NCBI GenBank assembly: GCA_934120265.1
Contig: CAKOTU010000003.1
Coordinates: 1,379-65,378, forward strand
Length of the DNA stretch: 64,000 bases
Source of the DNA: an uncultured Bacilli bacterium
GTDB taxonomy: Bacteria; Bacillota_I; Bacilli_A; RF39; UBA660
Direction of reading: 5' to 3'
Within the stretch, counting starts at the first letter, position 1. Each line of letters starts with the position of its first letter. The translations under genes were made by a program, and so were the position numbers. Shown here one piece after another: positions 1 through 64,000 of the stretch. The notes under the pieces were generated by a model, which ran no database searches, was not told the origin of the DNA, and saw nothing but the letters and a program-made list of their open reading frames with translations.

Positions 1-1
1 A

Positions 2-2148
<2,147 letters not shown>

Positions 2149-2150
2149 AG

Positions 2151-2172
2151 AAAAGGGGTATTCCCTTTTTTG
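2151..2172 (+). terminator. Rho-independent terminator after ligA
   Basis: aaaggg-gtatt-cccttt hairpin followed by a T-run. Confidence 0.55.
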
Positions 2173-2214
2173 TTTATTTTTGTTATAATTTTCCTAGAAT
2201 AGCGAGATGATAAT

Positions 2215-2556
2215 ATGAATAATGATAATGATATGATTGAAATATTAGATGATGTTAATGAAAATAATAAGAATAATAATACCTTGAATAATCCATCAAT
2301 TGTTAATAATGATGTTCAATCGCAACAAGGATTATATCAAGAACAACCTGTAAATACATCATCAGTTAATACGGTGCAAAATCAACCTAATGAAGTAAAA
2401 TATGATCCTATAGATAATAATAAAGAAGAAATAAAAATAGAACAAGAATCTGAGAGTGAAAAATCTAAATCAGGTTTAGGTTTTGTTATAGTATTATTTA
2501 TTATTATAGGAGCATTTATATTTGCTCTTCCATATATTGCTAAATATTTTAGATAA
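2215..2556 (+). CDS. Hypothetical Asn/Gln-rich protein with C-terminal TM anchor
   Basis: 113 aa. Low-complexity N/Q-rich N-terminus and one C-terminal hydrophobic helix (GLGFVIVLFIIIGAFIFALPYI). TGtTATAAT extended -10 at 2181-2189. Confidence 0.55.
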   Translation: MNNDNDMIEILDDVNENNKNNNTLNNPSIVNNDVQSQQGLYQEQPVNTSSVNTVQNQPNEVKYDPIDNNKEEIKIEQESESEKSKSGLGFVIVLFIIIGAFIFALPYIAKYFR

Positions 2557-2560
2557 AATT

Positions 2561-2584
2561 AAAACCCCTTTTTAGGGGTTTTTT
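2561..2584. terminator. Bidirectional hairpin terminator between convergent genes
   Basis: aaaacccct-tttt-aggggtttt with A/T runs on both sides. It contains the stop codon of the minus-strand gene. Confidence 0.6.
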
Positions 2585-2874
2585 GATAATTCAATAATTA
2601 TATCCATATCGTCATCATTTGCCATAATATTTTTATGGGTTTGATGACATTTTTGACATTTATAAACAATTTTATAAGTATTTTTAAATTTTTCTATTTT
2701 AATAGGTTCTAGTAGACCATGGCACTTATTTGCTCTGTCACCCGGTAAGATGTCAACATGTTTAGAAAATAAGCAATAAGGACAATGATCCCTAGCTGAA
2801 TATACTAACGGTTCAATAGTTTTTCCACAGTTTTCGCAAACAAAGCTTTCATCTATCATATTAAATCTTTTCAT
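2572..2874 (-). CDS. RNHCP-domain / zinc-ribbon protein
   Basis: 100 aa. Paired CxxC motifs (CENCGK, CPYC, CQKC) and an ARDHCPYC segment resembling the RNHCP motif. Confidence 0.55.
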   Translation of the reverse strand: MKRFNMIDESFVCENCGKTIEPLVYSARDHCPYCLFSKHVDILPGDRANKCHGLLEPIKIEKFKNTYKIVYKCQKCHQTHKNIMANDDDMDIIIELSKNP

Positions 2875-3377
2875 TACTTAATAAATCCATTCTCAATATG
2901 TTTTGTTTCATTTACAAAGATAAAAGCGTTTGGCTCCATTTGCATAATTAAGTCTTTTAATTGTTTAAAAGACTTATGATTTATTTCAATAAACAACATA
3001 TATTTTGTTGACTTATGACCTTTAGCATCAACTACAGATACACCATAACCTTCTTCACGTAGAGCATTTACTAATTTTTTATTTTTTTGACTAATAATTG
3101 CTTGAACACAGAAGTTACTTCTAATAATCTTATTAGAAATAAATCCTCCTAAGTAAGTTCCAATTGCATAACCTCCTGCGTAAGAAAATACAATCCACAA
3201 ACTATTTGTTCCAGTATTTAAAGCCTCTTTAACAACTAGAAACCAAATTGTAACTTCTACAAAACCAATAGCCGCTGCAATTAATCTTTTTCCTTTAACA
3301 GTAAGTAGGGTTCTAATAGTACCCAATGTTACGTCAATAATTCTTCCAAAAAAAACAGTTAAACATAAAACTAACAT
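2874..3377 (-). CDS. UPF0316 / DUF2179-family membrane protein (paralog 1)
   Basis: 167 aa. N-terminal TM helices (RIIDVTLGTIRT…) plus a C-terminal DUF2179-like domain. About 60% identical by eye to the neighbouring gene. Confidence 0.7.
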   Translation of the reverse strand: MLVLCLTVFFGRIIDVTLGTIRTLLTVKGKRLIAAAIGFVEVTIWFLVVKEALNTGTNSLWIVFSYAGGYAIGTYLGGFISNKIIRSNFCVQAIISQKNKKLVNALREEGYGVSVVDAKGHKSTKYMLFIEINHKSFKQLKDLIMQMEPNAFIFVNETKHIENGFIK

Positions 3378-3420
3378 ATAATCACCAAAGTAATTATATC
3401 AAATTAAGTTTTTATTGTCA

Positions 3421-3933
3421 TTATTTTTTTATGTAACCATTTTGCACATATTTTGTTTCATTTACAACTATGAAAGCCTTAGGATCAATTTCTTTAATAA
3501 TCTTTTTTACATGAGAAAAACTTTTGTTATTTATTTCAATGAATAACATATGTTTTATATTTTCATCTTGACCTCTTACATCTATTACAGAAACTCCAAA
3601 ACCTTCTTTTCTTAACGCTTTAACTAGTTCACTACTTTTACCACTAGTAATTATTTGAACACCTAAATTACCTTCAATTAATTTATTTGATAAAATGCCA
3701 CCAATGTATGTACCTACAGAGAAACCAGAAGCATAAGAAAACACTATCCATAAACTATTATTAGTTGTGTTTAAAGCTTCCTTAACAACTAAAAACCATA
3801 CTGTAATTTCAATAAATCCAATAACGCTTGCTATAAAGTTTTGTCCTTTAACTGAAAAAAACGTACGAATAGTACCTAGAGATACATCAATAATACGAAC
3901 AAAAAATATTTTTAAACATAAGAATAGTAACAC
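3421..3933 (-). CDS. UPF0316 / DUF2179-family membrane protein (paralog 2)
   Basis: 170 aa. Same architecture and conserved blocks as 2874-3377 (WFLVVKEALNT, SLWIVFSYA, MLFIEIN, VNETK). Confidence 0.7.
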   Translation of the reverse strand: MLLFLCLKIFFVRIIDVSLGTIRTFFSVKGQNFIASVIGFIEITVWFLVVKEALNTTNNSLWIVFSYASGFSVGTYIGGILSNKLIEGNLGVQIITSGKSSELVKALRKEGFGVSVIDVRGQDENIKHMLFIEINNKSFSHVKKIIKEIDPKAFIVVNETKYVQNGYIKK

Positions 3934-4004
3934 TTAAATCACCCTTTATATTGTGTTTATAATTAAATAATTTATACTTTCATATTATTAATTAGGTGAC
4001 ATTT

Positions 4005-4214
4005 ATGTTAATGCGTATTTTTTTCTTTTTAATTGGTTTTGGGTTAACTATCATAGGATTTGTTTATATTATAAGTTATTTAAATTTATTAACAATAGGG
4101 TATAATTTTTTAGAATATGTAAATTTTATTAGTAGGCGTTTTGAATGTTTATGCGCCTTATTTGGTATTATTACGATGTCTTTAGCAATAAATGTTGCCG
4201 GGAGGAAAAAATAA
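4005..4214 (+). CDS. Small hydrophobic membrane protein
   Basis: About 69 aa from ATG 4005, with aggtga RBS upstream. Two predicted TM helices. Confidence 0.4.
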   Translation: MLMRIFFFLIGFGLTIIGFVYIISYLNLLTIGYNFLEYVNFISRRFECLCALFGIITMSLAINVAGRKK

Positions 4215-4846
4215 TGAACTATATTTATGATATCTTATTAAACTTACAACGAAGACCATATGATTTTTTTGAGTGGAATGAAAGTGATGAAATAATTCAT
4301 GTAAGAAAAATTCCTTTTTTTAGAGTAGAAACCAAAGATTTGTATGACATAAAGAATAATCAAGTAAAATTTGATGATTTGTTTTTAAAAAAAATAAAGA
4401 ATAGATGTGAAGTTTTTACAAATAGAAATGTTAAAGTGTTAAATTATGTGTGTTTATTTAGTGATTCCAAAGAGGCTATTGGAGTAGAGCTAAACGATAA
4501 GGGTGAAAAAGTAAGAAGCAGTAAGTTATTAATCGATGAAGAATTGGATGTAAATGAGGTATGTGATAATATAGAAGTTAGTGAGATTATCTTTAAAGTA
4601 AATAAATTAAAACATCAAACTACTTTTAAAACAAGAAAAGAGTTAAAAATTTATGATTATATTTTAAAACAATTTGTAAGTGATAACTATACTAAATTAA
4701 AATATTTATATTTTGAGTGTTTTGATAAAGAGGAAGATGATTTTTCTAAAATAATAGAAGCGTTAATAACAGAGCTAAACAACAATTGGAATAAAGTTTC
4801 TAAAAATATGTATGACTTTTTTAGATTAAGTTCACAAAGAAAGTAG
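4214..4846 (+). CDS. Hypothetical cytoplasmic protein
   Basis: Start moved to ATG 4214, preceded by gggagga RBS (MNYIYDILLNLQ…). No family recognised. Confidence 0.6.
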   Translation: MNYIYDILLNLQRRPYDFFEWNESDEIIHVRKIPFFRVETKDLYDIKNNQVKFDDLFLKKIKNRCEVFTNRNVKVLNYVCLFSDSKEAIGVELNDKGEKVRSSKLLIDEELDVNEVCDNIEVSEIIFKVNKLKHQTTFKTRKELKIYDYILKQFVSDNYTKLKYLYFECFDKEEDDFSKIIEALITELNNNWNKVSKNMYDFFRLSSQRK

Positions 4847-4900
4847 ACCTTTCTTTTTTTTTTTTGAAATGTTATAATGATAATACTTAGGAGAGGTATT

Positions 4901-5623
4901 ATGGAATATACAGTTACAATTGATAAATTTGAAGGCCCATTAGATTTACTTTTACATTTAATAAAACAATCTGATATAGATATATGTGATATTAGTATTT
5001 TGAAAATTACTGAACAATATATGAACTACATAAATAAGATGGAAGAATTAAATCTAAATATAGCTAGTGAATATTTAATAATGGCCGCTGAACTTATTGA
5101 AATGAAATCCAATATGTTACTTCCTAAACCTAAGTTAGAGGATGATGAGTATGAAGAAGATCCTCGTGAAAAATTAATTAAAAGATTATTAGAGTATCAA
5201 CACTATAAAGAGATTACTAATGAGTTTAAAGATTTAGAATCATCTAGAAAAGAAATGTTTAGTAAAGAGCCAAGTAATCTTGATGAATTTAAAGTAGTAA
5301 ATCTTGATGTTGAAAATGAAGGTAGTGTTAATGATTTGGTTTTAGCTTTTCAAAAATTTTTAGAAAGAAAAGAGCTAGAAAAACCACTTAATACTAAAGT
5401 TACAACAAAAGAGTATTCTGTAAAAGTTAGATGTGATGAAATAAGAAATGTATTAAAAAAGAAAAAGAAAGTTTATTTTGATGAACTTTTTGAAGAGTTT
5501 AATAAAAACTATGTGGTTGTAACATTTCTTTCTATTTTAGATTTAGCTCGTAAACAAGAATTGAAAATAGAACAAGAAAACAATTTTGAAAAAATATTTT
5601 TATTATCTAAAGGTTGTGAATAA
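4901..5623 (+). CDS. scpA: Segregation and condensation protein A (kleisin)
   Basis: Start at ATG 4901 after aggagagg RBS. N-terminal FEGPLDLLLHLI motif is typical of ScpA. Followed by scpB. Confidence 0.85.
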   Translation: MEYTVTIDKFEGPLDLLLHLIKQSDIDICDISILKITEQYMNYINKMEELNLNIASEYLIMAAELIEMKSNMLLPKPKLEDDEYEEDPREKLIKRLLEYQHYKEITNEFKDLESSRKEMFSKEPSNLDEFKVVNLDVENEGSVNDLVLAFQKFLERKELEKPLNTKVTTKEYSVKVRCDEIRNVLKKKKKVYFDELFEEFNKNYVVVTFLSILDLARKQELKIEQENNFEKIFLLSKGCE

Positions 5624-5624
5624 G

Positions 5625-6188
5625 ATGAATTTAGAAAGTATATTAGAAGGTATTATATTCGTATCTGGTGATGAAGGTATAAGTTTAAAACAAATTTCAG
5701 AAGTATTAGAAAAACCTGAAGAAGATGTTTTAAAACTTCTTGATCTATTAAAAGAAGAATATAAGAAAGATAATCATGGATTATCATTAGAATTATTAGG
5801 TGGTAACTATAAGTTTGTTACTAAAAAAGAATGTCATGAATATTTAGAAAAGTTAGTAGAAGTAGAAGAAAATGGTGTTTTAAGTCAATCAGCACTTGAA
5901 ACTTTGGCCATAATCGCGTATAATGAACCTATAACACGTATTCAAATTGATGAAATAAGAGGAGTTAACAGCAGTTATGTCTTAAGAAAACTTTTACTTA
6001 GAGATCTGATTAAGGAAGTTGGTAGATCTGATTTACCAGGGAAACCATTTCTTTATGCAACAACTCCTAAGTTTTTAGATTACTTTGGTCTTTCTTCAAT
6101 AGATGAATTACCTAAAATAGAAATTGAAGATAGCGAAGTCGTTGATGAAACTAATTTATTTGAATCAAAGTATAAAGAGGAAGATTAA
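5625..6188 (+). CDS. scpB: Segregation and condensation protein B
   Basis: Start at ATG 5625 (MNLESILEGIIFVSGDEGIS). Two winged-helix repeats. Position directly after scpA. Confidence 0.85.
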   Translation: MNLESILEGIIFVSGDEGISLKQISEVLEKPEEDVLKLLDLLKEEYKKDNHGLSLELLGGNYKFVTKKECHEYLEKLVEVEENGVLSQSALETLAIIAYNEPITRIQIDEIRGVNSSYVLRKLLLRDLIKEVGRSDLPGKPFLYATTPKFLDYFGLSSIDELPKIEIEDSEVVDETNLFESKYKEED

Positions 6189-6199
6189 TCCTCTAATAT

Positions 6200-6285
6200 G
6201 CCGGTATGATGGAATTGGTAGTCATGCTTGACTCAAAATCAAGTGGGTTCTACCCGTGTCGGTTCGAGTCCGACTACCGGTACCA
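6200..6285 (+). tRNA. tRNA-Leu (anticodon CAA), long variable arm, encoded CCA
   Basis: Acceptor gccggta / taccggt, anticodon stem cttga/tcaag with loop ctCAAaa, T-arm ggttcgagtcc, 3' ACCA. Confidence 0.9.
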
Positions 6286-6296
6286 AGTTGACAATG

Positions 6297-6327
6297 AACT
6301 CTAACTTATAAAAAGTTAGAGTTTTTA
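6297..6327 (+). terminator. Rho-independent terminator after tRNA-Leu
   Basis: aactctaactt-ataaa-aagttagagtt followed by ttttt. Confidence 0.65.
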
Positions 6328-6385
6328 GTAATATTAGATAAACAAGTATAAATTATGATATAATGCAAATGGGAGGTTATTTTTT

Positions 6386-7336
6386 ATGAATTATAGTGTA
6401 AAAGAATTAAGAGAAAACCTTCTTGAACGTATTTTGGGGTTAGAAATAGATACAAAGTTTTTAGAAAATCCAGTTTTTCCTGTAATTATTTCTTACATAG
6501 ATAGTTTAATTAGGATAATGAATATGTTTGAAGTTGAGGATATAATAATTGTTAGGGAAGAAGAAGGCAGTATATCGTTTAAGTGGCCTTCCAATACTGG
6601 TGATAAATATACATTCACTATTTTAAGTTCAGACCTAGGAAGTTTTAGATGTATAAAAACTGAAGAGAAAAAGCCAGTTGTTAGAACAAATGAGATGCTT
6701 TTTAAATCAAGAAATATTATAGAAATTGTAGTAACTATGGATGAAGTAGGCTCTATTAGTTTAACTACTAATTGTTCTATGGCTGATAATATTGATTGTA
6801 AATCATTGCAGTGTAATAATTATACTTGGTCTCAAAGAGAATGCTATACAGCTAAAGGTGTTATGAATGCTAAAGGATATAAAACATATTCAAGAAGAAA
6901 AATGTCTGAAGATTTTGATAAAGCAACAATTGATTCAATGCTTTATATTCCAAGAAAAGCATTTGATTTTGGTTTTTGGTATGATAAATACGAAACAGAA
7001 ACGTTACTAGTAAGGGATAAACTAGATACTGCTAGAATTTTTGTCGAAGATAAAACCAAAGGCCTTAAATATAGAGCAATTACACTTTTAAGTCAACGTC
7101 GAGGATTAAGAGATATGATACTACCTGATTTTTCTGACATGTATCCACAAGATGTAGTTATTTATCCACTATCTCAAGAGGAGATTGATTCAATGATTAA
7201 AAAAGAAAGTAATCCTATAGTAGCGGAAGGATTAAGAGAATATGCAACTGGTAGAAGTACTTATTCGTATAACTCTTCAGAAGATAAAGACTTTATTAGT
7301 GAAGGAATTTCAAAATCTAAAATTTTATCAAAATAA
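6386..7336 (+). CDS. Hypothetical soluble protein
   Basis: 316 aa, gggagg RBS, no TM segments and no recognised motif. Confidence 0.6.
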   Translation: MNYSVKELRENLLERILGLEIDTKFLENPVFPVIISYIDSLIRIMNMFEVEDIIIVREEEGSISFKWPSNTGDKYTFTILSSDLGSFRCIKTEEKKPVVRTNEMLFKSRNIIEIVVTMDEVGSISLTTNCSMADNIDCKSLQCNNYTWSQRECYTAKGVMNAKGYKTYSRRKMSEDFDKATIDSMLYIPRKAFDFGFWYDKYETETLLVRDKLDTARIFVEDKTKGLKYRAITLLSQRRGLRDMILPDFSDMYPQDVVIYPLSQEEIDSMIKKESNPIVAEGLREYATGRSTYSYNSSEDKDFISEGISKSKILSK

Positions 7337-7442
7337 ACATTATGGGGATTTTTAGATAAAGATATTGATGACAACTATTAAATTAGTTGTTTTTTTTTTA
7401 TAAAAAATAAGGTATACTATATATAGAATAGAGGTGGTAAAG

Positions 7443-9038
7443 ATGATACTTAGAAAACCATATGCATTTTTAATTAAACATTTTAAGTTAATTCATTTTA
7501 TTATGGCATTATGTATGGGAGTTTTATTATATCAAACTACCATCTTACAAAACTTCTTTAATGAATTTGCAGGTTCTACACAAGTTATAGTAGATACAGA
7601 TATTGCTAATGTATTATTAGGTGGATATATATACATATTTCCTGTACTAGTTGTTATAATGTCACTTATAGTTTTAGTTCTTATGTCATTAAAAGATAAA
7701 CCAAGATTATATTATTTATTAAATATCGTTACATATATAGGTTTAATAGTTCTTTATATATATGCATCGTCAACAATTGGAACAATGCAAAAGGAAATTG
7801 TTGATGAAAGAATAGTTCGTGCCATTCGTGATCTTTTAAATTTAGGTTTTATTGTACAACTTTATACTTTATTTATTTCTCTTATAAGAAGTATAGGTAT
7901 TGATGTAAAAAAATTTGATTTTAGAGAAGATGCGGAAGCTTTAAACTTAAATGTTGGTGATAGTGAAGAGTTTGAAGTAAACATTGAATTTGATTCACAA
8001 ACATTAAAGAGAAATATTAAAAGACAATATCGTGATTTTAAATATTATTTTGTGGAAAATAAGTATTTTCTTTTAATCATTTTAGCAATTATAGTTGTAT
8101 TGTTTTCTATATCCATAATTAAAAATATTACTAGTACAACTAAAAAGTATAGTGTTAATCAAGTATTTAATGTTATTGGTTATAATATGGCTATAGAAAA
8201 TGCATATTTGATTGATAGTGATACTAAATTAAATAAAGTTACCGAAGAAAATAACAGTTTAGTGGTAGTTAAATTTAGAATAAGGACATTAAATAAAACC
8301 GAAAAATTTGTTTTTGGTAAGCTTGCATTACAAATTGGTAATACTAAGTATTATCACAATAATAAATATGCCAGTGCGGTAACAGATTTGGGTACATCTT
8401 ATATAAATCAAAAATTAACTGATGAATTTCAAGAATTTGTTCTTATTTATGAGGTACCTAGTTCTTTAGAAAAAAATGATATGAAATTAGTTTACACAGA
8501 ACAACTCGTAAAGGGAATGTTTAGTAATAAAACGGATGATAAAATAATTCCTATAGCAGTTACTAACTTAAAAGAGAAAAAGGATGAAGAAAGAATTATG
8601 CTTAATCAAGAATACACATTTGGTGGGGGACTATTAAATGCGTACGAATTAAAGTTTAGTGAATTGTCATTAAATAGTGATTATCATATAGGTTATAAAG
8701 TTTGTGTTAGTAATGGTACTGAGTGTTATGATTATTATGAAGTTGTTCAACCAAAATTAAGTGGTAATATTGATAAAGCTATTTTTAAAGTATCAGGCCA
8801 GTTAAATGTCCCTGAAAATGGAAATATTAACTCACTTGATAAACTAATTACTTCTTTTGGTAGTTTGGTTTATAAAACAAAAGGGATAGAAAAAAAATAT
8901 CAGTTAAAAGATCAATATAATAAGACTCATGATGATGGCAATTATTATTTTGAAATAAATAAAGAGATATTAAATGCAGAAGAAGTAAACTTAGTTTTAG
9001 ATGTTAGAAATAATAAATATATAATTAAAGTAAAATAG
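7443..9038 (+). CDS. Polytopic membrane protein with large C-terminal extracytoplasmic domain
   Basis: ATG 7443 after agaggtgg RBS. About 5 N-terminal TM helices, a further TM near residue 215, then a hydrophilic domain of about 300 aa. Confidence 0.6.
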   Translation: MILRKPYAFLIKHFKLIHFIMALCMGVLLYQTTILQNFFNEFAGSTQVIVDTDIANVLLGGYIYIFPVLVVIMSLIVLVLMSLKDKPRLYYLLNIVTYIGLIVLYIYASSTIGTMQKEIVDERIVRAIRDLLNLGFIVQLYTLFISLIRSIGIDVKKFDFREDAEALNLNVGDSEEFEVNIEFDSQTLKRNIKRQYRDFKYYFVENKYFLLIILAIIVVLFSISIIKNITSTTKKYSVNQVFNVIGYNMAIENAYLIDSDTKLNKVTEENNSLVVVKFRIRTLNKTEKFVFGKLALQIGNTKYYHNNKYASAVTDLGTSYINQKLTDEFQEFVLIYEVPSSLEKNDMKLVYTEQLVKGMFSNKTDDKIIPIAVTNLKEKKDEERIMLNQEYTFGGGLLNAYELKFSELSLNSDYHIGYKVCVSNGTECYDYYEVVQPKLSGNIDKAIFKVSGQLNVPENGNINSLDKLITSFGSLVYKTKGIEKKYQLKDQYNKTHDDGNYYFEINKEILNAEEVNLVLDVRNNKYIIKVK

Positions 9039-9047
9039 GAGGTATAT

Positions 9048-9710
9048 ATGAAAAAATTTATAAAAATAATTTTGTTTACATTTCTTATAATACTTCCTGT
9101 TAAAGTTTTTGGCGCGTGTACTGTTGATGATAAAGTTCGTTATTTAACACTTGCTTCTAATATCACAACTAGTTATGATTATACTGAAGCTAATAATAAA
9201 GTTACTTTTTCTATAACTATTCATAATGTTCACAAAGACCTGGTAGTAAAAGATAACGTTAATAATAAAAATTATAGTAGCAATAGAAATAGTTTAAATA
9301 ACTATACAATTACTAATTTAAAAGATGGAACTAATTATTCGTTTAGTGTGTATGCAAAAAGTGGAGATTGTTCTTATAAATTATTGAATACTGTTTATGT
9401 TAATTTACCTAAATATAATAAGTATTATAAAGATTCTGTTTGCGATGGAATAGAGAGTTATAACTTATGTCAAAGATGGGGAGAAATTGGAGATATGAGT
9501 TATGAAAATTTTAAAGCAAAAGTAGAAGAATATAAAAAGAAAACTGCTATCGAGGAAGAACCAAAAAGCGATGATAATAAAACAACATCAATAATTGAAA
9601 TATTGGGAGATTTTTGGGCAAAATATTATTTGTATATCACAATCGGAACAATTGTTTTATTAACTCCAATAATAATTATTGTGAATAAGAGAAATAGCTA
9701 TGATTTTTAA
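9048..9710 (+). CDS. Secreted or lipobox-like protein with FN3-like segment and C-terminal TM anchor
   Basis: 220 aa. Signal peptide ending VFGAC, a YTITNLKDGTNYSFSVYA stretch reminiscent of fibronectin type III, and a C-terminal helix followed by KRN. Confidence 0.55.
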   Translation: MKKFIKIILFTFLIILPVKVFGACTVDDKVRYLTLASNITTSYDYTEANNKVTFSITIHNVHKDLVVKDNVNNKNYSSNRNSLNNYTITNLKDGTNYSFSVYAKSGDCSYKLLNTVYVNLPKYNKYYKDSVCDGIESYNLCQRWGEIGDMSYENFKAKVEEYKKKTAIEEEPKSDDNKTTSIIEILGDFWAKYYLYITIGTIVLLTPIIIIVNKRNSYDF

Positions 9711-9743
9711 AGTGTAAATAAAAAAAAATAAATGAGAAAAAAA

Positions 9744-9772
9744 TTGACTATATAAAAAAAATAAATTATAAT
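9744..9772 (+). promoter_or_regulatory. Consensus sigma-A-type promoter upstream of the Tad-like operon
   Basis: TTGACT (9744-9749), 17-nt spacer, TATAAT (9767-9772), 25 nt upstream of the cpaB-like start. Confidence 0.6.
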
Positions 9773-9797
9773 GTCATTAGAATGGAGAGGGTAGCGA

Positions 9798-10580
9798 ATG
9801 AAAAATTTTGGAAATTCACTAAAAAGATTTATAAAAAACAAAAATACAATTACGATTTTAGGTGTACTTGTTATTGTAGGTTTACTTTATTTTGGGTATA
9901 CTTATCAAATAAATACACAAGTAAAACCTGTTAGAGTAGCGGTTGCTTCAACAACTATTCAACCAAGAACATTGATTAAAGACGATATGGTTACTTATGT
10001 TGAGGTTCCACAATCAGCAATCACAAGTAATGTAATTAGATCTTCTGCAGCAATTGTAGGACAATATTCAAATTATAATACAATTATTCCTGCAGGAAGC
10101 ATGTTTTATAAAGAAACTGTAATTAGTGCGGATGAATTACCAGATTCTGCTTTTGTTGATGTTAAAGAGGGTCAAAGACCTTATCAATTCCCAGTTAGTA
10201 TGGAAAGTACTTATGGAAACTCTATTTTCCCTGGTAATAGAATTGATATTTACATGAAAGCCGTAGATGATCAAGGACAAGTAATGGTTGGAAAATTACT
10301 TGAGAATGTAGAAGTATTAGGTGTAAAAGATAGTAGCGGTAAAAACGTATTTGAAAACTCTGAAGAAAATCGTACACCAGCATATTTAATATTTGGTGTA
10401 TCAGAAGAAATACATTTATTATTAAGAAAGGCTGAATACTTATATTCATATTCAGTAGAACTATTCCCAGTACCATATGGTAGTGTAGCGCCAACTGAAG
10501 GAGATACAAAAGTTAGTACAGAATATTTAAGAAACTTTATTAATTCTAAGACTGTAAATTTACCTACAGAAGGAGCTTAG
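9798..10580 (+). CDS. cpaB: Flp pilus assembly protein CpaB/RcpC-like
   Basis: 260 aa. N-terminal TM, SAF-like segment (VAVASTTIQPRTLIKDDM), C-terminal beta-rich domain. Sits directly before the CpaF-like ATPase. Confidence 0.7.
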   Translation: MKNFGNSLKRFIKNKNTITILGVLVIVGLLYFGYTYQINTQVKPVRVAVASTTIQPRTLIKDDMVTYVEVPQSAITSNVIRSSAAIVGQYSNYNTIIPAGSMFYKETVISADELPDSAFVDVKEGQRPYQFPVSMESTYGNSIFPGNRIDIYMKAVDDQGQVMVGKLLENVEVLGVKDSSGKNVFENSEENRTPAYLIFGVSEEIHLLLRKAEYLYSYSVELFPVPYGSVAPTEGDTKVSTEYLRNFINSKTVNLPTEGA

Positions 10581-10583
10581 TTT

Positions 10584-11747
10584 ATGGAAGAGTCAGTTTT
10601 CTCTCAAATAGACTTTGGACCATTAACACAGTATTTACAGAATGATGATGTTACAGATATTTCGTACAGTAATGGGGGGCAGATTTGGTTAAAGACGCTA
10701 TCTCATGGTATATTTAGAATAGAAAATCCAAACATTAATAATGCTTTTATGGAGAAGTTAGCATTTCAATGTTCTAACGTAATGGGTACAACATTTAATA
10801 TGGCTCATCCTTTCTTGGATGCAGAGAGTGCTGAATTACGTTTGAACTTTGTTCACGATTCCATAGCTAAAAATGGAGTAGCAGCAGTTTTACGTAAAAC
10901 TCCTGCGAAAATAAGATTACAAAAAGATAAAATTATTGCAGAAAACTATATTACAATTGAAATACATGATTTCTTGATGAAATGTGTGCAAGGACATTGC
11001 AATATTCTAGTGTGTGGAGAAACTGGTTCTGGTAAAACAGAATTTGTTAAATACTTAGGGGCTCATATTGCAGAAAATGAAAAGATTATCACAATTGAGG
11101 ATACCTTAGAGTTACACCTTGATAGAATATTCCCACATCGTGATATAGTGGCGATGAAAACAAATAATATTGCATCTTATTCAGATGTATTAGTAACTTG
11201 TATGCGTCAGAACCCTAAATGGATATTACTATCCGAGGTTCGTAGTGCAGAAGCTGTTATGGCAGTTAGAAACTCAATTTCTTCTGGACATAACATTTTA
11301 TCAACAATACATGCTGATAAAGCAAGTTCAATTCCAATGCGTATGTATAGTTTGCTAGAAACAAATCAAGATGTAGATCAATTTGTTAAAACAATTCATA
11401 GATATGTACAACTTGGAGTTATGATAAGAGGATATCAAAGTAAACAAAGTGGTAAGTTCGTACGTGAAATTGGTGAAGTTTGTGAGTTCTATGTAGATGA
11501 AAAAACAAATGAAGCTAAGACTAATTCTATTTATAAAAAAGGTATAGATGGAAAAGTATATCGTAGTAATCCAACCAAATATTTACTCGATTATTTATCT
11601 GCTCAGGGTGTAATAGTTGAACCTGATGCAATAGTAAAAGAAGAAGACAATGATAAAGAAGAAACTATAAATAATAATATTAATAACGCTGTTAAAGATA
11701 ATGAAGATGTTATTGATATTAAAGATGATGATATTATTTTTGAATAG
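10584..11747 (+). CDS. cpaF: CpaF/TadA-type secretion ATPase (VirB11 superfamily)
   Basis: 387 aa. Walker A VCGETGSGKTE, Asp box ITIEDTLEL, Walker B ILLSEVRSAEA, His box GHNILSTIHA. Confidence 0.85.
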   Translation: MEESVFSQIDFGPLTQYLQNDDVTDISYSNGGQIWLKTLSHGIFRIENPNINNAFMEKLAFQCSNVMGTTFNMAHPFLDAESAELRLNFVHDSIAKNGVAAVLRKTPAKIRLQKDKIIAENYITIEIHDFLMKCVQGHCNILVCGETGSGKTEFVKYLGAHIAENEKIITIEDTLELHLDRIFPHRDIVAMKTNNIASYSDVLVTCMRQNPKWILLSEVRSAEAVMAVRNSISSGHNILSTIHADKASSIPMRMYSLLETNQDVDQFVKTIHRYVQLGVMIRGYQSKQSGKFVREIGEVCEFYVDEKTNEAKTNSIYKKGIDGKVYRSNPTKYLLDYLSAQGVIVEPDAIVKEEDNDKEETINNNINNAVKDNEDVIDIKDDDIIFE

Positions 11748-11758
11748 GAGGTATATAT

Positions 11759-12661
11759 ATGGAATTATTTATATTTATAGCAATAGCACTAATAATAATT
11801 TTTATTTTAGTGTATAGAAAAAATTCTGGACAAAGTGCATATAAATATATAATTAACACAGTAAGTGGTGTATATAATAAATATGCTCCTTATTCATTTA
11901 AGCATGTAAGAGAAAAAGTAAAAGAATTGGGACAAGAATATACCCCAAAACAATATACAACGCAAGTATTAATATTTGCTGCGGGAGCTTTTGGAGTATC
12001 ATATTTATATTTTTATAACATAATTATTTCAATTATATATGCTCTTTTTGCTGTAGCAACAGTGCCATATCTTGCTTACTTACGTTGTAAAAGATTATAT
12101 AGTGAGTTTATATTTGAACAAGTTCAAGTATATACAACTAATACAATAATGGAATTTGCTACAACACAAAGTTTTGTTAAAGCATTAGAGGGTGTATATC
12201 AATCAGACGTTTTAGAAGATCCTTTTAAGAGTGATGTTAAAGTAATGATTGATATGGCTTATCAAAATGGTACAATTGAACAATCACTTGAATATATGAA
12301 TTCAAAGTATGATTATTATGTTATAAGAAATATGCATCAGTTATTCTTGCAAATAACTAATGAAGGTGCGAAAGATTCTAGTGAAGCTTTAGAGAATATG
12401 TCATTAGATATAGATATGCTTGTTGAAAATGTATATCGTGATAGAATTGATAGAGCAACATTCCATAAAAAGTTCTTACAATTTGGGTTTGTACTTTATT
12501 TAATGGTTATGTTAGTACAATTTTTATTAGGGGTATCAACCTATATAACGATGTTAGATCAAATAGGAATTAGGTTATTATTACATGGAATCCTAATTAT
12601 TAATACATATTTCTTACTTAATGGAGAAAAATATTATAATGAGAATGTAGGTGCTGAATAA
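11759..12661 (+). CDS. tadB: TadB-like platform protein (T2SSF-type)
   Basis: 300 aa. N-terminal TM, central cytoplasmic domain and C-terminal TM pair. Position after the ATPase. Confidence 0.55.
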   Translation: MELFIFIAIALIIIFILVYRKNSGQSAYKYIINTVSGVYNKYAPYSFKHVREKVKELGQEYTPKQYTTQVLIFAAGAFGVSYLYFYNIIISIIYALFAVATVPYLAYLRCKRLYSEFIFEQVQVYTTNTIMEFATTQSFVKALEGVYQSDVLEDPFKSDVKVMIDMAYQNGTIEQSLEYMNSKYDYYVIRNMHQLFLQITNEGAKDSSEALENMSLDIDMLVENVYRDRIDRATFHKKFLQFGFVLYLMVMLVQFLLGVSTYITMLDQIGIRLLLHGILIINTYFLLNGEKYYNENVGAE

Positions 12662-13449
12662 TGTTGATGACGTTTGTACTTATAGGAATTATTATTATCG
12701 TTATTCTCCATGTAAATAAAAAAATAGATTCTCATAGATTTATTACAGAAACTCAACCATATTTTGCATTTCTAAAAGAAGAAGATTACGAGTTTTTACT
12801 AGGTGTTAAATATGGAGATAATATTGACGTAAATAAATTATTTGGAACGAGAGTTAGAAATGCTTTAGTTGCCCTTTTAGCTGTTTTTGTTATTTTAATT
12901 AATAAAATGAATTTTATGTACTTTATTTTATGTTTAATAGCAGCATTTGCTGTGTTTAAAATGCCATATATGCAATTAAAATCATTTTATAAAAAGAACC
13001 TTTATACAATAGATTTAATGTTACCATATTACTTAAAGAGTTTGGAAATATTAATTCAACACTATACGGTTCCTGTAGCGTTACGTAGAAGTATTGCTAC
13101 TGCACCTGCAATTTTTAAAGATGGACTGGTTAAATTAGTTGAAAAAATTGAAGCTGGTGATTCATCTGTTGAACCTTATATGGATTTTGCAAAAACATAT
13201 CCAGTAAGAGATTCAATGCGTATGATGAGACTTTTATATCGTTTAGGTCTTGGTTCACAAGAGGATAAACAAGAACAATTATTAATGTTCTCTAAAACAA
13301 TATCTTCATTACAAAATAAAGCTCGTGAACAAAAATATAAAGATAGATTAGAAGGTATGGAAAAGAAAACAATGACTATGTTAATGTGTACAGGAGCAGG
13401 TATTATTGTACTTTTACTACTTTCAATGATGCAAATGATTAATATTTAA
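12661..13449 (+). CDS. tadC: TadC-like platform protein (T2SSF-type)
   Basis: 262 aa. Same topology as the tadB-like gene. Its start overlaps the upstream stop (TAATG). Confidence 0.55.
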   Translation: MLMTFVLIGIIIIVILHVNKKIDSHRFITETQPYFAFLKEEDYEFLLGVKYGDNIDVNKLFGTRVRNALVALLAVFVILINKMNFMYFILCLIAAFAVFKMPYMQLKSFYKKNLYTIDLMLPYYLKSLEILIQHYTVPVALRRSIATAPAIFKDGLVKLVEKIEAGDSSVEPYMDFAKTYPVRDSMRMMRLLYRLGLGSQEDKQEQLLMFSKTISSLQNKAREQKYKDRLEGMEKKTMTMLMCTGAGIIVLLLLSMMQMINI

Positions 13450-13478
13450 TTGTTTCATTATGAAAATTGTGTTATAAT
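13450..13478 (+). promoter_or_regulatory. Internal promoter in front of the Flp-like pilin gene
   Basis: TTGTTT (13450-13455), 17-nt spacer, TGtTATAAT extended -10 (TATAAT 13473-13478), then a strong ggagga RBS. Confidence 0.5.
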
Positions 13479-13507
13479 TAATTCGTAAGATAGAGGAGGA
13501 ATAATTT

Positions 13508-13723
13508 ATGAAAGAAGCTGCTGGAGAAGCAAATATGACTGTAATTACAATTGTTTTAATCGCTATTGTCGCTGCTGTTGCTACACCACTTGTTACTAAC
13601 ATGGTAAATAATAGTGCAGATAAAGCATGTTGTAATAGTTTAGGTGGATATGTAGAAGGAAGTACTTGTATAATTAAAGGTGGAAATAAACAAGTTAGTG
13701 GTCTACGTAGTCAATGTAAGTAA
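13508..13723 (+). CDS. Flp-like small pilin candidate (Cys-rich)
   Basis: 71 aa. Short charged leader MKEAAG, then EANMT plus a hydrophobic helix (VITIVLIAIVAAVATPLV), comparable to the Flp G/xxxxEY class. Five Cys in the C-terminal half. Confidence 0.45.
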   Translation: MKEAAGEANMTVITIVLIAIVAAVATPLVTNMVNNSADKACCNSLGGYVEGSTCIIKGGNKQVSGLRSQCK

Positions 13724-13757
13724 AAAATTTATAAGTAAGCTTTAAGGAGATATTGCT

Positions 13758-14192
13758 ATGAAGGAAAGTATTAGTTATACATTTTTGTTAGATATAATTA
13801 TAGTTTTTATAGCTATATCTTTTTTTGCTATTATAAGTATTATGAGTTATAGTAAGGCTTATCGTGTTAATAGTAAGATTGTTAATGCTATTGAAATAAA
13901 TGAGGGATACAATAAGTATGCCACTGAGAAGATAGAACAAACAATAACTAGTTATGGATATCAAAGAATATCCAAGGTTTGTCCAAAAAAAGATGGACAA
14001 GCTGCTATTAACACAGATACTAATAATAGAACTAGTGATGGTGTTTGTATTTATATGTTTGATAAAACTAAAGAAGATGGAACATATTGGTATGGTGTTT
14101 TAACTTATATGAGTTATGATTTTCCTATCATTGGTAATTTAATTAGAATACCAGTTTATACAAAGACTATGACTATGCATTATATGGGATAG
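13758..14192 (+). CDS. TadE/TadF-like pseudopilin candidate (paralog 1)
   Basis: 144 aa. N-terminal hydrophobic helix. Shares blocks with 14203-14634 (IIIVF, SYSKAYRVNSKIV, VCIYMFD, PIIGNLIRIPV). Confidence 0.4.
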   Translation: MKESISYTFLLDIIIVFIAISFFAIISIMSYSKAYRVNSKIVNAIEINEGYNKYATEKIEQTITSYGYQRISKVCPKKDGQAAINTDTNNRTSDGVCIYMFDKTKEDGTYWYGVLTYMSYDFPIIGNLIRIPVYTKTMTMHYMG

Positions 14193-14202
14193 AAGGTGTA
14201 AT

Positions 14203-14634
14203 ATGAAGGCTGCTACTGGAAATGCAATGTTAATGAATATAATTATCGTTTTTCTTGTTATCGTAATGGCTTTACTTGTTACATCTATAAGTTATACTAA
14301 GGCATTTCGTATTAAAAATAGAATTGTTGATATAATTGAGTATTACGATGGTAATTTCGATGATGCTGGAACTAAAACTAATATAACTAATGAAATTAAT
14401 AATAGTTTGAGTAGCGTTGGATATAGATTAAGTGGTTCTAACAAATGTAAAGTAATAGATAATAAAAAAGCAATTCAATTGGATTCTAATTATCAAGTGT
14501 GTATATATGAATATGATAATTCTACTAGAGGAAAATATTATAAAGTTATCGCTTATATGTATTTTGATGTACCTGTAGTAGGAGGTATTTTAAATATTCC
14601 TGTTAGTGGAGAGACAAAAGTATTTTACGATTAA
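14203..14634 (+). CDS. TadE/TadF-like pseudopilin candidate (paralog 2)
   Basis: 143 aa. Leader MKAATG-NAMLMN resembles that of the Flp-like gene. Paralogous blocks SYTKAFRIKNRIV, VCIYEYD, PVVGGILNIPV. Confidence 0.4.
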   Translation: MKAATGNAMLMNIIIVFLVIVMALLVTSISYTKAFRIKNRIVDIIEYYDGNFDDAGTKTNITNEINNSLSSVGYRLSGSNKCKVIDNKKAIQLDSNYQVCIYEYDNSTRGKYYKVIAYMYFDVPVVGGILNIPVSGETKVFYD

Positions 14635-14645
14635 GGAGGTAAAAC

Positions 14646-15617
14646 ATGAATGTTATTGTAGCAAACAAATATAAAGAAATGCTATCGAATTTAGATATTG
14701 AAGTAATAAGAAGAATTGATGGTGTATTTCCTGCAGATGAAATAATAAAAGAGTTTCAAAATTTCTTTTTCAATAAAATGATTCTTGATATAACTGCTAT
14801 AGAAGATTATCAAGATATAAAAAACATTCAAAAATTATCTATTGCTCTTGATATGAGTAAAGTAATATTACTTTTAGATAATAACCCAGCAACAACAAAT
14901 CCACAATATTTATCTAGATTAATATCAATGGGAATATATAATTTTACTACTAATCAAGAAGGTTTAATGTATTTGTACAATAATCCAAATAGTTATCGAG
15001 ATGTTGCACAGTATCAACAATTTGAACAAGCCGCTGTTGACGGTCAACCTAAAGAAAGAATTATAACTAGGTATGAGACTGTTGCACAAGCTCCTGTTCA
15101 ATATGGACCTAAGATTATAGGTATTAAAAGTGTTACACAACATTCTGGAGCAACAACATTAACATATATGATGTATAAACAATTAAAACAAAATTATCAA
15201 GTGTTGCCAATTGAAATTGATAAAAGAGATTTTGTTTATTACAATGATAAAGAAATGATTTCAATAGATGGCAATCTTTTATCTAAGGTTATAAATGAAA
15301 ATATGAATAAAGAAGCTATTATTATTGATATCAATAATAACGCTTCAGCAGAAACTATGTGTCAACAAGTTCTATATTTGGTAGAGCCATCTATCATTAA
15401 ATTAAATAAACTTGTTATGACAAGACCTGCGGTATTAAATGAATTAAGAAATAAAACGGTTATTTTAAACCCTAGCATGTTGAGTGAGAGGGACATAGAT
15501 GATTTTGAATATGAATCTAAATTAAAAGTATTCTTTAATATGCCACCAATCGATGATCATAAAAGAAGTGATGTATTAAATGAATTGTTGCAAAAACTTG
15601 GATTTAGCAGACAATAA
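14646..15617 (+). CDS. tadZ: TadZ/CpaE-like protein (receiver-like N-domain plus degenerate ParA/MinD-like domain)
   Basis: 323 aa. N-terminal alpha/beta receiver-like region, then IIGIKSVTQHSGATTLTYMMY where a deviant Walker A (KGGxGKT) would be expected. The Lys residues are missing. Confidence 0.5.
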   Translation: MNVIVANKYKEMLSNLDIEVIRRIDGVFPADEIIKEFQNFFFNKMILDITAIEDYQDIKNIQKLSIALDMSKVILLLDNNPATTNPQYLSRLISMGIYNFTTNQEGLMYLYNNPNSYRDVAQYQQFEQAAVDGQPKERIITRYETVAQAPVQYGPKIIGIKSVTQHSGATTLTYMMYKQLKQNYQVLPIEIDKRDFVYYNDKEMISIDGNLLSKVINENMNKEAIIIDINNNASAETMCQQVLYLVEPSIIKLNKLVMTRPAVLNELRNKTVILNPSMLSERDIDDFEYESKLKVFFNMPPIDDHKRSDVLNELLQKLGFSRQ

Positions 15618-15630
15618 AATGTAAATAGTA

Positions 15631-15659
15631 TTGACAAAATATAACAAATAAAGTATTAT
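15631..15659 (+). promoter_or_regulatory. Promoter upstream of the tandem VirB2-like genes
   Basis: TTGACA (15631-15636), 17-nt spacer, TATTAT (15654-15659), followed by a gaggaggg RBS. Confidence 0.55.
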
Positions 15660-15684
15660 TTAGTTAGTAGAGGAGGGCATAAGT

Positions 15685-16041
15685 ATGTTTATATTAGAAG
15701 ATGTAGTTTGTGGTGGTGGAATTCTTACTATGGATAGAATAATTCCAGACATGACAAGCTTAATTGTAACTTTAATTAAAATAGGAATTCCTGTATTATT
15801 GATTGTATTTGGAATGTTAGATTTAGGAAAAGCTGTAATGGCACAAAAAGAAGATGAAATAAAGAAATCACAACAAATGTTCTTTAAAAGAATCTTATCA
15901 GCAGCATTAGTATTCTTTGTAATTGTTATCGTACAATTAGTATTTAATTTAGTTGCAAAAGATCAAAATGTTTGGGATTGTGTTAGCTGCTTTGTAAGTG
16001 GTGTAGCAGAAGATCATAAAGCAAATTCTTGTAGAAAGTAG
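15685..16041 (+). CDS. VirB2/TrbC-like two-helix hairpin protein (pilin-like), small paralog 1
   Basis: 118 aa. VVCGGG motif, TM1 (LIKIGIPVLLIVFGML), basic loop (DLGKAVMAQKEDEIKKSQQMFFKR), TM2, then WDCVSCF. Position directly before the VirB6-like gene. Confidence 0.5.
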   Translation: MFILEDVVCGGGILTMDRIIPDMTSLIVTLIKIGIPVLLIVFGMLDLGKAVMAQKEDEIKKSQQMFFKRILSAALVFFVIVIVQLVFNLVAKDQNVWDCVSCFVSGVAEDHKANSCRK

Positions 16042-16051
16042 GTAATATTTG

Positions 16052-16387
16052 ATGACTTTAGCTACTTACGTAGGTTGTGGTGGAATAATACCACATATGA
16101 ATTCAACTATTCCTCGTTTAACAAGTTTAGTTGTCGATTTAATTAAAATTGGAGTTCCAGTATTATTGATTATATTTGGAATGTTAGACTTAGGAAAAGC
16201 TGTAATGGCACAAAAAGAAGACGAAATAAAGAAATCACAGCAAATGTTCTTCAAGAGACTTTTATCAGCGGCATTAGTATTCTTTGTGTTTGTAATTGTT
16301 GAATTAGTATTCAATATAGTTGCAAGAGATGAAAAAGCTGGTATTTGGAATTGTGTTAATTGCTTTATAAACAACCAATGTTCATAA
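16052..16387 (+). CDS. VirB2/TrbC-like two-helix hairpin protein (pilin-like), small paralog 2
   Basis: ATG 16052. Core almost identical to paralog 1 (LIKIGVPVLLIIFGMLDLGKAVMAQKEDEIKKSQQMFFKR), ending WNCVNCF. Confidence 0.5.
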   Translation: MTLATYVGCGGIIPHMNSTIPRLTSLVVDLIKIGVPVLLIIFGMLDLGKAVMAQKEDEIKKSQQMFFKRLLSAALVFFVFVIVELVFNIVARDEKAGIWNCVNCFINNQCS

Positions 16388-16407
16388 AACATAATAAAAT
16401 GCTAAAA

Positions 16408-16440
16408 AATAATAAATTCTTATTTATTATTTTTTTTTTA
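16408..16440 (+). terminator. AT-only hairpin terminator or attenuator after the pilin-like pair
   Basis: aataataaat-tctt-atttattatt followed by a run of 9 T. The stem is all A/T, so strength is uncertain. Confidence 0.4.
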
Positions 16441-16516
16441 TGTGATATACTGTACTTAGTATAAGTGTGAGTAGCTTTTTGCGTGCTTTAATAACTTGTG
16501 AAAGGGTGTTTATTTA

Positions 16517-18553
16517 ATGGTATCATTGTTATTCTTGTTTATTAAACAATTATTTTCTTTTATTGATAAAATGGTTATTTTTGTTATAAAATATTTATAT
16601 CAATTAATTGTTGCAATTGCAGATACAAATGTTTTTGGTAATTTAATTTATGATTATTTGGGAAGAATTTATATGTTCTTGTCAGTTTTTATGGTATTTA
16701 AGTTGTCAATATCAATTATAAATTATGTTATAAATCCAGATGCACTTTCTGATAAGAGTAAAGGGTTTGGTAAATTAATAACAAATGTAGTTATCTCTTT
16801 GATATTGTTAGCAATAACACCTAACTTATTTAACATGGCTTTTAACTTACAAACAGATATTTTGAATAGTAATGCAATCTATCAAATTATTACGGGTAAA
16901 AAATTAGCGACTGTAACTAAAAAAAACAATGAAAAGACATTAACATTATATGAAAACGCAAGAGCTAGTGCAGAACAAATTGCTTTTGGAGTTTATAGTG
17001 GTTTCGTTTATCAAGTAGAAGGTGAAGATAGTGACGATCCTTCTAAAACAGGAGACGCATTTGGTGCGTATTGCGAAGAAAAAGATGTTGCAAATGGTTG
17101 CGGAAAAACAGTTAACGGAAAGTTTGTTGAGCATGTTTGTGGGAATACAACATGTTTACTTGATGGCGATACAGTAACTAATTCAAATAATAAGTACTGG
17201 TGGTTGATTTCAACTGCTTGTGGATGTGTAGTGGTATACATTCTTTTAGGATTCTGTATTGATACAGCAGTTCGTAGTGTAAAATTAGGATTCTTACAAA
17301 TAATTGCTCCTATTCCAATTATGCTTAGAATGGATCCAAGTGGTAAAGATGATAAATTTCAAAAGTGGTTACAAGAAACTATAAAAACTTTTATAAGTTT
17401 ATTTATAAGATTAGCTGCTTTATTCTTTGCAACAGAAATAATAAGAACAGTAATGACTCCAAACAATGGGACTATGACTTCCTATGCTGGTGCTACTCAA
17501 GTTGGTGGTGGAGGACTAACTGGAGTCTTTGTACAAGTGTTTATCGTAATAGGCTGTTTATTATTTGCTAAACAATTCCCACAACTACTTAGTGATATAT
17601 TAGGAATTAAATTAGATGGTGATGGATTTAGCCTTAAGAAGAAAATGGGAGGTATTCCTGGTTTAGGTGCTGCTAAGGTGATAGGCGCTGGAGCTCTAGG
17701 CTTTGCTGGTGGAGCTGCAGCTAACGCTTATGCTGGAATTAAAGGTTGGGATAAAACAAAAGGTTTTTGGAGTAATGCCAATCGTTTAGGTAATAGTATG
17801 GCTACAGGAGCATTTAGTGGTGCTTTCAGAGGTGCTAGATCAAATGAAAAAAATATGTTTAAAGCAGCTGGTGCTGGAGTAAAAGGCTCTGTTGATGCTA
17901 GAAACTTAAGAGCTGAAAGAAATGCAACTGGCGATGGTGGAATAAAAGGCTGGGGTTCTAGACGTATTGCTGGACTTGATAAATTTGCAGGTGTGACAAA
18001 TGATGATACTGCAAAAATAGCTGCACAAAGACAATTTGGTGAGGACTTATGGAACAAAGTTAATTCTAAAGCGAAAGGATACGAATCAAAATATTCTATG
18101 GGCGGTAATATAGGTTCTGATTTTGGTAAAGCATGGAAGACGGCTGATGATGCCAAAGATTATAGAAATAAAATTAATTCACAATTAAGCATGGCTAGAA
18201 GTGATTTTCAGGCTGGAAAAGAAATAAGCTGGGGTGATAAAAAAGGAGCTGCTGCAATAGCTGCTTTAGAGGTAGAAAGTGCTAAAGCATCAGCTGCATA
18301 CGATAAGGCATCAGCCGACTTTAAAGAATTAAGAAGTATGCAGGAACATAAAACTGAGGCTACATATTATGATGCTTATAACGCTGCAGATGATAGACAC
18401 AGTGCTGAAAGCTACGCTAACAAGACGGTTACTGAATACTCATCATCAGACTCTCCTGCTTCAGCTCCTCAACATGGTCCTAATGGCAAAGGTGATCCTG
18501 TTGCTGGAAGACCAAATCCTAATACAAGTCGAAAAAAACAAAGAAGAAGATAA
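16517..18553 (+). CDS. VirB6/TrbL-like polytopic membrane protein with long Gly/Ala-rich C-terminal extension
   Basis: 678 aa. Multiple TM helices over the first 370 aa or so. Placed between the pilin-like genes and VirB3/VirB4. C-terminal 300 aa or so is G/A/K-rich low complexity. Confidence 0.6.
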   Translation: MVSLLFLFIKQLFSFIDKMVIFVIKYLYQLIVAIADTNVFGNLIYDYLGRIYMFLSVFMVFKLSISIINYVINPDALSDKSKGFGKLITNVVISLILLAITPNLFNMAFNLQTDILNSNAIYQIITGKKLATVTKKNNEKTLTLYENARASAEQIAFGVYSGFVYQVEGEDSDDPSKTGDAFGAYCEEKDVANGCGKTVNGKFVEHVCGNTTCLLDGDTVTNSNNKYWWLISTACGCVVVYILLGFCIDTAVRSVKLGFLQIIAPIPIMLRMDPSGKDDKFQKWLQETIKTFISLFIRLAALFFATEIIRTVMTPNNGTMTSYAGATQVGGGGLTGVFVQVFIVIGCLLFAKQFPQLLSDILGIKLDGDGFSLKKKMGGIPGLGAAKVIGAGALGFAGGAAANAYAGIKGWDKTKGFWSNANRLGNSMATGAFSGAFRGARSNEKNMFKAAGAGVKGSVDARNLRAERNATGDGGIKGWGSRRIAGLDKFAGVTNDDTAKIAAQRQFGEDLWNKVNSKAKGYESKYSMGGNIGSDFGKAWKTADDAKDYRNKINSQLSMARSDFQAGKEISWGDKKGAAAIAALEVESAKASAAYDKASADFKELRSMQEHKTEATYYDAYNAADDRHSAESYANKTVTEYSSSDSPASAPQHGPNGKGDPVAGRPNPNTSRKKQRRR

Positions 18554-18570
18554 AAAGGGTGTGATAATAA

Positions 18571-18891
18571 ATGAATCAATTTTTGATACCAGCAAACTCA
18601 AAGAAGTCAATGTTAATCTTTGGTTTGTTCAATGTAACTGATTTGATAATATTTGGAACTGGGATAGCGGTAACATTAATTTTGTTACCGATTCTCCCTA
18701 TTAGTAATTGGTTGTTTGCAACGATCGCTGTGGCACCTGCTGCAGTAACAGGATTTCTTGTATTTCCTATTGCAAATTATCATAATGTAAGAACTTTTAT
18801 TAAATCAATGTGGAATTTCTACACTAGTAGAAGAGTTTATTATTGGAAAGGTTGGTGTTTTAGCAATGGCGAAGAAAAAGCCGATAAGTAG
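18571..18891 (+). CDS. VirB3/PrgI-like small membrane protein
   Basis: 106 aa with two TM helices, immediately upstream of and overlapping the VirB4 N-terminal ORF. This is the typical Gram-positive T4SS arrangement. Confidence 0.5.
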   Translation: MNQFLIPANSKKSMLIFGLFNVTDLIIFGTGIAVTLILLPILPISNWLFATIAVAPAAVTGFLVFPIANYHNVRTFIKSMWNFYTSRRVYYWKGWCFSNGEEKADK

Positions 18892-19414
18892 ATATACTGT
18901 TGATAATATTCCTATCAAGAGTATAACGAATGGAGTTATTATTTTAAATAACAATTTAAAAGTTACAGGGATTAAGATAATGCCTAGAAATATTTTTATC
19001 TTAGATCAAGATATGCAAGATAGTATTATATCTAATTTAAAGAATGTATATAATATGATTGATTATGAATTTTGGGTTATAGCTGCTGATAGACCAGTAG
19101 ATATAAATGTTTATTTATCACAATTACAACTTTTATATAACAATGTTCAAGACAATGCTAGAAGAAAATTAATTGTAGATGATATTAATAAAGCTAATAT
19201 GTTTATGAGCAATAATGTTGTTGATACTGAATACTACTTATTGTTTAAAGAAAAGGATTCAGAGTTAATTCAAAAGAGAATTCGTACATTGATTAATAGT
19301 TTTGCTGGTGCAGGGTTAACTTGCAGGCAAACAACAAATGATGATTTAAGAATTATTCTTGATAATTTCTTAAATGGTGGACAAACTACTACGTTTGGGA
19401 CGGTGATGAGTTAA
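18866..19414 (+). CDS. VirB4-family ATPase, N-terminal domain encoded as a separate ORF
   Basis: 182 aa. The PIKSITNGVIILNN…IKIMPRNIFIL pattern matches the N-terminal domain of Gram-positive VirB4 (PrgJ/TcpF-type). The stop overlaps the next start (TAATG). Confidence 0.6.
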   Translation: MAKKKPISRYTVDNIPIKSITNGVIILNNNLKVTGIKIMPRNIFILDQDMQDSIISNLKNVYNMIDYEFWVIAADRPVDINVYLSQLQLLYNNVQDNARRKLIVDDINKANMFMSNNVVDTEYYLLFKEKDSELIQKRIRTLINSFAGAGLTCRQTTNDDLRIILDNFLNGGQTTTFGTVMS

Positions 19415-21198
19415 TGGATGTTAAAGCACAAGTAGCGCCTAAGGGTTTAGAATTTAGAGCAAGTGATTTTGTTATTAGTGATAAATGGGCAACTATATTA
19501 ACTGTTGTTTCTTATCCAAAATTTATTGGTCCAGGTTATTTGGCATCTTTAACTAGTATGTCTGGGATTAAGGTGGTTATTAAACATATTCCTCTACCAT
19601 TTAGTGTTATTACTAAGATGTTAAATAAGGAAATAGCTGATTTAAAGCAAAGATATCAAGAAGAAAATGATAAAACTATTCAAGAGAGGATTCGTCAAGA
19701 TTATGAATCATTAGAGTATTTTATTCAACAATTAGCTTCAACTCAATCTAAAATATATGATTTTCAAATGCATATTATGGTAACTGCAGATTCTGAAGAA
19801 GAATTAGTTAATAAAAAAATGCAAGTTAAGAACTATTTAGAAGCTATGGAAATGAGAGCATTCCCATTACGCTTTGAACAAGAAAAAGTTCTTAAATCAA
19901 TTTTACCTATATATAGTAAGCAAGATATTGAAGATAGAATAGGTACTCCTATTCCAGCTCCAACAATTGCGGCTATGTATCCATTTATTTTTGATAGTAT
20001 CAAAGATCCAGGATTATCTACATTATTAGGTGTTGATTTCTCTGGTGGTGTTATTCTATTTAATCAATTTTTATATCAAATAAAGAAAGAACATAATAGA
20101 AACAACGCTAACTTAATTATATTGGGTACTTCTGGTAGTGGTAAATCTACAGCTGCTAAATTAATGATTAGATCTCATATTCGTAATAATAATCAAATTG
20201 TTATTATTGACCCAGAGGGTGAATTTGAAGAAATGACTAAAATGTATGGTGGAGACTTTATCGATTTAGGTAAAGGTGGAGAATTTGGTATGATTAATCC
20301 ACTTGAAGTAGTAGTAGATGCAGATGAAGAAGAAATTGCACAAGGTTTGGGATATACAGTATTAACTCGTACTATTCAAACTGTAAAAGCATTCTTAAAA
20401 TACTATGATCCTAGTATTACTGAAGATACAATTAATATGTTTAGTGAAGTACTACAAGATACTTACAGAAGATTTGGTATTAGTTTTAATTCTGATTTTA
20501 CAACGTTTAAATCAAGCGATTTTCCAACTTTCAGAGATGTATATGCAACTATTGTTGGTAAAATAAGAGCAATGGTTGAAAAAACACATGAACGTGATGT
20601 TTTGGAAATGTTGGAATTAAAAATTAGACCGTTAATTAAAGAATTGCAATACTATTTCGATGGTCATACAACAATATCTCCAAAGAGTGATTTTATTGTA
20701 TTTAATATAAGAGAGCTTATGAATGCAGATTCTAACATTAGAAATGCTTTATTCTTTAACGTATTAAAATATGCATGGGGATTAACACTTGATTCAAGTA
20801 TTAACACTGTATTAATGGTTGATGAAGCTCACGTTTTATTAAGTGGAAATAACACTTTAGGTGCTGATTTCTTAGCACAAGTTCAAAGACGTGCTCGTAA
20901 GTATAACACAGGTACAATAATAATTACACAACAGCCTAGTGACTTTAGTGATCCAGGTGTTATAACTCAAGGTAAGGCTATATTTGACAATGCTTCTTAT
21001 TATCTTGTGATGGGACTTAAGAAACAAGCTGTTGAAGATTTGGCTAAATTAATTGATTTAAATGATAACGAAAAAGAAAGTATAAAAAAATATAATCAAG
21101 GTGAAGCATTATTTGTTTGCGGTAGCCGAAGAATGAGAATAAACATAATTGCAACAGAACAAGAATTAGATTCATTTGGTTCTGGCGGTGGTTTATAG
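19414..21198 (+). CDS. virB4: VirB4-family conjugation/T4SS ATPase, C-terminal ATPase part
   Basis: 594 aa. Walker A LGTSGSGKST, Walker B VLMVDEAHVLL, plus FIVFNIREL and IIITQQPSDF blocks typical of VirB4/TraE. Confidence 0.85.
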   Translation: MDVKAQVAPKGLEFRASDFVISDKWATILTVVSYPKFIGPGYLASLTSMSGIKVVIKHIPLPFSVITKMLNKEIADLKQRYQEENDKTIQERIRQDYESLEYFIQQLASTQSKIYDFQMHIMVTADSEEELVNKKMQVKNYLEAMEMRAFPLRFEQEKVLKSILPIYSKQDIEDRIGTPIPAPTIAAMYPFIFDSIKDPGLSTLLGVDFSGGVILFNQFLYQIKKEHNRNNANLIILGTSGSGKSTAAKLMIRSHIRNNNQIVIIDPEGEFEEMTKMYGGDFIDLGKGGEFGMINPLEVVVDADEEEIAQGLGYTVLTRTIQTVKAFLKYYDPSITEDTINMFSEVLQDTYRRFGISFNSDFTTFKSSDFPTFRDVYATIVGKIRAMVEKTHERDVLEMLELKIRPLIKELQYYFDGHTTISPKSDFIVFNIRELMNADSNIRNALFFNVLKYAWGLTLDSSINTVLMVDEAHVLLSGNNTLGADFLAQVQRRARKYNTGTIIITQQPSDFSDPGVITQGKAIFDNASYYLVMGLKKQAVEDLAKLIDLNDNEKESIKKYNQGEALFVCGSRRMRINIIATEQELDSFGSGGGL

Positions 21199-21227
21199 AA
21201 ATTAATTAGTAACGGTGGTGATGTTGC

Positions 21228-23468
21228 TTGAATAATAAAAATATAGTTGGTAATGGCAGTAAAGCAACATTACCAGGTGGTCAAAAATTATCTGATAAGA
21301 TTCAAGAAAATAAAACAAAACAAAGTTTAAATAACAATATTAATGGTAGTAATCTAAATGAAAATGTTGATGCTACTAAATCTTCCAAGGGTAACGAAGA
21401 AAATGGTGAAAATAAAAAAAGTAAATTAGATAATGTTACACAGCAGGCAGGAACTGAAGCTGCTCGTACTGCGCTTAAAGCGTTTGCAGCTTCAGCGCCA
21501 TATACAGCTTGGATACCTAAGGGAATAAGAGATAAAATTGTAGACAAAGTAGTAGATAGTAAACTTGGACAAGAAGCAATTGAAAAACAAGGTAAAAAAT
21601 TAAAGAGGAAAGTTGTTCTTGCTTTGGTAGGAGCTGTTGGAGCAACTCTTTTGCAAACGTTTCTAATTTGTGCTATTGTGGCAGCTATTTTGAGTCCAGT
21701 AGCGGCAATAAAAGATGCTTTAGGGAATGTTGGAGATTTCTTTGTAAGTGTTTGGAATATTTTTAGATATGGAGAGTTTTGTTCTAGTGAAGAAGCATGT
21801 CAAGAAAAATTAAGTAACAAGTACTATGAAAAACTTGACTCTAAGGTTGAAGATGCTTTTGGAAATTGTGAACAAATAGATACACAACAAGTTAAAGATT
21901 TAATTACAGGTACTATTTTTTACGATCAAATGACTTATGATTCTAAATATCAAGATTATCAAGGTAAATCTGATGACTCTAAAAAAGATGATAATGCCGA
22001 AGATGATGATGCTGGGGATGATTCACTGGTAGAAACAAATAAAGGCGGTTATTTTGACTATCGTGGTAAAAGGGGAAAAATTGGAGGTTTGGTTGATAAG
22101 TTAAAAAGTGGTGATTCAAATAGCTGTATATTGAATTCTTATACCTACCGTAATCATTTAACCAACAAGTATGTAGAAGAAAATTATGGCTATGTTTTAA
22201 TTGGACATTATAAAGATGATGTAGAAGGTAAGTTAACAATAGATGAAGTTGTTAATGAAATAATGATGATAGGTGGATTTGAAAATAAAGGTTCAAACGG
22301 TAGTTGTTCAAGTTCTTGTTCATATAATATTGATGGCGAATCAATAAGTGAATTAAAAGTTAGATTAATTAACGGTGTGTATTCTGATTCACCTGGAACA
22401 CCTATTGAAGGTGAGGAGTTAGTTCCTTTCGAAAAATATATTTTAGGTGTAGTATATGCTGAAGTTGGAAGTGGAGCTGCAGATGAGGTACTTAAAGTTC
22501 AAGCTATAGCTGCCAGATCATTTGCCCTTAGTAGAGCAAAAGTTATGGGTGGCGCTTTAGGTAGAGGAATAACTCAAGAAGATGGTGTATGGATTTTAAC
22601 ATTAGTTAACTCAACAGAGGATCAAGTTTATTGTGATCCTGATAGAGGCTGCTCGAAAGAAAGTGGTGTTAATTCTACTGTTTATTCTGATCCTGATAAG
22701 TATGAAAAATATAAGGGTCCATTATCCGCAGATGAAAGAATTCGCTCTGTTGTAGCTGAGGTAGCTGGTAAAGTTGTTTTAGATGCAAATGGTCAAATTA
22801 TAAATACTGGTTATAGAAGTACAAATCAGAATAGTTGGGCAGAGAAAGCCGCTGAAGGTAAAGATTATACAGTTATTTTAAGAGAAGATTATCCTGATTT
22901 CAATACTATTGATGATGGAAATTGTTCTTCATTATGTAGCTTGGCAATAGGACCTTTTACAGAATGGAAGCAAACGAGTTGGCCTGATGTATATATGAAT
23001 AATCTTAGCCTTGCAAAAGCTGGATGCTTAACTGTATCTGTTTGTATGCAACTAGCAAGAAGTGGTGTTGCCCCAGCTTTAGAAGGTGGTTTTAACCCAG
23101 CAACATTTGTTAATGCATATAGAGAAAAGTTATACAATGGCCAGGATGAATGGGCTTGGAATGGAATATCAAAAGTAGTACCGCAATTTCAATATGATTC
23201 TAGTTATAAATTAACTGGTATGCAAGGTCTGAGTGATGAGGAGCAACGCAATAGATTAATGAAAGGTATTAATGCTGGTTGTTATTATGTTGTAGAAGTA
23301 AAAAGCTACTATAAGGGTCAACACTGGGTTGCTGTAGATACAATAAAAGACGGTGAAATATATATTATGGATCCATCTTCAAACTGTAAAATTTTAAGCC
23401 AATGCGTAGCTAGTACTGGTGCTAAATATCGTATAAGTATAGCACAGTGTTATAGAGTAGTTAGATAG
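21228..23468 (+). CDS. T4SS-associated cell-wall hydrolase: TM anchor, SpoIID/LytB-like domain, C-terminal Cys-His peptidase-like domain
   Basis: 746 aa from TTG start after a ggtggtga RBS. SpoIID-like block YILGVVYAEVGSGAADEVLKVQAIAARSFAL. C-terminal AKAGCLTVSVCMQLA … GQHWVAVDTIKDGEIYIMDPS resembles C39-like/CHAP-type papain folds. Confidence 0.65.
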   Translation: MNNKNIVGNGSKATLPGGQKLSDKIQENKTKQSLNNNINGSNLNENVDATKSSKGNEENGENKKSKLDNVTQQAGTEAARTALKAFAASAPYTAWIPKGIRDKIVDKVVDSKLGQEAIEKQGKKLKRKVVLALVGAVGATLLQTFLICAIVAAILSPVAAIKDALGNVGDFFVSVWNIFRYGEFCSSEEACQEKLSNKYYEKLDSKVEDAFGNCEQIDTQQVKDLITGTIFYDQMTYDSKYQDYQGKSDDSKKDDNAEDDDAGDDSLVETNKGGYFDYRGKRGKIGGLVDKLKSGDSNSCILNSYTYRNHLTNKYVEENYGYVLIGHYKDDVEGKLTIDEVVNEIMMIGGFENKGSNGSCSSSCSYNIDGESISELKVRLINGVYSDSPGTPIEGEELVPFEKYILGVVYAEVGSGAADEVLKVQAIAARSFALSRAKVMGGALGRGITQEDGVWILTLVNSTEDQVYCDPDRGCSKESGVNSTVYSDPDKYEKYKGPLSADERIRSVVAEVAGKVVLDANGQIINTGYRSTNQNSWAEKAAEGKDYTVILREDYPDFNTIDDGNCSSLCSLAIGPFTEWKQTSWPDVYMNNLSLAKAGCLTVSVCMQLARSGVAPALEGGFNPATFVNAYREKLYNGQDEWAWNGISKVVPQFQYDSSYKLTGMQGLSDEEQRNRLMKGINAGCYYVVEVKSYYKGQHWVAVDTIKDGEIYIMDPSSNCKILSQCVASTGAKYRISIAQCYRVVR

Positions 23469-23479
23469 GAGGAAAGAAA

Positions 23480-24253
23480 ATGAGTAAAAAACAAATATTT
23501 CTTTTATGTATAGTAGTAATTGTTATTATAGCGTTAGGTTCTTTCCTCTTTATAAAAACAGAAGAAAAAAAATCTTACAGTTTATATTTATTTACTGGTG
23601 AGACAAAAATGGTTAAGTGGTATTATAACGATAGTAAATGGTATATAGTTAATACTAATGAGAAGTTGTCTGATCCATTTGATGTATACAGTAATGGTAA
23701 GTATGTAGGAAACTATGATTTAGTTTATAATAATAAATGGTATTATTTTGATGAGTATAATAAAAATGTTCAAATAGATGGTATAAAATTTATGATTAAT
23801 ACAAACTATAATTTTACCTCTTATGCATTTAATGTGGATTATAAAAAAAATGATGATTTAGCTGAGAAGCTTGCTGATCAGTTAAATATAAATTATAATA
23901 AATTTACTTATAATTTAAAAACATTTAAAATTTCAAATAATAATAAGTTAGAAACAATATATGCTGTTGACTTTTATGAAAAAGATGATGAGTATGCAAG
24001 TTTTGGACCTAGTTATACAGCCGTTTTTAATATATTAAATAATAAAATAAGTATTATAAAATATTTGGAATTTTCACAATCTAATAAAGATTATTGTAGT
24101 TTGAATGTAGATGGTGTATTTAGATTTGAAAATGATAATAATAAAATTTTATTATCTTGTACATATTTTGATCAAATACCATCGGATTATTATCTTTATG
24201 AAAGTAATAAAAATAATTATGAATTAATTGTTGATAGTAAAGGAGGGGTATAA
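23480..24253 (+). CDS. Membrane-anchored Asn/Tyr-rich protein of unknown function (T4SS accessory candidate)
   Basis: 257 aa. One N-terminal TM and an ectodomain of about 230 aa. Located between the hydrolase and the coupling protein. Confidence 0.55.
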   Translation: MSKKQIFLLCIVVIVIIALGSFLFIKTEEKKSYSLYLFTGETKMVKWYYNDSKWYIVNTNEKLSDPFDVYSNGKYVGNYDLVYNNKWYYFDEYNKNVQIDGIKFMINTNYNFTSYAFNVDYKKNDDLAEKLADQLNINYNKFTYNLKTFKISNNNKLETIYAVDFYEKDDEYASFGPSYTAVFNILNNKISIIKYLEFSQSNKDYCSLNVDGVFRFENDNNKILLSCTYFDQIPSDYYLYESNKNNYELIVDSKGGV

Positions 24254-24254
24254 A

Positions 24255-26432
24255 ATGAAATTAAAATTCAGAGCTGATGCTAAGGATATTCTAATATTTG
24301 TTATATTCAGTATCTTCTTGTTATATTTTGTAGCAATTGCTGTGGTAAACTTGGGTACTTTTGCACAAGAAGGTGTTTTATACGGATTAAATCCATTGCC
24401 TGCTTTTAGTAAGGATTATTTACTTGCTACTATTATGGGTTATATTTGTGTTTTAATTGCTATCATAATGAGTGTTTCATCTTTATTTTTTGAAAGGGAA
24501 AAAGGAATTGGTATAAGTACTGATCCAAAAAAAGAAAAAGGATACTCAAGATGGGCTACCGATAAGGAAATGAAAAAAGAATTAAAAATGGTCCGTGCTA
24601 AAGATTTAAAGAGTAATGCAGCAGGTATTCCTTTAATTAACAATGGTAAAGAAATATGGGTTGATGATGGTGAATATCATAACCTAATTATTGGTTCTAC
24701 TGGTTCTGGTAAAACTGAAATGATTGTTCAACCTATGGTTAAAGTTTTAGCCAAAAAGGGTGAGTCCATGATTATTACTGACCCTAAAGGTGAAATTTAT
24801 GAAAAGAACGCTGTTGAATTAAGAGAAAAAGGATATAATATTGTTCTTTTAAATTTCCGCGATCCGCAACAAGGTAATTGTTGGAACCCACTTTCTCTTC
24901 CTTATAATTTGTATAAAAGTGGTAATCAAGATAAAGCTTGCGAATTATTAGATGACTTAGCTTTAAATATCCTTTATGATGAGTCTTCTAAAAATCAAGA
25001 TCCTTTCTGGGAAAAAACTTCAGCAGATTATTTTGCAGGTTTAGCACTAGGATTATTTGAAGATGCTAAAGAAGAAGAGATTAACTTAAACAGTATAAAT
25101 TTAATGACTACTGTTGGTGAAGAAAAAATTGCAGGTACTACATATATCAAAGAATATTTTAGTTATAAAGATCCTGCAGGGCCTGCTTATGTTAATGCTT
25201 CATCAACATTAATGGCTCCAAGTGATACTAAAGGTAGTATTTTATCAGTTTTTAAACAAAAAATTAAATTATTTGCATCTCGTGAAAACATGAGCGAAAT
25301 GTTATCACATAGTGATTTTAATATGGATGACATTGGTCGTCAAAAAACAGCAGTATTTATTGTTGTTCAAGATGAAAAGAAAACATATCATTCTTTAGTT
25401 ACTATTTTCCTAAAACAATGCTATGAAACATTGATTAGAGTAGCACAAGAATGTGGGGGAAAACTTCCTTATAGAACAAACTTTATTCTAGATGAATTTG
25501 CTAATATGCCTCCATTAAAAGATGTTACAACAATGGTTACAGCAGCGCGTTCACGTGCGATGAGATTTAGTTTTATTATTCAAAACTTTGCTCAATTATA
25601 TGAAGTATATGGAAAAGAAAATGGAGAAACAATCAAAGGTAACTGTGGAAATATTGTTTATTTAATAAGTAGTGAGCTTAGCGCTCTTGAAGAAATTAGT
25701 AAAATGTGTGGAGAAGTAAAATCAAAAGAAAAGGATAAAACTGCTTCTACACCACTTGTAACAGTTAGTGACCTTCAAAGATTACCTAAATGGACAATGA
25801 TATTAATTCGTATTAGAATGATGCCATTTAAGACAAAACTAACTCCAAACTGGCAAATGATGCAAAATCATGAATGGGAGAAAGATTATCCAAAAGCCGA
25901 ATATCCTAACAGAGAAAAAGAACCGGTTAGTGTATTTGATATAAAATCTTTTGTTGAAAAAAGAAAAGAAGACAAAATAAATGCTATGTTGGGTGGAAAT
26001 ACTAAAGAATCTAATCCAATGCCTTTTGTACCTCCAATGTTTGGTGATAAAAATTCTAATTCTTCCAGTGGTGGATTTAATGTTGATGATTTAGTTAAAA
26101 AAATAGATGCTAAAATAGCAGAGTTAGAAGAAGAAGAACGACTTGAAAAAGAAGCAGAAAAAGCTAAAGAAAAATCTCAAGATGAAAAATCAACTCCAGT
26201 CGTTGAGGAAGAACCAAAGCCTAGAATTTCGGAGGAACTAAAATTACCTGAAGTTGAAAAAGAACCTCAAATTGAAATTAAACCAGAAACTGGATCTGAA
26301 ATTTCTGTTCCATCAACTAGTAAAGTTATAGAAGAAAATAATATAAAAGTTGAAAATACTGTTCAACCTGAAAGTAGTAAAAATATTACAGATGATCAAT
26401 TTTTCGATGACTTTTTCAATGAAGATGAATAA
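24255..26432 (+). CDS. virD4: VirD4/TraG-family type IV coupling protein
   Basis: ATG 24255 after an aaaggagggg RBS. Two N-terminal TM helices, Walker A IGSTGSGKTE, Walker B FILDEFANM, acidic/Lys-rich C-terminal tail. Confidence 0.85.
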   Translation: MKLKFRADAKDILIFVIFSIFLLYFVAIAVVNLGTFAQEGVLYGLNPLPAFSKDYLLATIMGYICVLIAIIMSVSSLFFEREKGIGISTDPKKEKGYSRWATDKEMKKELKMVRAKDLKSNAAGIPLINNGKEIWVDDGEYHNLIIGSTGSGKTEMIVQPMVKVLAKKGESMIITDPKGEIYEKNAVELREKGYNIVLLNFRDPQQGNCWNPLSLPYNLYKSGNQDKACELLDDLALNILYDESSKNQDPFWEKTSADYFAGLALGLFEDAKEEEINLNSINLMTTVGEEKIAGTTYIKEYFSYKDPAGPAYVNASSTLMAPSDTKGSILSVFKQKIKLFASRENMSEMLSHSDFNMDDIGRQKTAVFIVVQDEKKTYHSLVTIFLKQCYETLIRVAQECGGKLPYRTNFILDEFANMPPLKDVTTMVTAARSRAMRFSFIIQNFAQLYEVYGKENGETIKGNCGNIVYLISSELSALEEISKMCGEVKSKEKDKTASTPLVTVSDLQRLPKWTMILIRIRMMPFKTKLTPNWQMMQNHEWEKDYPKAEYPNREKEPVSVFDIKSFVEKRKEDKINAMLGGNTKESNPMPFVPPMFGDKNSNSSSGGFNVDDLVKKIDAKIAELEEEERLEKEAEKAKEKSQDEKSTPVVEEEPKPRISEELKLPEVEKEPQIEIKPETGSEISVPSTSKVIEENNIKVENTVQPESSKNITDDQFFDDFFNEDE

Positions 26433-26447
26433 AATTCATCTTTTTTT
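26424..26447 (+). terminator. Terminator after the coupling-protein gene
   Basis: gatgaat-aaa-attcatc followed by ttttttt. The stop codon lies in the loop region. Confidence 0.55.
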
Positions 26448-26480
26448 GTTGGTTGTGTGTTATAATTAATATGTGATAAT

Positions 26481-27227
26481 ATGAAAGACTTTTTATTAAA
26501 TAAAAACACTGGGATACAATTTTATATGTTTAATATTACACATTTTTTTGTTTTGTTTATTACATATATTATTATGTTAATTATTCTATATAATAAGAAT
26601 AAATTAAAGAATATTAGCGATATAAACAAAAAAAGAATAAGAATATTTTTTGGTATTATACTTTTAATTTCATGGATAATTAGACGCGGCTCTTTTATTT
26701 ATTATGGCGTCTATAATATAAAAAATCATTTGGATTTAGGCTTTTGTAATATAAATGCTTTATTATTTATGTTTTATTGTTTAACAGGTAATAAAAAGGT
26801 GTATAGATTTTGTTATTATTCCACATTTGTTGGACCACTGTTATCCATTTTATTTCCAGCAGTTACAACAAGCATTAACAACTATTCTTTCATAACGTTT
26901 ATAATAAATCATAACATAGTATTTTTAATGAATTTAGTATTTTGCATATTTGAAGAATTAAAACAAGATGATAATAATGTTAGAATTTTTTTCTTGATAG
27001 GATATGCTTATGTAGTTTTTACAAATATATTAGATATTGTATTTGACCTTAATTATAATAAATTAATAGGATTTATATCTAGTAAATATGTCCAAAATGG
27101 TATAGTTTTATATATATCAAATAATTTGATCATTTCACTAATTATATATTTTTTGGTTGCATCTATATGTATATTAATTGCTAATTATATATTACAGATT
27201 ATAGGAGGAAAGTATGAAAAAAAGTAA
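26481..27227 (+). CDS. Polytopic integral membrane protein (possibly YwaF/TIGR02206-like)
   Basis: 248 aa with about 7 TM helices. TGtTATAAT -10 at 26458-26466. The family call is a weak recollection only. Confidence 0.5.
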   Translation: MKDFLLNKNTGIQFYMFNITHFFVLFITYIIMLIILYNKNKLKNISDINKKRIRIFFGIILLISWIIRRGSFIYYGVYNIKNHLDLGFCNINALLFMFYCLTGNKKVYRFCYYSTFVGPLLSILFPAVTTSINNYSFITFIINHNIVFLMNLVFCIFEELKQDDNNVRIFFLIGYAYVVFTNILDIVFDLNYNKLIGFISSKYVQNGIVLYISNNLIISLIIYFLVASICILIANYILQIIGGKYEKK

Positions 27228-28479
27228 TATCTTTAAGTTGTTGTTATTAATGTTATTATTTGTGCCTGTCACTATTTTGGCAGGTAGTAGTAATGATGAT
27301 GCAACAGAGTTACCAATTCCAGATTTTAAACAAGAGTATACTAACAATTATTCTGAAATTTATACTTGTGATTATAGAATTAATTTGTCTTCTGAATCTG
27401 TTTTTTTTGGGACTTTTGATTTTTCTATAAATTTTTCTAAGGCAGGTAACGGGGCTAGAATTATAGTTAATCAAGTTTCTGATTTTTCTGACTTAACTGA
27501 TTTGGATGTTAGTCAAGTAAAGGCTGTGAATGCTATAAAATCAATTTCTTATAATAATGGATACTCTTGTCCTCGTTTAATGGCATTCCTAAAGGAAGAA
27601 GAAGATACACAGACTGGGAAACTTATAGAAATATTTGAAGTTAAAGATTATGATTCTACTGAATATAACAAATATAAATCTGGTGGAGGTGTAACTAACA
27701 AGTATTATGTGTTAAATAATTATAAAAAATCTTCTTATAATTGTAATTATAATAAAGATGATTGTAATTCTCAACAATACTGTAAATATGCCTTAGTTGA
27801 TTCTGGGCATAAAGAATATAAATGTGTAGAAGTAAAGTATGGTGAAAAGCAAACCCCACCAGAGAATACTACGCGTACAGAAGTATGTTCAGGATATGTT
27901 GAATCTATTTTTAAACAGACTCTTGAATATTCCTTTTCAGCTAGTGGCGCACTTCAAGTATCTTTAGGGTCTGGTAATTTTTCTTTTAGCGGGTCTACTA
28001 ATTTTGTTGATAAACAGGGACAGCTTTATGATTTATGGAAAAATGGTAAATGTTGTTCAAATAATAAATTAGGAATTAATTATAATACGGATTCAACAGA
28101 ATTATCTTGTGACAATTCTTCATCTGCATGGAATTATGATAACCCAAATGATTATAATGAAGATAAAGATAAATATAATCCGGGTGAAGACGTATCAGGT
28201 TGTGAAGTAGTACCTGAAGAGGTTCGAAAATGGATAAAAATATCTCTAAACTTTATAAAGTATATAGCTCTAATATTGGTAATAGTATTAGGGACAATAG
28301 ATTTTATAAAAGCTGCAGGATCAGGAGAACCAGATGCAATGAAAAAAGCAGGTCAATCATTTATAAAAAGAGTAATAGCAGTAATCATATTATTCTTACT
28401 TCCAATGATAATTGATTTAATACTACACTTAATCAATTTATATGGTTCAACAGATGATTGCTTTGATGTATTAAAGTAA
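27214..28479 (+). CDS. Signal-peptide protein: variable Cys-rich ectodomain fused to VirB2-like hairpin anchor (fusion paralog A)
   Basis: 421 aa. Signal peptide (LLLMLLFVPVTILAG), ectodomain of about 300 aa with many Cys, then GCEVVPEEVRKWI-TM1-DFIKAAGSGEPDAMKKAGQSFIKR-TM2-DDCFDVLK. Confidence 0.6.
   Translation: MKKSNIFKLLLLMLLFVPVTILAGSSNDDATELPIPDFKQEYTNNYSEIYTCDYRINLSSESVFFGTFDFSINFSKAGNGARIIVNQVSDFSDLTDLDVSQVKAVNAIKSISYNNGYSCPRLMAFLKEEEDTQTGKLIEIFEVKDYDSTEYNKYKSGGGVTNKYYVLNNYKKSSYNCNYNKDDCNSQQYCKYALVDSGHKEYKCVEVKYGEKQTPPENTTRTEVCSGYVESIFKQTLEYSFSASGALQVSLGSGNFSFSGSTNFVDKQGQLYDLWKNGKCCSNNKLGINYNTDSTELSCDNSSSAWNYDNPNDYNEDKDKYNPGEDVSGCEVVPEEVRKWIKISLNFIKYIALILVIVLGTIDFIKAAGSGEPDAMKKAGQSFIKRVIAVIILFLLPMIIDLILHLINLYGSTDDCFDVLK
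28171..28479 (+). repeat. Conserved 3' cassette, copy A (shared with 56212-56511 and 57416-57724)
   Basis: By-eye alignment to copy C shows roughly 18 mismatches over about 309 nt, including an identical stretch of about 105 nt. Confidence 0.8.
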
Positions 28480-28528
28480 CTTATGTTACTTTTTCTTTTT
28501 ATTTTCATATACTGTAATAGGTGATTAG

Positions 28529-28819
28529 ATGATTAATAATATTTCTGTTGTTGATTTGAAAAAAGTATGTGATAGAGTTAATATTATTGATTTAAGAGGC
28601 ATTGAAAGTTATAATAATAGTCATATAGAAGGAGCTAAGAATATAGAATTTAATAAATTATTAATTAGTCCAAATCTTTATTTAGATAAGAATTTAGTTT
28701 ATTATGTATATTGTCAAAAAGGTAAAAAAAGTTTGAAATTATGTGAAATATTAGGTAGACAAGGTTATAAATTAGTTAATATAAATGGTGGCTATGAAGC
28801 TTGGATTTTAAATAAATAA
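28529..28819 (+). CDS. Single-domain rhodanese-like protein
   Basis: 96 aa. Active-site loop YCQKGKKS, HIEGAKNI motif, terminal GGYEAW. Confidence 0.7.
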   Translation: MINNISVVDLKKVCDRVNIIDLRGIESYNNSHIEGAKNIEFNKLLISPNLYLDKNLVYYVYCQKGKKSLKLCEILGRQGYKLVNINGGYEAWILNK

Positions 28820-28871
28820 GATATTTTGGTATATCTTATTTTCTTTTTCTTTCAAATATAATATAATTAGT

Positions 28872-29960
28872 ATGGTGATAAAAATGGAATACATAATTAT
28901 AGGAATGCTAGTAATCTTAATAATAATCGGGGTTATTTCACTTATGAAAAACATTAATGAATCTAATATAACAGAGAGATTAGGTAAGCTAGAGACTAAC
29001 GTCATTAAGGAGATGGGTGAGTTTAAGAGCAGTATAAATCGTGATATGAACGATGATTTTACTAAATTAAGTGAAGGAATAGAACTTAAGCTTAGATTAA
29101 TTAATGATCGTGTTAATGAAAGACTTGATGAAAACTTTGAAAAAACTAATAAAACCTTTACTTCTGTATTAGAACGTCTTAGTAAAATAGATGAAGCCCA
29201 AAAGAAAATCGATACACTATCAACTGATATTGTTTCTCTTCAAGGTGTATTAACAGATAAAAAAACTAGAGGTATTTTTGGAGAAGTAAGTCTTAAACAT
29301 ATTTTGAGTAGTGTGTTTGGAGAAAACAACAAAAGAATTTATGAACTTCAACATACTTTTGATAATGGTGTAATAGCGGATTGTGTATTATTTGCACCAG
29401 AACCATTAGGGGTTATTGCTATTGATTCAAAATTTCCACTTGAAAATTATCAAATTATGGTGGATAAAAATAATGATATTGGCGTTAGAACTAGTGCAGA
29501 AAAATTATTTAAAAGTGATATGAAAAAACATATTGATGCTATAGCGAGTAAATACATCATTCCAGGTGTTACAACAGATCAGGCAATTATGTTTTTACCA
29601 GCCGAGGCTATATTTGCAGAAATTAATGCTTATCATCAAGATTTAATTGACTATGCTTACAAAAAAAGAGTTTGGATTACATCTCCAACTACTTTGATTA
29701 GTACATTAACAACTCTACAAATAATTATTAAAAATATAGAAAGAGATAAATATACTAAAGTTATACATCAGGAATTAAGGTTACTTGATGAAGAATTTAA
29801 AAGGTATAAAGATAGATGGGATAAGTTATATCGTAGTATTGAAACTGTTTCTAAAGACGTAAAAGATATACATACAACAACTGATAAAATAACAAAAAGA
29901 TTTAATAGTATAAATCAAGTAGAAATGGGGGAACTTACTTATAATGAAGAAGATAAATAA
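28872..29960 (+). CDS. rmuC: DNA recombination protein RmuC
   Basis: 362 aa. N-terminal TM, coiled-coil region, and conserved C-terminal blocks (DSKFPLENY, FLPAEAIFAE, ITSPTTL). Confidence 0.8.
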   Translation: MVIKMEYIIIGMLVILIIIGVISLMKNINESNITERLGKLETNVIKEMGEFKSSINRDMNDDFTKLSEGIELKLRLINDRVNERLDENFEKTNKTFTSVLERLSKIDEAQKKIDTLSTDIVSLQGVLTDKKTRGIFGEVSLKHILSSVFGENNKRIYELQHTFDNGVIADCVLFAPEPLGVIAIDSKFPLENYQIMVDKNNDIGVRTSAEKLFKSDMKKHIDAIASKYIIPGVTTDQAIMFLPAEAIFAEINAYHQDLIDYAYKKRVWITSPTTLISTLTTLQIIIKNIERDKYTKVIHQELRLLDEEFKRYKDRWDKLYRSIETVSKDVKDIHTTTDKITKRFNSINQVEMGELTYNEEDK

Positions 29961-30543
29961 TATTATTATAACGTTAATGTTGATTGTTAATACAAGGTGC
30001 ATTGGTTTAACTTTGTTAGGCAAATATAATTCCAACATTCTTGTTTGCTTATCTTTATATCTAATAGTTTTTGCACCTAAAATTCTTAGAAAGTTTAGCC
30101 CTAAAATAAATGATTTAATAGAGTTAATATTTTTAATATTCATTTTATTTGCTCAACTATTAGGAAGTATTTTGCATTTTTATGGAATTATATATTGGTA
30201 CGATTCTTTTATGCATTATATTTCTGGTATTTTAACATCATTTTTAGCTGTTCTTTTATTAGTTTTATTTAATAAATACGATGAAAAAGATAGAGTTTTT
30301 AATATTATATTTATTATATCTATAACTTTGATGGTAGCTGGTTTATGGGAAATATTTGAATTTACAGCTGATAATCTTCTTGGTGGAGATGCTCAAAAGG
30401 TTTTAACTACAGGAGTTACAGATACAATGAAAGATATAATTTGTGCATTACTTGGAAGTATTTTATTTTCTTTTTGCTATTTATATGAATGTGTAAAAAA
30501 GAAGAATTTAGTTATAAAAGATTTTATAAAAAAACTGATTTAG
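29944..30543 (+). CDS. Integral membrane protein (possibly DUF2238/YjdF-like)
   Basis: 199 aa, 5-6 TM helices, WYDSFMHYISG and WEIFEF motifs. The family call is tentative. Confidence 0.5.
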   Translation: MKKINNIIITLMLIVNTRCIGLTLLGKYNSNILVCLSLYLIVFAPKILRKFSPKINDLIELIFLIFILFAQLLGSILHFYGIIYWYDSFMHYISGILTSFLAVLLLVLFNKYDEKDRVFNIIFIISITLMVAGLWEIFEFTADNLLGGDAQKVLTTGVTDTMKDIICALLGSILFSFCYLYECVKKKNLVIKDFIKKLI

Positions 30544-30565
30544 TTTTTCTAAATCAGTTTTTTTA

Positions 30566-31195
30566 TTAAAATTTTCCTCCGCCTCCGCCATGAGTTGTAC
30601 CACTTGATGATTCATGTGTTGTTGAACCACCTTGGGAATTATTATTGTTGTTATTATTGTTGTTGTTATTATTATTTGTACCAGCGTTACTTGTTGAAAC
30701 AGTACCAACTTTTTGGCAAGCAGTATAATCATTTAAGAAGCACTTGACACAGTTCATAGCATTTTTTTCATCATCAGGGACTAACACAGCGATCAATGTT
30801 TCTATGATCATGAACACTAAAAATACTACCACTCCTGCTAATAATCGATTAAGAAATTTCTTTTGTGCTTTTTTCATTTCATCTTCTTTTTGAGCAGATA
30901 CAGCTTTTAAAACATCTAGCATACCAGTAATGATAATAATAACAGGTGTAGCAATTTTTAAAATATCATATAAGCTATTTGTAAATTTAGGTAAATTTTC
31001 ATGAAATCTTATACCTCTAACTATATTGCCATCTTGAACTGCACTACCGCCACATGTAAGGTTTCCAACGAAGTCACTTTCTGATGGCTTAGAATTATTG
31101 TCAGCTTTAACTACTACTGGACTTATTATTAAGGTAAATAGTGATAGCATGACCAAACTAAAAACTAATAAATTCTTTTTCATAAAACTCTCCAA
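30566..31195 (-). CDS. VirB2-like hairpin protein with cleavable signal peptide and poly-Asn/Gly-rich C-terminal tail (orphan paralog)
   Basis: 209 aa. Signal peptide …VVVKA/DNN, TCGG motif, TM1-DVLKAVSAQKEDEMKKAQKKFLNR-TM2, MNCVKCF, then a poly-N run and GGGGGKF. Confidence 0.5.
   Translation of the reverse strand: MESFMKKNLLVFSLVMLSLFTLIISPVVVKADNNSKPSESDFVGNLTCGGSAVQDGNIVRGIRFHENLPKFTNSLYDILKIATPVIIIITGMLDVLKAVSAQKEDEMKKAQKKFLNRLLAGVVVFLVFMIIETLIAVLVPDDEKNAMNCVKCFLNDYTACQKVGTVSTSNAGTNNNNNNNNNNNNNSQGGSTTHESSSGTTHGGGGGKF
30638..30676 (-). repeat. Trinucleotide (AAT/AAC) tract encoding about 13 consecutive Asn
   Basis: Plus strand reads att att att gtt gtt att att gtt gtt gtt att att att, in frame with the minus-strand CDS. 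Confidence 0.8.
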
Positions 31196-31329
31196 TCTTA
31201 TTTCTAAATTTATTATAACAACATTTTAAATAAAAATAAATAATAAGTGTTAAATTTTCGTAAAGTTTATTTGAAAATACTATATTTTTAATGCTAAATC
31301 ATTTATAATAAACAATAGAGGTGGAATAG

Positions 31330-33453
31330 ATGGAAGAGCAAATTTTAGAAATATTAAAAAAGAGTGATAAAGCTTTAGATATACACGAAATAAATGATAT
31401 GCTTGGATTTAACACTGTAGAAGAGTTGAAGGAATTAATAAAAGAAACAAACAGGTTAGAAGATGAACTAAAAATATATCGTACAAAGAAAGATCGTTTT
31501 TTACTTTTTAACAATAGTAACTTAAAAATAGGTAAGATGATTGCTAATAAAAAAGGTTATGGTTTTGTAGATATAGAAGGACCTGAAGATGTTTTTGTGG
31601 CGCCTACTAATATGAATCACGCTATTCATGGAGACGATGTCGTTGTTGAGGTAATCTCCAAAAAAGGATTACAGATGGAAGGGCGTATTGTTAAAATAAT
31701 TAGTCGTAAGTTAAAACAAATGGTAGGAGAAATATATTTTGATAAGTTTGGGAAACCATTTGTTGACTTAGACGATGATAAAGTAAAGATCACTGTAGAA
31801 TTAGATAAAAACAATTTAAAGGGAGCAATGCCTGGACATAAAGTTCTAGTAAAAATTACTAAGAAATTAAAAGATAATAATTATTGCGGTGAAGTAGTAA
31901 GAATCTTAGGACATAAAAATGATCCTGGTGTAGATATTTTATCTATTGTTGCCAAATATGAAATACCTGATACTTTTCCAGATACTGTTATCAAAGAGTT
32001 AGATACTATTCCAGATAGCGTAAGTGAAGAAGAGATGAAGGGAAGAACTGACTTACGTGACGAAGTAATATTTACTATTGATGGTGATGATACTAAAGAT
32101 ATAGATGATGCGATATCGATTGAAAAGTTAGAAAATGGTAATTATAAACTTGGTGTTCATATTGCTGATGTTAGTTATTATGTAAAAGAAGGATCTAAGT
32201 TAGATGATGAAGCATATCTTAGAGGTACTAGTGTTTATTTAGCTGACAGAGTTATTCCAATGTTACCTCGTAAACTTTCTAATGGAATTTGTTCTTTAAA
32301 TCCAAATGAAGATAGACTTGCTATGTCATGTGTTATGGAAATAGATGGTAAAGGTAATGTTGTTGATTATGATATTTTTGAAAGTGTAATTAGATCACGA
32401 ATTCAAATGACCTATAAAAATGTTAATAACATTTTAGAAAAAGATATTGTAAATCCGGATTATGAACCTTATGTTGATAAACTAAAATTGATGGCCGATC
32501 TTGCTAAAATTTTAAGAAAAAATAAGGAAAGACGCGGATATATTGACTTTGATATTGATGAAGCTAAAATAATTGTTAATGATGATGGTAAAGCTATTGA
32601 TATTGTAAAAAGAGAACGTGGTACTGGAGAAAAATTAATTGAAGACTTTATGATTGCAGCTAATGAAACTGTTGCGACTCACGTTTATTTTATGGAACTT
32701 CCATTCTTATATCGTATCCACGGGGAACCTAGTGAAGAAAAAATCAATAATTTCTTAAAATTTATTAGCATTTTAGGGTACAAAGTAAATGTTAAAGTAA
32801 AACAAATTACACCATTTGTACTTCAAGATATTCTTGAACAGTTAAAAGATAAGAAAGAGTTTCATATTCTATCTTGTATGTTACTAAGATGTATGCAAAA
32901 AGCTGTTTATGATAAAAATAATATTGGTCACTTTGGACTTGGAAGTAAGTGCTATACTCACTTTACATCACCTATAAGAAGATACCCAGATACAACAGTT
33001 CATCGTTTACTTCGTAAATATTTGTTTCAGCATAAATTAGACCGTGATACAATCAATTATATAGATGAAAAATTAACAATAATTGGAGAACATACTTCAA
33101 ATACAGAGAGAAATGCGGCAGACTGTGAACGTGAAGTTGATGATATGAAGATGGCTGAGTATATGATGGATCATATAGGAGAAGAATATACTGGTATGAT
33201 TAATACAATTACTAATTTTGGCATGTTTGTTGAGCTTCCTAATTTAGTAGAAGGATTAGTTAGACTAGACGATCTAACCGATGATTACTATGTTTATGAT
33301 GAAGAAACATTCTCATTAAGGGGTGCTCATAATAAACGAGGATATCGTCTAGGAGATATTATAAGAGTTAAAGTAAAAGCTGCTAATAAAGAAGCAAAAA
33401 CTATTGATTTTGTTGTAGTAAGAGAAACAGGAGATCAAGATGGAGATAAATAA
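31330..33453 (+). CDS. rnr: Ribonuclease R
   Basis: 707 aa. Cold-shock/OB N-terminus, RNB domain (DGDDTKDIDDAISIE, RVIPMLP), C-terminal S1 domain (GMINTITNFGMFVEL). Confidence 0.9.
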   Translation: MEEQILEILKKSDKALDIHEINDMLGFNTVEELKELIKETNRLEDELKIYRTKKDRFLLFNNSNLKIGKMIANKKGYGFVDIEGPEDVFVAPTNMNHAIHGDDVVVEVISKKGLQMEGRIVKIISRKLKQMVGEIYFDKFGKPFVDLDDDKVKITVELDKNNLKGAMPGHKVLVKITKKLKDNNYCGEVVRILGHKNDPGVDILSIVAKYEIPDTFPDTVIKELDTIPDSVSEEEMKGRTDLRDEVIFTIDGDDTKDIDDAISIEKLENGNYKLGVHIADVSYYVKEGSKLDDEAYLRGTSVYLADRVIPMLPRKLSNGICSLNPNEDRLAMSCVMEIDGKGNVVDYDIFESVIRSRIQMTYKNVNNILEKDIVNPDYEPYVDKLKLMADLAKILRKNKERRGYIDFDIDEAKIIVNDDGKAIDIVKRERGTGEKLIEDFMIAANETVATHVYFMELPFLYRIHGEPSEEKINNFLKFISILGYKVNVKVKQITPFVLQDILEQLKDKKEFHILSCMLLRCMQKAVYDKNNIGHFGLGSKCYTHFTSPIRRYPDTTVHRLLRKYLFQHKLDRDTINYIDEKLTIIGEHTSNTERNAADCEREVDDMKMAEYMMDHIGEEYTGMINTITNFGMFVELPNLVEGLVRLDDLTDDYYVYDEETFSLRGAHNKRGYRLGDIIRVKVKAANKEAKTIDFVVVRETGDQDGDK

Positions 33454-33880
33454 TAGAAAAGCATATCATGATTACTTTGTTTTAGAAGAGTATGAAGCAG
33501 GGATTGTTTTAACTGGAACAGAAATAAAATCAATAAGAGAAAATGGTGCTAATATAAAAGACAGTTATGCCATTATAAAAAATGGTGAGGCGTTTCTTTT
33601 AAATATGCACATTAGCAAATATGAACAAGGAAATATATTCAACCATGATGAAACAAGAACAAGAAAACTTCTATTAAATAAAAGAGAAATATTTAAAATG
33701 AGGGATGCAGTAACTTTAAGTGGTAATACTTTAATACCTTTAAAAGCTTATTTTAATAAGGGAAAACTTAAAATATTAATTGGTATTTGTAAGGGTAAAA
33801 AAAATTATGATAAGAGAGAAAGTATTAAAGAAAGAGACATAAAAAGAGAAATTCAAAAAGATTTTAAGAATAATATTTAA
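33440..33880 (+). CDS. smpB: SsrA-binding protein SmpB
   Basis: 146 aa. NRKAYHDYFVLEEYEAGIVLTGTEIKSIR and RTRKLLL motifs. Overlaps the rnr stop. Confidence 0.9.
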   Translation: MEINNRKAYHDYFVLEEYEAGIVLTGTEIKSIRENGANIKDSYAIIKNGEAFLLNMHISKYEQGNIFNHDETRTRKLLLNKREIFKMRDAVTLSGNTLIPLKAYFNKGKLKILIGICKGKKNYDKRESIKERDIKREIQKDFKNNI

Positions 33881-33940
33881 AATCGTTGAAAAATATATGG
33901 AATAATGCTATAATTTATGTAAATAAGGAGGTTATTTGTT

Positions 33941-35422
33941 ATGCCAGATGAGAGTTATTACAAAGAAAGAGGCGAAGAAAAAAGCTGGCCTAAAATTATT
34001 TTAATAGTTTTAGGAGCATTAGTGTTAGCACTAATCATATTTTTACTAATAAAAGGCTGCAGTGGAAGCAAAGTTAGTGGAGATATGGAAAATGATTTAT
34101 TAAATGCAGGAAAGGAATATTACCAAACAGATGAGTCTTTATTACCACAAGCTAGTGGAGAATGTAAAACTGTTACATTAGGTACATTAATTGAAGAAGA
34201 ATTACTAAGTTCTGATAAATACAGTAATTGTAATAAAGATAAAACATATGTTAAAGTTTGTAAGTTAGAAAGTGGAAGTTATCACTATCTACCAGTATTA
34301 CAATGTGGTTCAACTTTAGCAGATGATAATTTTACAAAATGGTCTGAAGGAACTGAAAGTGATTTAGTAAAAGATAAATCAGACGTTAGATTTACTTTTA
34401 AAGGTGAAGCTTTAGAAGTATCTAAAGAAAATTTAGCAACAGAAGAAGAAGGATGGGCTGATGAAATAAAAGGTTTAAATTATAAAACAATTTCATCAAC
34501 AACATACTATCGTTATAGAGATTTAGTTTATAAGTGGAAAACAACTACTAGAAAATATTATAGTGAAAATACTTTCTATATAAGTGCTCCGTCAAGTGAA
34601 TATACTGAATCTGAATCAGTAGGAGCAGGATGGAAGTGGTATAAAGCAGGTACTGCAACTGTTAATTCTCAAAGTAGAATTATGGCTCAACCATTCCAAT
34701 ACATATGTTACAATACTGCAACAGGTGATGTTGCTAAAGTAAATGTATGGGATAGTAATGGGCAACCACAAACTTGTGCATCAAAGGGTGCAAATTGGAT
34801 TAATCCAGATGGCGGAAGAACATATACATGTGGGGATCCAAAAAGTGGAAGTGCTGAAGCTTTAAAACAAGGCGGCCCAGATACCATTTGTGCTGCTTCA
34901 TGTGCAACAGGTACTTTAAGTAGTGATAAAAAAACTTGTACTTATACAACTAAGACATATTATCCAAGTAATGCAAGTAGTGCATCAGGAGAAAAAACTT
35001 ATTATCAAAGTGCTCCTGCAAGTGGTTTAGTTAAAGATGAAAGTACTGTAGCGCAAGTTTCAAAATGGTTTAAGACAATTACAAATGTAACTGATAAGTA
35101 TTATGCTACAGCTCCTTCAACAGGTGCTACAAAAGCAAGTGATGGTGTTTGGGGAAATTGGAGTAATTATCAAACAGCTCAACCAAAAGCTTATTCAGGT
35201 ACTAGACAAATTGAAAGTAGAATTAAGGTAAAATATCAAAAAATAACTGAGGTTAATGGTGCTAGCATATGGAAAGCTATTACTGATGGTTATGTTTCAG
35301 AAAGTGAATTAATTAGTGCTTTCCAAGCTGCTAATTATCAAGTTAACACTTTAAAAGAAATAGAAGATGCAAGTGATTTAAGATATCAAGTTAAATTAGA
35401 ATATAGAAATAGAAAGAAATAA
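33941..35422 (+). CDS. Membrane-anchored Cys-containing surface protein with internal YY-x-SAP-type repeats
   Basis: 493 aa. N-terminal TM. Membrane-proximal module (ESLLPQASGECKTVTLGTL … VLQCG) is paralogous to the one in 51238-52326. Repeated motifs: TFYISAPSSEY, KTYYQSAPASG, DKYYATAPSTG. Confidence 0.6.
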   Translation: MPDESYYKERGEEKSWPKIILIVLGALVLALIIFLLIKGCSGSKVSGDMENDLLNAGKEYYQTDESLLPQASGECKTVTLGTLIEEELLSSDKYSNCNKDKTYVKVCKLESGSYHYLPVLQCGSTLADDNFTKWSEGTESDLVKDKSDVRFTFKGEALEVSKENLATEEEGWADEIKGLNYKTISSTTYYRYRDLVYKWKTTTRKYYSENTFYISAPSSEYTESESVGAGWKWYKAGTATVNSQSRIMAQPFQYICYNTATGDVAKVNVWDSNGQPQTCASKGANWINPDGGRTYTCGDPKSGSAEALKQGGPDTICAASCATGTLSSDKKTCTYTTKTYYPSNASSASGEKTYYQSAPASGLVKDESTVAQVSKWFKTITNVTDKYYATAPSTGATKASDGVWGNWSNYQTAQPKAYSGTRQIESRIKVKYQKITEVNGASIWKAITDGYVSESELISAFQAANYQVNTLKEIEDASDLRYQVKLEYRNRKK

Positions 35423-35437
35423 AAAGGAGGTAATAGA

Positions 35438-37339
35438 ATGACAAATGAACAAATATTAGAAGAATTAAGAAAATTAAGAGCTCATAATTCAACTCCTACT
35501 TCTGGAGATTTAAACGATGTTAATACAGAAGTTGCTGAAATCGATGAATCAATCGCTGATTACAGTGAACGTATTGCTGAATTAGAAGCTAAAATTGCAG
35601 ATGTAAACAATTATCAATATAATAATGAAAATGAGGAAAGAGAATTTACTGTAGAATTATTACAGGAATCTTTTACTAGTCAACTAGAGACTATGGCACG
35701 TGAAGATGTAGAATATAAGAGCTTACAAGAATTAGCAACAAAAATATTTATTGATTATACTAAAGAAGTTGAAGTATTAAATTCTGAAATAGCAGCTATT
35801 GAAAGAAGATTTAGAAAGAATGAAGTAGCTGTAAGAAAAAATATTGGTATAAGACTTACTGATCAAGAAATTGCTGATTTACAAGCTGAGTTAACTGCGA
35901 AAAAAGATCGCGTTGCTTTATGCGAAAGAATGGAAAACGAATATGTTAAGGAATTACAAAATTATGGTGATTTAATTACAGCAAATAATCGTAAAAGAGA
36001 AGTTATAATTGGTAAGCAAGAACGCTTAAACAAAATTGAAGAAGATAGAAAAAATCATCCAATGACTATTGATAACTATAAATTAAGATTGGATAAAGAT
36101 GAATTGTTCAGATTAAAAGCAGGATTAGAGGCTTTGAAATCAAGAAAAGAATATATCACTTACAATCCAAATGAAGAGATTGATAAGTTAATTGCTGCTA
36201 TCTCTGCAGATAAAACTGTTGAAGCAACAGAAGAAAAAGTAGAAGAGCAAGTACCTGAAATGACTGAACCACAACAAACTGAATTACAACAAGAAGAAGA
36301 TAAATCTAATGTATTAGCAGGTTTATATGATGAGAAAATTGAAGAAGATGCACCTGTTGCTGAAGAGGAAGAAAAGAAAGAAAATGATACAACAGTAATT
36401 GCACCAGTTGTACCTCCATTCGAAGATGTAAGTAGCAATTCTGAGGGTGAAGGCGAAATTCCAGCTGAAGAAGAGAAAACAGAAGATGATGAAATAGAAG
36501 GTTTACTTGTAGATCCATCAGATCTAGATGAAGAGAGAGAAGCTGAAATTGAAGAAGCAAAAGAAGAATTAAAAGAGAAGAAGAAAGATAAAAAATTCGT
36601 TGCTTTATGGAAAAAATTCTCTAAAAAAGCAAAAATTATTACTGCTGCTGCCTTAGCTGCTGGTATTCTAATTATTGCACATAGTTGTAGTACAAAGGCT
36701 CCTTCAAAACCTGTAGTAGATAATTCAAAAGATAGTTCATATACACAAACTGTAGATGATACTAAAGAAGATAAAACAAATGATGTTATAGAAACACCAA
36801 ATACAGTAAATGATACTGTAGTAACACCATCAAATGAACAAAAACCTTCAGAACCTGAAATAGAGGCTCCAACAACTGAGGATAAAGGAACAACTACACC
36901 AAGCACTCCTTCAACTCCAGATACTCCTTCAATTCCTGATACTCCGATAACTCCAGATGTTCCAGATACACCTGTTACTCCAGATCCTGATCCAGAACCA
37001 GAGCCAACAAAAGAAGTAGAAACTGTTAAACTAGATCAAGGTGAAGCAGTAGCAAGTTTTGATGACATTATAAATGGAAATATCAATGATGATACAGTTA
37101 TTTCTCACGGAGATGAAGTTGGTAAAAAAACTGACGGTGCTGAATTAAAAGATTATGACGAAAATGGTCAAGCTGAAGTAGAATTAGAGAAAAAAGACGA
37201 AGAAACTAAATCTTCATCTACAACAAGAACTCCAGAAGAAATCAAAAAAGCCTTAGAAGAATTTATGGGTGGAGAATTAACATTCGATAACGATGATAAT
37301 CAATGGCTTGATGAAATACAAAGTGGAAAGACACGTTAG
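35438..37339 (+). CDS. Bitopic protein: N-terminal coiled-coil, acidic linker, TM, Pro/Thr-rich extracellular region
   Basis: 633 aa. Heptad-like E/K/L-rich first 260 aa, TM at IITAAALAAGILIIAHS, then a TPSTPSTPDTPSIPDTPITPDVPDTPVTPDPDPEPEP segment. Confidence 0.6.
   Translation: MTNEQILEELRKLRAHNSTPTSGDLNDVNTEVAEIDESIADYSERIAELEAKIADVNNYQYNNENEEREFTVELLQESFTSQLETMAREDVEYKSLQELATKIFIDYTKEVEVLNSEIAAIERRFRKNEVAVRKNIGIRLTDQEIADLQAELTAKKDRVALCERMENEYVKELQNYGDLITANNRKREVIIGKQERLNKIEEDRKNHPMTIDNYKLRLDKDELFRLKAGLEALKSRKEYITYNPNEEIDKLIAAISADKTVEATEEKVEEQVPEMTEPQQTELQQEEDKSNVLAGLYDEKIEEDAPVAEEEEKKENDTTVIAPVVPPFEDVSSNSEGEGEIPAEEEKTEDDEIEGLLVDPSDLDEEREAEIEEAKEELKEKKKDKKFVALWKKFSKKAKIITAAALAAGILIIAHSCSTKAPSKPVVDNSKDSSYTQTVDDTKEDKTNDVIETPNTVNDTVVTPSNEQKPSEPEIEAPTTEDKGTTTPSTPSTPDTPSIPDTPITPDVPDTPVTPDPDPEPEPTKEVETVKLDQGEAVASFDDIINGNINDDTVISHGDEVGKKTDGAELKDYDENGQAEVELEKKDEETKSSSTTRTPEEIKKALEEFMGGELTFDNDDNQWLDEIQSGKTR
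36890..37009 (+). repeat. Imperfect short tandem repeats encoding (T/I/V)P(D/S)TP units
   Basis: Iterated actcc(w)ga(t)ac(w)cc-type units, read directly from the sequence. Confidence 0.7.
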
Positions 37340-37348
37340 GAGGTAAAT

Positions 37349-37600
37349 ATGGAAAATAGGACTAATAAAATTATTAAATTTAGTGAAAATGAAAAGTATT
37401 TTGTTTTAAAACAAGCTGTGTATAAAGGAAATAGTTACTTTATGACAGTTAAAACTACACCTGACGGAGAAGACTTTACAAATGAGTTTTATGTAATGCA
37501 AGAAACAAAAAGAGATGGTAAATCATATTTTAGTAGAGTTAATGACACTAAGTTATTAGATTTATTATTAAAATACTTAGATGCGCCAGAAGAAGCTTAG
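37349..37600 (+). CDS. Small hypothetical protein
   Basis: 83 aa, aggaggt RBS, translationally close to the upstream gene, terminator downstream. Confidence 0.55.
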   Translation: MENRTNKIIKFSENEKYFVLKQAVYKGNSYFMTVKTTPDGEDFTNEFYVMQETKRDGKSYFSRVNDTKLLDLLLKYLDAPEEA

Positions 37601-37613
37601 GCTTCTTTTTTTT
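37591..37613 (+). terminator. Rho-independent terminator
   Basis: agaagc-ttag-gcttct followed by tttttttt. Confidence 0.6.
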
Positions 37614-37657
37614 GACATTATAACAAATTTATATTAAAATTACATTGGGTGTTATTT

Positions 37658-38185
37658 ATGAGTAAAATTAAAAAAATTGTACTGGATGATGAATTTATAA
37701 AAATGGAGTTTGATGATAATGAGTTATCTATTCCTAGAAATCAAGATTATGTAAAAAAATATATGAGTAATGCATTATCAGAAAGTCATAGTTACTTAAA
37801 GAATTCAAGATTTTATAAATTTGGTGCTAAAGTAAGCTTTTATGCTATGATATGGAATGTGAGCTTGTTTTTGGGTTGTTATTTGACTAATTTTCTACCA
37901 ATAGAACTTATAGCAATAATTTATGGTGGCCTAAGTGGTTTATCTTTAGTTACATACAGCCTTTTCAAGTTGGCTGATACTGTGTCACTAGAAAAAGCTT
38001 ATAATAATGAATACTGGCTAAAAATAAGAGATACTGCAGTTAATAATGTTAATAAAGTCAAAGAACAAAAAAAGCAAAAAGTTGTTACTAAAACCATTGA
38101 TAGTAATAAAGTTGTAAAAACAAATACATTTCACAACAATTTGACTGAAGAGGAAGAAATTACAAAAAGTGGTAGAAAATTATAA
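37658..38185 (+). CDS. Hypothetical membrane protein
   Basis: ATG 37658 (MSKIKKIVLDD…). Two central TM helices and a Lys-rich tail. Confidence 0.5.
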   Translation: MSKIKKIVLDDEFIKMEFDDNELSIPRNQDYVKKYMSNALSESHSYLKNSRFYKFGAKVSFYAMIWNVSLFLGCYLTNFLPIELIAIIYGGLSGLSLVTYSLFKLADTVSLEKAYNNEYWLKIRDTAVNNVNKVKEQKKQKVVTKTIDSNKVVKTNTFHNNLTEEEEITKSGRKL

Positions 38186-38210
38186 AATATGTGTTATAAT
38201 ACATATATCT

Positions 38211-38551
38211 GGGGCTGTTTTGGCTTCGACAGGTGTTATGGATTATAAACTGCAAGTCGGAGGCACACGTTAAGTGCAACAAAAAAATAACTGGAAACAG
38301 AAACGAATTAGCTTTCGCTTAATAGATTTAGAAGGCGCTTCTTATTTATCCATTCCTACGGGATAATAAGAGGCTCGATTTAGTAGGATATATTATTATG
38401 ATGCTTATAAGTAATAATGAATTATATAAGCTTACTAATAAATTTGTTGTTAGTTACTTTATTTATTAGGACATTTTTTAACTAAATAAACTTGTAGACG
38501 TTTATATGAATTGATGCTTGGACAGGGGTTCAATTCCCCTCAGCTCCACCA
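38211..38551 (+). ncRNA. ssrA: tmRNA (SsrA)
   Basis: 5' ggggctgttttggcttcgacagg and 3' T-arm/acceptor ggacaggggttcaattcccctcagctccacca. Tag frame …GNRNELAFA with stop at 38320-38322. TGtTATAAT -10 at 38192-38200. Confidence 0.9.
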
Positions 38552-38585
38552 AATTGATATAAAACTCGATTTTTCGAGATAAATA

Positions 38586-38623
38586 AAAACTACTTTCAAT
38601 TTAATTTGAAAGTAGTTTTATTT
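38586..38623. terminator. Bidirectional terminator between ssrA and the convergent gene
   Basis: aaaactactttcaa-tttaat-ttgaaagtagtttt, a 14-bp stem flanked by A/T runs. Confidence 0.65.
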
Positions 38624-39514
38624 TGTTCGTTGTAATACTTTTTGTATTTGTTCTGTTTCATAATCAACTTCAAAATTATTTCTTAATTGTTGAAGTAATT
38701 GTTTTTTTTGTGAAGAAAGTTTTGAACTATCTTTTCTTACAAATTGTAATCCACATATGTATTGGATTAAATCTGAATCGTATAATGTATCATTCAAAGT
38801 TTCTAAAAATTCAACTTTTAACATCCCTAATTTAGAACTTAAAAGGGCATATATTTCTTCATCACTGCAGTTCTGTAAAAACTCATGACAAGTTCCTATA
38901 TCTCCATCTAGTTGATACATAGCTTCATTATGACAAAGTAACTCTATTGGCTCATCTCTTAATATTTCTCGCTTAGATTGCTTGAATGCTTTATTTCTTT
39001 CTTCTAATATTTGTTTAATTGATAATAAGATTTCTTTTTGTGATTCGTTTGTTAAGCCTTTCAACCTCTTATTTAGATTTCTTATTTCTTTATTACAAAC
39101 TTTAGTAAAAAAAGTATCACCAAAATCTACATCGTTGCATAAGTGTTTTTCACTAAATAGTAAACAGTTTGAATCATAATCTTTTTGCCAGTTATACATA
39201 AAGTAAGTTTCCATAAGTTGTTGCATATTTACGTTTGGAGAAATTAAATAATTATTAATATTCAATCCTCTCTTTTTTATTACCTTATCATCGAAATGTA
39301 ACAAGTCATCAAATTCCCAACCGACATTTTTTATTCTTTCTCTTAACTCAAATTCAGCAAATTTTCTCAACATGTCACTCTTTTTATCGTTTAAGATGAT
39401 CAAAATTAAATTTGATATGCTGATTTTCTTTAAGTCTTTAATTTCCACAATTAAACCTCCCGTTAGAATTATATCATAAAAACTTGTAAGTTTTTCATAA
39501 ATTTTTAAATTCAT
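38618..39514 (-). CDS. Hypothetical protein (no recognised family)
   Basis: 298 aa, soluble, convergent with ssrA. Confidence 0.55.
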   Translation of the reverse strand: MNLKIYEKLTSFYDIILTGGLIVEIKDLKKISISNLILIILNDKKSDMLRKFAEFELRERIKNVGWEFDDLLHFDDKVIKKRGLNINNYLISPNVNMQQLMETYFMYNWQKDYDSNCLLFSEKHLCNDVDFGDTFFTKVCNKEIRNLNKRLKGLTNESQKEILLSIKQILEERNKAFKQSKREILRDEPIELLCHNEAMYQLDGDIGTCHEFLQNCSDEEIYALLSSKLGMLKVEFLETLNDTLYDSDLIQYICGLQFVRKDSSKLSSQKKQLLQQLRNNFEVDYETEQIQKVLQRTK

Positions 39515-39595
39515 TTTAATTAATAGTTATTGCTGATTGTTTTGGTAATAAGTTGTAGTTATTCAAACTATTCTACATAGTTTATTCTTTGAATT

Positions 39596-39624
39596 TTGAC
39601 AATATTAATTGATAATGTTATAAT
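39596..39624 (+). promoter_or_regulatory. Consensus promoter upstream of engB
   Basis: TTGACA (39596-39601), 17-nt spacer, TGtTATAAT (TATAAT 39619-39624). Confidence 0.6.
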
Positions 39625-39656
39625 TAGTTAGTCACGAAAATAGTAAGGTGGTAAAC

Positions 39657-40238
39657 ATGAAAATAAAGAGTGTTAATTTAGCTATTAGTGCGGTGAGACG
39701 TAGTCAATATCCAACTGATGAAAAACCAGAGTTTTTACTTGTGGGCCGTTCTAATGTTGGTAAAAGTAGTTTCATTAATACAATTATTAGTAGAAAGAAT
39801 TTTGCTCGCACATCTGCTAATCCGGGAAAGACACAGACTATTAATTTTTATTTAGTTAATGATTCATTCTATTTAGTTGATGCACCTGGATATGGGTATG
39901 CTAACTTAAATAAAGCAAAACAAAAAAAATTCGGTTTGATGATGGAAGATTATTTAACGAGTAGAAAAAATTTAAAACAAGTATTTATGTTAATAGATTT
40001 TCGTCATAAACCAAATAGTGATGATTTAATGATGTATAACTATTTAAAACATTATAAAATTCCTGTTACTATAGTAGCAACCAAAACAGATAAGATTGGT
40101 ATTACATTACAACAAAAGCAAAGAACAATGATATTAGATGAACTTGATTTAGTTGTTGGTGATGACTTTGTAATGTTTTCCAATGTTACTAAGTTAGGAC
40201 GAGATGAAATTCATAATAAAATAGAAAGAACTATTTAA
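39657..40238 (+). CDS. engB: Ribosome biogenesis GTPase YsxC/EngB
   Basis: ATG 39657 after an aaggtgg RBS. G1 GRSNVGKSS, G3 DAPGYG, G4 TKTDK. Confidence 0.85.
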   Translation: MKIKSVNLAISAVRRSQYPTDEKPEFLLVGRSNVGKSSFINTIISRKNFARTSANPGKTQTINFYLVNDSFYLVDAPGYGYANLNKAKQKKFGLMMEDYLTSRKNLKQVFMLIDFRHKPNSDDLMMYNYLKHYKIPVTIVATKTDKIGITLQQKQRTMILDELDLVVGDDFVMFSNVTKLGRDEIHNKIERTI

Positions 40239-40285
40239 TTTATCTCATTATCAGTATTATTTCATAAAATAACATAGGTGATTTT

Positions 40286-40795
40286 ATGAAAGTAGAAAAA
40301 CTAGATGATGGTAAGTTAATAGTTTTTTTGAATAATATTTATTTAAAAAAGAATAGTTTTTCACTGAAAAACAATTTAGAGAAGTATTTTAAAAGTTTGT
40401 TTATAAAATTAAATGAATTTTATGATATTGAAATAAAAGGTTTTTATAATATAAATATCTACCAAGATAATTTGTTTGGTATTATTTTAAAATTAGAAAA
40501 AGAAGATTTAGACTTTTATGATTTTTATGATGATCATATAGATATGAAGATAAGAATAATGAAAAAAGAAAAATTTTTGTTTAAATTAGATAAGTTTTTC
40601 ATGTTGAATAAAGAGATTTTAGATTATTGTAAAATATACCAATATAATAATAATTTTTATGTTATTCCCAAAAGAACTGCAAGTGATATAAACATTGGTT
40701 TTATTTTAGAAAACAGTAAAATCATATATGGTGAAGATGCTTATAAAATCATAAATAAGACTAAATTAATTAATAACAAAAAATTGTTTGTATAA
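40286..40795 (+). CDS. Possible short MecA-like adaptor protein
   Basis: 169 aa. N-terminus MKVEKLDDGKLIVFL resembles MecA MKIERIN…; C-terminal IYQYNNNFYV resembles the MecA YxYxxxYYL block. Weak call. Confidence 0.35.
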   Translation: MKVEKLDDGKLIVFLNNIYLKKNSFSLKNNLEKYFKSLFIKLNEFYDIEIKGFYNINIYQDNLFGIILKLEKEDLDFYDFYDDHIDMKIRIMKKEKFLFKLDKFFMLNKEILDYCKIYQYNNNFYVIPKRTASDINIGFILENSKIIYGEDAYKIINKTKLINNKKLFV

Positions 40796-40838
40796 AGTTT
40801 ATGATGTGTTATAATAATGTAGAAAAAGAGGTGGTAGT

Positions 40839-42158
40839 ATGAAAAAACCAGTAGTAGCGCTTGTTGGTAGACCAAATGTAGGTAAATCAACTATTTTTAA
40901 TAGATTAGTTGGTAAAAAAATATCAATTATAGAAGATACTCCAGGTATAACAAGAGATAGAGTTTATGGTAATGTTAAATTTGAAGATTATTCCTTTCAT
41001 TTAATTGATACAGGTGGTATTGATATAAGTGACGCATCTTTTAATGAAGAAATAAAAGTTCAAGCTACTTTAGCAATTGATGAAGCAGATGTTATTCTTT
41101 TTGTTGTAGATGGTAAAGATGGAATAACAACTAATGATTTAGTGGTAAGAGATATGCTATTAAAATCTGGTAAAAATGTTATTGTTGTTATAAATAAAGT
41201 CGATAGTAGTTTATCACGTGATAATATATATGACTTTTATGAGCTTGGTTTTTCAGAATATTTAACAGTTAGTGGAGAACAAAATATTGGTATATATGAA
41301 CTTTTAACGACAATTGTAAAAGACTTTCCAAAGATAGAAGAAGAATACAAAGAAGGAATAATAAAATTCTCCGTAATAGGAAGACCAAACGTAGGGAAAA
41401 GTAGTTTAGTTAACGCTATACTAAACGAAGAAAGAGCAATTGTATCTGATGTAGCAGGAACAACTAGGGATGCAGTTGATACACCATTTACTTACCATGG
41501 AGAAGAGTATGTAGTGATTGATACAGCTGGAATGAGAAAACGTGGTAAAGTATATGAAAATGTAGAAAAATATAGTTTGCTTAGATCTTTAAAGGCAATA
41601 GATAGATCTGATGTTTGTTTACTTGTTATAAATGCTGAAGAGGGAATAATTGAACATGATAAACATATTGCTGGATATGCTATAGAAGCGGGTAAGCCTG
41701 TTGTTATAGTAGTAAACAAGTGGGATACAATTGATAATAAAGATGGTGCAATAAAAGAATTTACAACTAAAATTAGAAATAATTTCCAATTTATGCCATA
41801 TGCACCAATTGTTTTCTTGTCTGCACTTACTAAAAAAAGGCTTCATACATTGATGCCTGAAGTATTAAAGTGTTATCAAAATACAAACAAAGAAATAGGA
41901 ACAAGTTTACTTAATGATGTTATAACTGATGCTTATGCATTAAATTTACCACCCACTTATAAAGGTAAACGATTAAAGATATATTTTAGTAAACAAGTTT
42001 CAACGAAACCACCAACATTTAATATTCAAGTTAATAGTAAAGGTTTAATACATTTCTCATACGAACGTTATTTAGAAAACAAAATAAGAGAAGCTTTTGA
42101 TTTTGAGGGCACTCCAATTATTTTACAATTTAAAAATAAAGGAGAAGAAGAAATCTAG
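40839..42158 (+). CDS. der: Ribosome-associated GTPase Der/EngA
   Basis: 439 aa. Two G domains (GRPNVGKST twice, DTGG/DTAG, NKVD/NKWD) and a C-terminal KH-like domain. Confidence 0.9.
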
Positions 42159-42213
42159 CTTCTTTTTTTAACGAAAAAAAAGAAATACCATATAATAAGT
42201 TAGAGGTGTTTAT

Positions 42214-42459
42214 ATGGTAAATTTTTCAGATAGTTTTTTTAATAGAGTTGAAAAGAAGACTAAGGTTGGAAAAGATACAATCTTAAACTTAGCGGCTAAA
42301 TTACAACAAAGTGATTTAAAAAATGAAGCTACATTAAGAGAAGTTATTCAAGAGTTAGGTAAGATGACAGGTAAAGAAGTTTCAAAAGATAAAGAAGATA
42401 AAATTATTAAAGCGGTTGTCAATGATAAGGTTCCAAAAGACATAAATGGAATGTTTTAG
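42214..42459 (+). CDS. Stage VI sporulation protein F-like (SpoVIF/YjcC family)
   Basis: 81 aa. FFNRVEKKTKVGKDTILNLAAKLQQSDLKNE … REVIQELGKMTGKEVSKDKEDKII resembles the remembered SpoVIF sequence. Confidence 0.5.
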   Translation: MVNFSDSFFNRVEKKTKVGKDTILNLAAKLQQSDLKNEATLREVIQELGKMTGKEVSKDKEDKIIKAVVNDKVPKDINGMF

Positions 42460-42535
42460 TGACAAATTGGTGTAAACTTCAATAAATTCATTTCCGTAAA
42501 GTACAAATTGTGTTAAAATAATAATAGGTGGTAAT

Positions 42536-43135
42536 ATGGATAGAGAAATGAAGGTTAATGAATTTGTTTCTTCACTTGAAATGATGTCTTCAGAGTTACT
42601 AAAAATGGTGTATCAAGTTGAAAAGCCATGTTTAAGTGACTTAGTTAGTAGTATTACTAAGTACATGAATGAAAATTATCCACTTGTTGAATTTACAAAT
42701 GATGAATTATTAAACGCTATTTATAAAGTGTATCAAAAGAAAGATATGAATTTAAAGAAGTCGATTGATACTAATATAGGTTTATTAAGATATAAATTAG
42801 AGGATGATAAAATTGATGTTGATCTTGCAATAGAAGAAGAGATTAATAAATATAAGACTATGTTTATGAGCGTAAATGCTGGAACAAATATAAATTATTT
42901 AGGTCTTGTTGATGAAATAACGGAAAATGTTATGGCTCTTTTAATAAGAAATAATCATTCGATATATTTTGCTAAAGATACCAACAAAGTGAGAGAATAT
43001 ATTTATGAGTTAGTAAATAAAAATTTCTTTAATACAATGATTAAAGTAGGAGATACTTTACTAGATGATGGTATTATAGCTTTAGAGCAAGATTTTGAAT
43101 CAAAAAATAATTCAAAAATGAAAGAATTGAAATAA
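42536..43135 (+). CDS. Hypothetical protein
   Basis: 199 aa, soluble, no motif recognised. Confidence 0.5.
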   Translation: MDREMKVNEFVSSLEMMSSELLKMVYQVEKPCLSDLVSSITKYMNENYPLVEFTNDELLNAIYKVYQKKDMNLKKSIDTNIGLLRYKLEDDKIDVDLAIEEEINKYKTMFMSVNAGTNINYLGLVDEITENVMALLIRNNHSIYFAKDTNKVREYIYELVNKNFFNTMIKVGDTLLDDGIIALEQDFESKNNSKMKELK

Positions 43136-43204
43136 TTCTTTTTTTTGAATACTTTTATATTTTTTTTCATATAGTTTAATGAATTAGATGAAAGTAGGGA
43201 TTAT

Positions 43205-44680
43205 ATGGAAAAGATAGATATTATAAAAAGTATTACTGAAAGAACTGGTGGAGATTTATATTTAGGTGTAGTAGGTGCAGTAAGAACTGGTAAATCAACA
43301 TTTATAAAAAAGTTTATTGAGAATTTAGTTGTACCTAATATTGAGGATGAATACGAAAAGAAAAGAGCTTTAGATGAAATACCTCAAAGTGCACAAGGAA
43401 GAACAATTATGACAACAGAGCCAAAATTTGTTCCTAGTAATGCTGCTACTATTAAGGTAGACGACTTTACGGCTAGTGTACGTTTGGTTGATTGTGTTGG
43501 GTACATTATCCCTGGGGCAAAAGGATATGAAGATGAAAATGGACCTAGAATGGTTAAAACACCATGGTATGATGAAGAAATCCCTTTTGTAGAGGCTGCT
43601 GAAATAGGAACGGAAAAAGTAATAAAAGATCATTCTAGCATTGGTATTGTTGTTACGACAGATGGATCTATTGGTGAAATAGAGAGAAGTGATTATGTTG
43701 AAGCAGAAGAAAGAATAGTTGGGGAATTAAAAGAAATAGGTAAACCATTTATTGTAATTTTAAATTCAACTCATCCTATGTTGCCAGAAACAGAACGTAT
43801 GGCAGATAGTTTAAAAGAATCATATGGTGTACCAGTTCTTCCAATTAGTATTGAAAATATGTCTGAACGTGATATATATTCGATTTTAAAAGAAGCTTTA
43901 TATGAATTCCCAGTTTTAGAGGTAAACGTTGATATGCCAGAATGGATAGCAACATTAGATTCTGAAAATTGGCTTAAGAAAATATATATTGAGAAGATAA
44001 GAGAAAGCGTTATTGAGATTGATAAGCTTCGTGATATAGAACATATAACTAGTCATTTCAATGATTGTGAATATATAAGTAAGTCATATCTTTCTAATGT
44101 TGATACATCTTCCGGGGTAGTAACTGTTACTTTAGATGCACCAGATAACTTATATAACCAAGTTCTTAAAGATATTATTGGTGTAGAGGTAACATCTAAA
44201 TCTCAACTGTTAAAACTATTCCAAGACTATAATGAAGCTAAGGTTGAATATGATCAAATAAAAACGGCATTAAAAATGGTTAAAACGACAGGTTATGGTG
44301 TAGCATGTCCAACTCTTTCTGATATGAAATTAGATACACCAGAGATATTAAAACAAGGTAGTAGATATGGTATTAAATTAAAAGCAGTAGCTCCTTCTAT
44401 ACATATGATTAGAGTGGATGTTGAGAGTACTTTTGAACCAATTATAGGATCAGAAATGCAAAGTAAAGAATTAATAAATTATATCATGAAAGATTATGAT
44501 AATGATGCTGATAGTATATGGAAAAGTGAGATATTTGGTCGTAGTTTAGATGTTATCGTAAAAGAGGGTATTCAAGCTAAGCTTTCGATGTTACCAGAAA
44601 ATGCTAGATTCAAACTACAACAAACATTATCAAAATTAGTAAATAAAGGTAACGGTAATTTATTTGCTATAGTGTTATAG
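43205..44680 (+). CDS. spoIVA: Stage IV sporulation protein A (spore coat morphogenetic ATPase)
   Basis: 491 aa. N-terminus IAERTGGDLYLGVVGAVRTGKSTFIKKF (Walker A). Full-length collinear resemblance to SpoIVA. Context der…spoIVA-hup as in Bacillus. Confidence 0.85.
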   Translation: MEKIDIIKSITERTGGDLYLGVVGAVRTGKSTFIKKFIENLVVPNIEDEYEKKRALDEIPQSAQGRTIMTTEPKFVPSNAATIKVDDFTASVRLVDCVGYIIPGAKGYEDENGPRMVKTPWYDEEIPFVEAAEIGTEKVIKDHSSIGIVVTTDGSIGEIERSDYVEAEERIVGELKEIGKPFIVILNSTHPMLPETERMADSLKESYGVPVLPISIENMSERDIYSILKEALYEFPVLEVNVDMPEWIATLDSENWLKKIYIEKIRESVIEIDKLRDIEHITSHFNDCEYISKSYLSNVDTSSGVVTVTLDAPDNLYNQVLKDIIGVEVTSKSQLLKLFQDYNEAKVEYDQIKTALKMVKTTGYGVACPTLSDMKLDTPEILKQGSRYGIKLKAVAPSIHMIRVDVESTFEPIIGSEMQSKELINYIMKDYDNDADSIWKSEIFGRSLDVIVKEGIQAKLSMLPENARFKLQQTLSKLVNKGNGNLFAIVL

Positions 44681-44794
44681 GAAAATCCTATAACTTTTTT
44701 GTTAAAATAAGTAAAATATATTGATTTTACTTAAAAAAAATGGTATTCTTTAATTGTAAGCAAGATAGAGCTTATAATATAGGAGGTCAAGAAT

Positions 44795-45067
44795 ATGTCA
44801 AAAACAGATTTAGTTAACTTCATTGCAGAAGAAACTGGATTATCAAAAGCTGATTCATCTCGTGCTTTAGAAGCTATGATGAATGGAGTTATCAAAGGAT
44901 TAAAATCAGAAGGGAAAGTAACTTTAACAGGTTTCTGTACTTTTACTGCTAAGAAAAAAGCAGCTAAAGAAGGACGTAACCCTAGAACTGGTGAAACAGT
45001 TAAAATCCCAGCTAGAGTTGCAGCTACTATTAAAGCAGGTTCTAAGTTAAAAGATGCTTTAAACTAA
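44795..45067 (+). CDS. hup: DNA-binding protein HU
   Basis: 90 aa. GFCTFTAKKKAAKEGRNPRTGETVKIPA arm motif. Confidence 0.9.
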   Translation: MSKTDLVNFIAEETGLSKADSSRALEAMMNGVIKGLKSEGKVTLTGFCTFTAKKKAAKEGRNPRTGETVKIPARVAATIKAGSKLKDALN

Positions 45068-45087
45068 AAGGCTCACGCCTTTTTTTT
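45066..45087 (+). terminator. Terminator after hup
   Basis: aaaggc-tcac-gccttt followed by tttttt. Confidence 0.6.
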
Positions 45088-45098
45088 ATGGAAGTTTT

Positions 45099-46214
45099 AT
45101 GTATAATGCAAGTTTAGAAATATTAAAAAAAATAAATGATAATGGTTTTAAAGCATATGTTGTTGGTGGATATGTCAGGGATTTATATTTAAATAAAAGA
45201 AGTGTGGATGTTGATATATGTACTAATGCTACTCCTAAACAATTAAAAGAAATATTTGGTAATTTAATGTTGCCTAAAGAAAGTTATGGATCAGTAACAA
45301 TAAGATATAAAAAAATCAGATTTGAAGTTACTACTTTTAGAAAAGATATTAAGTACGAAAATCATAGAGCTCCAATTAAAATCAAGTATATAGATAGTTT
45401 AATTGATGATCTTAAAAGAAGAGATTTTACTATTAATACGTTATGTATGGATGAACATGGTGAAATTCTTGATTTATTGGGTGCTAGAGAGGATTTGGAC
45501 AATAGATTAATAAAAGTGGTTGGGTCACCTAAAAAGAAGCTTAAAGAGGATGTTTTACGTATTTTAAGAGCTATTAGATTTGCAACTACATTAAATTTTA
45601 CATTAGATGATAATGTAAAAAAATATATTAAAAAATATGGTTATCTTTTAGAGGGCCTTTCTTATGAAAGAAAAAAGGAAGAATTAGAAAAAATATTTAC
45701 TAGTAAGAATGCTTCTTATGGTGTTAATTTAATTATGGAATTAGGAATTGATAAATATTTGGAATTACATAATTTGGATAAATTGGTTATAGTTCCATCT
45801 CTAATTGGAATATGGTCACAGCTAGATGTTATAGATACGTATCCGTTTTCTAATGATGATAAGATAACGATAAAGAAACTAAATGAATTACAATCGTTAG
45901 ATTTATATGATCCTATGGTTTTATATAGATATGGATTATATAATTGTTCAATTTCTGGTCAAATTAGAAATATTCCTAAGAAGTTAATCACAAAAAAATA
46001 TAATGATTTATCTATTCATAATATTAGTGATTTAAATATTAATGGAAAAGATATACAAGAAATACTTAGTGTAAAAGGAAAAGAAATTGGTAATATTTTG
46101 CATGATATTGAATTATTAGTTTTGAAAAAAGAATTAGAAAATGATTATGAAGTTATCAAAAAATATATGGTGGAAAAATATTCTAATATACAAAAAGAGA
46201 AAAATGATATATAA
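45099..46214 (+). CDS. cca: CCA-adding tRNA nucleotidyltransferase
   Basis: 371 aa. GGYVRDLYL, DVDICT and RRDFTIN motifs of class II nucleotidyltransferases. Confidence 0.8.
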   Translation: MYNASLEILKKINDNGFKAYVVGGYVRDLYLNKRSVDVDICTNATPKQLKEIFGNLMLPKESYGSVTIRYKKIRFEVTTFRKDIKYENHRAPIKIKYIDSLIDDLKRRDFTINTLCMDEHGEILDLLGAREDLDNRLIKVVGSPKKKLKEDVLRILRAIRFATTLNFTLDDNVKKYIKKYGYLLEGLSYERKKEELEKIFTSKNASYGVNLIMELGIDKYLELHNLDKLVIVPSLIGIWSQLDVIDTYPFSNDDKITIKKLNELQSLDLYDPMVLYRYGLYNCSISGQIRNIPKKLITKKYNDLSIHNISDLNINGKDIQEILSVKGKEIGNILHDIELLVLKKELENDYEVIKKYMVEKYSNIQKEKNDI

Positions 46215-46231
46215 TTAAGTCAGGTGATTAT

Positions 46232-46864
46232 ATGGTGGAAAAAATAAAACAAATTTTACAAAATAGAGATGTTATAATACCTGGATTATTATTTTATAAT
46301 TATCGCAAATTAAATATGACTGCGGATGAGCTAATTGTTGTTTCATATTTGCTTAGTGTTGATTCTTCTTTCAATCCTAAGAAAATAAGTTCAGAATTAA
46401 ATCTCCCTTTGGGTGATTTAATGGATATGTTAGAACATTTAAAAGAATTAGATCTTGTAAAGATAGAGTTAAAAAAAGTTGATAATGTACGTAAGGAAGT
46501 AATTGATACTGAAGGATTATATAATAAATTGGTTGGATTACTTATTGATGATTCTCCTAAAGAAAATAAAAATCAAATATATGATATATTTGAAAAAGAA
46601 TTTGGTCGTACCTTATCTCCAATCGAATATGAAATAATTAATGCTTGGCAGGATAGTAATATAAATGAAGAGACTATTGTTTTAGCGTTAAAAGAAGCTG
46701 TTTATAATGGAGTTACTAATTTAAGGTATATTGATAAAATATTAAATGAGTGGGGCAAGAAAGGTATAAAAACACAAGAGGATTTAGATAATAGTAGACA
46801 TATTTCAAAGCCAAAGCAAGAAATACCTGATGACGATTATGATTGGTTAACTGATGAAGAGTAA
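46232..46864 (+). CDS. dnaD: DnaD-domain replication initiation / membrane attachment protein
   Basis: 210 aa. C-terminal DnaD-like domain (FEKEFGRTLSPIEYEIINAW … YIDKILNEW). Synteny dnaD-nth. Confidence 0.7.
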   Translation: MVEKIKQILQNRDVIIPGLLFYNYRKLNMTADELIVVSYLLSVDSSFNPKKISSELNLPLGDLMDMLEHLKELDLVKIELKKVDNVRKEVIDTEGLYNKLVGLLIDDSPKENKNQIYDIFEKEFGRTLSPIEYEIINAWQDSNINEETIVLALKEAVYNGVTNLRYIDKILNEWGKKGIKTQEDLDNSRHISKPKQEIPDDDYDWLTDEE

Positions 46865-47471
46865 AGAAATAATAAAGTATCTAGATACTATTATTCCAAA
46901 TCCTAAATGTGAATTAGAGTATAATAAAGATTATGAATTACTAATTGCGACTATGCTAAGCGCCCAAACAACAGATAAAAGAGTTAATGAAGTAACTAGA
47001 GTTTTATTTAAAAAATATCCTTCTTTAGAAGCGCTCAAAGAAGCTGATATAGAAGATATTAAGAAGATTATAAAACCAATAGGTACCTATAATAAAAAAG
47101 CTATGAATATTAAAAGTATCGCTAATGCTTTGATAGAAAAGAGTAACGGTGTTGTTCCTAACGATAGAGAGTTTTTAGAAAGCTTGGATGGAGTAGGGAG
47201 AAAGACTACGAACGTTGTTCTTAGTAATATTTATAATGTTCCATGCATTGCGGTAGATACACATGTAAGTAGAGTTTCTAAAAGGTTAGGTATTGCAAAA
47301 GATGATGACGATGTGAGTGTTATAGAAAAGAAGTTAAATAAAACTTTTAAAAATGATGACTTATGTCGCCTACACCATCAATTAGTTTTATTTGGTAGAT
47401 ATTATTGCAAGGCTATAAAGCCAGAATGTGAAGATTGTGAATTAAAAAAATATTGCAAAAAAAACAGTTAA
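46854..47471 (+). CDS. nth: Endonuclease III
   Basis: 205 aa. HhH-GPD (LDGVGRKTTNVVL), catalytic VDTHV, Fe-S cluster C-x6-C-x2-C-x5-C (CKAIKPECEDCELKKYC). Confidence 0.9.
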   Translation: MKSKEIIKYLDTIIPNPKCELEYNKDYELLIATMLSAQTTDKRVNEVTRVLFKKYPSLEALKEADIEDIKKIIKPIGTYNKKAMNIKSIANALIEKSNGVVPNDREFLESLDGVGRKTTNVVLSNIYNVPCIAVDTHVSRVSKRLGIAKDDDDVSVIEKKLNKTFKNDDLCRLHHQLVLFGRYYCKAIKPECEDCELKKYCKKNS

Positions 47472-47476
47472 AAATT

Positions 47477-50377
47477 TTAACTGTTTTTTACTTGGATTGT
47501 TTTAGTTAATGTATCTACAAATCCATTATAAGATATTTTATAAGTTATTATATAAGTTCCTTCTATTGATGTATCAATAGTATTGCTAGGACCTGTTATT
47601 GTTTTAGTTATTGTAGCTTTGTCAGTTACATCTATAGAATTTTCTAAAACAATAACGGGTTTATTTAAATCTGTAAATGGAGTACCAACTGATAAAATAA
47701 TTGTTGAATCACCATTTAGCTGAGCTGAAATAATTGAGTCTGATCCAGTTGTAGAAACGGTTGTTTCAGCACCATCGCTAGCATTATTTTTGAATATTGT
47801 GTAAGTAGTTTTTACAACATAAGTTGTTGATGAATCTGTTGTTATGTCTTCGTATGAAGTACTAACAGTACTTCCTAAAAGTTTGAGACTACCATCACTT
47901 TGTTTTTTATAAATGTCATAACTAATTTTACCAATGTAGTTATTATTGTAGTTGATTCTAGCACTTATAAATTCATTTAAATATTTATCACTAGTAAATA
48001 TTTTAGAGAAGTCATTTCTAAGTGCGGTTTCATCAATGGCGTCAGATTTTACTTCATTCCAAGTTAATGTAATCTTACTGCCATTTGTAGTAGCTTTTAA
48101 ATTAGTTACGTTATTTAATTTAGAGAATCTTTGTGAAACATCAGTAGGTTCAGTTCCAGCTTTAAATACTTCTTTCTTTCTAAGACTATCAGGTGTATAT
48201 TCACTAGCAAGTAAAGGTGTAGATGTTTGAGTTTCTATTTCTACTTCTACAACGCTACTTGGCATTGTAAATGAACTAGTTCCTGATAAAACACCTTTGA
48301 TAACAGCTTTAAATAATCTAGTATTTTGTCCTGAAGACATTTTATTTGTATAATTTTTATCAATTTTATCATATCCATACCATAAAGCAACAGCATAATC
48401 TCTTGAGTAACCAGCAACCCAAAGGTCATTAACTGCATTACTTGGTAAATTGTGTGCTTTTTTTGTTTGTGAACTAAAGTTAGATGTACCAGTTTTATTA
48501 GCATATGAAATGCCATTTACTTTATTAGTACCAGTAGTATAGGCTGCTGTGTCTAATAAAACGTTTGTAACCATATAAGCCGTAGAATCAGACATAGCTT
48601 TTCTTGTAACTGGAGTAACGGTAAAGACTTTATCACTATCTTTATATGTTATCTTTGTAAATGTATAAGGTTCAATGTAAGTTCCTCCATTAGCAAATGC
48701 ACCATAAGCAGCAGCAAGTGTTAGAGGAGATTCTCCGTTGTATCCACCAATAGAGTGGGCTTCATGAATAATACCACCACTAATCTCTGGACTCAATCCA
48801 AGATTAGTAACGAATTCTTTAATATTATCATTTTTAACAGCTTTAAATGTTTTTAAGGCTGGAATATTTCTTGATAATTTTAATGCTTCTCTTAAGTCCA
48901 TATACCCTTTGTATTTGCTATCCCAGTTGTGTAATTCTCCACCTGTACTATAAGAATATTCTTCGTCAGGTAATGGTTGTGCTGGAGACCAATTATTATA
49001 TTCAAATGCTGGACCGTAATCATATAATGGTTTTGCTGTAGAACCAATTTGATTTTTAATCATTGTAGCATAGTTATATGTACCAACCGCATTTTTATCA
49101 CGACCGGCACCAACTGCAACTACTGCACCAGTGTTAGTGTCAGTAACAACAACTCCTGCTTCTACAACGTCATTTTCCCATTTATAACTAGAATTTTCTC
49201 CGTTCATAAGGTCATCAAGATATTGTTGTTTAGAACGATCCATAGTTGTATATATTTCCATTGGTATCTCATAAGGGTTTTGTTCAGTACCTGTTTCAGC
49301 TTTTGTTCTTCTTTTTACCTCTTCAACAACAGTATCAATAAAACTTTGATAAGCATAATTTTTTGATGAAGATGATTTATCAATTTTCTTAACGATATCT
49401 TCTACAGTTAATTCTTTCGCAGCATTGTATTCTTCCTCATTTATATATCCATGTCTTAACATTAAGGATAAAACAACTTTTCTTCTTGCTTCAGTATTGT
49501 CAGGGTATAAGTAAGGATCGTATGCATTTCCACCTTTAAATAGTCCAGCAATCATAGCAGCTTCTGATAAATTTAATTCAGATACGCTTTTTCCAAAGTA
49601 GTTTCTAGATGCCTGTTCAACACCGTAAGCACCAGCACCCATATAATAAGAGTTAACATAGAATTCTAAGATTTCTTCTTTTGTATATGCTTTTTCAATT
49701 TTAAATACAGCTAAGTAGATATCTGTAAACTTTCTTTTTATACCTTCCCAACCATTAGAAACAGGGGATGTATAAGCATTTTTAGCAACTTGCATTGTTA
49801 TAGTGGAAGCTCCACCACCACCACGTCCAAGAAGTTGAGTTGCAGATGCTTTTAAGAAACGTGGCAAGTCAATTCCGTTGTGTGTATAAAATCTTGAATC
49901 CTCAGTAGCAATAATTGCATCTATTAAAACTTGAGGTATTTGATCATAAGTTATTTTTATTCTTTGCTCTGCTCCTAGCTTAGCGTACACTTCACCATCT
50001 TTATCATATAAAACACTTGATTCTTTAGTATAAAGATTTTCAGGATTAAATTCAGGCGCTTCTTTTACTATTATAATAGCAAAGACAATGCTTCCAACTA
50101 ATCCAATAATACATAATATTAAGAATAATATTAGTGTAAATTTCTTCTTTTTTCTTACCTGAACAGCAGTTCCTTTATTCAAAAACCAGTGTATTCCGAA
50201 AAGAATAATGTCAAGTACTATAAATAGGACAGCACTAAATAAAAATCCAAACAAATATGTTCCTAAAGCGATTCCTATAATGCTCAATAGTATTACAATA
50301 AAGTTAAATTTGCTTTTAAATAACCATTTCTTTATTCCATTTATATTAAATTTTATTTTATTTTTTCTTTTTTTCAT
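47477..50377 (-). CDS. ponA: Bifunctional class A penicillin-binding protein (PBP1A-like) with long C-terminal extension
   Basis: 966 aa. Glycosyltransferase motifs (ATEDSRFYTHNGID, GGASTITMQ), transpeptidase motifs SxxK (GSTAKP), SRN and KTGT. Beta-rich C-terminal tail of about 270 aa. Confidence 0.9.
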   Translation of the reverse strand: MKKRKNKIKFNINGIKKWLFKSKFNFIVILLSIIGIALGTYLFGFLFSAVLFIVLDIILFGIHWFLNKGTAVQVRKKKKFTLILFLILCIIGLVGSIVFAIIIVKEAPEFNPENLYTKESSVLYDKDGEVYAKLGAEQRIKITYDQIPQVLIDAIIATEDSRFYTHNGIDLPRFLKASATQLLGRGGGGASTITMQVAKNAYTSPVSNGWEGIKRKFTDIYLAVFKIEKAYTKEEILEFYVNSYYMGAGAYGVEQASRNYFGKSVSELNLSEAAMIAGLFKGGNAYDPYLYPDNTEARRKVVLSLMLRHGYINEEEYNAAKELTVEDIVKKIDKSSSSKNYAYQSFIDTVVEEVKRRTKAETGTEQNPYEIPMEIYTTMDRSKQQYLDDLMNGENSSYKWENDVVEAGVVVTDTNTGAVVAVGAGRDKNAVGTYNYATMIKNQIGSTAKPLYDYGPAFEYNNWSPAQPLPDEEYSYSTGGELHNWDSKYKGYMDLREALKLSRNIPALKTFKAVKNDNIKEFVTNLGLSPEISGGIIHEAHSIGGYNGESPLTLAAAYGAFANGGTYIEPYTFTKITYKDSDKVFTVTPVTRKAMSDSTAYMVTNVLLDTAAYTTGTNKVNGISYANKTGTSNFSSQTKKAHNLPSNAVNDLWVAGYSRDYAVALWYGYDKIDKNYTNKMSSGQNTRLFKAVIKGVLSGTSSFTMPSSVVEVEIETQTSTPLLASEYTPDSLRKKEVFKAGTEPTDVSQRFSKLNNVTNLKATTNGSKITLTWNEVKSDAIDETALRNDFSKIFTSDKYLNEFISARINYNNNYIGKISYDIYKKQSDGSLKLLGSTVSTSYEDITTDSSTTYVVKTTYTIFKNNASDGAETTVSTTGSDSIISAQLNGDSTIILSVGTPFTDLNKPVIVLENSIDVTDKATITKTITGPSNTIDTSIEGTYIITYKISYNGFVDTLTKTIQVKNS

Positions 50378-50946
50378 ATATTATCTCCTTTTAAAAAATA
50401 ATTATCGATGATTTCTATATAATCTACGCGAGGATTATATTTATCTTTAATAAGATATCCATATTTTTTTAATTGATCTAGTGATATTGATTTTTTTCCA
50501 TTACTTATGCATTTTTCAAAGTCTTCATAAGATAGAAAATAAGTAAGATTTAATTTGGTAAATCTTATTATTAAAAAAGCAATACCACCGTGTTTAGCAA
50601 CTTTTTTTAAGTGTTCTATTTGGTGAGGATGAATGTTTTTCAGAGGAAAACTAGTAGAACTTGTTGTTTCTTTAGCTTCAAAGTCTATATATTTTCCTTT
50701 ATATATACCGTTGTAATCAGTAGTTGATGGAGTTTTAAAAAATGCTTTTGTAATAACAGCATCTGTTCTAGAATGATATTCAACATTAGATATAGTAATA
50801 GGTGTTGGTTTTTTATGTATAACAGCAATATCGTTTATTAAATAATAATTGTTGGTTTCATTTAATTCATTTTCTAAATTCATTCCACGATTACCATAAG
50901 ATATATTACTTTTCATAACTTGTTTAATACCTTTTGGATAATTCAT
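50374..50946 (-). CDS. recU: Holliday junction resolvase RecU
   Basis: 190 aa. GNRGMNLE, HKKPTP and DYNGIYKGKYIDFEAKET blocks. recU-ponA operon order as in Bacillus. Confidence 0.85.
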   Translation of the reverse strand: MNYPKGIKQVMKSNISYGNRGMNLENELNETNNYYLINDIAVIHKKPTPITISNVEYHSRTDAVITKAFFKTPSTTDYNGIYKGKYIDFEAKETTSSTSFPLKNIHPHQIEHLKKVAKHGGIAFLIIRFTKLNLTYFLSYEDFEKCISNGKKSISLDQLKKYGYLIKDKYNPRVDYIEIIDNYFLKGDNI

Positions 50947-51081
50947 TTTATCACCATAATAATTATACTATAAATTCAAAAATATAGCTACAGTAAAATT
51001 TATGGTCTAATATTTTCTAGTTTTGTCGAATTACACCAAAACGGTAATAATTTGTGTTAAATTAAAATCGAGGTGATAACA

Positions 51082-51198
51082 ATGAATCATCATGTTGATA
51101 CAATTTTTAATGAAATGATAGATGATGTACGTTATATAAAAATATATTCTCCTTTTTTAATAAATACAAAAAGTATCAATAATATTGCTAAAAAATAG
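51082..51198 (+). CDS. Possible small ORF (38 aa)
   Basis: ATG 51082 preceded by a gaggtga RBS (MNHHVDTIFNEMIDDVRYIKIYSPFLINTKSINNIAKK*). Below the ORF-track cutoff. No homology evidence. Confidence 0.25.
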   Translation: MNHHVDTIFNEMIDDVRYIKIYSPFLINTKSINNIAKK

Positions 51199-51237
51199 TT
51201 TTTTTGCTATACTTAAATTAGTTTTATAGGAGGATTT

Positions 51238-52326
51238 ATGGATAAGAAAAAACTAATTTATATTTTAAGTGGAATTATGGGAGGAATAATTCTTCTAATA
51301 GTTATTATTTTTATTATTATGGGTGTATCAAACAAGACTGTTTCATATGAAAATATTGAAAAAAGATTAAAAACAGCTACTGTAAGCTATTTGAACGCTA
51401 ATGAAAGCTTATTACCAAAGGAAGAATCTGGTAGTATAACAATTGATGCGGATACCTTAGAAAGTGGAAAATATATAAAACCAATTTCTAAGATGGTAAA
51501 AGAAGGAGTTAGCTGTTCTGCTAAAGTAATTGTTACTAAGAATGGTAGTAATTATTTATATTCCACAATTTTAAATTGTGGAGAAGCTTATAAGACTGAA
51601 AAGTTTGCTACAAGATTACTAAGTGACAATGTTACTAAGGAATCAGGGGATGGTCTTTATGCAGAAGGAGAAAATTATCGTTTTAAAGGTGAATATGTTG
51701 ATAATTATGTTTCTTTAGATGGTAAATTATGGAGAATAATAGATATTGATAAAGATGGTTATGCTCGTATTATATATGCCGACAAAGAAAGCGAAGAAAC
51801 TTATATTTGGGATGATAGATATAATATTGATGTAGATAACTATTATGGTATTAATAATTATCCAGTAAGTAGAATTAAGGAAACATTAACAAGTTTAGAA
51901 GCTAGCAATAAATTTATATCTAGTTCTGTTGCTAATCTAGCTTATCATCCTATTTGTATAGGAAAAAGAAGTTCAACCAATTTAAGTCTTAATAATAATG
52001 AGGAATGTGAGACAGTTATTAATAATCAACTATTTTCACTACCTTATGCTAATGATTATGTAGCAGCAAGTATTGATGTTAATTGTAAGACAATTGAAGA
52101 TGAATCTTGTGAAAATTATAATTATTTGATGGCAATGTCACTAGCAAGCTATACAATGACAGGTGTTAAAGAAAAAAGTCAAAAAGTTTATTTTATAACT
52201 AGTGGTGGAGTTGCTAAAATAGATGCTTATAATGATAAAAAGATTCGTGTAACAGCTTATATAAGTAATAATGCTTTATATGATGGTGGTAATGGAACGA
52301 AAACAAATCCTTATACATTAAAATAG
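51238..52326 (+). CDS. Membrane-anchored extracellular protein sharing an N-terminal module with 33941-35422
   Basis: 362 aa. N-terminal TM, then ESLLPKEESGSITIDADTL … ILNCG, which is alignable to the other protein. Confidence 0.6.
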   Translation: MDKKKLIYILSGIMGGIILLIVIIFIIMGVSNKTVSYENIEKRLKTATVSYLNANESLLPKEESGSITIDADTLESGKYIKPISKMVKEGVSCSAKVIVTKNGSNYLYSTILNCGEAYKTEKFATRLLSDNVTKESGDGLYAEGENYRFKGEYVDNYVSLDGKLWRIIDIDKDGYARIIYADKESEETYIWDDRYNIDVDNYYGINNYPVSRIKETLTSLEASNKFISSSVANLAYHPICIGKRSSTNLSLNNNEECETVINNQLFSLPYANDYVAASIDVNCKTIEDESCENYNYLMAMSLASYTMTGVKEKSQKVYFITSGGVAKIDAYNDKKIRVTAYISNNALYDGGNGTKTNPYTLK

Positions 52327-52330
52327 TAAT

Positions 52331-52375
52331 AACATTAATTGTCGGTGTTATACATTGACAATTAATGTTTTTTTT
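52331..52375 (+). terminator. Rho-independent terminator
   Basis: 13-bp stem aacattaattgtc / gacaattaatgtt followed by tttttt. Confidence 0.65.
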
Positions 52376-52411
52376 GAGATAATTATTCTGGATAAAAAGT
52401 GAGGTGTTATT

Positions 52412-52744
52412 ATGTATCAAGAAAGAATTTTATTAACAGTTCAAGATATATTAGATAAAGAATTTAAAATTGACACAAGAGGATATAGACCTCAAGAAGT
52501 TGATAAGTTTTTAGACGTTATTATTAGAGATTATGAAGAAATGTCTTCTGTTATTAAGGAATTAGAAACAGAAAAGAAAGCCTTAGTGGAAGATAATATA
52601 AGATTGAAACAAGAAATTAGAAATATGTCTACAAGATTAGATGTACTAAAAAATAATGAATCTAATGAATCGAGTGGTACTAATAACGCAGATGTATTAA
52701 GAAGATTGTCCAATTTAGAAAAAATAATTTACGGAAGAGAATAA
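52412..52744 (+). CDS. gpsB: Cell-cycle protein GpsB (DivIVA-domain)
   Basis: 110 aa. ILDKEFKIDTRGYRPQEVDKFLDVIIRDYE DivIVA N-domain and a short coiled coil. Neighbourhood recU/ponA as in Bacillus. Confidence 0.8.
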   Translation: MYQERILLTVQDILDKEFKIDTRGYRPQEVDKFLDVIIRDYEEMSSVIKELETEKKALVEDNIRLKQEIRNMSTRLDVLKNNESNESSGTNNADVLRRLSNLEKIIYGRE

Positions 52745-53090
52745 ATCTTGACAAACGCTGCTATATAATGTAGTAGAGGAAAGTCCATGCTCACACTATC
52801 TGTGATGGTAGTAGTGTTCGTGCATTGGGAATAAATAACCAATGGTAGTTTTTACTAACGGCGTCGAGGTAATCTAAGTCTTATGATATGATTACAGTAG
52901 ACATAAAGTGCCAAAGGGACGATTAATCCAGAAATGGAGGAAGTGGAACGTGGTAAACCCCGCGAGTGAGAAACCCAAATTTTGGTAGGGGAACCCGGTT
53001 GAGGAGAAACGAATCCTCTAGGGATCAATTATTTGATAGATAAATGTTTGTCGCTTTTTTAAAGTACAGAACATGGCTTATAAGATTTAT
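52741..53090 (+). ncRNA. rnpB: RNase P RNA (bacterial, Firmicute type)
   Basis: Conserved gaggaaagtccatgctcac (P4 5' strand) and acagaacatggcttat (P4 3' strand). Terminal helix ataaatctt / aagatttat. T-run follows. Ends approximate. Confidence 0.8.
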
Positions 53091-53120
53091 TTTTTTTATT
53101 TACGAAGAAAGTGAGATAAT

Positions 53121-53597
53121 ATGAAAGAAATTGGTGAAAAGTTAAAAGAGGCTCGTGAAGCAATGGGAATTTCTATTTCTGAAGCTGCAGAAGATCTTAA
53201 ACTAGAAGTTTCACAAATTGAAAATTTAGAAAAAGGGGATATGGAAACATTTAAGGATATTTATTACTTAAAATACTTGATTCGTGATTATTCTAAGTAT
53301 TTAGGCTTAAATAAAGAAGATTTAGTTAACGAATTTAATGAATATCTTTTTGATTATACTTCTAAAATCTCATTAGAAGATATAAAACAAGCCCAAACTA
53401 TTATTAAGAATGATGATGATAGAATTAAGTCTCCTTACACAATAGAGCATAAAAAAAGACCACCTATTTTTACATTTGCAGTTTATGCTTTAGCAATAAT
53501 TGTATTGGTTGTCATTTTAGTATTTGTTATTAAAGAAATAACAAAGAATGATGATAATAATGAAGAATCAATAGTTATGAGTTATAGAATAAATTAG
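53121..53597 (+). CDS. RodZ-like HTH (XRE-type) membrane protein
   Basis: 158 aa. N-terminal HTH (IGEKLKEAREAMGISISEAAEDLKL) and one TM (FTFAVYALAIIVLVVILVFVI). Confidence 0.6.
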   Translation: MKEIGEKLKEAREAMGISISEAAEDLKLEVSQIENLEKGDMETFKDIYYLKYLIRDYSKYLGLNKEDLVNEFNEYLFDYTSKISLEDIKQAQTIIKNDDDRIKSPYTIEHKKRPPIFTFAVYALAIIVLVVILVFVIKEITKNDDNNEESIVMSYRIN

Positions 53598-53607
53598 GAG
53601 GTTGGTT

Positions 53608-54201
53608 ATGAATTTACCAAATAGAATAAGTTTGATGAGAATTTTTTTGGCGATTATTATTATTGGAATATTAATATTTCCATTTGACGCTACCGGTATC
53701 ATTACTTATAAAATTTTTGTTAATGAATCTATTGTTATCGATATAAGATATATAATTGTAGGTGTTTTATTTATTATTGCTTCTCTTACGGATTTGTTAG
53801 ATGGTCATATAGCAAGAAAATATAATATGGTTACTGACTTAGGTAAAATGCTTGATTCAATAGCTGATAAAATATTAGTTAACTCAATTTTAATTATTTT
53901 AGCTACAGGAGGATTTATTCATTCTATAATTCCTGTAATTATTGTTTCGACAGATACAATAATTGAGCTTATTAAAATGATTTCCGCTGGTAAAGGAAAA
54001 ATAAGTATTCCTACTAAGTTGGTTAAAGTTAAAAATATTTTTGCCGTAATTGGTATTTCGTTAACTTTATTTTATAATTTACCATTTGAATTAATTAATA
54101 TAAGAATAGCTGAAATATTTTTAATTATAACATGTATCTTATCGACTATATCAGCAGCGGAGCATTATAAATTAAATAAAAATTTAATTTTGAAAGATTA
54201 A
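53608..54201 (+). CDS. pgsA: CDP-diacylglycerol--glycerol-3-phosphate 3-phosphatidyltransferase
   Basis: ATG 53608 after an aggagg RBS. CDP-alcohol phosphotransferase motif DLLDGHIARKYNMVTDLGKMLDSIADK. Confidence 0.85.
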   Translation: MNLPNRISLMRIFLAIIIIGILIFPFDATGIITYKIFVNESIVIDIRYIIVGVLFIIASLTDLLDGHIARKYNMVTDLGKMLDSIADKILVNSILIILATGGFIHSIIPVIIVSTDTIIELIKMISAGKGKISIPTKLVKVKNIFAVIGISLTLFYNLPFELINIRIAEIFLIITCILSTISAAEHYKLNKNLILKD

Positions 54202-54225
54202 AACGTACAGATTTGTACGTTTTTC
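54201..54225 (+). terminator. Terminator after pgsA
   Basis: aaacgtaca-gatt-tgtacgttt followed by tt. Confidence 0.6.
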
Positions 54226-54279
54226 TTTTAGTAAATTTTCAATATCTAATACTTTGAATATGATAATTTTAAAATTTAT

Positions 54280-54293
54280 CAAACAAATGTTCG
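54280..54293 (+). promoter_or_regulatory. Candidate LexA (Cheo/DinR) box upstream of recA
   Basis: CAAACAAATGTTCG differs at one position from the Firmicute palindrome CGAAC-N4-GTTCG. It lies just upstream of the -35. Confidence 0.5.
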
Positions 54294-54302
54294 ATTTAGG
54301 TA

Positions 54303-54331
54303 TTGACAAATGAAATTAAATATTATAAAAT
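54303..54331 (+). promoter_or_regulatory. recA promoter
   Basis: TTGACA (54303-54308), 17-nt spacer, TAAAAT (54326-54331). Confidence 0.6.
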
Positions 54332-54361
54332 GAATTTGTAATTGATAGGAGGAAATAAATA

Positions 54362-55390
54362 ATGGCAAAAACATCAGGAGATAAAACTTTAGATCAAGTA
54401 CTAATGGATATTGAGAAGCAATTTGGTAAAGGCGCTGTTATGAAACTTGGTGATAATGAACATCGTGAGATAGATGTTGTATCAAGTGGCTCTATAAGTC
54501 TTGATGTAGCTTTAGGTATTGGTGGATATCCTAAAGGAAGAATTATAGAAATATTTGGACCAGAATCAAGTGGTAAAACAACCTTTGCTTTACATGCAAT
54601 AGCTGAGATACAAAAGAAAGGTGGAAGAGCTGCTTTCATTGATGCGGAGCATGCTTTAGATCCTCAATATGCTGCCAAGATTGGCGTTAATATTAATGAT
54701 TTATTATTATCTCAACCGGATAATGGAGAACAAGCTTTAGAGATATGTGAAGCTTTAGTTAGAAGTGGAGCAATTGGAATTATTGTTATTGATTCAGTTG
54801 CTGCCTTAGTACCTCAAGCTGAGATTGAAGGTGAAATGGGAGATTCTCACGTTGGACTTCAAGCACGTTTGATGAGTCAAGCTTTACGTAAGTTATCGGG
54901 TATTATTAATAAAACTAATACAGTATGTATTTTTATTAACCAATTACGTGAAAAAGTTGGTGTTATGTTTGGAAATCCAGAAGTTACTCCAGGAGGAAGA
55001 GCTCTTAAGTTTTATTCATCTATTCGTTTAGAAATAAGGAAGGGCGAACAAATTAAATTAGGAAATGATATTGTAGGAAATAAAACAAATGTTAAAGTTG
55101 TAAAAAATAAGATGGCCCCACCATTCAAAACTTGTACTTTAGAAATTGCTTATGGTGAAGGAATTTCAAAAACAGGAGAAGTAGTTGATCTTGCAACAGA
55201 TGCTAATATAATTGAAAAGAGTGGTGCTTGGTATTCTTACAATGGCGAAAAAATTGGTCAAGGAAGAGAAAATGTTAAAGAATTTCTAAAAAATAATAAA
55301 AAATTGTACGATGAACTTGAAAAAAAGGTTCGTGATTACTATGATTTGAATGGTAAAAAAGTTCAAGAAGAAATCATTGATAAGAAATAA
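54362..55390 (+). CDS. recA: Recombinase RecA
   Basis: 342 aa. GPESSGKTT Walker [10 protein letters not shown] Walker B, L1/L2 loop regions. Confidence 0.97.
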
Positions 55391-55420
55391 GTTTACTAAA
55401 ACTTATTTTTTTGTTATACT
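55385..55420 (+). promoter_or_regulatory. Terminator hairpin plus TGtTATACT promoter unit (copy 1)
   Basis: aaataagtt-tactaa-aacttattt plus a T-run (recA terminator), running directly into TGtTATACT (55412-55420). The same block of about 40 nt recurs at 56517-56552. Confidence 0.6.
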
Positions 55421-55437
55421 TTATTTGGTGAACATGT

Positions 55438-56511
55438 ATGAAGAAAAGTTATTTTATTATTATATTGATGAGTTGTCTTTTGTTTATAGTTCCAGGTAAA
55501 GCATTGGCTAAAGATTATGAATGCTATTATGAGAATGAGAGTGGTACTGCTTCTGCTGGGTATAACCCAAGCGAAGGTAAAGTATTCCTTATAAAGTGGG
55601 GAAGCAAAGAAATTAATAAATATGTTAGCAATAATCGTAGTAAAAATAATTACAAACCAAATAAATGCTATAAATACATTTGTGTACGTAGAACGAAAGA
55701 AAAGAACAAAAATTATACAAGTTATTATCATGATTTTTATTTGGGTGAAAGCCAAGAGGACTTTGCGTCAGCAACTAATTGTAACGTATGGTCACTTCAA
55801 GGAACAGAAATACCAGCAAGCGAAAAAATTGTTAAAAAATGTAATAATTATTTGACGCCAACTATAATTAATGTAAATAAATTAAACTTTGATATTGAAG
55901 ATGCACCAGGCGTTTCAAATTTAAGTTTCACCTTTTATACATATGCGGATAATAAAAAAAGCTTTTGTATTAATTATGATCAACAGACAAATTGTAGTGC
56001 TAAATTTACAGGAACAGAATCACCTTCGGTTGTATCAAATGTAAAAAATAAAAGTGGTAGTTTATTAAGCTTTACTATTGATAGCGAATCAGTAGAGAAA
56101 TATTTTTCATCATGCGTTAATGCAAAAAACTTTCAATTGAAAGAAAATGGTAATACTTTTATCATTGGAATGAAATCATCAAATAGTAATGGTTCTAATG
56201 ATAATTATGATGAAGGTGAAGATGTATACGGTTGTGATGTTGTACCCGAAGAGATTCGAAAATGGATAGGAATATCACTAAACTTTATAAAGTATATAGC
56301 TTTAATATTAGTAATAGTATTAGGAACAATAGATTTTATAAAAGCAGCAGGATCAGGAGAACCAGATGCAATGAAAAAAGCAGGTCAGACGTTTATGAAA
56401 AGAGTAATAGCGGTAATTATATTATTCTTACTTCCAATGATAGTAGATTTAATATTAAATTTAATTAATTTATATGGTTCAACGGATGATTGCTTTAATG
56501 TGTTAAGTTAG
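55438..56511 (+). CDS. Signal-peptide protein: variable Cys-rich ectodomain fused to VirB2-like hairpin anchor (fusion paralog B)
   Basis: 357 aa. Signal peptide …GKALA/KDYECYY. C-terminus GCDVVPEEIRKWI-TM1-DFIKAAGSGEPDAMKKAGQTFMKR-TM2-DDCFNVLS. Confidence 0.6.
   Translation: MKKSYFIIILMSCLLFIVPGKALAKDYECYYENESGTASAGYNPSEGKVFLIKWGSKEINKYVSNNRSKNNYKPNKCYKYICVRRTKEKNKNYTSYYHDFYLGESQEDFASATNCNVWSLQGTEIPASEKIVKKCNNYLTPTIINVNKLNFDIEDAPGVSNLSFTFYTYADNKKSFCINYDQQTNCSAKFTGTESPSVVSNVKNKSGSLLSFTIDSESVEKYFSSCVNAKNFQLKENGNTFIIGMKSSNSNGSNDNYDEGEDVYGCDVVPEEIRKWIGISLNFIKYIALILVIVLGTIDFIKAAGSGEPDAMKKAGQTFMKRVIAVIILFLLPMIVDLILNLINLYGSTDDCFNVLS
56212..56511 (+). repeat. Conserved 3' cassette, copy B
   Basis: Aligns with 28171-28479 and 57416-57724. 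Slightly more diverged than the A/C pair. Confidence 0.75.
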
Positions 56512-56516
56512 TCAAA

Positions 56517-56552
56517 AAATAAGTTTACTAAAACTTATTTTTTTGTTATACT
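56517..56552 (+). promoter_or_regulatory. Terminator hairpin plus TGtTATACT promoter unit (copy 2)
   Basis: Same aaataagtttactaaaacttatttttttgttatact sequence as at 55385-55420. Confidence 0.6.
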
Positions 56553-56569
56553 TTAAATGGTGAGAATAT

Positions 56570-57724
56570 ATGAAGAAATGGTATTTTATTACTTTATTTT
56601 TAATGATTATTTTTCCGAGTTTTGTAAATGCCAAGGAATGGGTATATAAATGTGATTATAAAATTTTTGTAATGGAGGATATAGAGACTCCACTTACTGT
56701 TACTGTTTATGATGATGATAGTGTGTCATTCGAGTCGAATGGCAAAACATTAAATAATAAAAATAATTTTGGAGTGAAATTTTCAAATGACAATGAATAT
56801 ACGGTTGGATTGCCAAGCTCTTCTGAATTTTTAGAAAACGTTAAGAATAACGGTAATTATAAATGCCCATCAATGTTTTCTGTATATGAATCTCTTGCAA
56901 TGGTTCTGGATGTGCACGTCGGTGATGGAGGTGATTATGCTGCAGGTAATCAATTTCAAGCAAGAATTGTTTCTGGTACACCTAATTCAAATAGTCAAAC
57001 TCCAGTTAAAGAAATAACTGTCAATCAAGAATGTGTTAGAAAAACTAGAACAAATATCAACAAACGTAATATTAATATTGATTTTTATTTTAAAATTTAT
57101 ACAGATGGTACTAAAGAAGTTTGCGCAGACAATGTAGATATAGGGCAATTATGTTCAAAAGATGGATTTTTGTCAATTACCATAGATGGATTGCAATTGC
57201 AAATTGATATAGTTACAGAAGAAATATTTAAACAGAATTTTGCTATGTTAGAACATAATAGTTTTGCTTGTCCTGATACAGTATATTTTGCATTATCACA
57301 ATATCCAATTGATAGTGGGGCATATACTGCATTATTAACAACTAACAAGGAAGAAGCAGAAAAATTTGGTAAAACGACTGAGGTAGTAGAAAATCCAGGT
57401 AACTCTAATGATGATAAATATAATCCCGGTGAAGATGTATACGGTTGTGAAGTAGTACCTGAAGAGGTTCGAAAATGGATAAAGATATCACTAAATTTTA
57501 TAAAGTATATAGCTTTAATACTAGTAATAGTATTAGGAACAATAGATTTTATAAAAGCGGCAGGATCAGGAGAACCAGATGCAATGAAAAAAGCGGGTCA
57601 ATCCTTTATAAAAAGAGTAATAGCAGTAATCATATTATTCTTACTTCCAATGATAATTGATTTAATACTACACTTAATCAATTTATATGGTTCAACAGAT
57701 GATTGCTTTAATGTGTTAAAATAA
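56570..57724 (+). CDS. Signal-peptide protein: variable Cys-rich ectodomain fused to VirB2-like hairpin anchor (fusion paralog C)
   Basis: 384 aa. Signal peptide …SFVNA/KEWVYKCDY. The C-terminal 101 aa differ from paralog A at only 2 residues by eye. Confidence 0.6.
   Translation: MKKWYFITLFLMIIFPSFVNAKEWVYKCDYKIFVMEDIETPLTVTVYDDDSVSFESNGKTLNNKNNFGVKFSNDNEYTVGLPSSSEFLENVKNNGNYKCPSMFSVYESLAMVLDVHVGDGGDYAAGNQFQARIVSGTPNSNSQTPVKEITVNQECVRKTRTNINKRNINIDFYFKIYTDGTKEVCADNVDIGQLCSKDGFLSITIDGLQLQIDIVTEEIFKQNFAMLEHNSFACPDTVYFALSQYPIDSGAYTALLTTNKEEAEKFGKTTEVVENPGNSNDDKYNPGEDVYGCEVVPEEVRKWIKISLNFIKYIALILVIVLGTIDFIKAAGSGEPDAMKKAGQSFIKRVIAVIILFLLPMIIDLILHLINLYGSTDDCFNVLK
57416..57724 (+). repeat. Conserved 3' cassette, copy C
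   Basis: See copy A. About 94% nt identity to copy A by eye. Confidence 0.8.
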
Positions 57725-57814
57725 CTATTTTTAAAAAATAAGCATAAAAGGTTAATTTATGTTTATTTTTTTTGAAAAATATATTATAATATCTTTTCAG
57801 AAAGAGGTGTTGCT

Positions 57815-58213
57815 ATGAATAATAATTCTTTAGCCTTAAACTTAAATAAAAAAATTAAAACATATGTCTTTTCAGAAAACTTTTTTGATATTTATTATAT
57901 GGATGGTAGTAAACAAAGATATTATACTGATAATCCTTTTAGAGATAAACAAATTATTGAAGATAAGTTATTAGAACAAAGACTTGAAAAGATGTCTACT
58001 ACTAAAAGTAGAAAATTAAAAAGAGAATTGGAAAAATATAGAATGTATTTAATTATTAAAAAAGCTATATATGAAAATAAAACAACAGAAAATGACTTAT
58101 TAAAAAAAATAGATTTTGAACCTATATATTTACCACCACTTACTTCATCTAATGTAAAGTGTTATAGTTATAGAAAAATTAAGACAATGTTTAAAAGTGT
58201 AGAAAACAAATAG
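57815..58213 (+). CDS. Hypothetical protein
   Basis: 132 aa, Lys-rich, agaggtg RBS. No motif recognised. Confidence 0.5.
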   Translation: MNNNSLALNLNKKIKTYVFSENFFDIYYMDGSKQRYYTDNPFRDKQIIEDKLLEQRLEKMSTTKSRKLKRELEKYRMYLIIKKAIYENKTTENDLLKKIDFEPIYLPPLTSSNVKCYSYRKIKTMFKSVENK

Positions 58214-58315
58214 AAGTATAGATAAATACTTTATTTGTTTTTTTGATTGAAACAATTAATAGGTGCAAAAATGAAAGAAATATATTATAATATATTTGTT
58301 TTAACGAGGTGAAAT

Positions 58316-59422
58316 ATGAAAAAAGTAGTAATTGGTATGAGTGGTGGAGTTGATTCTTCTGTTGCTGCAATTAAATTAAAAGAACAAGGTTATGAAGTAA
58401 TTGGTCTTTTTATGCGTAATTGGGATTCTATGATGGATGGAGAATACGATGGAGCTCCAGTTTCAAATCAAGGTATTTGCCCACAAGAAGTTGATTATAA
58501 TGATGCTAAAGCAGTATGTGATAAATTAGGAATACCTTTGTATCGTAAAGATTTTATTAAAGAATATTGGGATTATGTTTTTACTTATTTTTTGGATGAA
58601 TTAAAAAAAGGAAGAACACCAAATCCTGATATTATGTGTAATAAATATATTAAGTTTGATATGTTTGCTAAAGAGGCAAAAAAATTAGGTGCGGATTATA
58701 TTGCGACAGGACATTATGCTAGAATAGAAAATGGTAAATTGTTGAAAGCTGTTGATGAGAATAAAGATCAAACTTATTTTTTATCACAAGTAAGTAAAGA
58801 ACAGTTAAATAATGTTTTATTTCCAATAGGTGATATGGTAAAGCCAGAGGTGCGAAAAATAGCTTTAGAAAATGATTTGCTAACAGCAAAGAAAAAAGAT
58901 TCTACTGGTATTTGCTTTATTGGAGAAAGAAACTTTTCTAACTTTTTAAAGAATTATTTACCTAATACTCCAGGAGATATTGTTAATATCGATACAAATG
59001 AAGTAATTGGTAAACATATTGGTTTAATGTATTATACAATTGGTCAAAGAAGAGGACTTGATATTGGTGGTACTAAAGATAGAATGTTTGTTGTAGGAAA
59101 GGATCTAGATAAGAATATTTTATATATATGTATTGGAGAAGATAATGATTATTTAATATCTGATTCATGTATTATTGAAGATGTCAATTATTTGGGAGAC
59201 AAAAAAATAACTGAGTGTAATGCTAAGTTTAGATATCGTCAAAAAGATAACCCAGTTTCTTTAGAATGGCTAGATAATGGAGAAATATTAGTTAAATATC
59301 CACAGGGAGTTAAAAGTGTTACACCTGGTCAAGCATGTGTTTTATATGATGGTGAGGAGTGCCTTGGTGGAGGTATTATCAAAACAGTTATGAAAAATAA
59401 CGAAAAACTATGGTATTTATAA
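58316..59422 (+). CDS. mnmA: tRNA-specific 2-thiouridylase MnmA
   Basis: 368 aa. PP-loop GMSGGVDSS, NPDIMCN, DQTYFL and GICFIGE motifs. Confidence 0.9.
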   Translation: MKKVVIGMSGGVDSSVAAIKLKEQGYEVIGLFMRNWDSMMDGEYDGAPVSNQGICPQEVDYNDAKAVCDKLGIPLYRKDFIKEYWDYVFTYFLDELKKGRTPNPDIMCNKYIKFDMFAKEAKKLGADYIATGHYARIENGKLLKAVDENKDQTYFLSQVSKEQLNNVLFPIGDMVKPEVRKIALENDLLTAKKKDSTGICFIGERNFSNFLKNYLPNTPGDIVNIDTNEVIGKHIGLMYYTIGQRRGLDIGGTKDRMFVVGKDLDKNILYICIGEDNDYLISDSCIIEDVNYLGDKKITECNAKFRYRQKDNPVSLEWLDNGEILVKYPQGVKSVTPGQACVLYDGEECLGGGIIKTVMKNNEKLWYL

Positions 59423-59434
59423 TTGGAGTATAAG

Positions 59435-60268
59435 ATGGAAGATAGATATAAAGAAATAGAAAAGAGTATTATTAAAAAATACCGTAAAGATATTTGGAGT
59501 AAATTCGTTAAAGCTGTTAAAGAATATGAGTTAATAGAAGAAAATGATAAAATTATGGTTTGTATTTCTGGTGGAAAAGATTCTTTCCTTTTAGCAAAAT
59601 GTATCCAAGAAATAAAAAAACATGGTAAATTTCATTTTGATGCATGTTATGTTGTAATGGATCCTGGATATAATAAAAATAATCGTAAGATGATTGAAGA
59701 GAATGCAAAAATATTAAATATACCAGTTGAAATATTTGAAAGTAACATTTTTGATGTAGTTACTACTGTAGATAAGAGTCCTTGTTATTTATGTGCAAGA
59801 ATGAGAAGAGGATGCTTATATAATAAAGCTAAAGAACTTGGATGTAATAAAATAGCTTTAGGGCATCACTTTGATGACGTTATTGAAACAACTCTTTTAT
59901 CAATGTTTTATGGTTCTGAGATTAAAACAATGATGCCTAAACTTCATAGTGAAAACTTTGAGGGTTTAGAATTAATAAGACCTCTTTATTTGATTAAAGA
60001 GGATGCTATTATTTCTTGGAAGAATAGCAATAATTTAACATTCTTAAATTGTGCATGTAAATTTACTGAAGAACATTTTTCTAAAGATGATGGAACTAGT
60101 AAACGCAAAGAAATAAAAAATCTTATAAAAGAATTGAAAAAAGTTAATAAAGATATAGATCATAATATTTTTAAAAGCTTAGATAACGTAAATTTAAATT
60201 GTATTTTAGGAACTAAAAAAGATGGTGAATATAGAAGCTTTTTAGAGGATTACGATTTACGTAAATAA
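59435..60268 (+). CDS. PP-loop ATPase of the TtcA / tRNA 2-thiocytidine family
   Basis: ATG 59435. CISGGKDS PP-loop, CYLCARMRRG, GHHFDD, and a CAC motif. Confidence 0.7.
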   Translation: MEDRYKEIEKSIIKKYRKDIWSKFVKAVKEYELIEENDKIMVCISGGKDSFLLAKCIQEIKKHGKFHFDACYVVMDPGYNKNNRKMIEENAKILNIPVEIFESNIFDVVTTVDKSPCYLCARMRRGCLYNKAKELGCNKIALGHHFDDVIETTLLSMFYGSEIKTMMPKLHSENFEGLELIRPLYLIKEDAIISWKNSNNLTFLNCACKFTEEHFSKDDGTSKRKEIKNLIKELKKVNKDIDHNIFKSLDNVNLNCILGTKKDGEYRSFLEDYDLRK

Positions 60269-60339
60269 AATAATAAAGGCATTAAATGATGGAATTTTAA
60301 TGTCTTTTATTGTATAATGGTAAAAGAAAAGGTGATAAT

Positions 60340-61299
60340 GTGAATATATATAAACAAATATACAGAAAAATAAAAAAGTATGATACTATTGTTTTAGCGC
60401 GTCATGTAGGACCTGATCCTGATGCCCTTGGTAGTCAAATGGGATTAAGAGATTCTATAAGGGCCACTTTTCCTAATAAAACAGTTGTTTCTGTTGGTTA
60501 TTCTGCAACTAAGTTTAAATATTTAGGCAATATTGATAGATTTACAGAAGATATGTATAAAAATTCTTTATTGATTATCACTGATACCCCAGATTCTAAA
60601 AGAGTAGATGGTGTTGATCCTTCTAAATTTGAATATGTAATAAAGATAGATCATCATCCTTTTATTGAAAAATTTTGTAATATTGAGTTAATTGATGATA
60701 CAGCTAGTAGTGCTTCTCAGCTAGTAATGGAGCTAATATTTAATACTAAATTAAAATTAACTAAAGAAATAGCAGAGAAACTATATATTGGGCTAGTTTC
60801 TGATACAAATAGATTTTTGTTTTCATATACAACTCCTAAGACTTTTAATTTAGTATCACGTCTAATAAAAGAAACTAATATGGATTTTGTTCCTTTATAT
60901 GAAAAATTATATACACGACCAATTAGGGAAGTTAGATTTGAGGGATATATTACTAATCATTTGGAAATTACCCCAAATGGACTTGCTTATATAAAACTAG
61001 ATGATGATATTTTAGCAGAGTATGGTGTTGATTCAGCAACTGCAGGTAATATGGTCAATAACTTTAATTATATAGAAGAAGTTATAGTATGGATGGTATT
61101 TTCAAACGACAGAGTTAATGAAAATATTAGAGGTTCAATTAGATCTAGAGGACCTGTTATAAATGAAGTTGCTGCTAAATTTGGTGGCGGTGGACACGCT
61201 TTTGCAAGCGGCGTAAGATTAAAAAACTTTGAAGAAGTCGATAAGTTAATTGAAGCTATGGATCAAGTGTGTTTGGATTATAAAAATAGTAAAGAATAA
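60340..61299 (+). CDS. nrnA: DHH-family phosphoesterase (NrnA-like oligoribonuclease / pAp phosphatase)
   Basis: GTG 60340 after an aaaggtga RBS. Motifs ARHVGPDPDALGS, DTPD, IDHH and DHHA1 GGGHAFASG. Confidence 0.75.
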   Translation: MNIYKQIYRKIKKYDTIVLARHVGPDPDALGSQMGLRDSIRATFPNKTVVSVGYSATKFKYLGNIDRFTEDMYKNSLLIITDTPDSKRVDGVDPSKFEYVIKIDHHPFIEKFCNIELIDDTASSASQLVMELIFNTKLKLTKEIAEKLYIGLVSDTNRFLFSYTTPKTFNLVSRLIKETNMDFVPLYEKLYTRPIREVRFEGYITNHLEITPNGLAYIKLDDDILAEYGVDSATAGNMVNNFNYIEEVIVWMVFSNDRVNENIRGSIRSRGPVINEVAAKFGGGGHAFASGVRLKNFEEVDKLIEAMDQVCLDYKNSKE

Positions 61300-61303
61300 A
61301 ACT

Positions 61304-61330
61304 AAGCTCTATCATATTGATAGAGCTTTT
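61304..61330. terminator. Bidirectional terminator between convergent genes
   Basis: aagctctatca-tat-tgatagagctt followed by tt. Confidence 0.6.
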
Positions 61331-61368
61331 GTTGTGCAATAATAAAATTTTTGTATAATATTATTTTA

Positions 61369-61755
61369 TTAAATAATTGGATTTTCAACATCTACTACTT
61401 GTTCACCACTTCTTTGTAATAACACTACATAAAGAGCTATGGAAGCCGCAAATAATGAAAAATAAGATGCAACTATTTGTAATTCGTAAGGTTTTAAATC
61501 TTCACCTTCCTTTTTAGAAATATCATATAAAACGTAATTTATTATTAAGAAAATAATAAATATTATTAAAATTAGTATTCTGTTAAAAGTGGTTAATTTT
61601 TGAGCTGTCTCAGCGTCTAAAAAAGGTTCTTCTTCATTAATTTCTAATTGTTCATTATAAAGAAGTATTATTGAAATGATAATAGTACCAATGCTTACTA
61701 TAGAAGCAATTATTTGAATAGTAATTGATAAAGATTCTTTTTCTTTGTTACTCAT
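61369..61755 (-). CDS. Small membrane protein
   Basis: 128 aa with three TM helices. Overlaps the stop of the upstream deacetylase gene. Confidence 0.5.
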   Translation of the reverse strand: MSNKEKESLSITIQIIASIVSIGTIIISIILLYNEQLEINEEEPFLDAETAQKLTTFNRILILIIFIIFLIINYVLYDISKKEGEDLKPYELQIVASYFSLFAASIALYVVLLQRSGEQVVDVENPII

Positions 61756-62917
61756 TTGTAGCTATATCACTTATTTTATTTATTTTGTTTAGCTCGGATA
61801 TTGTAACAAATTGATATCCTTCATCAATTAATTTTGGAATCATTATTTTTAATGCTTCATAGGTTCTTTCATGGGTGTCATGCATTAAAATAATACTTCT
61901 ATCTTTTATTTGTGATAAAGATCTATCAGCTATTTTTTTACTACTTTTTATTTTCCAATCAAGTGTATCAACATTCCATAAAACTATTTCAAGATTTGTA
62001 TTATTTCTAATCTTTTTATTTACTGATCCATATGTTGGTCTTAATAAAATTGGAGTATAGTTTACTTCTTCTTTTAAAATATCTTGAGTTTTATTAATCT
62101 GTTCTTTTATATCTTCAATTTTTAGTCTGGACAACCATTTATGGTTATAACTGTGATTTCCTATTTCATTTCCGTTACTTATTGATTCTTTAATAGTATC
62201 TTTATATATTTTTACCTTATTTCCTAGTACAAAAAATGTTGCGTTACAATTATACTTCTTTAGTAGATCAATAATTTGTTTTGTGTATTTACTAGGACCA
62301 TCATCAAATGTTAAAGCTATGATAGGCTTATTAGAGTCAATGGTTTTATTTACAGTTTCATAGTTTATCAAATTTGTTTCTTCCTTTTTTTCTATTGTTA
62401 TTTTAGCATTTTCACTATCCAACTTAACTTTGTCTTCTATTATTTTATTGTTATGGATTGAAAAGAACGTAATATATTCTTCATCAAAAACAAATTTATC
62501 TGTTAATTTGTTTTGATATTTACTTGAATCATAAATTATATCATTTATGCTCAATAATTTATTACTTTTTTTATCAAATACATATGTATCTATGCTTTCA
62601 TTTTGATAATTGTTATAAGATATATATTTTTTTAAAGATACATTTATATAATTATCATTAACAACGTTATAAGTATAATCAATATTTAATTCTTTTTCTT
62701 CGTTGTCTAATTTGTTGAATGTTTTAACAGCTTCATTTATATCTTTTTTTATATACTTGTTTAACTTTTTAATGTTTGTTTCTGGATAGTTAATTGAAAT
62801 AAACTTATTATCATTTTGTTTAATGTCGGAATATATTTCCATTTTGATATCATTTGTACAACCAGTTATTAAAAATATAAATATCATTAGTAGTAGACTC
62901 TTTTTCATAAATTTCAC
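61748..62917 (-). CDS. Lipoprotein polysaccharide/peptidoglycan deacetylase (NodB homology domain)
   Basis: 389 aa. Lipobox LITGC, NodB motifs ALTFDDGP and HSYNH, LRPTYGS, MHD. Confidence 0.8.
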   Translation of the reverse strand: MKFMKKSLLLMIFIFLITGCTNDIKMEIYSDIKQNDNKFISINYPETNIKKLNKYIKKDINEAVKTFNKLDNEEKELNIDYTYNVVNDNYINVSLKKYISYNNYQNESIDTYVFDKKSNKLLSINDIIYDSSKYQNKLTDKFVFDEEYITFFSIHNNKIIEDKVKLDSENAKITIEKKEETNLINYETVNKTIDSNKPIIALTFDDGPSKYTKQIIDLLKKYNCNATFFVLGNKVKIYKDTIKESISNGNEIGNHSYNHKWLSRLKIEDIKEQINKTQDILKEEVNYTPILLRPTYGSVNKKIRNNTNLEIVLWNVDTLDWKIKSSKKIADRSLSQIKDRSIILMHDTHERTYEALKIMIPKLIDEGYQFVTISELNKINKISDIATNE

Positions 62918-62996
62918 CTATTAAAATATATTCTAATAGACTTATCATATATTCATTTTTCTTCTTTGAGAATATAAAATAGTAGGAGGAAGAAAA

Positions 62997-63317
62997 ATGA
63001 AATTTATAGAGACATATTGGATGCCATTTCTATATTGGCTGTTTTTAGGACTTATTACTTACCTGATAAAAAAAGTAAAAGATTATCATAATATGTTAAA
63101 TAATACTAGATCAGCAATCAGAGAGATACTAAAAAATGAAATAATTGGAGTTTACAATAAATGTAAAGAAAAAGAATGTATTACTTTACATGAAAAAGAC
63201 ATAATTGAAAGTTTATATACAGAATATAAAAATAATGGTGGTAAGGGTTTTATTGATGAAGTAATGAAAGAGATAAAAAATATTCCATTTTCCTCTGACT
63301 GTGATGGAGGTGACTAA
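62997..63317 (+). CDS. Small N-terminally anchored protein (lysis-cassette-like context)
   Basis: 106 aa, aggagga RBS, one TM helix. Abuts the next ORF. Confidence 0.45.
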   Translation: MKFIETYWMPFLYWLFLGLITYLIKKVKDYHNMLNNTRSAIREILKNEIIGVYNKCKEKECITLHEKDIIESLYTEYKNNGGKGFIDEVMKEIKNIPFSSDCDGGD

Positions 63318-63671
63318 ATGGAAGATCTTTTTCCAACTAAATTATTAGATCTACTAGTAATTAGTATAACTTTAAGTGTTATTGTGATGGTGATATTACA
63401 AAAATTTAAATCTTTACCTTTTATCAAAAAAACTTGGCAAATATGGGTTTTGAACTTACTATTTTCTTTTTCACTGTCAATTCCATTTACAACTACTTTC
63501 TATTCGTTAGACACTTATAGTGGAATTTGGGTAGGACTATTTACTTTTGTAGGTGCACCAGCTATATATGATACTCTAAAGAACCAAACCATTATTAATT
63601 ACAATCCAACAAAAATAAAAGATACTGTAGAAATAGACAAGAAAAACGAGATAAAGAGGGATGATTTATGA
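63318..63671 (+). CDS. Holin-like small membrane protein (candidate)
   Basis: 117 aa with three TM helices and a charged C-terminal tail. ATGA overlap with the next ORF. Confidence 0.4.
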   Translation: MEDLFPTKLLDLLVISITLSVIVMVILQKFKSLPFIKKTWQIWVLNLLFSFSLSIPFTTTFYSLDTYSGIWVGLFTFVGAPAIYDTLKNQTIINYNPTKIKDTVEIDKKNEIKRDDL

Positions 63672-64000
63672 AATATTTAGGTAGTGAAAGAAGCATAACA
63701 CAAAGTTTTACTAATCACAAGTATGCGGAAGATTATAGTGGGGCTCATCTTTCTGAAATAAAAATTAATGGAACTGCTAAAGTTATAAAGGTTGTAAATA
63801 AATATAAGGGACATAATAATTCTATTAACTATCATGAATTTTTAAATAATCAAAAGAAATGGAAAGATGGTAATTATTATAATTGTATTTCGATAACTGG
63901 AGAAACTGTAAGATTTTACTATGATGAAATGGGTGGTAATCAAGTACATCTTGAAACTTATTATAACGGTAACAAATATTTACTTAAAATTTTACATATG
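63668..64000 (+). CDS. 5' part of an ORF running off the window (possible M23-like peptidase or lysin)
   Basis: Open for 111 codons to the window end. GGNQVHLETYYNGNKYLLKILHM loosely resembles the M23 GNxVxIxH…YxHL block. Weak call. Confidence 0.35.
   Translation, partial: MKYLGSERSITQSFTNHKYAEDYSGAHLSEIKINGTAKVIKVVNKYKGHNNSINYHEFLNNQKKWKDGNYYNCISITGETVRFYYDEMGGNQVHLETYYNGNKYLLKILHM

What the first reader, a model, noticed from the sequence alone, without database searches (positions are those of the whole stretch)
9744..28479. Tad/Flp pilus module joined co-directionally to a relaxase-less Gram-positive T4SS module inside core chromosome
Seen: about 20 consecutive + strand genes. A Tad set comes first (CpaB-like, CpaF/TadA ATPase with intact Walker/Asp/His boxes, TadB- and TadC-like, Flp-like pilin, two TadE-like paralogs, TadZ-like). 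It is followed immediately by two VirB2-like hairpin genes, VirB6-like, VirB3-like, VirB4 in two ORFs, a wall hydrolase, an anchored unknown, VirD4 and a hairpin-fusion protein. I could not recognise any relaxase, integrase/recombinase, transposase, replication or partition gene, or any A24 prepilin peptidase, in the 64 kb. The flanks are housekeeping genes (scpAB/tRNA-Leu upstream; rhodanese, rmuC, rnr-smpB downstream), and base composition looks uniform by eye. Established: Gram-positive (MPF-FATA type) T4SS normally use VirB4 plus VirD4 and lack both a VirB11-type ATPase and a VirB2 pilin. CpaF/TadA belongs to the VirB11 superfamily. Inference: the locus could encode one composite envelope machine with three ATPases and two classes of filament subunit, rather than two unrelated systems. 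It may act in something other than classical plasmid or ICE conjugation, for example relaxase-independent chromosomal DNA exchange as reported for Mollicutes ICE machinery, DNA uptake, or contact-dependent delivery.
Basis: partly seen in the sequence, partly recalled or inferred. Interest (0 to 1): 0.85.

Follow-up and report, generated by a model that had tools for sequence, protein, structure and literature searches.

The report
Chromosomal Tad pilus–T4SS composite locus
An uncultured, small-genome gut Bacilli lineage carries, fixed in its chromosome across more than 100 species, a gene block joining a Tad-type pilus kit to a Gram-positive DNA/protein transfer machine with no relaxase nearby; it resembles the pLS20 plasmid conjugation system and appears to have become a host function.

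Summary
About 19 co-directional genes (9798-28479) encode two modules. The Tad-like module has CpaB, a TadA/VirB11-type ATPase, TadB- and TadC-like paralogues, one Flp-sized and two TadE-like prepilin-like proteins, and a TadZ-like two-domain protein. The monoderm T4SS module has VirB2-like hairpins, VirB6/TrbL, VirB3/PrgI, TrsD-like plus VirB4, a SpoIID hydrolase and VirD4. Flanks are housekeeping genes. No relaxase, integrase, att repeat or A24 peptidase was found in 64 kb. Relatives occur in 160 species genomes of uncultured Bacilli/"Tenericutes" MAGs, and 80 loci were inspected. In 56 of 63 loci with enough flank, Tad-like genes sit directly upstream of the T4SS half. All 54 testable loci keep VirB3, split VirB4 and VirD4. 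The two halves co-vary as strongly as genes within one half. The layout is not unprecedented. The ATPase and TadB/C-like trio is homologous to pLS20 genes 37-39, and to counterparts in Enterococcus pZB18, inside relaxase-bearing conjugation operons. Relaxase-less chromosomal T4SS with VirB2-like pilins are also known in Patescibacteria. Best reading: a vertically inherited, domesticated pLS20-like machine used for contact-dependent transfer. The substrate is unknown. It is a new variant of a known kind.

The parts
7434..9038 (+). Possible accessory membrane protein (534 aa, N-terminal TM helices plus an extracellular part)
   Evidence: No Pfam or NCBIfam hit. A homologue lies just upstream of the CpaB-like gene in about 10 of 80 related loci.
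9048..9710 (+). Possible accessory anchored protein with an fn3-like domain (220 aa)
   Evidence: fn3 at 26.4 bits. It co-occurs with the previous gene in about 12 of 80 loci.
9744..9772 (+). Promoter-like site ahead of the Tad-like half
   Evidence: 11 of 12 match to the sigma-70 consensus, in the intergenic gap before 9798. The total number of such sites is not above the shuffle expectation.
9798..10580 (+). CpaB/RcpC-like protein (260 aa)
   Evidence: Pfam RcpC at 32.9 bits, above cutoff, plus SAF; TIGR03177 at 48 bits. The family profile hits the CpaB-position gene of the Alkaliphilus Tad locus at E 3.6e-12.
10584..11747 (+). TadA/CpaF-VirB11-type secretion ATPase (387 aa)
   Evidence: T2SSE at 94.6 bits. 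PDB scores are close together: FlaI 67, CpaF 66 and VirB11 62 bits. The closest annotated plasmid homologues are pLS20 gene 37, pZB18 and Bacillus plasmids (166-174 bits), against 100 bits for Alkaliphilus CpaF. Walker A, Asp box, Walker B and His box are intact in 49 of 49 orthologues.
11759..12661 (+). TadB-like platform protein (300 aa)
   Evidence: No direct Pfam hit. The broad family profile matches annotated T2SSF TadB of Alkaliphilus (35.8 bits; hhalign 92.8%, 283 columns) and pLS20 gene 38 (E 6e-15). It is a paralogue of the next gene (hhalign 95.7%).
12661..13449 (+). TadC-like platform protein (262 aa)
   Evidence: Matches Alkaliphilus TadC (21.7 bits; hhalign 70%, 249 columns) and pLS20 gene 39 (E 1.6e-14). 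T2SSF hits are weak. For the AF2 model (pLDDT 66), the second Foldseek hit is the OutF/GspF cytoplasmic domain.
13508..13723 (+). Flp-sized prepilin-like protein (71 aa)
   Evidence: The N-terminus MKEAAGEAN-T is invariant, followed by a TM helix and a Cys-containing tail. No Pfam hit; the G/XXXXEY motif is absent.
13758..14634 (+). Two TadE-like minor-pilin paralogues (144 and 143 aa; 13758-14192 and 14203-14634)
   Evidence: Both share an M-K/R-E-S-x-G leader followed by a TM helix. Pfam TadE hits 13 family members with best E 0.005.
14646..15617 (+). TadZ-like two-domain protein (323 aa) with a degenerate Walker A
   Evidence: AF2 pLDDT 80. By Foldseek, the C-terminal domain matches ParA/MinD/FlhG (E 1e-4, probability 1.0), and the whole protein matches 3fkq, which I recall is the published TadZ structure (E 1.5e-3). 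No canonical KGGxGK[ST] motif in 68 of 68 orthologues.
15631..15659 (+). Promoter-like site ahead of the T4SS half
   Evidence: 11 of 12 match, in the gap before 15685.
15685..16387 (+). Two tandem VirB2-like hairpin genes (118 and 112 aa; 15685-16041 and 16049-16387)
   Evidence: The two genes are 82% identical at DNA level. The family shows TM, a charged loop (GMLDLGKAV-AQKEDEIKK) and a second TM. T4SS_pilin hits 26 members, best E 4e-5.
16517..18553 (+). VirB6/TrbL-like polytopic protein (678 aa) with a Gly/Ala-rich tail
   Evidence: TrbL_4 hits 8 of 17 relatives, best E 2e-7. Relatives are encoded in 160 species genomes.
18571..18891 (+). VirB3/PrgI-like protein (106 aa)
   Evidence: PrgI hits 17 members (best E 8e-5) and TcpE hits 12. 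The profile also hits pZB18 DUF5592.
18866..19414 (+). TrsD-like protein, equivalent to the VirB4 N-terminal part (182 aa)
   Evidence: Aligns to positions 101-276 of NF045975. It is a separate ORF in all loci, overlapping the next gene by 1 or 4 nt in 65 of 74. See TrsD in PMC12102498.
19414..21198 (+). VirB4 ATPase (594 aa)
   Evidence: NF045975 at 361 bits. PDB 4ag5 VirB4 at E 1.5e-57. Walker A and B are intact in 74 of 74 orthologues.
21228..23468 (+). Cell-wall hydrolase (746 aa): SpoIID-type domain plus a C-terminal domain
   Evidence: SpoIID at 44.7 bits; PDB 4rwr. A gene at this position is recognisable in 28 of 54 loci.
23480..24253 (+). N-terminally anchored unknown protein (257 aa); a VirB8-like role is possible but untested
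   Evidence: No family or PDB hit. Homologues were found in only 6 loci.
24255..26432 (+). VirD4 coupling protein (725 aa from the ATG at 24255; the longest ORF starts at 24228)
   Evidence: T4SS-DNA_transf at 183 bits, plus TrwB_AAD_bind and TraG-D_C. Present in 54 of 54 loci. Walker motifs are intact.
26481..27227 (+). TMEM164-family membrane protein; probably not part of the system
   Evidence: PF14808 at 65 bits. No counterpart in the other 80 loci.
27214..28479 (+). Secreted ectodomain fused to a VirB2-like hairpin anchor (421 aa)
   Evidence: T4SS_pilin at 23 bits. The hairpin family profile hits it at E 9e-30.
30566..31195 (-). Further VirB2-like hairpin paralogue (209 aa) with a signal peptide and an Asn/Gly-rich tail
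   Evidence: The hairpin profile hits it at E 3e-40.
55438..57724 (+). Two more ectodomain-hairpin fusion genes (55438-56511 and 56570-57724), next to recA
   Evidence: Their C-terminal 100 aa are 89% and 98% identical to that of 27214-28479, while the ectodomains are unrelated.

Best explanation
The block from 9798 to 28479, plus dispersed hairpin paralogues, is a vertically inherited chromosomal system of an uncultured, small-genome gut Bacilli lineage (RF39-like by my recollection; the order was not determined). It combines two modules.

(a) A Tad-type type IV filament module: CpaB, a TadA/VirB11-type ATPase, a TadB/TadC-like platform pair, one major and two minor prepilin-like subunits, and a TadZ-like organiser.

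(b) A monoderm (MPF-FATA-type) type IV secretion translocon: VirB2-like hairpins, VirB6, VirB3, TrsD-like plus VirB4, a wall hydrolase and the VirD4 coupling protein.

It shares ancestry with the pLS20/pZB18-type Gram-positive conjugation machinery, which has the same ATPase and TadB/C-like core inside its transfer operon.

Inferred mechanism:
- The Tad-like filament, together with variable ectodomains displayed on VirB2-like anchors, makes and tightens contact with a partner cell.
- The hydrolase opens the wall.
- VirD4 recruits a cytoplasmic substrate, and VirB4 with VirB3 and VirB6 moves it across the membrane.

Because the system is fixed in the chromosome with no linked relaxase or integrase, it most likely serves the host cell rather than moving itself. 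The service could be relaxase-independent or trans-relaxase DNA exchange, or protein delivery. Component identities, synteny and co-inheritance are shown here. Physical coupling of the halves, the direction of transfer and the substrate are inferred.
For: Component identities.

Conservation and synteny:
- 160 species genomes encode the VirB6-like protein, and 80 loci were fetched.
- The gene order CpaB to VirD4 is the same almost everywhere.
- 56 of 63 loci with enough flank have TadZ-like and further Tad-like genes directly upstream.
- 54 of 54 loci keep VirB3, TrsD, VirB4 and VirD4.
- Rhodanese follows in 35 of 54 loci, then rmuC.

Selection:
- Median amino-acid identity to the window is 83% for VirB4, 75% for the ATPase and 69% for VirD4. 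This compares with 76% for RmuC and 53% for rhodanese.
- Motor motifs are intact in all orthologues.

Co-inheritance:
- Cross-module Mantel r is 0.27-0.55 (p <= 0.003). Within-module values are 0.20-0.55.

Not a mobile element here:
- Flanks are ligA, scpAB, tRNA-Leu, rnr, smpB, tmRNA, der, recA and similar genes, with no relaxase or integrase family hit.
- There is no att-like repeat of the tRNA end.

Link to conjugation machines:
- The best plasmid homologues of the ATPase are on Gram-positive conjugative plasmids.
- pLS20 genes 37, 38 and 39 match the ATPase and the TadB- and TadC-like profiles at E 1e-51, 6e-15 and 2e-14. pLS20 VirD4 and VirB4 also match.
- The pZB18 operon order is ATPase, two membrane proteins, small proteins, VirB2, VirD4, VirB6-like, VirB3-like, VirB4, hydrolase and relaxase.

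Precedent for co-option:
- Relaxase-less chromosomal T4SS with PF18895 pilins and TrsD occur in Patescibacteria, and several of its genes (VirB6, PrgI/VirB3, TrsD) are reported essential for epibiotic growth (PMC12102498).
Against: - Seven of 63 species have housekeeping or other genes directly upstream of the T4SS half and no Tad genes within 10 kb. The T4SS half can therefore persist without an adjacent Tad half.
- The two best promoter-like sites precede each half separately, so the halves may be two transcription units.
- No prepilin peptidase was found in the window or in any of the 80 loci.
- The pilin-like proteins lack the Flp G/XXXXEY motif and Glu5.
- TadC-like homology is only moderate: hhalign 70%, and the AF2 model is poor.
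- No VirB8-like protein was identified.
- The rest of the genome could not be searched, so a relaxase or oriT elsewhere is not excluded.
- There are no expression or functional data.
Confidence: 0.6

Rival explanations
1. There are two independent systems that merely sit side by side. One is a Tad adhesion pilus for colonising surfaces or mucus. The other is a separate T4SS. They have no mechanical or functional coupling.
For: Separate promoter-like sites precede each half. Seven of 63 species keep the T4SS half without an adjacent Tad half. Canonical Tad loci work alone, for example the Alkaliphilus locus. A Bacillus velezensis plasmid carries the ATPase and TadB/C-like trio with no VirB4 or VirD4 profile hit in the 20 kb fetched on either side of the ATPase gene.
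Against: Adjacency holds in 56 of 63 species, and cross-module co-variation equals within-module co-variation. The ATPase is nearer to those embedded in conjugation operons than to a stand-alone CpaF, at 166-174 against 100 bits. The same trio lies inside the pLS20 and pZB18 transfer operons.
Confidence: 0.2
2. It is the transfer module of an ordinary integrative conjugative element, or an old remnant of one. Its relaxase, oriT and recombinase lie outside the 64 kb window, and it performs classical conjugation.
For: Its closest characterised relatives are conjugation systems: pLS20, pZB18 and Mycoplasma ICE VirB4. VirD4 has the full DNA-transfer-type domain set. tRNA genes border the upstream end in several species.
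Against: The window's flanks are housekeeping genes, and rhodanese-rmuC follow the block in most related species. No att repeat was found. There was no relaxase, integrase or transposase hit in 64 kb. Protein identities are at housekeeping level and motifs are intact in every species. That is not the patchy distribution expected of an ICE.
Confidence: 0.12
3. It is a DNA-import (competence-like) machine. A retractile Tad-like pilus captures DNA, and the T4SS channel imports it. The parallels are Helicobacter ComB and the archaeal Ced system.
For: No relaxase is linked to the locus. [quoted passage not shown] VirB4 gives a weak hit to the archaeal DNA-import ATPase CedD at 44 bits.
Against: VirD4, which recruits cytoplasmic substrates for export, is present in 54 of 54 loci and strongly conserved. 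From my own knowledge, ComB-type importers lack VirD4. Multiple variable surface ectodomains on hairpin anchors suggest recognition of partner cells rather than of free DNA.
Confidence: 0.08

Closest known systems
pLS20-family conjugation operon of Bacillus plasmids (genes 36-55; PMC8557374)
   Same: It has a VirB11/TadA-type ATPase followed by two membrane proteins homologous to the window's TadB- and TadC-like genes, then small TM proteins and a two-TM hairpin. VirD4 comes next, then the run extended VirB6, VirB3-like, a 192-aa protein, VirB4, in the same order as in the window, then VirB8 and the hydrolase.
   Different: pLS20 is a plasmid with a MobL relaxase, oriT, an adhesin (Tie), surface exclusion and quorum control. 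No CpaB-like or TadZ-like gene was detected, and VirD4 precedes VirB6. Its genes 38-41 are listed there as of unknown function.
Enterococcus pZB18 conjugation cluster (from memory, this looks pMG1/pHT-beta-like)
   Same: Gene order is ATPase, two membrane proteins, small proteins, annotated TrbC/VirB2, VirD4, VirB6-like, DUF5592 (VirB3-like), VirB4 and a bifunctional hydrolase. Profile hits were found for the TadC-like protein, VirD4, VirB3 and VirB4.
   Different: It is a plasmid with a MobP2 relaxase and a SpaA-type adhesin. It has no CpaB or TadZ.
Chromosomal relaxase-less T4SS of Patescibacteria (PMC12102498)
   Same: It is derived from MPF-FATA. It has VirB2-like PF18895 pilins in several paralogues, a TrsD-like ORF next to VirB4, VirB3/PrgI and VirB6. 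It is chromosomal, lineage-wide and has no linked relaxase. The organisms have small genomes and depend on others.
   Different: It belongs to a different phylum. VirD4 is usually unlinked there, and no Tad module was reported next to it. Here VirD4 is always in the block.
Canonical Tad/Flp pilus loci, for example Alkaliphilus pB6464 and E. rectale TadZ 3fkq
   Same: The CpaB, TadA, TadB, TadC, small pilin, TadE-like and TadZ-like components are present in a similar order.
   Different: There is no TadV/A24 peptidase. The pilins lack G/XXXXEY. The TadZ-like gene follows the pilins instead of preceding TadA, and its Walker A is degenerate. The ATPase is closer to the conjugation-plasmid type.
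Mycoplasma ICE T4SS (Mbov_0397-family VirB4; PMC6030558, PMC4251992)
   Same: It is the best NCBIfam match for VirB4. From memory, these elements use a DDE recombinase rather than a classical relaxase and promote chromosomal transfer. The hosts are a sister group of the same Bacilli radiation.
   Different: VirB4 is a single protein of about 894 aa there. The element is mobile. No Tad-like genes are known, and the cells are wall-less.
IncI1 plasmid R64: T4SS plus type IVb thin pilus (own knowledge)
   Same: A type IV pilus and a T4SS cooperate. The pilus, with variable tip adhesins, secures mating pairs in liquid.
   Different: It is a Gram-negative plasmid with an unrelated pilus subclass and is relaxase-dependent.

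Membership tests
Tad/Flp (type IVc) pilus | TadA/CpaF-family ATPase | tested here: met
   T2SSE at 94.6 bits and all motifs intact. The subfamily is not resolved between CpaF, FlaI and VirB11.
Tad/Flp (type IVc) pilus | Two single-domain T2SSF platform proteins (TadB, TadC) | tested here: met
   Profiles hit annotated TadB (35.8 bits, hhalign 92.8%) and TadC (21.7 bits, hhalign 70%). The two genes are paralogues at hhalign 95.7%. Direct Pfam T2SSF hits are only weak.
Tad/Flp (type IVc) pilus | CpaB/RcpC | tested here: met
   Pfam RcpC above cutoff. The profile hits the Alkaliphilus counterpart.
Tad/Flp (type IVc) pilus | TadZ/CpaE (receiver-like domain plus MinD/ParA-like domain) | tested here: met
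   The AF2 model shows two domains. Foldseek matches ParA/MinD and 3fkq TadZ. Walker A is degenerate, and there is no sequence-level family hit.
Tad/Flp (type IVc) pilus | Flp prepilin with the G/XXXXEY processing motif | tested here: not met
   The 71-aa protein has an invariant MKEAAG-EAN-T leader and a TM helix, but no EY motif or Glu5.
Tad/Flp (type IVc) pilus | Dedicated A24 prepilin peptidase (TadV/CpaA) | tested here: not met
   None in the window or in the 80 related loci. The rest of the genome was not searchable.
Tad/Flp (type IVc) pilus | TadE/TadF-like minor pilins | tested here: inconclusive
   Pfam TadE hits 13 family members but the best E is only 0.005. They share a leader with the small pilin.
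Monoderm (MPF-FATA-type) T4SS | VirB4 ATPase | tested here: met
Monoderm (MPF-FATA-type) T4SS | VirD4-type coupling protein | tested here: met
   Present in 54 of 54 loci.
Monoderm (MPF-FATA-type) T4SS | VirB6-like and VirB3-like membrane components | tested here: met
   TrbL_4 in 8 of 17 relatives. PrgI and TcpE in 17 and 12 members.
Monoderm (MPF-FATA-type) T4SS | Peptidoglycan hydrolase (VirB1 role) | tested here: met
   A SpoIID-type domain rather than the usual SLT/CHAP pair.
Monoderm (MPF-FATA-type) T4SS | VirB8-like NTF2-fold protein | tested here: inconclusive
   The anchored 257-aa protein gave no hit.
Conjugative element (ICE or plasmid) | Relaxase and oriT | tested here: not met
   No relaxase family hit in 64 kb. 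oriT was not searched for, and the rest of the genome was not available.
Conjugative element (ICE or plasmid) | Integrase/recombinase and flanking att repeats | tested here: not met
   No integrase or transposase hit. No repeat of the tRNA-Leu end. The downstream flank is conserved across species.
pLS20-type conjugation machinery | VirB11-like ATPase plus the gene 38/39 membrane pair in one operon with VirD4, VirB6 and VirB4 | tested here: met
Patescibacteria-type co-opted T4SS | Chromosomal, lineage-wide and relaxase-less, with PF18895 pilins and TrsD next to VirB4 | tested here: met
   The features are met, but in a different phylum. Whether the two are related by descent was not tested.

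The most novel reading that the evidence does not exclude
The block is a fitness-critical interbacterial machine of a dependent, genome-reduced gut lineage. It would be a Gram-positive counterpart of the Patescibacteria T4SS plus pilus apparatus. The Tad-like filament and swappable ectodomains on VirB2-like anchors would select partner cells. The VirD4/VirB4 translocon would then exchange DNA without a relaxase, or deliver proteins. As a corollary, pLS20-type 'pilus-less' Gram-positive conjugation systems would in fact carry a Tad-derived filament module (genes 37-41).
Probability: 0.3. Interest if true: 0.85.

Novelty: new variant of a known kind. Interest (0 to 1): 0.62.

Why it matters
The host lineage is a widespread, uncultured, genome-reduced member of human and animal gut microbiota, and its way of life is unknown. 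A machine kept at housekeeping-level conservation in more than 100 species is a strong lead to that biology. It is also a concrete target for cultivation or co-culture work.

How Gram-positive donors form mating pairs is described in a 2024 pLS20 paper as largely elusive, and their conjugation systems there 'appear to lack a pilus' (PMC11730352). The trio around the pLS20/pZB18 ATPase turns out to be TadA/B/C-like. In this lineage the trio comes with CpaB, TadZ and pilin-like genes. That makes a Tad-derived filament in monoderm T4SS directly testable.

The locus also adds a second, independent case, after Patescibacteria, of a conjugation-type T4SS fixed in the chromosome without a relaxase.

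Tried and rejected
- PDB profile searches with the TadB-, TadC- and TadZ-like alignments found nothing useful.
- hhalign of narrow TadB-like against TadC-like alignments failed. It became significant only with broader alignments.
- hhalign against E. coli HofC and GspF was not significant.
- The AF2 model of the TadC-like protein had low confidence (pLDDT 66). Its Foldseek hits were non-significant, apart from a suggestive match to the OutF domain.
- Two of the three large homology searches returned only close orthologues. They gave no annotated distant relatives.
- Correlating identity-to-window between genes was uninformative because the divergence is star-like. A Mantel test replaced it.
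- A search for att-like repeats of the tRNA end was negative.
- tblastn with a Firmicute TadV found no peptidase.
- Profiles of the small pilins, hairpins, TrsD-like and VirB6-like proteins did not detect the pLS20 or pZB18 counterparts. Homology of those parts to the plasmid genes therefore rests on position and topology only.
- Literature searches linking RF39 or Tenericutes MAGs, or pLS20, to a Tad plus T4SS composite found nothing.
- I considered an alternative genetic code as the reason for the split VirB4 and rejected it. The two ORFs are in different frames, and the split is conserved.

Full report
**Source and setting**

The window has about 27% GC. It carries a class B RNase P RNA, a tmRNA and tRNA-Leu(CAA). 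It also encodes SpoIVA and a class A PBP. The organism is therefore a walled, probably spore-forming, low-GC member of Bacillota.

Identical proteins occur on human-gut metagenome contigs. Related loci come from MAGs labelled uncultured Bacilli, Tenericutes, Mollicutes or Mycoplasmatota. I recall such MAGs being classified in GTDB order RF39. RF39 is predicted to be walled and spore-forming (PMC10868615), but I did not determine the order.

**The observation**

ORF listing shows an unbroken + strand run from 6386 to 28479.

Direct family hits confirm the following:
- CpaB/RcpC (9798-10580)
- a T2SSE-superfamily ATPase (10584-11747)
- VirB4 in two ORFs (18866-19414 and 19414-21198)
- a SpoIID-domain hydrolase (21228-23468)
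- VirD4 (24228-26432)
- a weak T4SS_pilin hit in the C-terminus of 27214-28479

The rest of the window encodes ligA, scpAB, rhodanese, rmuC, rnr, smpB, engB, der, cca, dnaD, nth, recU, pgsA, recA, mnmA and similar genes. No relaxase, integrase, transposase or A24 peptidase family hit was found.

**Components that gave no direct hit**

I collected orthologues from 80 related loci and tested each family as a whole.
- VirB6-like: Pfam TrbL_4 in 8 of 17 relatives, best E 2e-7.
- VirB3-like: PrgI in 17 members and TcpE in 12.
- Hairpins: T4SS_pilin in 26 members, best E 4e-5.
- The two 143/144-aa paralogues: TadE in 13 members, best E only 0.005.
- The 71-aa protein and these two paralogues share a short M-K/R-E-x-x-G leader followed by a TM helix. 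This is prepilin-like, but without the Flp EY motif or Glu5.
- The 323-aa protein modelled well (pLDDT 80). It has a receiver-like N-domain and a ParA/MinD-like C-domain. Foldseek matched ParA, MinD and FlhG at E about 1e-4. It matched 3fkq across both domains. The PDB title of 3fkq is 'NtrC-like two-domain protein' from Eubacterium rectale; I recall it as the published TadZ structure. Its Walker A is degenerate in all 68 orthologues.

**The TadB/TadC question**

The two polytopic proteins after the ATPase were the hardest to place.
- PDB profile searches found nothing.
- Pfam gave only weak T2SSF hits.
- The AF2 model was poor, although its second Foldseek hit was the GspF-family OutF cytoplasmic domain.
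- A deep profile search found 657 relatives. Among them are ~490-610-aa proteins in which a 300-aa-type half and a 262-aa-type half are fused.
- With these broader alignments the two window proteins are clear paralogues: hhalign 95.7%, E 8.5e-9.
- Tested against a canonical Firmicute Tad locus on an Alkaliphilus plasmid (CpaB-like, TadZ-like, CpaF, two T2SSF genes, Flp, A24 peptidase, TadE), the 300-aa family matches TadB. The score is 35.8 bits, with hhalign 92.8% over 283 columns.
- The 262-aa family matches TadC at 21.7 bits, with hhalign 70% over 249 columns.

I accept them as TadB- and TadC-like. The second assignment is the weaker one.

**The ATPase**

The ATPase cannot be assigned to a subfamily from solved structures. 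FlaI, CpaF and VirB11 score 67, 66 and 62 bits. All its motifs are intact in 49 of 49 orthologues.

**Comparative genomics**

A pattern scan of one genome per GTDB species found 160 genomes encoding a relative of the VirB6-like protein, and 80 loci were fetched.
- The order CpaB, ATPase, TadB-like, TadC-like, pilin, two TadE-like genes, TadZ-like, hairpins, VirB6, VirB3, TrsD-like, VirB4, (hydrolase), VirD4 recurs almost everywhere. Rhodanese and rmuC often follow.
- Of 63 loci with at least 9 kb upstream, 56 have the TadZ-like gene and further Tad-like genes directly upstream.
- All 54 loci with enough downstream flank have VirB3, both VirB4 parts and VirD4.
- Seven species have other genes directly upstream, for example rimP-nusA-infB-rbfA in three of them, and no Tad genes within 10 kb.
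- The VirB4 split is universal. The ORFs overlap by 1 or 4 nt in 65 of 74 loci. This corresponds to the TrsD plus VirB4 arrangement described for pGO1-type and Patescibacteria systems (PMC12102498).
- Pairwise-identity matrices of Tad-half and T4SS-half proteins correlate (Mantel r 0.27-0.55, p <= 0.003). This is as strong as between VirB4 and VirD4 (r 0.55) or between the ATPase and TadB-like (r 0.20).
- No repeat of the tRNA-Leu 3' end bounds the block.
- tRNA genes precede the upstream end in several species.

Together these results indicate vertical co-inheritance of the two halves, not a recently inserted element.

**Relation to known systems**

A protein search of PLSDB with the ATPase gave its best matches on Gram-positive conjugative plasmids.

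In pLS20, the ATPase (gene 37, called a putative VirB11 in PMC8557374) is followed by genes 38 and 39. These match the TadB- and TadC-like profiles at E 6e-15 and 1.6e-14. pLS20 VirD4 and VirB4 also match.

Enterococcus pZB18 has this operon order: ATPase, two membrane proteins, small proteins, annotated TrbC/VirB2, VirD4, VirB6-like, DUF5592, VirB4, hydrolase, MobP2 relaxase.

The window's ATPase scores 166-174 bits against these plasmid proteins, against 100 bits for the stand-alone Alkaliphilus CpaF.

Two conclusions follow:
- The joined layout is not unique to this locus. It is a feature of a class of monoderm conjugation machines.

What is particular here is the fuller Tad complement (CpaB, TadZ-like, three pilin-like genes), the chromosomal fixation, and the absence of a linked relaxase.

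The nearest conceptual precedent is the relaxase-less chromosomal T4SS of Patescibacteria. It also has PF18895 pilin paralogues and TrsD. Several of its genes (VirB6, PrgI/VirB3, TrsD) are reported essential for epibiotic growth of one species (PMC12102498).

VirB4's best NCBIfam family is that of Mycoplasma ICEs. From memory, these elements use a DDE recombinase and promote chromosomal transfer (PMC6030558 and PMC4251992, listed).

**Mechanism**

Shown:
- component identities
- intact motor motifs
- conserved order
- co-inheritance
- housekeeping context

Inferred:
- The Tad-like filament makes contact with a partner cell.
- Six VirB2-like hairpin genes form or decorate the extracellular part of the channel. 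Three of them display unrelated ectodomains on a nearly identical 100-aa anchor.
- The hydrolase opens the wall.
- VirD4 and VirB4 drive export of a cytoplasmic substrate.

I put about 0.6 on this composite, domesticated-machine reading. The substrate is open: DNA without a cis relaxase, or protein.

Rivals:
- mere adjacency of two independent systems (0.2)
- an ordinary ICE whose relaxase lies elsewhere (0.12)
- a DNA importer (0.08)

**Limits**

- The rest of the genome could not be searched.
- No prepilin peptidase was found.
- No VirB8-like protein was identified.
- Promoter-like sites suggest two transcription units.
- Nothing here is experimental.
- Literature searches of the held library found no description of this locus in these MAG lineages. 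They also found no description of a Tad-like module in pLS20-type systems. [quoted passage not shown]

**Verdict**

It is a new variant of known kinds (pLS20-type T4SS, Tad pilus, co-opted chromosomal T4SS) rather than a new category. Interest is moderate to high because of its breadth, its conservation and the testable link to Gram-positive mating-pair formation.

Noticed in passing
window 27214-28479, 55438-56511, 56570-57724: Three secreted proteins share an 89-98% identical 100-aa C-terminal VirB2-like hairpin anchor, but their ectodomains are unrelated. Two of them sit 27 kb away, next to recA. The pattern looks like cassette-style variation of a surface-displayed domain.
   Followed up: partly
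window 15685-16387 and 30566-31195 (-): The two hairpin genes are a tandem duplication (82% DNA identity). A fourth paralogue lies on the opposite strand beyond rmuC. Hairpin copy number varies from 0 to 5 per fetched locus across species.
   Followed up: partly
window 33941-37339: Two large genes without any Pfam hit lie between smpB and the tmRNA gene, in a stretch of strong AT skew. One is a 493-aa Cys-rich anchored protein. The other is a 633-aa acidic, coiled-coil and Pro/Thr-rich protein with a central TM helix.
   Followed up: no
L091 (pLS20) 11049-12586; L089 (pZB18) 21077-22695; L088 20971-22556: pLS20 genes 38 and 39 and their Bacillus velezensis counterparts match the TadB-/TadC-like profiles. 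In Enterococcus pZB18 only the second of the two genes gave a hit (TadC-like). The pLS20 family paper lists genes 38-41 as unknown. pLS20 genes 36 and 40 (N-terminal TM) and gene 41 (47 aa) could be the matching pilin-like subunits.
   Followed up: partly
L008-L010, L018, L038, L067, L074 (first 800 bases): tRNA genes lie immediately upstream of the block's first conserved gene. They are tRNA-Leu(CAA) in the window's close relatives, tRNA-Gln+tRNA-Val in L067 and L074, tRNA-Gln in L018 and tRNA-Val in L038. No att-like repeat was found in the window.
   Followed up: partly
L013, L015, L085 (1-10000): In three species, including Candidatus Faecisoma merdavium, rimP-nusA-infB-rbfA and a 343-aa secreted protein sit directly upstream of the VirB6-like gene. 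Neither Tad nor hairpin genes occur within 10 kb. Whether they are elsewhere in those genomes is unknown.
   Followed up: no
window 43205-44680 and 47477-50377 (-): SpoIVA and a class A penicillin-binding protein are present. This 'Tenericutes-like' organism is therefore walled and probably forms spores.
   Followed up: no
window 26481-27227: A TMEM164/YwaF-family membrane protein gene is inserted between VirD4 and the hairpin fusion gene. This is seen only in this species group.
   Followed up: no

Follow-up and report, generated by a model that had tools for sequence, protein, structure and literature searches.

VirB2-like two-helix hairpin proteins, probably pilin-type subunits, at a chromosomal Gram-positive-type secretion locus of gut Bacilli

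Introduction

In T-pilin and TrbC, both ends of the protein are covalently joined by cyclisation. PrgF of pCF10 is reported to be essential and VirB2-like, the first such protein in Gram-positive conjugation, in a preprint of December 2025 on PrgF-type pilins of Gram-positive plasmids (bioRxiv 10.64898/2025.12.18.695078). The same preprint searches for its equivalents by length (50-150 aa), two transmembrane (TM) helices, a PrgF-like topology and closeness to virB6 (bioRxiv 10.64898/2025.12.18.695078). Arrays of 2-11 VirB2 genes accompany the chromosomal type IV secretion systems (T4SS) of Patescibacteria, and whether these pilins were co-opted from other T4SS classes has been posed as an open question (PMC12102498). 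A review of December 2025 describes Gram-positive T4SS as being without VirB2 subunits, Patescibacteria excepted, and the Trw T4SS of Bartonella as having multiple variable copies of VirB2 and VirB5, with adhesion, not conjugation, as the proposed role (PMC12857230).

Here we analyse a 64-kb stretch of DNA, referred to in its whole length as the window. An earlier note on it held that VirB2-type pilins play no part in Gram-positive T4SS like that of pCF10, a statement superseded by the reports on PrgF and on Patescibacteria (bioRxiv 10.64898/2025.12.18.695078; PMC12102498). VirB2-like subunits in Gram-positive systems are known already; what is apparently new here is a variant with its own cysteine pattern and with ectodomain fusions. 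The six proteins described below are probably VirB2-like, pilin-type subunits of a chromosomal T4SS of Gram-positive type (MPF-FATA-like), belonging to the PF18895 superfamily. The sequences bear out the homology of the six, their tie to PF18895, the preserved gene order, the reasoning on topology and the cysteine parity; polymerisation, the division into major and minor roles, and the placing of the disulfide within or between subunits are parts of this reading that we infer.

Results and Discussion

Six hairpin modules in two subfamilies

The recurrence of one module in six genes, claimed in the earlier note, was confirmed: all six open reading frames are present with the motifs ascribed to them. 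The six genes are as follows.

15685..16041, plus strand: A118, a small pilin-like hairpin protein of 118 aa without a signal peptide; cysteines C9, C99, C102 and C116
16052..16387, plus strand: B111/B112, a second small pilin-like hairpin protein with four cysteines, about 70-73% identical to A118
27214..28479, plus strand: D421, with a signal peptide, a Cys-rich variable ectodomain and a C-terminal pilin-like hairpin; PF18895 match of 23.0 bits
30566..31195, minus strand: C209, whose small-type hairpin module lies between a signal peptide and a poly-Asn/Gly-rich tail; an orphan copy
55438..56511, plus strand: E357, an ectodomain-hairpin fusion directly downstream of recA
56570..57724, plus strand: F384, a second ectodomain-hairpin fusion downstream of recA

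The module consists of TM1, a conserved basic loop and TM2, in this order. When an HMM of the six modules was searched against all six-frame open reading frames of at least 40 aa from the whole 64-kb window, these six paralogues and no more were recovered (E 1e-46 to 1e-52), the best match outside the family having E 0.008. Pairwise BLAST divides them into a small subfamily (A118, B112 and C209; 36-73% identity) and a large one (D421, E357 and F384; 38-42% identity overall). Members of different subfamilies share about 30% identity over 63-73 module residues, and the two subfamily profiles are homologous (hhalign probability 98.6%, E 1e-15).

Gene starts were reviewed individually. For the second small gene, the ATG at 16052 chosen earlier is the most likely start, the open reading frame lister giving TTG 16049; neither the A118 nor the B111 frame can be extended upstream. 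The minus-strand gene, which is flanked by the DUF2238 and RNase R genes, is real, but its start is probably ATG 31183 and not 31195.

Cysteine pattern and predicted topology

The highly conserved loop spans some 24 residues, of which 5-7 are Lys/Arg, and has a net charge of +2 to +3. Of 308 sampled members of the wider family, all have D46, 306 retain R69, and 307 share the same spacing. The predicted topology fits the hairpin proposed from the start, with both ends outside and the loop in the cytoplasm: signal-peptide-like N-termini precede the N-side cysteine in four of the six proteins (the two small tandem proteins being the exceptions), the loop is positive and the core Cys-free. The N side is placed outside because homologous modules come after cleavable signal peptides and large Cys-rich ectodomains.

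One conserved cysteine on either side of the hairpin had been suggested for all six proteins. This simple 1+1 arrangement is found in the large subfamily; the small subfamily has four conserved cysteines, namely an N-side C-G, a C-x-x-C motif and one further C-terminal residue. All of 53 small-type homologues have C9, C99 and C102, and at least 90% of them have C116. The cysteines of the six window proteins are confined to the outer flanks, with none in the loop or the TM segments, and the TM1-loop-TM2 core is free of cysteine in 298 of the 308 family members. In 293 of 308, both the N side and the C tail have an odd number of cysteines, a parity that holds also for ectodomains with 3 to 17 cysteines. 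At the level of sequence, this parity lends independent support to the cross-hairpin disulfide that the earlier note had put forward: apparently, at least one disulfide ties the N-side segment to the C-terminal tail. That disulfides form in a strictly anaerobic gut Firmicute is an assumption of this proposal.

The C...CxxC...C pattern of the small proteins also resembles a Cys4 metal site, and these proteins are without signal peptides, as would suit an N-in/C-in hairpin with a zinc site in place of disulfides. Such an arrangement is extremely unlikely, given that homologous modules stand behind signal peptides and ectodomains, that the loop is the most basic segment, that the large subfamily has a single cysteine per side and that the odd/odd parity over 3-17 cysteines fits disulfides. 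Lipoprotein attachment through the N-side cysteine was rejected as well, since no lipobox precedes this residue, nor does it follow the hydrophobic region of the signal peptide.

Position of the small genes between a Tad-like locus and a T4SS gene cluster

The surroundings of the small genes, all on the plus strand, contain the following features.

9798..15617, plus strand: Tad-like pilus genes, adjoining the T4SS in cis
13508-13723, plus strand: 71-aa Flp-like pilin of the Tad-like set
15631..15659, plus strand: near-consensus sigma-70-type promoter (TTGACA, 17-nt spacer, TATTAT)
16517..18553, plus strand: 678-aa membrane protein in the VirB6 position, polytopic (six TM segments predicted) and ending in a long hydrophilic region
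18571..18891, plus strand: protein of 106 aa whose two TM segments adjoin each other; by gene-order comparison, in the VirB3/PrgI position
18866..21198, plus strand: VirB4-type ATPase in two open reading frames of 182 aa (18866-19414) and 594 aa (19414-21198)
21228..23468, plus strand: cell-wall hydrolase with a SpoIID-like domain, in the VirB1/PrgK position
23480..24253, plus strand: bitopic 257-aa protein with one N-terminal TM segment, in the putative PrgL/VirB8 position
24228..26432, plus strand: VirD4-type coupling protein (T4SS-DNA_transf, 1e-53; NF045973, 286 bits, above the cutoff of 250)

The order of these genes (small genes, 678-aa protein, 106-aa two-TM protein, VirB4, hydrolase, bitopic protein, VirD4) equals prgF-(prgG)-prgH-prgI-prgJ-prgK-prgL...pcfC of pCF10, with the small genes in the position of prgF; D421 closes the cluster as its last gene. 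The end of B111 lies 130 nt before the 678-aa gene. The placing of the two small genes where a pilin gene would be expected stands: they lie directly upstream of VirB6-like, VirB3-like and VirB4 genes both here and in 57-66 of 78 related loci.

The best match of the window VirB4, found by both of its pieces, is NF045975, the VirB4 of Mycoplasma ICE (model positions 101-276 and 296-891; 361 bits, below the equivalog cutoff); P-loop_TraG of Pfam is matched too, and the split occurs also in relatives. By BLAST, the window VirB4 is 22% identical to PrgJ and VirD4 22% to PcfC; these are the only two links to the pCF10 Prg/Pcf proteins, the remaining neighbours giving no BLAST match to them. Searches of Pfam, NCBIfam and PDB returned nothing for the 678-aa protein, whose position, architecture and TM pattern suggest that it is VirB6-like. 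Family and PDB searches were empty for the 106-aa protein, putatively VirB3-like by its position and TM pattern, and for the 257-aa protein. Orthologues of the hydrolase in related loci L001-L004 carry an additional CHAP domain. With 118 and 111 aa, two TM segments each, a predicted PrgF-like topology and a putative VirB6 as neighbour, A118 and B111 fit the description by which the PrgF preprint sought its proteins. They likewise share the features of the Patescibacteria type, forming part of a multi-gene divergent array near virB4 that is chromosomal and has no relaxase gene nearby in the window.

The locus is chromosomal, with housekeeping genes on either side of the cluster. Across the 64-kb window, Pfam matched no relaxase or integrase in any open reading frame of 100 aa or more, nor did PcfG find a tblastn match there. 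An ICE inserted at the upstream tRNA-Leu gene was considered and dismissed: the window has no second repeat of the tRNA 3' end, no integrase and a uniform GC content.

The promoter agrees with the consensus at 11 of 12 positions and is the best site within 13300-16800; a ribosome-binding site, GAGGAGGG, lies between it and the A118 gene. Of 77 related loci, 27 have a promoter scoring at least 11/12 ahead of their first family gene, compared with 2.6% of random windows.

The small genes lie at the junction of both gene sets, and their linkage to Tad-like genes, found upstream in 51-71 of the 78 related loci, is as tight as that to the T4SS. Weak Pfam matches to TadE (E 0.04-0.14) were seen too. 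That the small proteins belong to the Tad-like pilus rather than to the T4SS is nevertheless very unlikely. Besides RcpC/CpaB, a T2SSE-family ATPase, two polytopic proteins and a 323-aa protein, the Tad-like set has an Flp-like pilin and two pseudopilin-like proteins of its own, with class-III-type N-termini. Moreover, type IV and Flp pilins are not built as two-TM hairpins around a cytoplasmic loop, the TadE matches cover only 19 hydrophobic residues, and a separate strong promoter precedes A118.

Relationship to known pilin families

PF18895 (T4SS_pilin) is the top Pfam match for four of the six window proteins, at 17.8-23.0 bits. The individual scores are 23.0, 22.9, 22.0, 17.8 and, for B112, 14.4 bits, with none for A118; the gathering threshold of 26.6 bits is reached by none of the six. 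Matches are more extensive among relatives: 57 of 58 large-type relatives match PF18895 (E<=0.01), in the wider family 72 of 126 representatives do so (7.3e-10 being the best E), and precomputed PF18895.6 domains are on record for the relatives P0114, P0135, P0163 and P0167. For the small type taken alone, matches to PF18895 (27 of 53 at E<=0.1) are no commoner than spurious matches to membrane-protein families and are ambiguous; this type is joined to the PF18895-matching large type through the hhalign score between the subfamilies. Family-wide, then, the module is related to PF18895 at the profile level, the name "T4SS pilin" of this Pfam entry being itself a prediction.

The kinship with the VirB2/TrbC profile that the earlier note had envisaged was not borne out. 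PF04956 was found in none of the 243 proteins scanned (6 + 58 + 53 + 126), and neither Foldseek nor a PDB sequence search returned a pilin. The family profile gave only chance matches in the PDB sequence search, to heme A synthase and an olfactory receptor. The AF2 model of A118 is a two-helix hairpin (H19-53 and H59-90) of moderate confidence (pLDDT 68); Foldseek found four PDB matches for it, all with E >=7 and none a pilin, the power of such a search being low for a short helical hairpin. The ectodomain of D421 is poorly modelled (pLDDT 53) and its Foldseek matches are meaningless. Against PrgF, whether alone or as an alignment of 23 sequences, hhalign gave a probability of 0.1-2.9% and BLAST of the family no match; PrgF itself belongs to a narrow family of 32 close relatives. 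NF045849 (Mbov_0395) produced a trace match for D421 alone (10.6 bits, E 0.35; cutoff 40 bits).

Exclusion factors are small membrane proteins from T4SS loci. The absence of a sequence-level tie to an experimentally proven pilin, together with the T4SS locus, the variable ectodomains and a copy number that differs among strains, would also suit entry-exclusion or self-recognition factors, non-structural proteins whose variable outer parts set specificity. We consider this quite improbable in view of the PF18895 relationship, the PrgF-like position and two-helix architecture, the strong dedicated promoter, and the small tandem copies, which have no variable ectodomain.

Ectodomain fusions and orphan copies

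In D421, E357 and F384 the modules are 86-96% identical, whereas the ectodomains are only 31-35% identical. A constant module with a diverged ectodomain is the pattern expected for co-assembly with a common partner. N-terminal regions of more than 60 aa occur in about half of the 308 sampled members, and in many loci fusion genes lie also within the arrays upstream of VirB6. Large-type members are often orphans amid housekeeping genes, distant from any T4SS gene, as after recA and between gpr and spoIIP. The site downstream of recA holds two genes here and a single one in a related strain.

One large-type orphan adjoins a sortase-dependent pilin, a sortase and ComK.

The orphans at housekeeping sites (recA; gpr-spoIIP; beside sortase/ComK) and the frequency of long N-terminal regions suggest another role, in which the hairpin is a general, non-polymerising surface anchor for secreted ectodomains and the small T4SS-linked copies alone serve secretion. 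This is rather unlikely. For anchoring, one TM segment would suffice, yet the cytoplasmic loop is the best-conserved part; the contrast in identity between module and ectodomain speaks against it, as do the fusion genes inside arrays upstream of VirB6 and D421 at the close of the T4SS cluster.

Distribution

Some 60 species-level genomes of uncultured gut Bacilli keep this arrangement, always with a Tad-like pilus locus beside it. A VirB6-like gene lies downstream in 66 of the 78 related loci and VirB4 in 57. Loci without them mostly have little or no downstream flank in the sequence. Family genes number 2-8 in 70 of the 78 loci and one in the other 8. The gene content of the host (SpoIVA, RecU, DnaD and RNase P class B) indicates a spore-former-type member of the Bacillota. 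By tblastn, the PLSDB plasmids gave no match for A118 or for the D421 module, which suggests that the family is absent from known plasmids, and the INPHARED phages gave none for the D421 module; the label "Bacteriophage sp." borne by one cluster is unsupported by these searches. A literature search for such a system in RF39-type gut Bacilli returned nothing specific.

A model for the assembly, and its parallels

If the six proteins are pilin-type subunits, the module would enter the membrane as a hairpin of helices, its two ends outside and its loop (D46, K49, D57, K60, K61, F66, R69) in the cytoplasm. The strongly promoted A118 and B111 would be the major subunits; they might be drawn out of the membrane and stacked onto the VirB6-like protein as a platform, with the loop forming the channel lining. 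The near-invariant hairpin of D421, E357, F384 and perhaps C209 could join or cap the same assembly; these signal-peptide-bearing paralogues would serve adhesion or specificity through the variable, Cys-rich ectodomains that they display. By stapling the hairpin at its open end, the disulfide would do without a peptide bond what head-to-tail cyclisation does in T-pilin and TrbC.

The closest parallel is with the PF18895 arrays of Patescibacteria (PMC12102498; Southlakia epibionticum, PMC12857230), which share the profile, the two-helix hairpin and the divergent copies beside VirB6/VirB3/VirB4. Patescibacteria T4SS likewise lie among chromosomal housekeeping genes, with VirD4, no nearby relaxase and a separate type IV-like pilus. 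In contrast, the host here belongs to the Bacillota, the window proteins score under the Pfam threshold and about half of the sampled members have N-terminal regions of more than 60 aa; furthermore, the T4SS is physically joined to a Tad-like locus, and the odd/odd cysteine pattern is one undescribed before. PrgF is similar in its small size, two TM helices, charged cytoplasmic loop and location just upstream of the equivalents of PrgH/PrgI/PrgJ. It differs in having no sequence or profile similarity to the family, no cysteines and no reported ectodomain fusions, and in being plasmid-borne within a relaxase-containing conjugation operon.

With VirB2, TrbC and TraA the family shares a presumed ends-out, loop-in topology, adjacent ends and a gene before VirB3/VirB4. 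The ends cyclised in T-pilin and TrbC are here presumably joined by a disulfide; there is no PF04956, Foldseek or PDB match, the small members have no leader peptide, and the loop of some 24 residues is highly conserved. Amplified variable surface subunits on one T4SS, with variable adhesion as the proposed role, recall Bartonella Trw; that system is Gram-negative and has a VirB5 tip protein, while the variation here lies in ectodomains fused to a pilin-like module. Mbov_0395 of Mycoplasma ICE (NF045849) is also a small pilin-like protein near a VirB4 of the same subfamily, although its match is a trace confined to one of the six proteins.

More speculatively, a large clade of uncultured gut Bacilli may possess a relaxase-less chromosomal T4SS joined to a Tad-like locus, with a disulfide-stapled VirB2-type conduit and modular, interchangeable ectodomain-pilin adhesins that serve contact with other cells or the host, not conjugation, and PF18895 pilins may be native to Gram-positive-type T4SS; we offer this broader picture as a possibility that is itself doubtful. 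If true, the design would be the same as that essential for the epibiotic life of Patescibacteria, adhesin pilins would come in part from dispersed hypervariable sites such as that downstream of recA, and Patescibacteria would not have taken their PF18895-type pilins from diderm systems. The locus bears on the question of where the Patescibacteria pilins originated (PMC12102498): beside the Patescibacteria arrays and PrgF, PF18895-type arrays in a Bacillota chromosome, with VirB4/VirD4 of Gram-positive type, are a third line of evidence. The odd/odd parity makes a simple prediction, namely a disulfide in place of pilin cyclisation. The ectodomain-pilin fusions suggest a way for a single subunit to be both conduit and adhesin in a monoderm T4SS, in which case they would be candidate determinants of partner specificity in abundant uncultured gut bacteria.

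A hairpin downstream of the small genes

One further signal follows the A118 and B111 genes.

16404..16439, plus strand: A/T-only 14-bp hairpin followed by a T-run

With a folding energy of -10.8 kcal/mol (z = -4.3), it is more stable than any of 200 shuffled sequences. A consensus terminator scan missed this element because its stem is without G-C pairs; it looks like a weak terminator or attenuator.

A family of two-helix hairpin proteins

The six open reading frames (ORFs) singled out in the earlier note all translate as it described. A profile HMM built from their hairpin modules (two TM helices joined by a basic loop, with cysteines in the outer flanks) was run on all ORFs of 40 aa or longer in the six-frame translation of the window. 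The same six were recovered with E values of 1e-46 to 1e-52, the next match having an E value of 0.008. They fall into two subfamilies of three:

15685-16041: A118, small subfamily
16049 or 16052 (start) to 16387: B112/B111, small subfamily
30566-31195, minus strand: C209, small subfamily
27214-28479: D421, large subfamily
55438-56511: E357, large subfamily
56570-57724: F384, large subfamily

Large proteins consist of a signal peptide, a Cys-rich ectodomain of 250-320 aa and the module at the C-terminus. Profile-profile comparison connects the two subfamilies (98.6% probability, E 1e-15), and residues G43, D46, K49, D57, K60, K61, F66, R69, F77 and C99 (A118 numbering) are invariant in both. 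The conserved cysteine pair proposed for the whole family holds for the large subfamily, in which a single Cys flanks the hairpin on either side; in the small subfamily four cysteines are conserved: C9, a C99-x-x-C102 motif and one more C-terminal Cys. The C-terminal tail of C209 contains a run of 14 Asn, encoded by an imperfect ATT/GTT trinucleotide repeat (30638-30676, minus-strand gene) and followed by a Gly/Ser/Thr-rich end; the run is possibly a length-variable spacer.

Relationship to known pilin profiles

The Pfam T4SS_pilin family (PF18895) is the top Pfam match for C209, D421, E357 and F384 (17.8-23.0 bits) and a lower-ranked match for B112 (14.4 bits), while the Pfam scan gave no PF18895 match for A118; all scores of the window proteins lie below the 26.6-bit threshold. 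Among large-type relatives, 57 of 58 match PF18895 at E≤0.01. In the wider family, 72 of 126 representatives match as well (best E 7.3e-10), and several relatives have a precomputed PF18895 domain on record. Small-type matches (27/53 at E≤0.1) are about as common as spurious membrane-protein matches, so that assignment of the small type rests on its homology to the large one. In an exhaustive profile search, 9,935 sequence clusters (50% identity) passed E≤1e-3, of which 6,149 passed E≤1e-10; the family is large and essentially unannotated.

The kinship with VirB2-type pilins that had been proposed from architecture is thus borne out in part, through the family-level link to PF18895, but not through PF04956 (TrbC/VirB2), absent from all Pfam match lists, nor through PrgF, the reported VirB2-like protein of pCF10, which together with its narrow family showed no similarity in profile comparison. 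The Mycoplasma "pilin-like" family NF045849 gave a trace match only, and a PDB profile search had no pilin among its matches. The A118 model (pLDDT 68) comprises a β-hairpin (5-16) and helices at 19-53, 59-90 and 94-105; Foldseek found no pilin match for it, a method with little power on a two-helix hairpin. On balance we consider it reasonably probable that the family is pilin-like, and its best placement is as a divergent offshoot of the PF18895 superfamily on a Bacillota chromosome.

The small genes lie between a Tad-like set and a T4SS cluster

A118 and B111 are followed by genes for a 678-aa protein, a 106-aa protein, VirB4, a hydrolase, a 257-aa protein, VirD4, a TMEM164-family protein and D421:

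9798-15617: Tad-like pilus set upstream of A118 (RcpC/CpaB, T2SSE ATPase, two polytopic proteins, 71-aa Flp-like pilin, two pseudopilin-like proteins, and a 323-aa protein of unknown family)
13508-13723: Flp-like pilin
13758-14192 and 14203-14634: pseudopilin-like proteins
16517-18553: 678-aa protein in the VirB6 position (six TM segments, long hydrophilic tail)
Between the 678-aa protein and VirB4: 106-aa protein with two adjacent TM segments
18866-19414 (182 aa) and 19414-21198 (594 aa): split VirB4 ATPase, best match NF045975 (Mycoplasma ICE VirB4)
After VirB4: cell-wall hydrolase with a SpoIID domain
Between hydrolase and VirD4: bitopic 257-aa protein
After the 257-aa protein: VirD4 coupling protein (NF045973, above cutoff)
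26481-27227, between VirD4 and D421: TMEM164-family integral membrane protein (Pfam E 8.5e-18)

This order equals prgF-prgG-prgH-prgI-prgJ-prgK-prgL...pcfC of pCF10, with BLAST homology detectable only for the pairs VirB4-PrgJ and VirD4-PcfC. The VirB4 pieces align to positions 101-276 (182 aa) and 296-891 (594 aa) of NF045975; since ORFs of the same sizes occur in related metagenome contigs (L001-L004), a sequencing frameshift is ruled out as the cause of the split. No Pfam, NCBIfam or PDB match was found for the 678-aa protein, which is of the "extended" type, with a hydrophilic Gly/Ala/Lys-rich C-terminal region of about 330 residues and a Cys-containing extracellular loop near residues 170-230. 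Eukaryotic TMEM164 is a lipid acyltransferase; since conjugative pili are assemblies of pilin and phospholipid, a lipid-modifying partner would be of interest.

A promoter-like site lies 26 nt upstream of A118 (TTGACA, 17 nt, TATTAT; 11/12 matches, the best in 13300-16800) and is followed by GAGGAGGG. B111 is followed by a hairpin whose 14-bp stem consists of A/T pairs only, with a T-run (-10.8 kcal/mol, z = -4.3). In 27 of 77 related loci a promoter scoring at least 11/12 stands ahead of the first family gene, as opposed to 2.6% of random windows. These signals fit abundant structural subunits, a circumstantial argument.

Linkage across genomes

At least 459 relatives were found in a scan that took a single genome for each GTDB species and is biased toward A118 orthologues; 78 loci were kept. 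The genomes are labelled uncultured Bacilli, "Tenericutes" UMGS, Firmicutes CAG:884 or Mycoplasmatota (some evidently mislabelled) and come from human, rabbit, ruminant and chicken gut. The small genes are accompanied by those for the 323-aa protein in 71 of the 78 loci, the VirB6-like protein in 66, VirB4 in 57 and the Tad ATPase in 55. Loci without T4SS genes mostly have little or no downstream flank; together with the counts, this indicates conservation of the entire Tad-plus-T4SS supercluster, in which the small genes mark the join between the two parts. The Tad-like set is conserved in cis with the T4SS in dozens of species-level genomes from uncultured gut Bacilli (L005-L082). In contigs from human gut metagenomes the synteny is the same, with ScpA/B genes alongside.

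Each locus carries one to eight family genes, most commonly two or four, small and fusion forms being mixed. The association with T4SS genes suggested earlier needs qualifying: VirB6/VirB4 neighbours are present in most loci, but large-type members are often orphans among housekeeping genes. In the window, C209, E357 and F384 are such orphans. No relative of A118 or of the D421 module was found among PLSDB plasmids, and INPHARED phages, searched with the D421 module only, gave no match. P0176, a distant 509-aa member (L085 1-7452), adjoins two small ORFs (133 and 143 aa) and genes for a SpaA/TED-domain sortase-dependent pilin, a sortase and ComK, and not T4SS genes.

Cysteine parity and a predicted disulfide

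As the earlier note had observed, four of the six members have signal-peptide-like N-termini ahead of the N-side Cys. The inter-helix loop contains 5-7 Lys/Arg, which gives it a net positive charge; acidic or neutral flanks lie on either side of the hairpin. Among 308 family members D46 is invariant, R69 is present in 306 and their spacing is 23 in 307. The TM1-loop-TM2 core is free of Cys in 298, and in 293 the Cys count is odd on the N-terminal extracytoplasmic side and odd (1 or 3) in the C-tail. This rule is obeyed by 141 of the 154 members with N-terminal regions longer than 60 aa (3 to 17 Cys) and by all six window proteins (N-side plus C-tail counts of 1+3, 1+3, 1+3, 11+1, 9+1 and 7+1). 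If all exported cysteines are paired, odd counts on both sides require at least one disulfide between the C-tail and the N-side segment. The 308 sequences are phylogenetically related, which deprives a binomial P value of meaning; that the parity stays constant while Cys counts differ so widely is nevertheless hard to explain otherwise. The parity thus strengthens the earlier proposal of an N-to-C disulfide, the bond itself being a prediction from sequence: a cross-hairpin disulfide, within one subunit or between neighbours, is likely but unproven.

Even Cys counts are also found in other exported proteins encoded at the locus: the Flp-like pilin has four Cys and the pseudopilin-like proteins two apiece. 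Taken with the hairpin family, these counts suggest that disulfides outside the cytoplasm are in broad use in this lineage; the window shows no gene for a thiol-disulfide oxidoreductase.

Fusion paralogues

D421, E357 and F384 share 86-96% identity in their modules and 31-35% in their ectodomains. Between the D421 and F384 modules, 13 codon differences are synonymous and 2 non-synonymous. In D421 homologues from elsewhere, identity stays at about 80% over the last quarter of the protein and is low in the remainder. Downstream of recA the window has two fusion genes and a 132-aa ORF (55438-57724) and a closely related strain a single fusion gene (L084 6001-7074); the number of copies at this housekeeping site is thus variable. 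In other filament systems, minor pilins combine an unchanging assembly core with an exposed head that varies, and by this analogy D421, E357 and F384 might be built into the same assembly, or cap it, as subunits for adhesion or specificity.

Comparison with known systems

The view that Gram-positive T4SS such as that of pCF10 lack VirB2-type pilins is outdated. PrgF is reported to be an essential VirB2-like protein, with VirB2-like candidates on 95% of representative Gram-positive conjugative plasmids (bioRxiv 10.64898/2025.12.18.695078, December 2025), and Patescibacteria carry arrays of PF18895-type pilins in chromosomal, mostly relaxase-less T4SS (PMC12102498); a December 2025 review still treats Patescibacteria as the sole monoderm exception (PMC12857230). 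The hairpin family differs from PrgF in having no detectable homology to it and in not being on known plasmids; its one to eight genes per locus parallel the 2-11-gene VirB2 arrays of Patescibacteria (PMC12102498). Within the literature searched, three features appear new: such arrays in a Bacillota lineage with Gram-positive-type VirB4/VirD4, the frequent fusion of the hairpin to large variable ectodomains, and the odd/odd Cys rule with the cross-hairpin disulfide that it would imply. The interest of the family for T4SS specialists lies mainly in the Patescibacteria link and the testable disulfide prediction.

Chromosomal setting

The window (G+C about 28%) is chromosomal and of Bacillota origin. 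Around the cluster lie genes for LigA, ScpA/ScpB, tRNA-Leu, RmuC, RNase R, SmpB, tmRNA, Der, SpoIVA, CCA-adding enzyme, DnaD, a class A PBP, RecU, DivIVA, RNase P class B, RecA and MnmA. The class B RNase P RNA (52743-53085), of the low-GC Gram-positive type, supports the Bacillota assignment. Window ORFs of at least 100 aa gave no match to relaxase or integrase families, and tblastn with the pCF10 relaxase found nothing in the window. tRNA genes are classic integration sites, and a tRNA-Leu (CAA) gene (6200-6285) lies directly between scpB and the first supercluster gene; integration there was rejected, since the tRNA 3' end was not found repeated anywhere else in the window, integrase genes are absent and GC content does not shift. 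The tmRNA gene (38211-38551) is located some 4.3 kb downstream of smpB, and its tag peptide is GNRNELAFA.

Follow-up and report, generated by a model that had tools for sequence, protein, structure and literature searches.

The window (the whole stretch of DNA analysed, 64,000 nucleotides) came from an uncultured human-gut Bacillota. It raised the question of why three genes, two of them 27 kb from the third, end in almost the same sequence while the rest of each gene is unlike the others, and what the shared end might do. The genes were designated A, B, and C, and the shared end was designated the cassette.

Three genes with a common 3' cassette

An initial annotation had proposed three copies of the shared sequence. 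All three were found, on the forward strand, as the 3' ends of three open reading frames (ORFs).

27214-28479, forward strand: gene A, an ORF of 421 aa with a signal peptide, a Cys-rich type-A ectodomain of ~300 aa, and the pilin cassette
28163-28479, forward strand: cassette copy A, with the linker end, a Cys, TM helix 1, a charged loop, TM helix 2, a Cys tail, and the stop codon
55438-56511, forward strand: gene B, an ORF of 357 aa with a signal peptide, a type-B ectodomain, and the cassette (56195-56511)
56570-57724, forward strand: gene C, an ORF of 384 aa with a signal peptide, a type-C ectodomain (two beta-rich domains), and the cassette (57408-57724)

Gene A was the last gene of a T4SS cluster, and its first 14 nt lay within the 3' end of the TMEM164 gene upstream. 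B and C occupied the first and second slots downstream of recA. The start codon of B was placed later by gene callers. Essential genes had been proposed for the 27-kb gap between A and the other two, and rnr, smpB, der, spoIVA, PBP, recU, divIVA, and recA were located there. The host is a spore-forming Bacillota, and spoIVA was present in the window.

A repeat search returned a single three-copy family (28163-28462, 56195-56494, and 57408-57707), in which the other two copies were 89% and 95% identical to the A copy. The cassette was ~310 nt long, with a pairwise nucleotide identity of 89-95%. A and B were mismatched at 35/300 nt, and C and B at 30/300. About 18 mismatches had been estimated between A and C, and the exact count was 17/309 nt. 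The longest identical run was exactly 105 nt (P ~0.012), the length that had been estimated. The reported difference of two residues between the A and C proteins was also found in the last ~100 residues, as S/Y before the Cys and D/N near the end.

The boundaries of the cassette were sharp, as the initial annotation had described. Identity was 0.87-1.00 in right-aligned segments of 30 nt and then 0.23-0.40 one or two segments upstream, which is the random level for a 28% GC genome. The drop occurred within ~30 nt upstream of the cassette. On the 3' side, the similarity stopped at the stop codon. Uniform divergence along the genes would have spoken against the proposed mosaic. The divergence was not uniform; the cassette was conserved, and the ectodomains showed no significant similarity by BLASTP.

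The cassette as a VirB2-like pilin module

A VirB2-like anchor had been suggested for the shared end. This was supported by the family matches, the alignment with short pilins, and the modelled structure. Pfam PF18895 (T4SS_pilin) was matched by 19/19 cassette variants, with a best E-value of 1.1e-8. The isolated C cassette scored 27.2 bits (gathering cut-off 26.6). Full-length A, B, and C scored 22-23 bits, which was under the gathering threshold, and the match in the A protein covered residues 345-403. The cassette was homologous to the short pilins of the T4SS cluster, with both Cys positions and the loop motif in common (tblastn and alignments). One Cys on either side of the helix hairpin was invariant across the cassette and the short pilins, and a disulfide between the two is predicted. 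In the AF2 model of C (pLDDT 76), the cassette formed a two-helix hairpin with helices 298-333 and 336-374. The loop joining the two TM helices was KAAGSGEPDAMKKAGQSFIKR, with a net positive charge. From the N-terminal signal peptide, which would place the ectodomain outside, we infer that both cassette ends lie outside.

None of the three proteins matched an NCBIfam family significantly; the best match was Mbov_0395 pilin-like (E = 0.35). A search of PDB sequences with the cassette profile returned chance TM-hairpin matches only (rhodopsin). At 421, 357, and 384 aa, the three proteins exceeded the size of small pilins (~50-150 aa), and the pilin module made up only the last ~95 aa. The neighbouring pilins of 118 and 112 aa did fit this size.

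A T4SS cluster of the Gram-positive type

The cluster and the further pilin-domain genes were located as follows.

15685-16387, forward strand: a tandem pair of short VirB2-like pilin genes (118 and 112 aa, 82% identical at the nucleotide level), homologues of the cassette
16517-26432, forward strand: T4SS core, by Pfam and NCBIfam matches
30566-31195, reverse strand: fourth pilin-domain gene, 209 aa, with a signal peptide, a pilin domain, and a poly-Asn/Gly-rich C-terminal tail

The core contained a VirB4 split into 182 + 594 aa (VirB4_plasma NF045975, 361 bits) and a VirD4 coupling protein of 734 aa (CD1115 family NF045973, 286 bits, cut-off 250). A 678-aa multi-TM protein, a 106-aa protein, a 746-aa SpoIID-domain hydrolase, and a 257-aa protein were among the other members. 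A VirB4 ATPase, a VirD4 coupling protein, and a cell-wall hydrolase were thus found in one cluster, as in a Gram-positive (MPF-FATA-type) T4SS. VirB6, VirB3, and VirB8 roles were assigned by position and size alone; the 678-aa protein would take the VirB6 position, and the 106-aa protein would be VirB3-like.

The cluster ended immediately before gene A. With regard to the placement of a pilin gene beside virB6/virB4, A was found ~1 kb after virD4, in a slot kept elsewhere, and B and C were 27 kb away from the T4SS genes, past recA. Among the ORFs of the window that were scanned with Pfam, none matched a relaxase or integrase family; several ORFs are of unknown function, so that a novel relaxase is possible. 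For the ORFs of 45099-51000 and 58316-64000, this check was made only via precomputed Pfam on the orthologues in L008. In all related lineages, the cluster occupied the same syntenic position, flanked by housekeeping genes. With a fixed location and no relaxase or integrase detected, it did not have the features of a conjugative element (ICE or plasmid).

Concerted evolution of the cassette

Gene conversion or concerted evolution had been proposed for the shared end, and the comparison of related lineages strongly supported this proposal. The cassettes clustered by genome lineage and not by orthologue. Paralogous cassettes within a lineage were 89-95% identical in the window, 97-99% in lineage R, and 98.2% in lineage S. 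Orthologous cassettes of the three related lineages were 82-88% identical. In lineage S, both cassettes were on one contig, 28 kb apart. The cassettes of lineage R were from two samples (L007 and L008), where their origin from the same genome was inferred. The dS values showed the same trend, with 0.02-0.36 within a lineage and 0.5-0.8 between orthologues. The latter was as high as or higher than the housekeeping dS of 0.3-0.7. Orthologous cassettes of sister lineages diverged by 12-15% at the amino-acid level. In the window genome, the homogenisation was partial, with 5-11% divergence and a dS of 0.24-0.36.

A second strain (L009) carried a mosaic C gene, the product of a recent recombination event. 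Compared with the C gene of the window, its ectodomain was mismatched at 6/850 nt (99.3% identity) and its cassette at 28/305 nt (91% identity; Fisher p = 6.6e-12). The same cassette was only 3 nt off the cassette of the neighbouring gene. Among 54 family members, cassette identity did not depend on the ectodomain type, and same-type and different-type pairs had the same median (0.76). The cassettes of distant A orthologues had diverged equally. The omega of the cassette between lineages was ~0.1-0.15, like that of the ectodomains, which indicated that the cassette was not unusually constrained. These results demonstrated concerted evolution of the cassette by homologous recombination (gene conversion). 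Conversion of the cassette and import of an ectodomain between conserved flanks are both homologous recombination, and they give the same mosaic and are not distinguishable.

Ectodomain types and selection

The ectodomains had been described as barely alignable. BLASTP gave no significant similarity among the ectodomains of A, B, and C, consistent with this description. A 'Y-x-CP' landmark had been assigned to all three; it was present in A and C and absent from B. Local hhalign of the ectodomain profiles returned mostly signal-peptide matches, and hints of remote homology were obtained only for C and E (84 columns, 95% probability) and for C and B (87%). Because of the BLASTP result and the predominance of signal-peptide matches, we treat the ectodomain types as very distant relatives at most.

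The AF2 model of C contained beta domains at 24-117 and 128-273 and a disordered stretch at 275-294. A Foldseek search of this model against PDB and BFVD gave no match with E <= 0.001. The structure model of A had a pLDDT of 50 and was unusable, and it was left out of the fold search because of this poor quality. Homologues of the type-A ectodomain were scarce, with only 4-5 among 5.8 billion proteins. Each ectodomain type had orthologues in other lineages; the types are therefore older than the species split.

Diversifying selection on the exposed domain had been suggested by the initial annotation, and our results did not demonstrate it. Orthologous ectodomain pairs had an omega of 0.15-0.27 (pairwise Nei-Gojobori), all < 0.3 and well below 1. 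This omega is pairwise only, since the 2-5 sequences per ectodomain type are too few for site models. The dN of the ectodomains was 10-30 times that of housekeeping genes and on par with that of other exposed T4SS proteins and the cassette. The variation is one of repertoire, through the replacement, gain, or loss of entire ectodomain modules.

Module turnover at two slots

A second conserved element was present at the 5' side of B and C.

55382-55466, forward strand: 5' unit upstream of B, repeat family, 88% identical to 56514-56598
56514-56598, forward strand: 5' unit upstream of C, repeat family, with the same make-up as the unit of B

The 5' unit contained an AT-rich hairpin with a T-run, a promoter-like TTTACT-17 nt-TGTTATACT, a GGTGA RBS, and the start of the signal peptide. 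The B cassette and the 5' unit of C together formed a conserved block of ~400 nt that separated two variable ectodomains. The start codon and the beginning of the cassette marked the module breakpoints.

The occupancy of the two slots differed among assemblies. The recA slot carried B and C in the window, L017, and L019, and E, C, and D in L009. It carried E in L025, C in L008, and B in L027. The virD4 slot carried A, or A and D in L007, and C-like or B-like types in L028, L010, and L014. The slot directly after virD4 was conserved in at least six lineages. One assembly had a frameshifted B. MAG contigs ended inside the cassette in L013-L015, L020, and L023; the arrangement explains the interruption of MAG contigs from this clade at these genes.

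Proposed mechanism and alternative explanations

Based on the above results, the probable explanation is that A, B, and C are T4SS proteins of two modules, in which the pilin module is kept uniform by recombination, the ectodomains are swapped, and the pilin module would serve for docking. They would belong, as secreted membrane proteins, to a chromosomal Gram-positive-type (MPF-FATA-like) T4SS. Each consists of a Sec signal peptide, a lineage-restricted ectodomain of 250-300 aa, an N/D-rich disordered linker, and a VirB2-like module of ~95 aa. In the pilin module, a Cys and a TM helix are followed by a short, positively charged loop, the second TM helix, and another Cys. The ectodomains are ancient types that evolve separately. 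They are flanked by the conserved 3' cassette and by the conserved 5' promoter/RBS/signal-peptide block of ~85 nt, and recombination in these flanks exchanges whole units. Units are replaced, deleted, or added at two fixed slots, after virD4 and after recA. As a result of this recombination at the conserved flanks, strains of one species carry unlike repertoires. The pilin module would dock all paralogues on a common T4SS platform or short-pilin pilus, and for this reason it would be uniform within a cell and drift between species. The ectodomains might then be displayed as alternative contact or recognition modules, by analogy with two-domain fimbrial adhesins.

A more specific possibility, which we hold tentatively, is that the ectodomain-VirB2 pilins are tip or decorating subunits of a Gram-positive T4SS pilus. 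The ectodomains would be interchangeable partner-recognition modules of a chromosomal T4SS that apparently lacks a relaxase, and conversion of the pilin module would keep each newly gained one compatible with the platform of the cell.

The cassette might instead be a generic two-helix membrane anchor of ordinary surface proteins outside T4SS assembly, such as adhesins, exclusion/recognition factors, or substrate-binding proteins, and its homogenisation a neutral by-product of repeat recombination. The distance of B and C from the T4SS and their own promoters fit this explanation, as do the sub-threshold PF18895 scores of the full-length proteins and the chance hairpin matches in PDB. However, the cassette shares a specific homology with the short pilins that head the T4SS cluster, including both Cys and the loop motif. 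The conservation of the post-virD4 slot and the PF18895 match of every cassette variant also argue for a T4SS component. In addition, a neutral by-product leaves the drift between species, together with uniformity within the genome in three lineages, unexplained. We consider the generic anchor unlikely.

Programmed antigenic or phase variation of the pilE/pilS type, with high-frequency shuffling of cassettes inside a clonal population, is very improbable. Every copy (A, B, and C) has a promoter-like site, an RBS, a signal peptide, and an intact ORF. Each is therefore a complete gene, and there are no silent cassettes. At least six independent metagenome assemblies, from different samples, contained A, B, and C with 0 or 1 mismatch, and neither invertible elements nor repeat tracts were observed. 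These results outweigh the conserved flanks around variable segments, the difference in repertoire among strains, and the frameshifted B, which speak for such a system.

The low dN of 0.009 between the A and C cassettes could result from strong purifying selection on the anchor, or from recent duplication and runaway ectodomain divergence, in both cases without gene conversion. However, synonymous sites were conserved within the genome as well, in contrast to those of sister-lineage orthologues (the dS ranges given above). The ectodomain types predate the species split, and the C genes of two strains were less alike in the cassette than in the ectodomain. This explanation has hardly any chance of being correct. 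The least credible is an assembly artefact, in which the repeat was collapsed or chimerised by short-read assemblers; several MAG contigs do end in the cassette, but MEGAHIT, SPAdes, and other assemblies from different samples gave the same three genes, and several of these assemblies have 'k141_' contig names, which imply k = 141, a length above that of the longest identical run in the window (105 nt).

Prevalence and significance

In a profile search of metagenomes, 49/121 top new representatives had an N-terminal extension of at least 100 aa. This suggests that the N-terminally extended pilin-domain architecture is common in metagenomes (~40% of the closest family representatives). If the reading of these proteins as adhesin-pilins is true, they would form a widespread, overlooked class of T4SS proteins in monoderm bacteria. 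Surveys restricted to pilins of 50-150 aa would overlook the ectodomain-fused architecture. Pili in Gram-positive T4SSs were long denied and have lately been proposed (PrgF 2025 preprint; Patescibacteria pilin arrays). For the question of how such a T4SS chooses or contacts its partner, the locus would offer a testable answer, with strain-variable ectodomains genetically joined to a pilin module. It is also an unusually clean natural case of one protein module evolving in concert and the other being exchanged between strains.

Comparison with known systems

No description of ectodomain-VirB2 fusions, or of a T4SS in this clade, was found in the literature searched. In FimH and PapG of chaperone-usher pili, an N-terminal domain binds the receptor, and a C-terminal pilin domain inserts the adhesin into a shared fibre. 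A, B, and C would follow the same two-domain logic with an unrelated fold and assembly pathway; the likeness is only an analogy.

Like A, B, and C, the genes of the bab/sab (Hop) adhesins of Helicobacter pylori are conserved at the 5' and 3' ends and diverge in between. Conversion between distant loci, strain-dependent locus occupancy, and concerted evolution of a membrane-anchoring C-terminus are also common to both (PMC4552749, PMC3960876). However, the bab/sab proteins belong to a diderm and are anchored by an outer-membrane beta-barrel, which has no relationship to T4SS pilins. Homology is plain among the divergent middles of the bab genes, whereas the ectodomain types here can barely be aligned, if at all.

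Amplified virB2/virB5 paralogues of Bartonella Trw and of the Anaplasma/Rickettsia T4SS are cited in PMC12102498. They are likewise multiple surface-exposed paralogues of a pilus component, thought to broaden or vary surface interactions. In contrast, those copies are tandem small pilins that vary over the full length, without fused ectodomains or a homogenised module.

The PrgF (VirB2-like) pilins of Gram-positive conjugative plasmids (ter Beek et al., bioRxiv 10.64898/2025.12.18.695078) resemble the cassette in their two TM helices and short charged loop and in their location near a VirB6-like gene of a Gram-positive T4SS. The PrgF systems, however, are plasmid-borne and conjugative with relaxases, and paralogue families or concerted evolution were not described in that study. 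Its survey was deliberately limited to proteins of 50-150 aa, so any ectodomain fusions would have escaped it.

VirB2-like pilin arrays with PF18895/PF04956 have been reported for the T4SS of Patescibacteria (Quinonero-Coronel et al. 2025, PMC12102498; review PMC12857230). As in those bacteria, the T4SS here is chromosomal and of the monoderm type, with VirB4, VirB6-, VirB3-, and VirD4-like genes and no relaxase detected nearby. Several PF18895 pilin genes are present per genome, some of them in tandem beside the T4SS. The Patescibacteria pilins are described as small, and the pilin sequence itself is variable, with a mean identity of 25% within an array (PMC12102498). Here, in contrast, the pilin module is homogenised and the variation lies in a large N-terminal ectodomain, and the host is a spore-forming Bacillota rather than a CPR epibiont.

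Three genes with a common 3' end

The initial annotation had reported three near-identical copies of a 3' cassette, and this was confirmed. The copies formed the 3' ends of three ORFs, each coding for a signal peptide, a type-specific ectodomain and a shared pilin cassette.

Gene A: 27214-28479, plus strand, 421 aa
Gene B: 55438-56511, plus strand, 357 aa
Gene C: 56570-57724, plus strand, 384 aa

A repeat search of the window returned them as one three-copy family (28163-28462, 56195-56494 and 57408-57707; 89% and 95% identity). In the coordinates of that annotation, the A and C cassettes differed at 17 of 309 nt with an uninterrupted identical run of 105 nt, and their last ~100 aa carried two substitutions. 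Against the B cassette, mismatches over 300 nt each numbered 35 for A and 30 for C. The sharp conserved/variable boundary was also found. When the genes were right-aligned from the stop codon, identity per 30-nt window was 0.87-1.00 inside the cassette and dropped within one to two windows upstream to 0.23-0.40, which is the random level at 28% GC. The stop codon was the 3' limit of similarity. BLASTP among the upstream parts of A, B and C gave no significant match. An assembly artefact was ruled out as the source of the mosaic, because six or more independent assemblies, which differed in sample and assembler, contained the three genes with no more than one mismatch (0-1).

Genomic neighborhood

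A Gram-positive-type T4SS cluster ended with gene A.

T4SS cluster, in order
Two short pilins
678-aa multi-TM protein, inferred to hold the VirB6 position
106-aa membrane protein
Split VirB4, 182 + 594 aa (mycoplasma-ICE VirB4 model, 361 bits)
SpoIID-domain hydrolase
257-aa protein
VirD4, CD1115 family (286 bits; cut-off 250)
TMEM164-family gene
Gene A

VirB4 (18866-21198) was seemingly split into two overlapping ORFs, covering positions 101-276 (182 aa) and 296-891 (594 aa) of model NF045975, and the split was kept in all related contigs. The acyltransferase-like TMEM164-family gene (26481-27227) lay between virD4 and the fusion gene in the window and lineage R; lineage S was without it, and virD4 directly adjoined the fusion gene (L028, 5917-6001). 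A Tad/Flp-like pilus cluster (9798-15617) was located directly upstream of the T4SS cluster, an adjacency reminiscent of Patescibacteria, where T4P and T4SS are paired.

Tad/Flp-like cluster
RcpC/CpaB-like gene
10584-11747: CpaF-type ATPase
13758-14634: two TadE-like pseudopilin-type proteins
14646-15617: 323-aa protein, no Pfam or NCBIfam family match

The T4SS cluster was flanked by the same housekeeping genes in all related lineages that were compared. The scanned window ORFs yielded no relaxase or integrase family, the result for 45099-51000 and 58316-64000 coming from precomputed Pfam hits on the orthologues in L008. Genes B and C followed recA in tandem, each preceded by a common 85-nt block with an AT-rich hairpin and T-run, TTTACT-17 nt-TGTTATACT, a GGTGA RBS and then ATG.

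The source organism was an uncultured human-gut Bacillota, with GTDB representatives labelled 'uncultured Bacilli' or 'Tenericutes UMGS688'. Full-length SpoIVA (43205-44680; all three domains, E = 5e-111) made spore formation likely in this organism, although a related MAG is labelled 'Tenericutes'. Tandem DUF5698/DUF2179 membrane-protein paralogues (2874-3377 and 3421-3933, minus strand) were 72% identical over 134 nt (family D3). Downstream of smpB, ORFs of 493, 633, 178 and 298 aa were without a Pfam family (33941-37339, 37649-38185, 38618-39514). The first two were conserved in L001-L003 and L007; at the position of the third, a 175-aa ORF was called and conserved in the same loci, and the fourth falls outside the related loci fetched.

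The cassette as a pilin module

The last ~95 residues comprised a Cys, a hydrophobic helix, a short charged loop (KAAGSGEPDAMKKAGQSFIKR), a second hydrophobic helix and a Cys-containing tail. As full-length proteins, A, B and C scored 22-23 bits against Pfam PF18895 (T4SS_pilin), just under the 26.6 threshold, and the isolated cassette scored 27.2 bits. All 19 cassette variants of relatives matched (best E-value 1.1e-8). Three more pilin-domain genes were identified in the window using tblastn with the cassette.

15685-16041: short pilin, 118 aa
16049-16387: short pilin, 112 aa
30566-31195, minus strand: fourth pilin-domain gene, 209 aa

Their alignment with the cassette extended over the loop and the helix on each side of it, and the Cys before and after the hairpin was invariant. 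The AlphaFold2 model of gene C (22-sequence alignment, mean pLDDT 76) placed two beta-rich domains (24-117 and 128-273) after the signal helix, followed by a disordered linker rich in N and D (275-294) and by two helices that form a hairpin (298-333, 336-374). The proposal of a VirB2-like anchor was supported by the isolated-cassette score and the alignment with the short pilins of the cluster.

The tandem short pilins formed repeat family D2, with 82% identity across 266 nt. In a rabbit-gut relative (L016, 2233-6258), five short pilin genes stood in a row upstream of the gene in the VirB6 position, resembling the pilin arrays reported in Patescibacteria. The 209-aa protein carried a signal peptide and a C-terminal tail in which 14 consecutive Asn preceded a Gly-rich stretch, and its length differed by lineage (165-209 aa; L001, L002, L007, L028).

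Concerted evolution of the cassette

Among 74 homologues, the ectodomains were C-like (22), E (12), B (7), D (5), F (5), A (4) and further types. The types are old, because each window type had orthologues in sister lineages. In lineage R (T4SS locus L007 with A_R and D_R; recA locus L008 with C_R), the three cassettes were mutually 97-99% identical. They were only 82-84% identical to the window cassettes, orthologues included, at a housekeeping dS of 0.3-0.8. Lineage S repeated this result on one 92-kb contig, where a distant C-type followed virD4 (L028), a B-type followed recA (L027) and 28 kb lay between them. Their cassettes were 98.2% identical to each other (dS 0.03) and 84-87% identical to those of the window (dS 0.5-0.8), where dS of recA, mnmA and rnr was 0.43-0.45. 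Within the window, cassette dS was 0.24 (A-C), 0.36 (A-B) and 0.31 (B-C). The A-C differences were patchy, with P ~0.012 for the 105-nt tract by permutation.

The C gene of L009 shows the cleanest single recombination event. The L009 flanks were 97.5-98.5% identical to the window, and the C gene was mismatched at 6/850 ectodomain vs 28/305 cassette positions (Fisher p = 6.6e-12). Its cassette and that of the adjacent upstream gene differed by 3 nt. Type E repeated the pattern in L025 against L009, with 21 mismatches in the ~700-nt ectodomain part and 36 in the last 305 nt.

Purifying selection alone was considered as the explanation. Between lineages, cassette dN was 0.07-0.12 and omega ~0.1-0.15, similar to the ectodomains, and in the distant A orthologues P0075 and P0076 cassette divergence equaled ectodomain divergence. 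Constraint on the cassette is not exceptional. Among 54 family members, median cassette identity was 0.76 for same-type and different-type pairs alike, and cassettes were at least 95% identical in 16 different-type pairs. Purifying selection alone was therefore ruled out. Direct tests supported the gene conversion or concerted evolution put forward initially, and concerted evolution of the cassette was demonstrated.

The module drifts between species yet is uniform within a cell, so it probably has to fit a shared partner. From this argument, the short-pilin homology and the conserved virD4 slot, we infer that the fusion proteins would enter the T4SS pilus via the pilin module.

Module turnover at two slots

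Fusion genes in the two chromosomal slots
recA slot: B, C in the window, L017 and L019
recA slot: B, C with B frameshifted in L018
recA slot: E, C, D in L009
recA slot: only E in L025 and in seven or more similar contigs
recA slot: C in lineage R
recA slot: B in lineage S
virD4 slot: A in the window and L001-L006
virD4 slot: A, D in lineage R
virD4 slot: C-like type in lineage S and L010
virD4 slot: B-like type in L014

In L009, the segment replaced relative to the window ran from ~10 nt past the start codon up to the cassette start. The conserved 5' block and the 3' cassette thus act as recombination handles flanking each ectodomain. The 45 nt past the stop codon of A still resemble the inter-unit promoter/RBS block, which is consistent with loss in the window of a downstream unit retained by lineage R.

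In one assembly of another strain (L018, 143-1164), two ORFs of 184 and 113 aa stood in place of an intact gene B, because of either a sequencing error or a frameshift that made it a pseudogene. Related MAG contigs stopped inside or just after the cassette (L013, L014, L015 (GTDB), L020, L023). The repeat family systematically breaks short-read assemblies of the clade, and its MAG copy numbers are therefore probably underestimated.

Ectodomains

Diversifying selection on the exposed domain and an adhesin role had been suggested, and both stay hypothetical. Pairwise omega was below 1 in all orthologous ectodomain pairs compared, at 0.15-0.19 (window vs R) and 0.27 (B, window vs S). These values were far above housekeeping genes (0.01-0.03) and similar to other exposed T4SS proteins (0.16-0.21). 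Foldseek of the gene C model against PDB and BFVD gave no match with E <= 0.001; the model of gene A was unusable. Profile comparisons between types showed at most faint homology, and A-type relatives numbered only four or five among 5.8 billion proteins. In nr, an F-type member (P0033; 71 member sequences) carried the label 'MAG TPA: hypothetical protein [Bacteriophage sp.]'. It probably comes from a chromosomal fragment wrongly binned as viral, with a phage-borne copy as a possible alternative.

Prevalence and comparison with known systems

At E <= 1e-3, a profile built from the six pilin domains of the window matched 9,421 representatives (clusters at 50% identity), and 4,601 matched at E <= 1e-10. 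Among 121 new top representatives, 49 had a C-terminal pilin domain with an N-terminal extension of 100 aa or more; 43 were short, 28 had a C-terminal extension and 1 had both extensions. A December 2025 T4SS review recorded no VirB2 in Gram-positive systems except Patescibacteria (PMC12857230), where arrays of small, sequence-divergent PF18895/PF04956 pilins were described (PMC12102498). The PrgF preprint (10.64898/2025.12.18.695078) restricted its search to a protein length of 50-150 aa. In the literature searchable for this analysis, no account of ectodomain-pilin fusions was found. The logic proposed for them would parallel that of two-domain fimbrial adhesins such as FimH. In evolutionary behavior, the bab/sab adhesin paralogues of H. 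pylori are a close parallel (PMC4552749, PMC3960876). The family joins the features of a T4SS pilin to those of surface proteins under concerted evolution, both of them known kinds. It is relevant to pili and partner recognition in the T4SS of monoderms, a question opened only recently.
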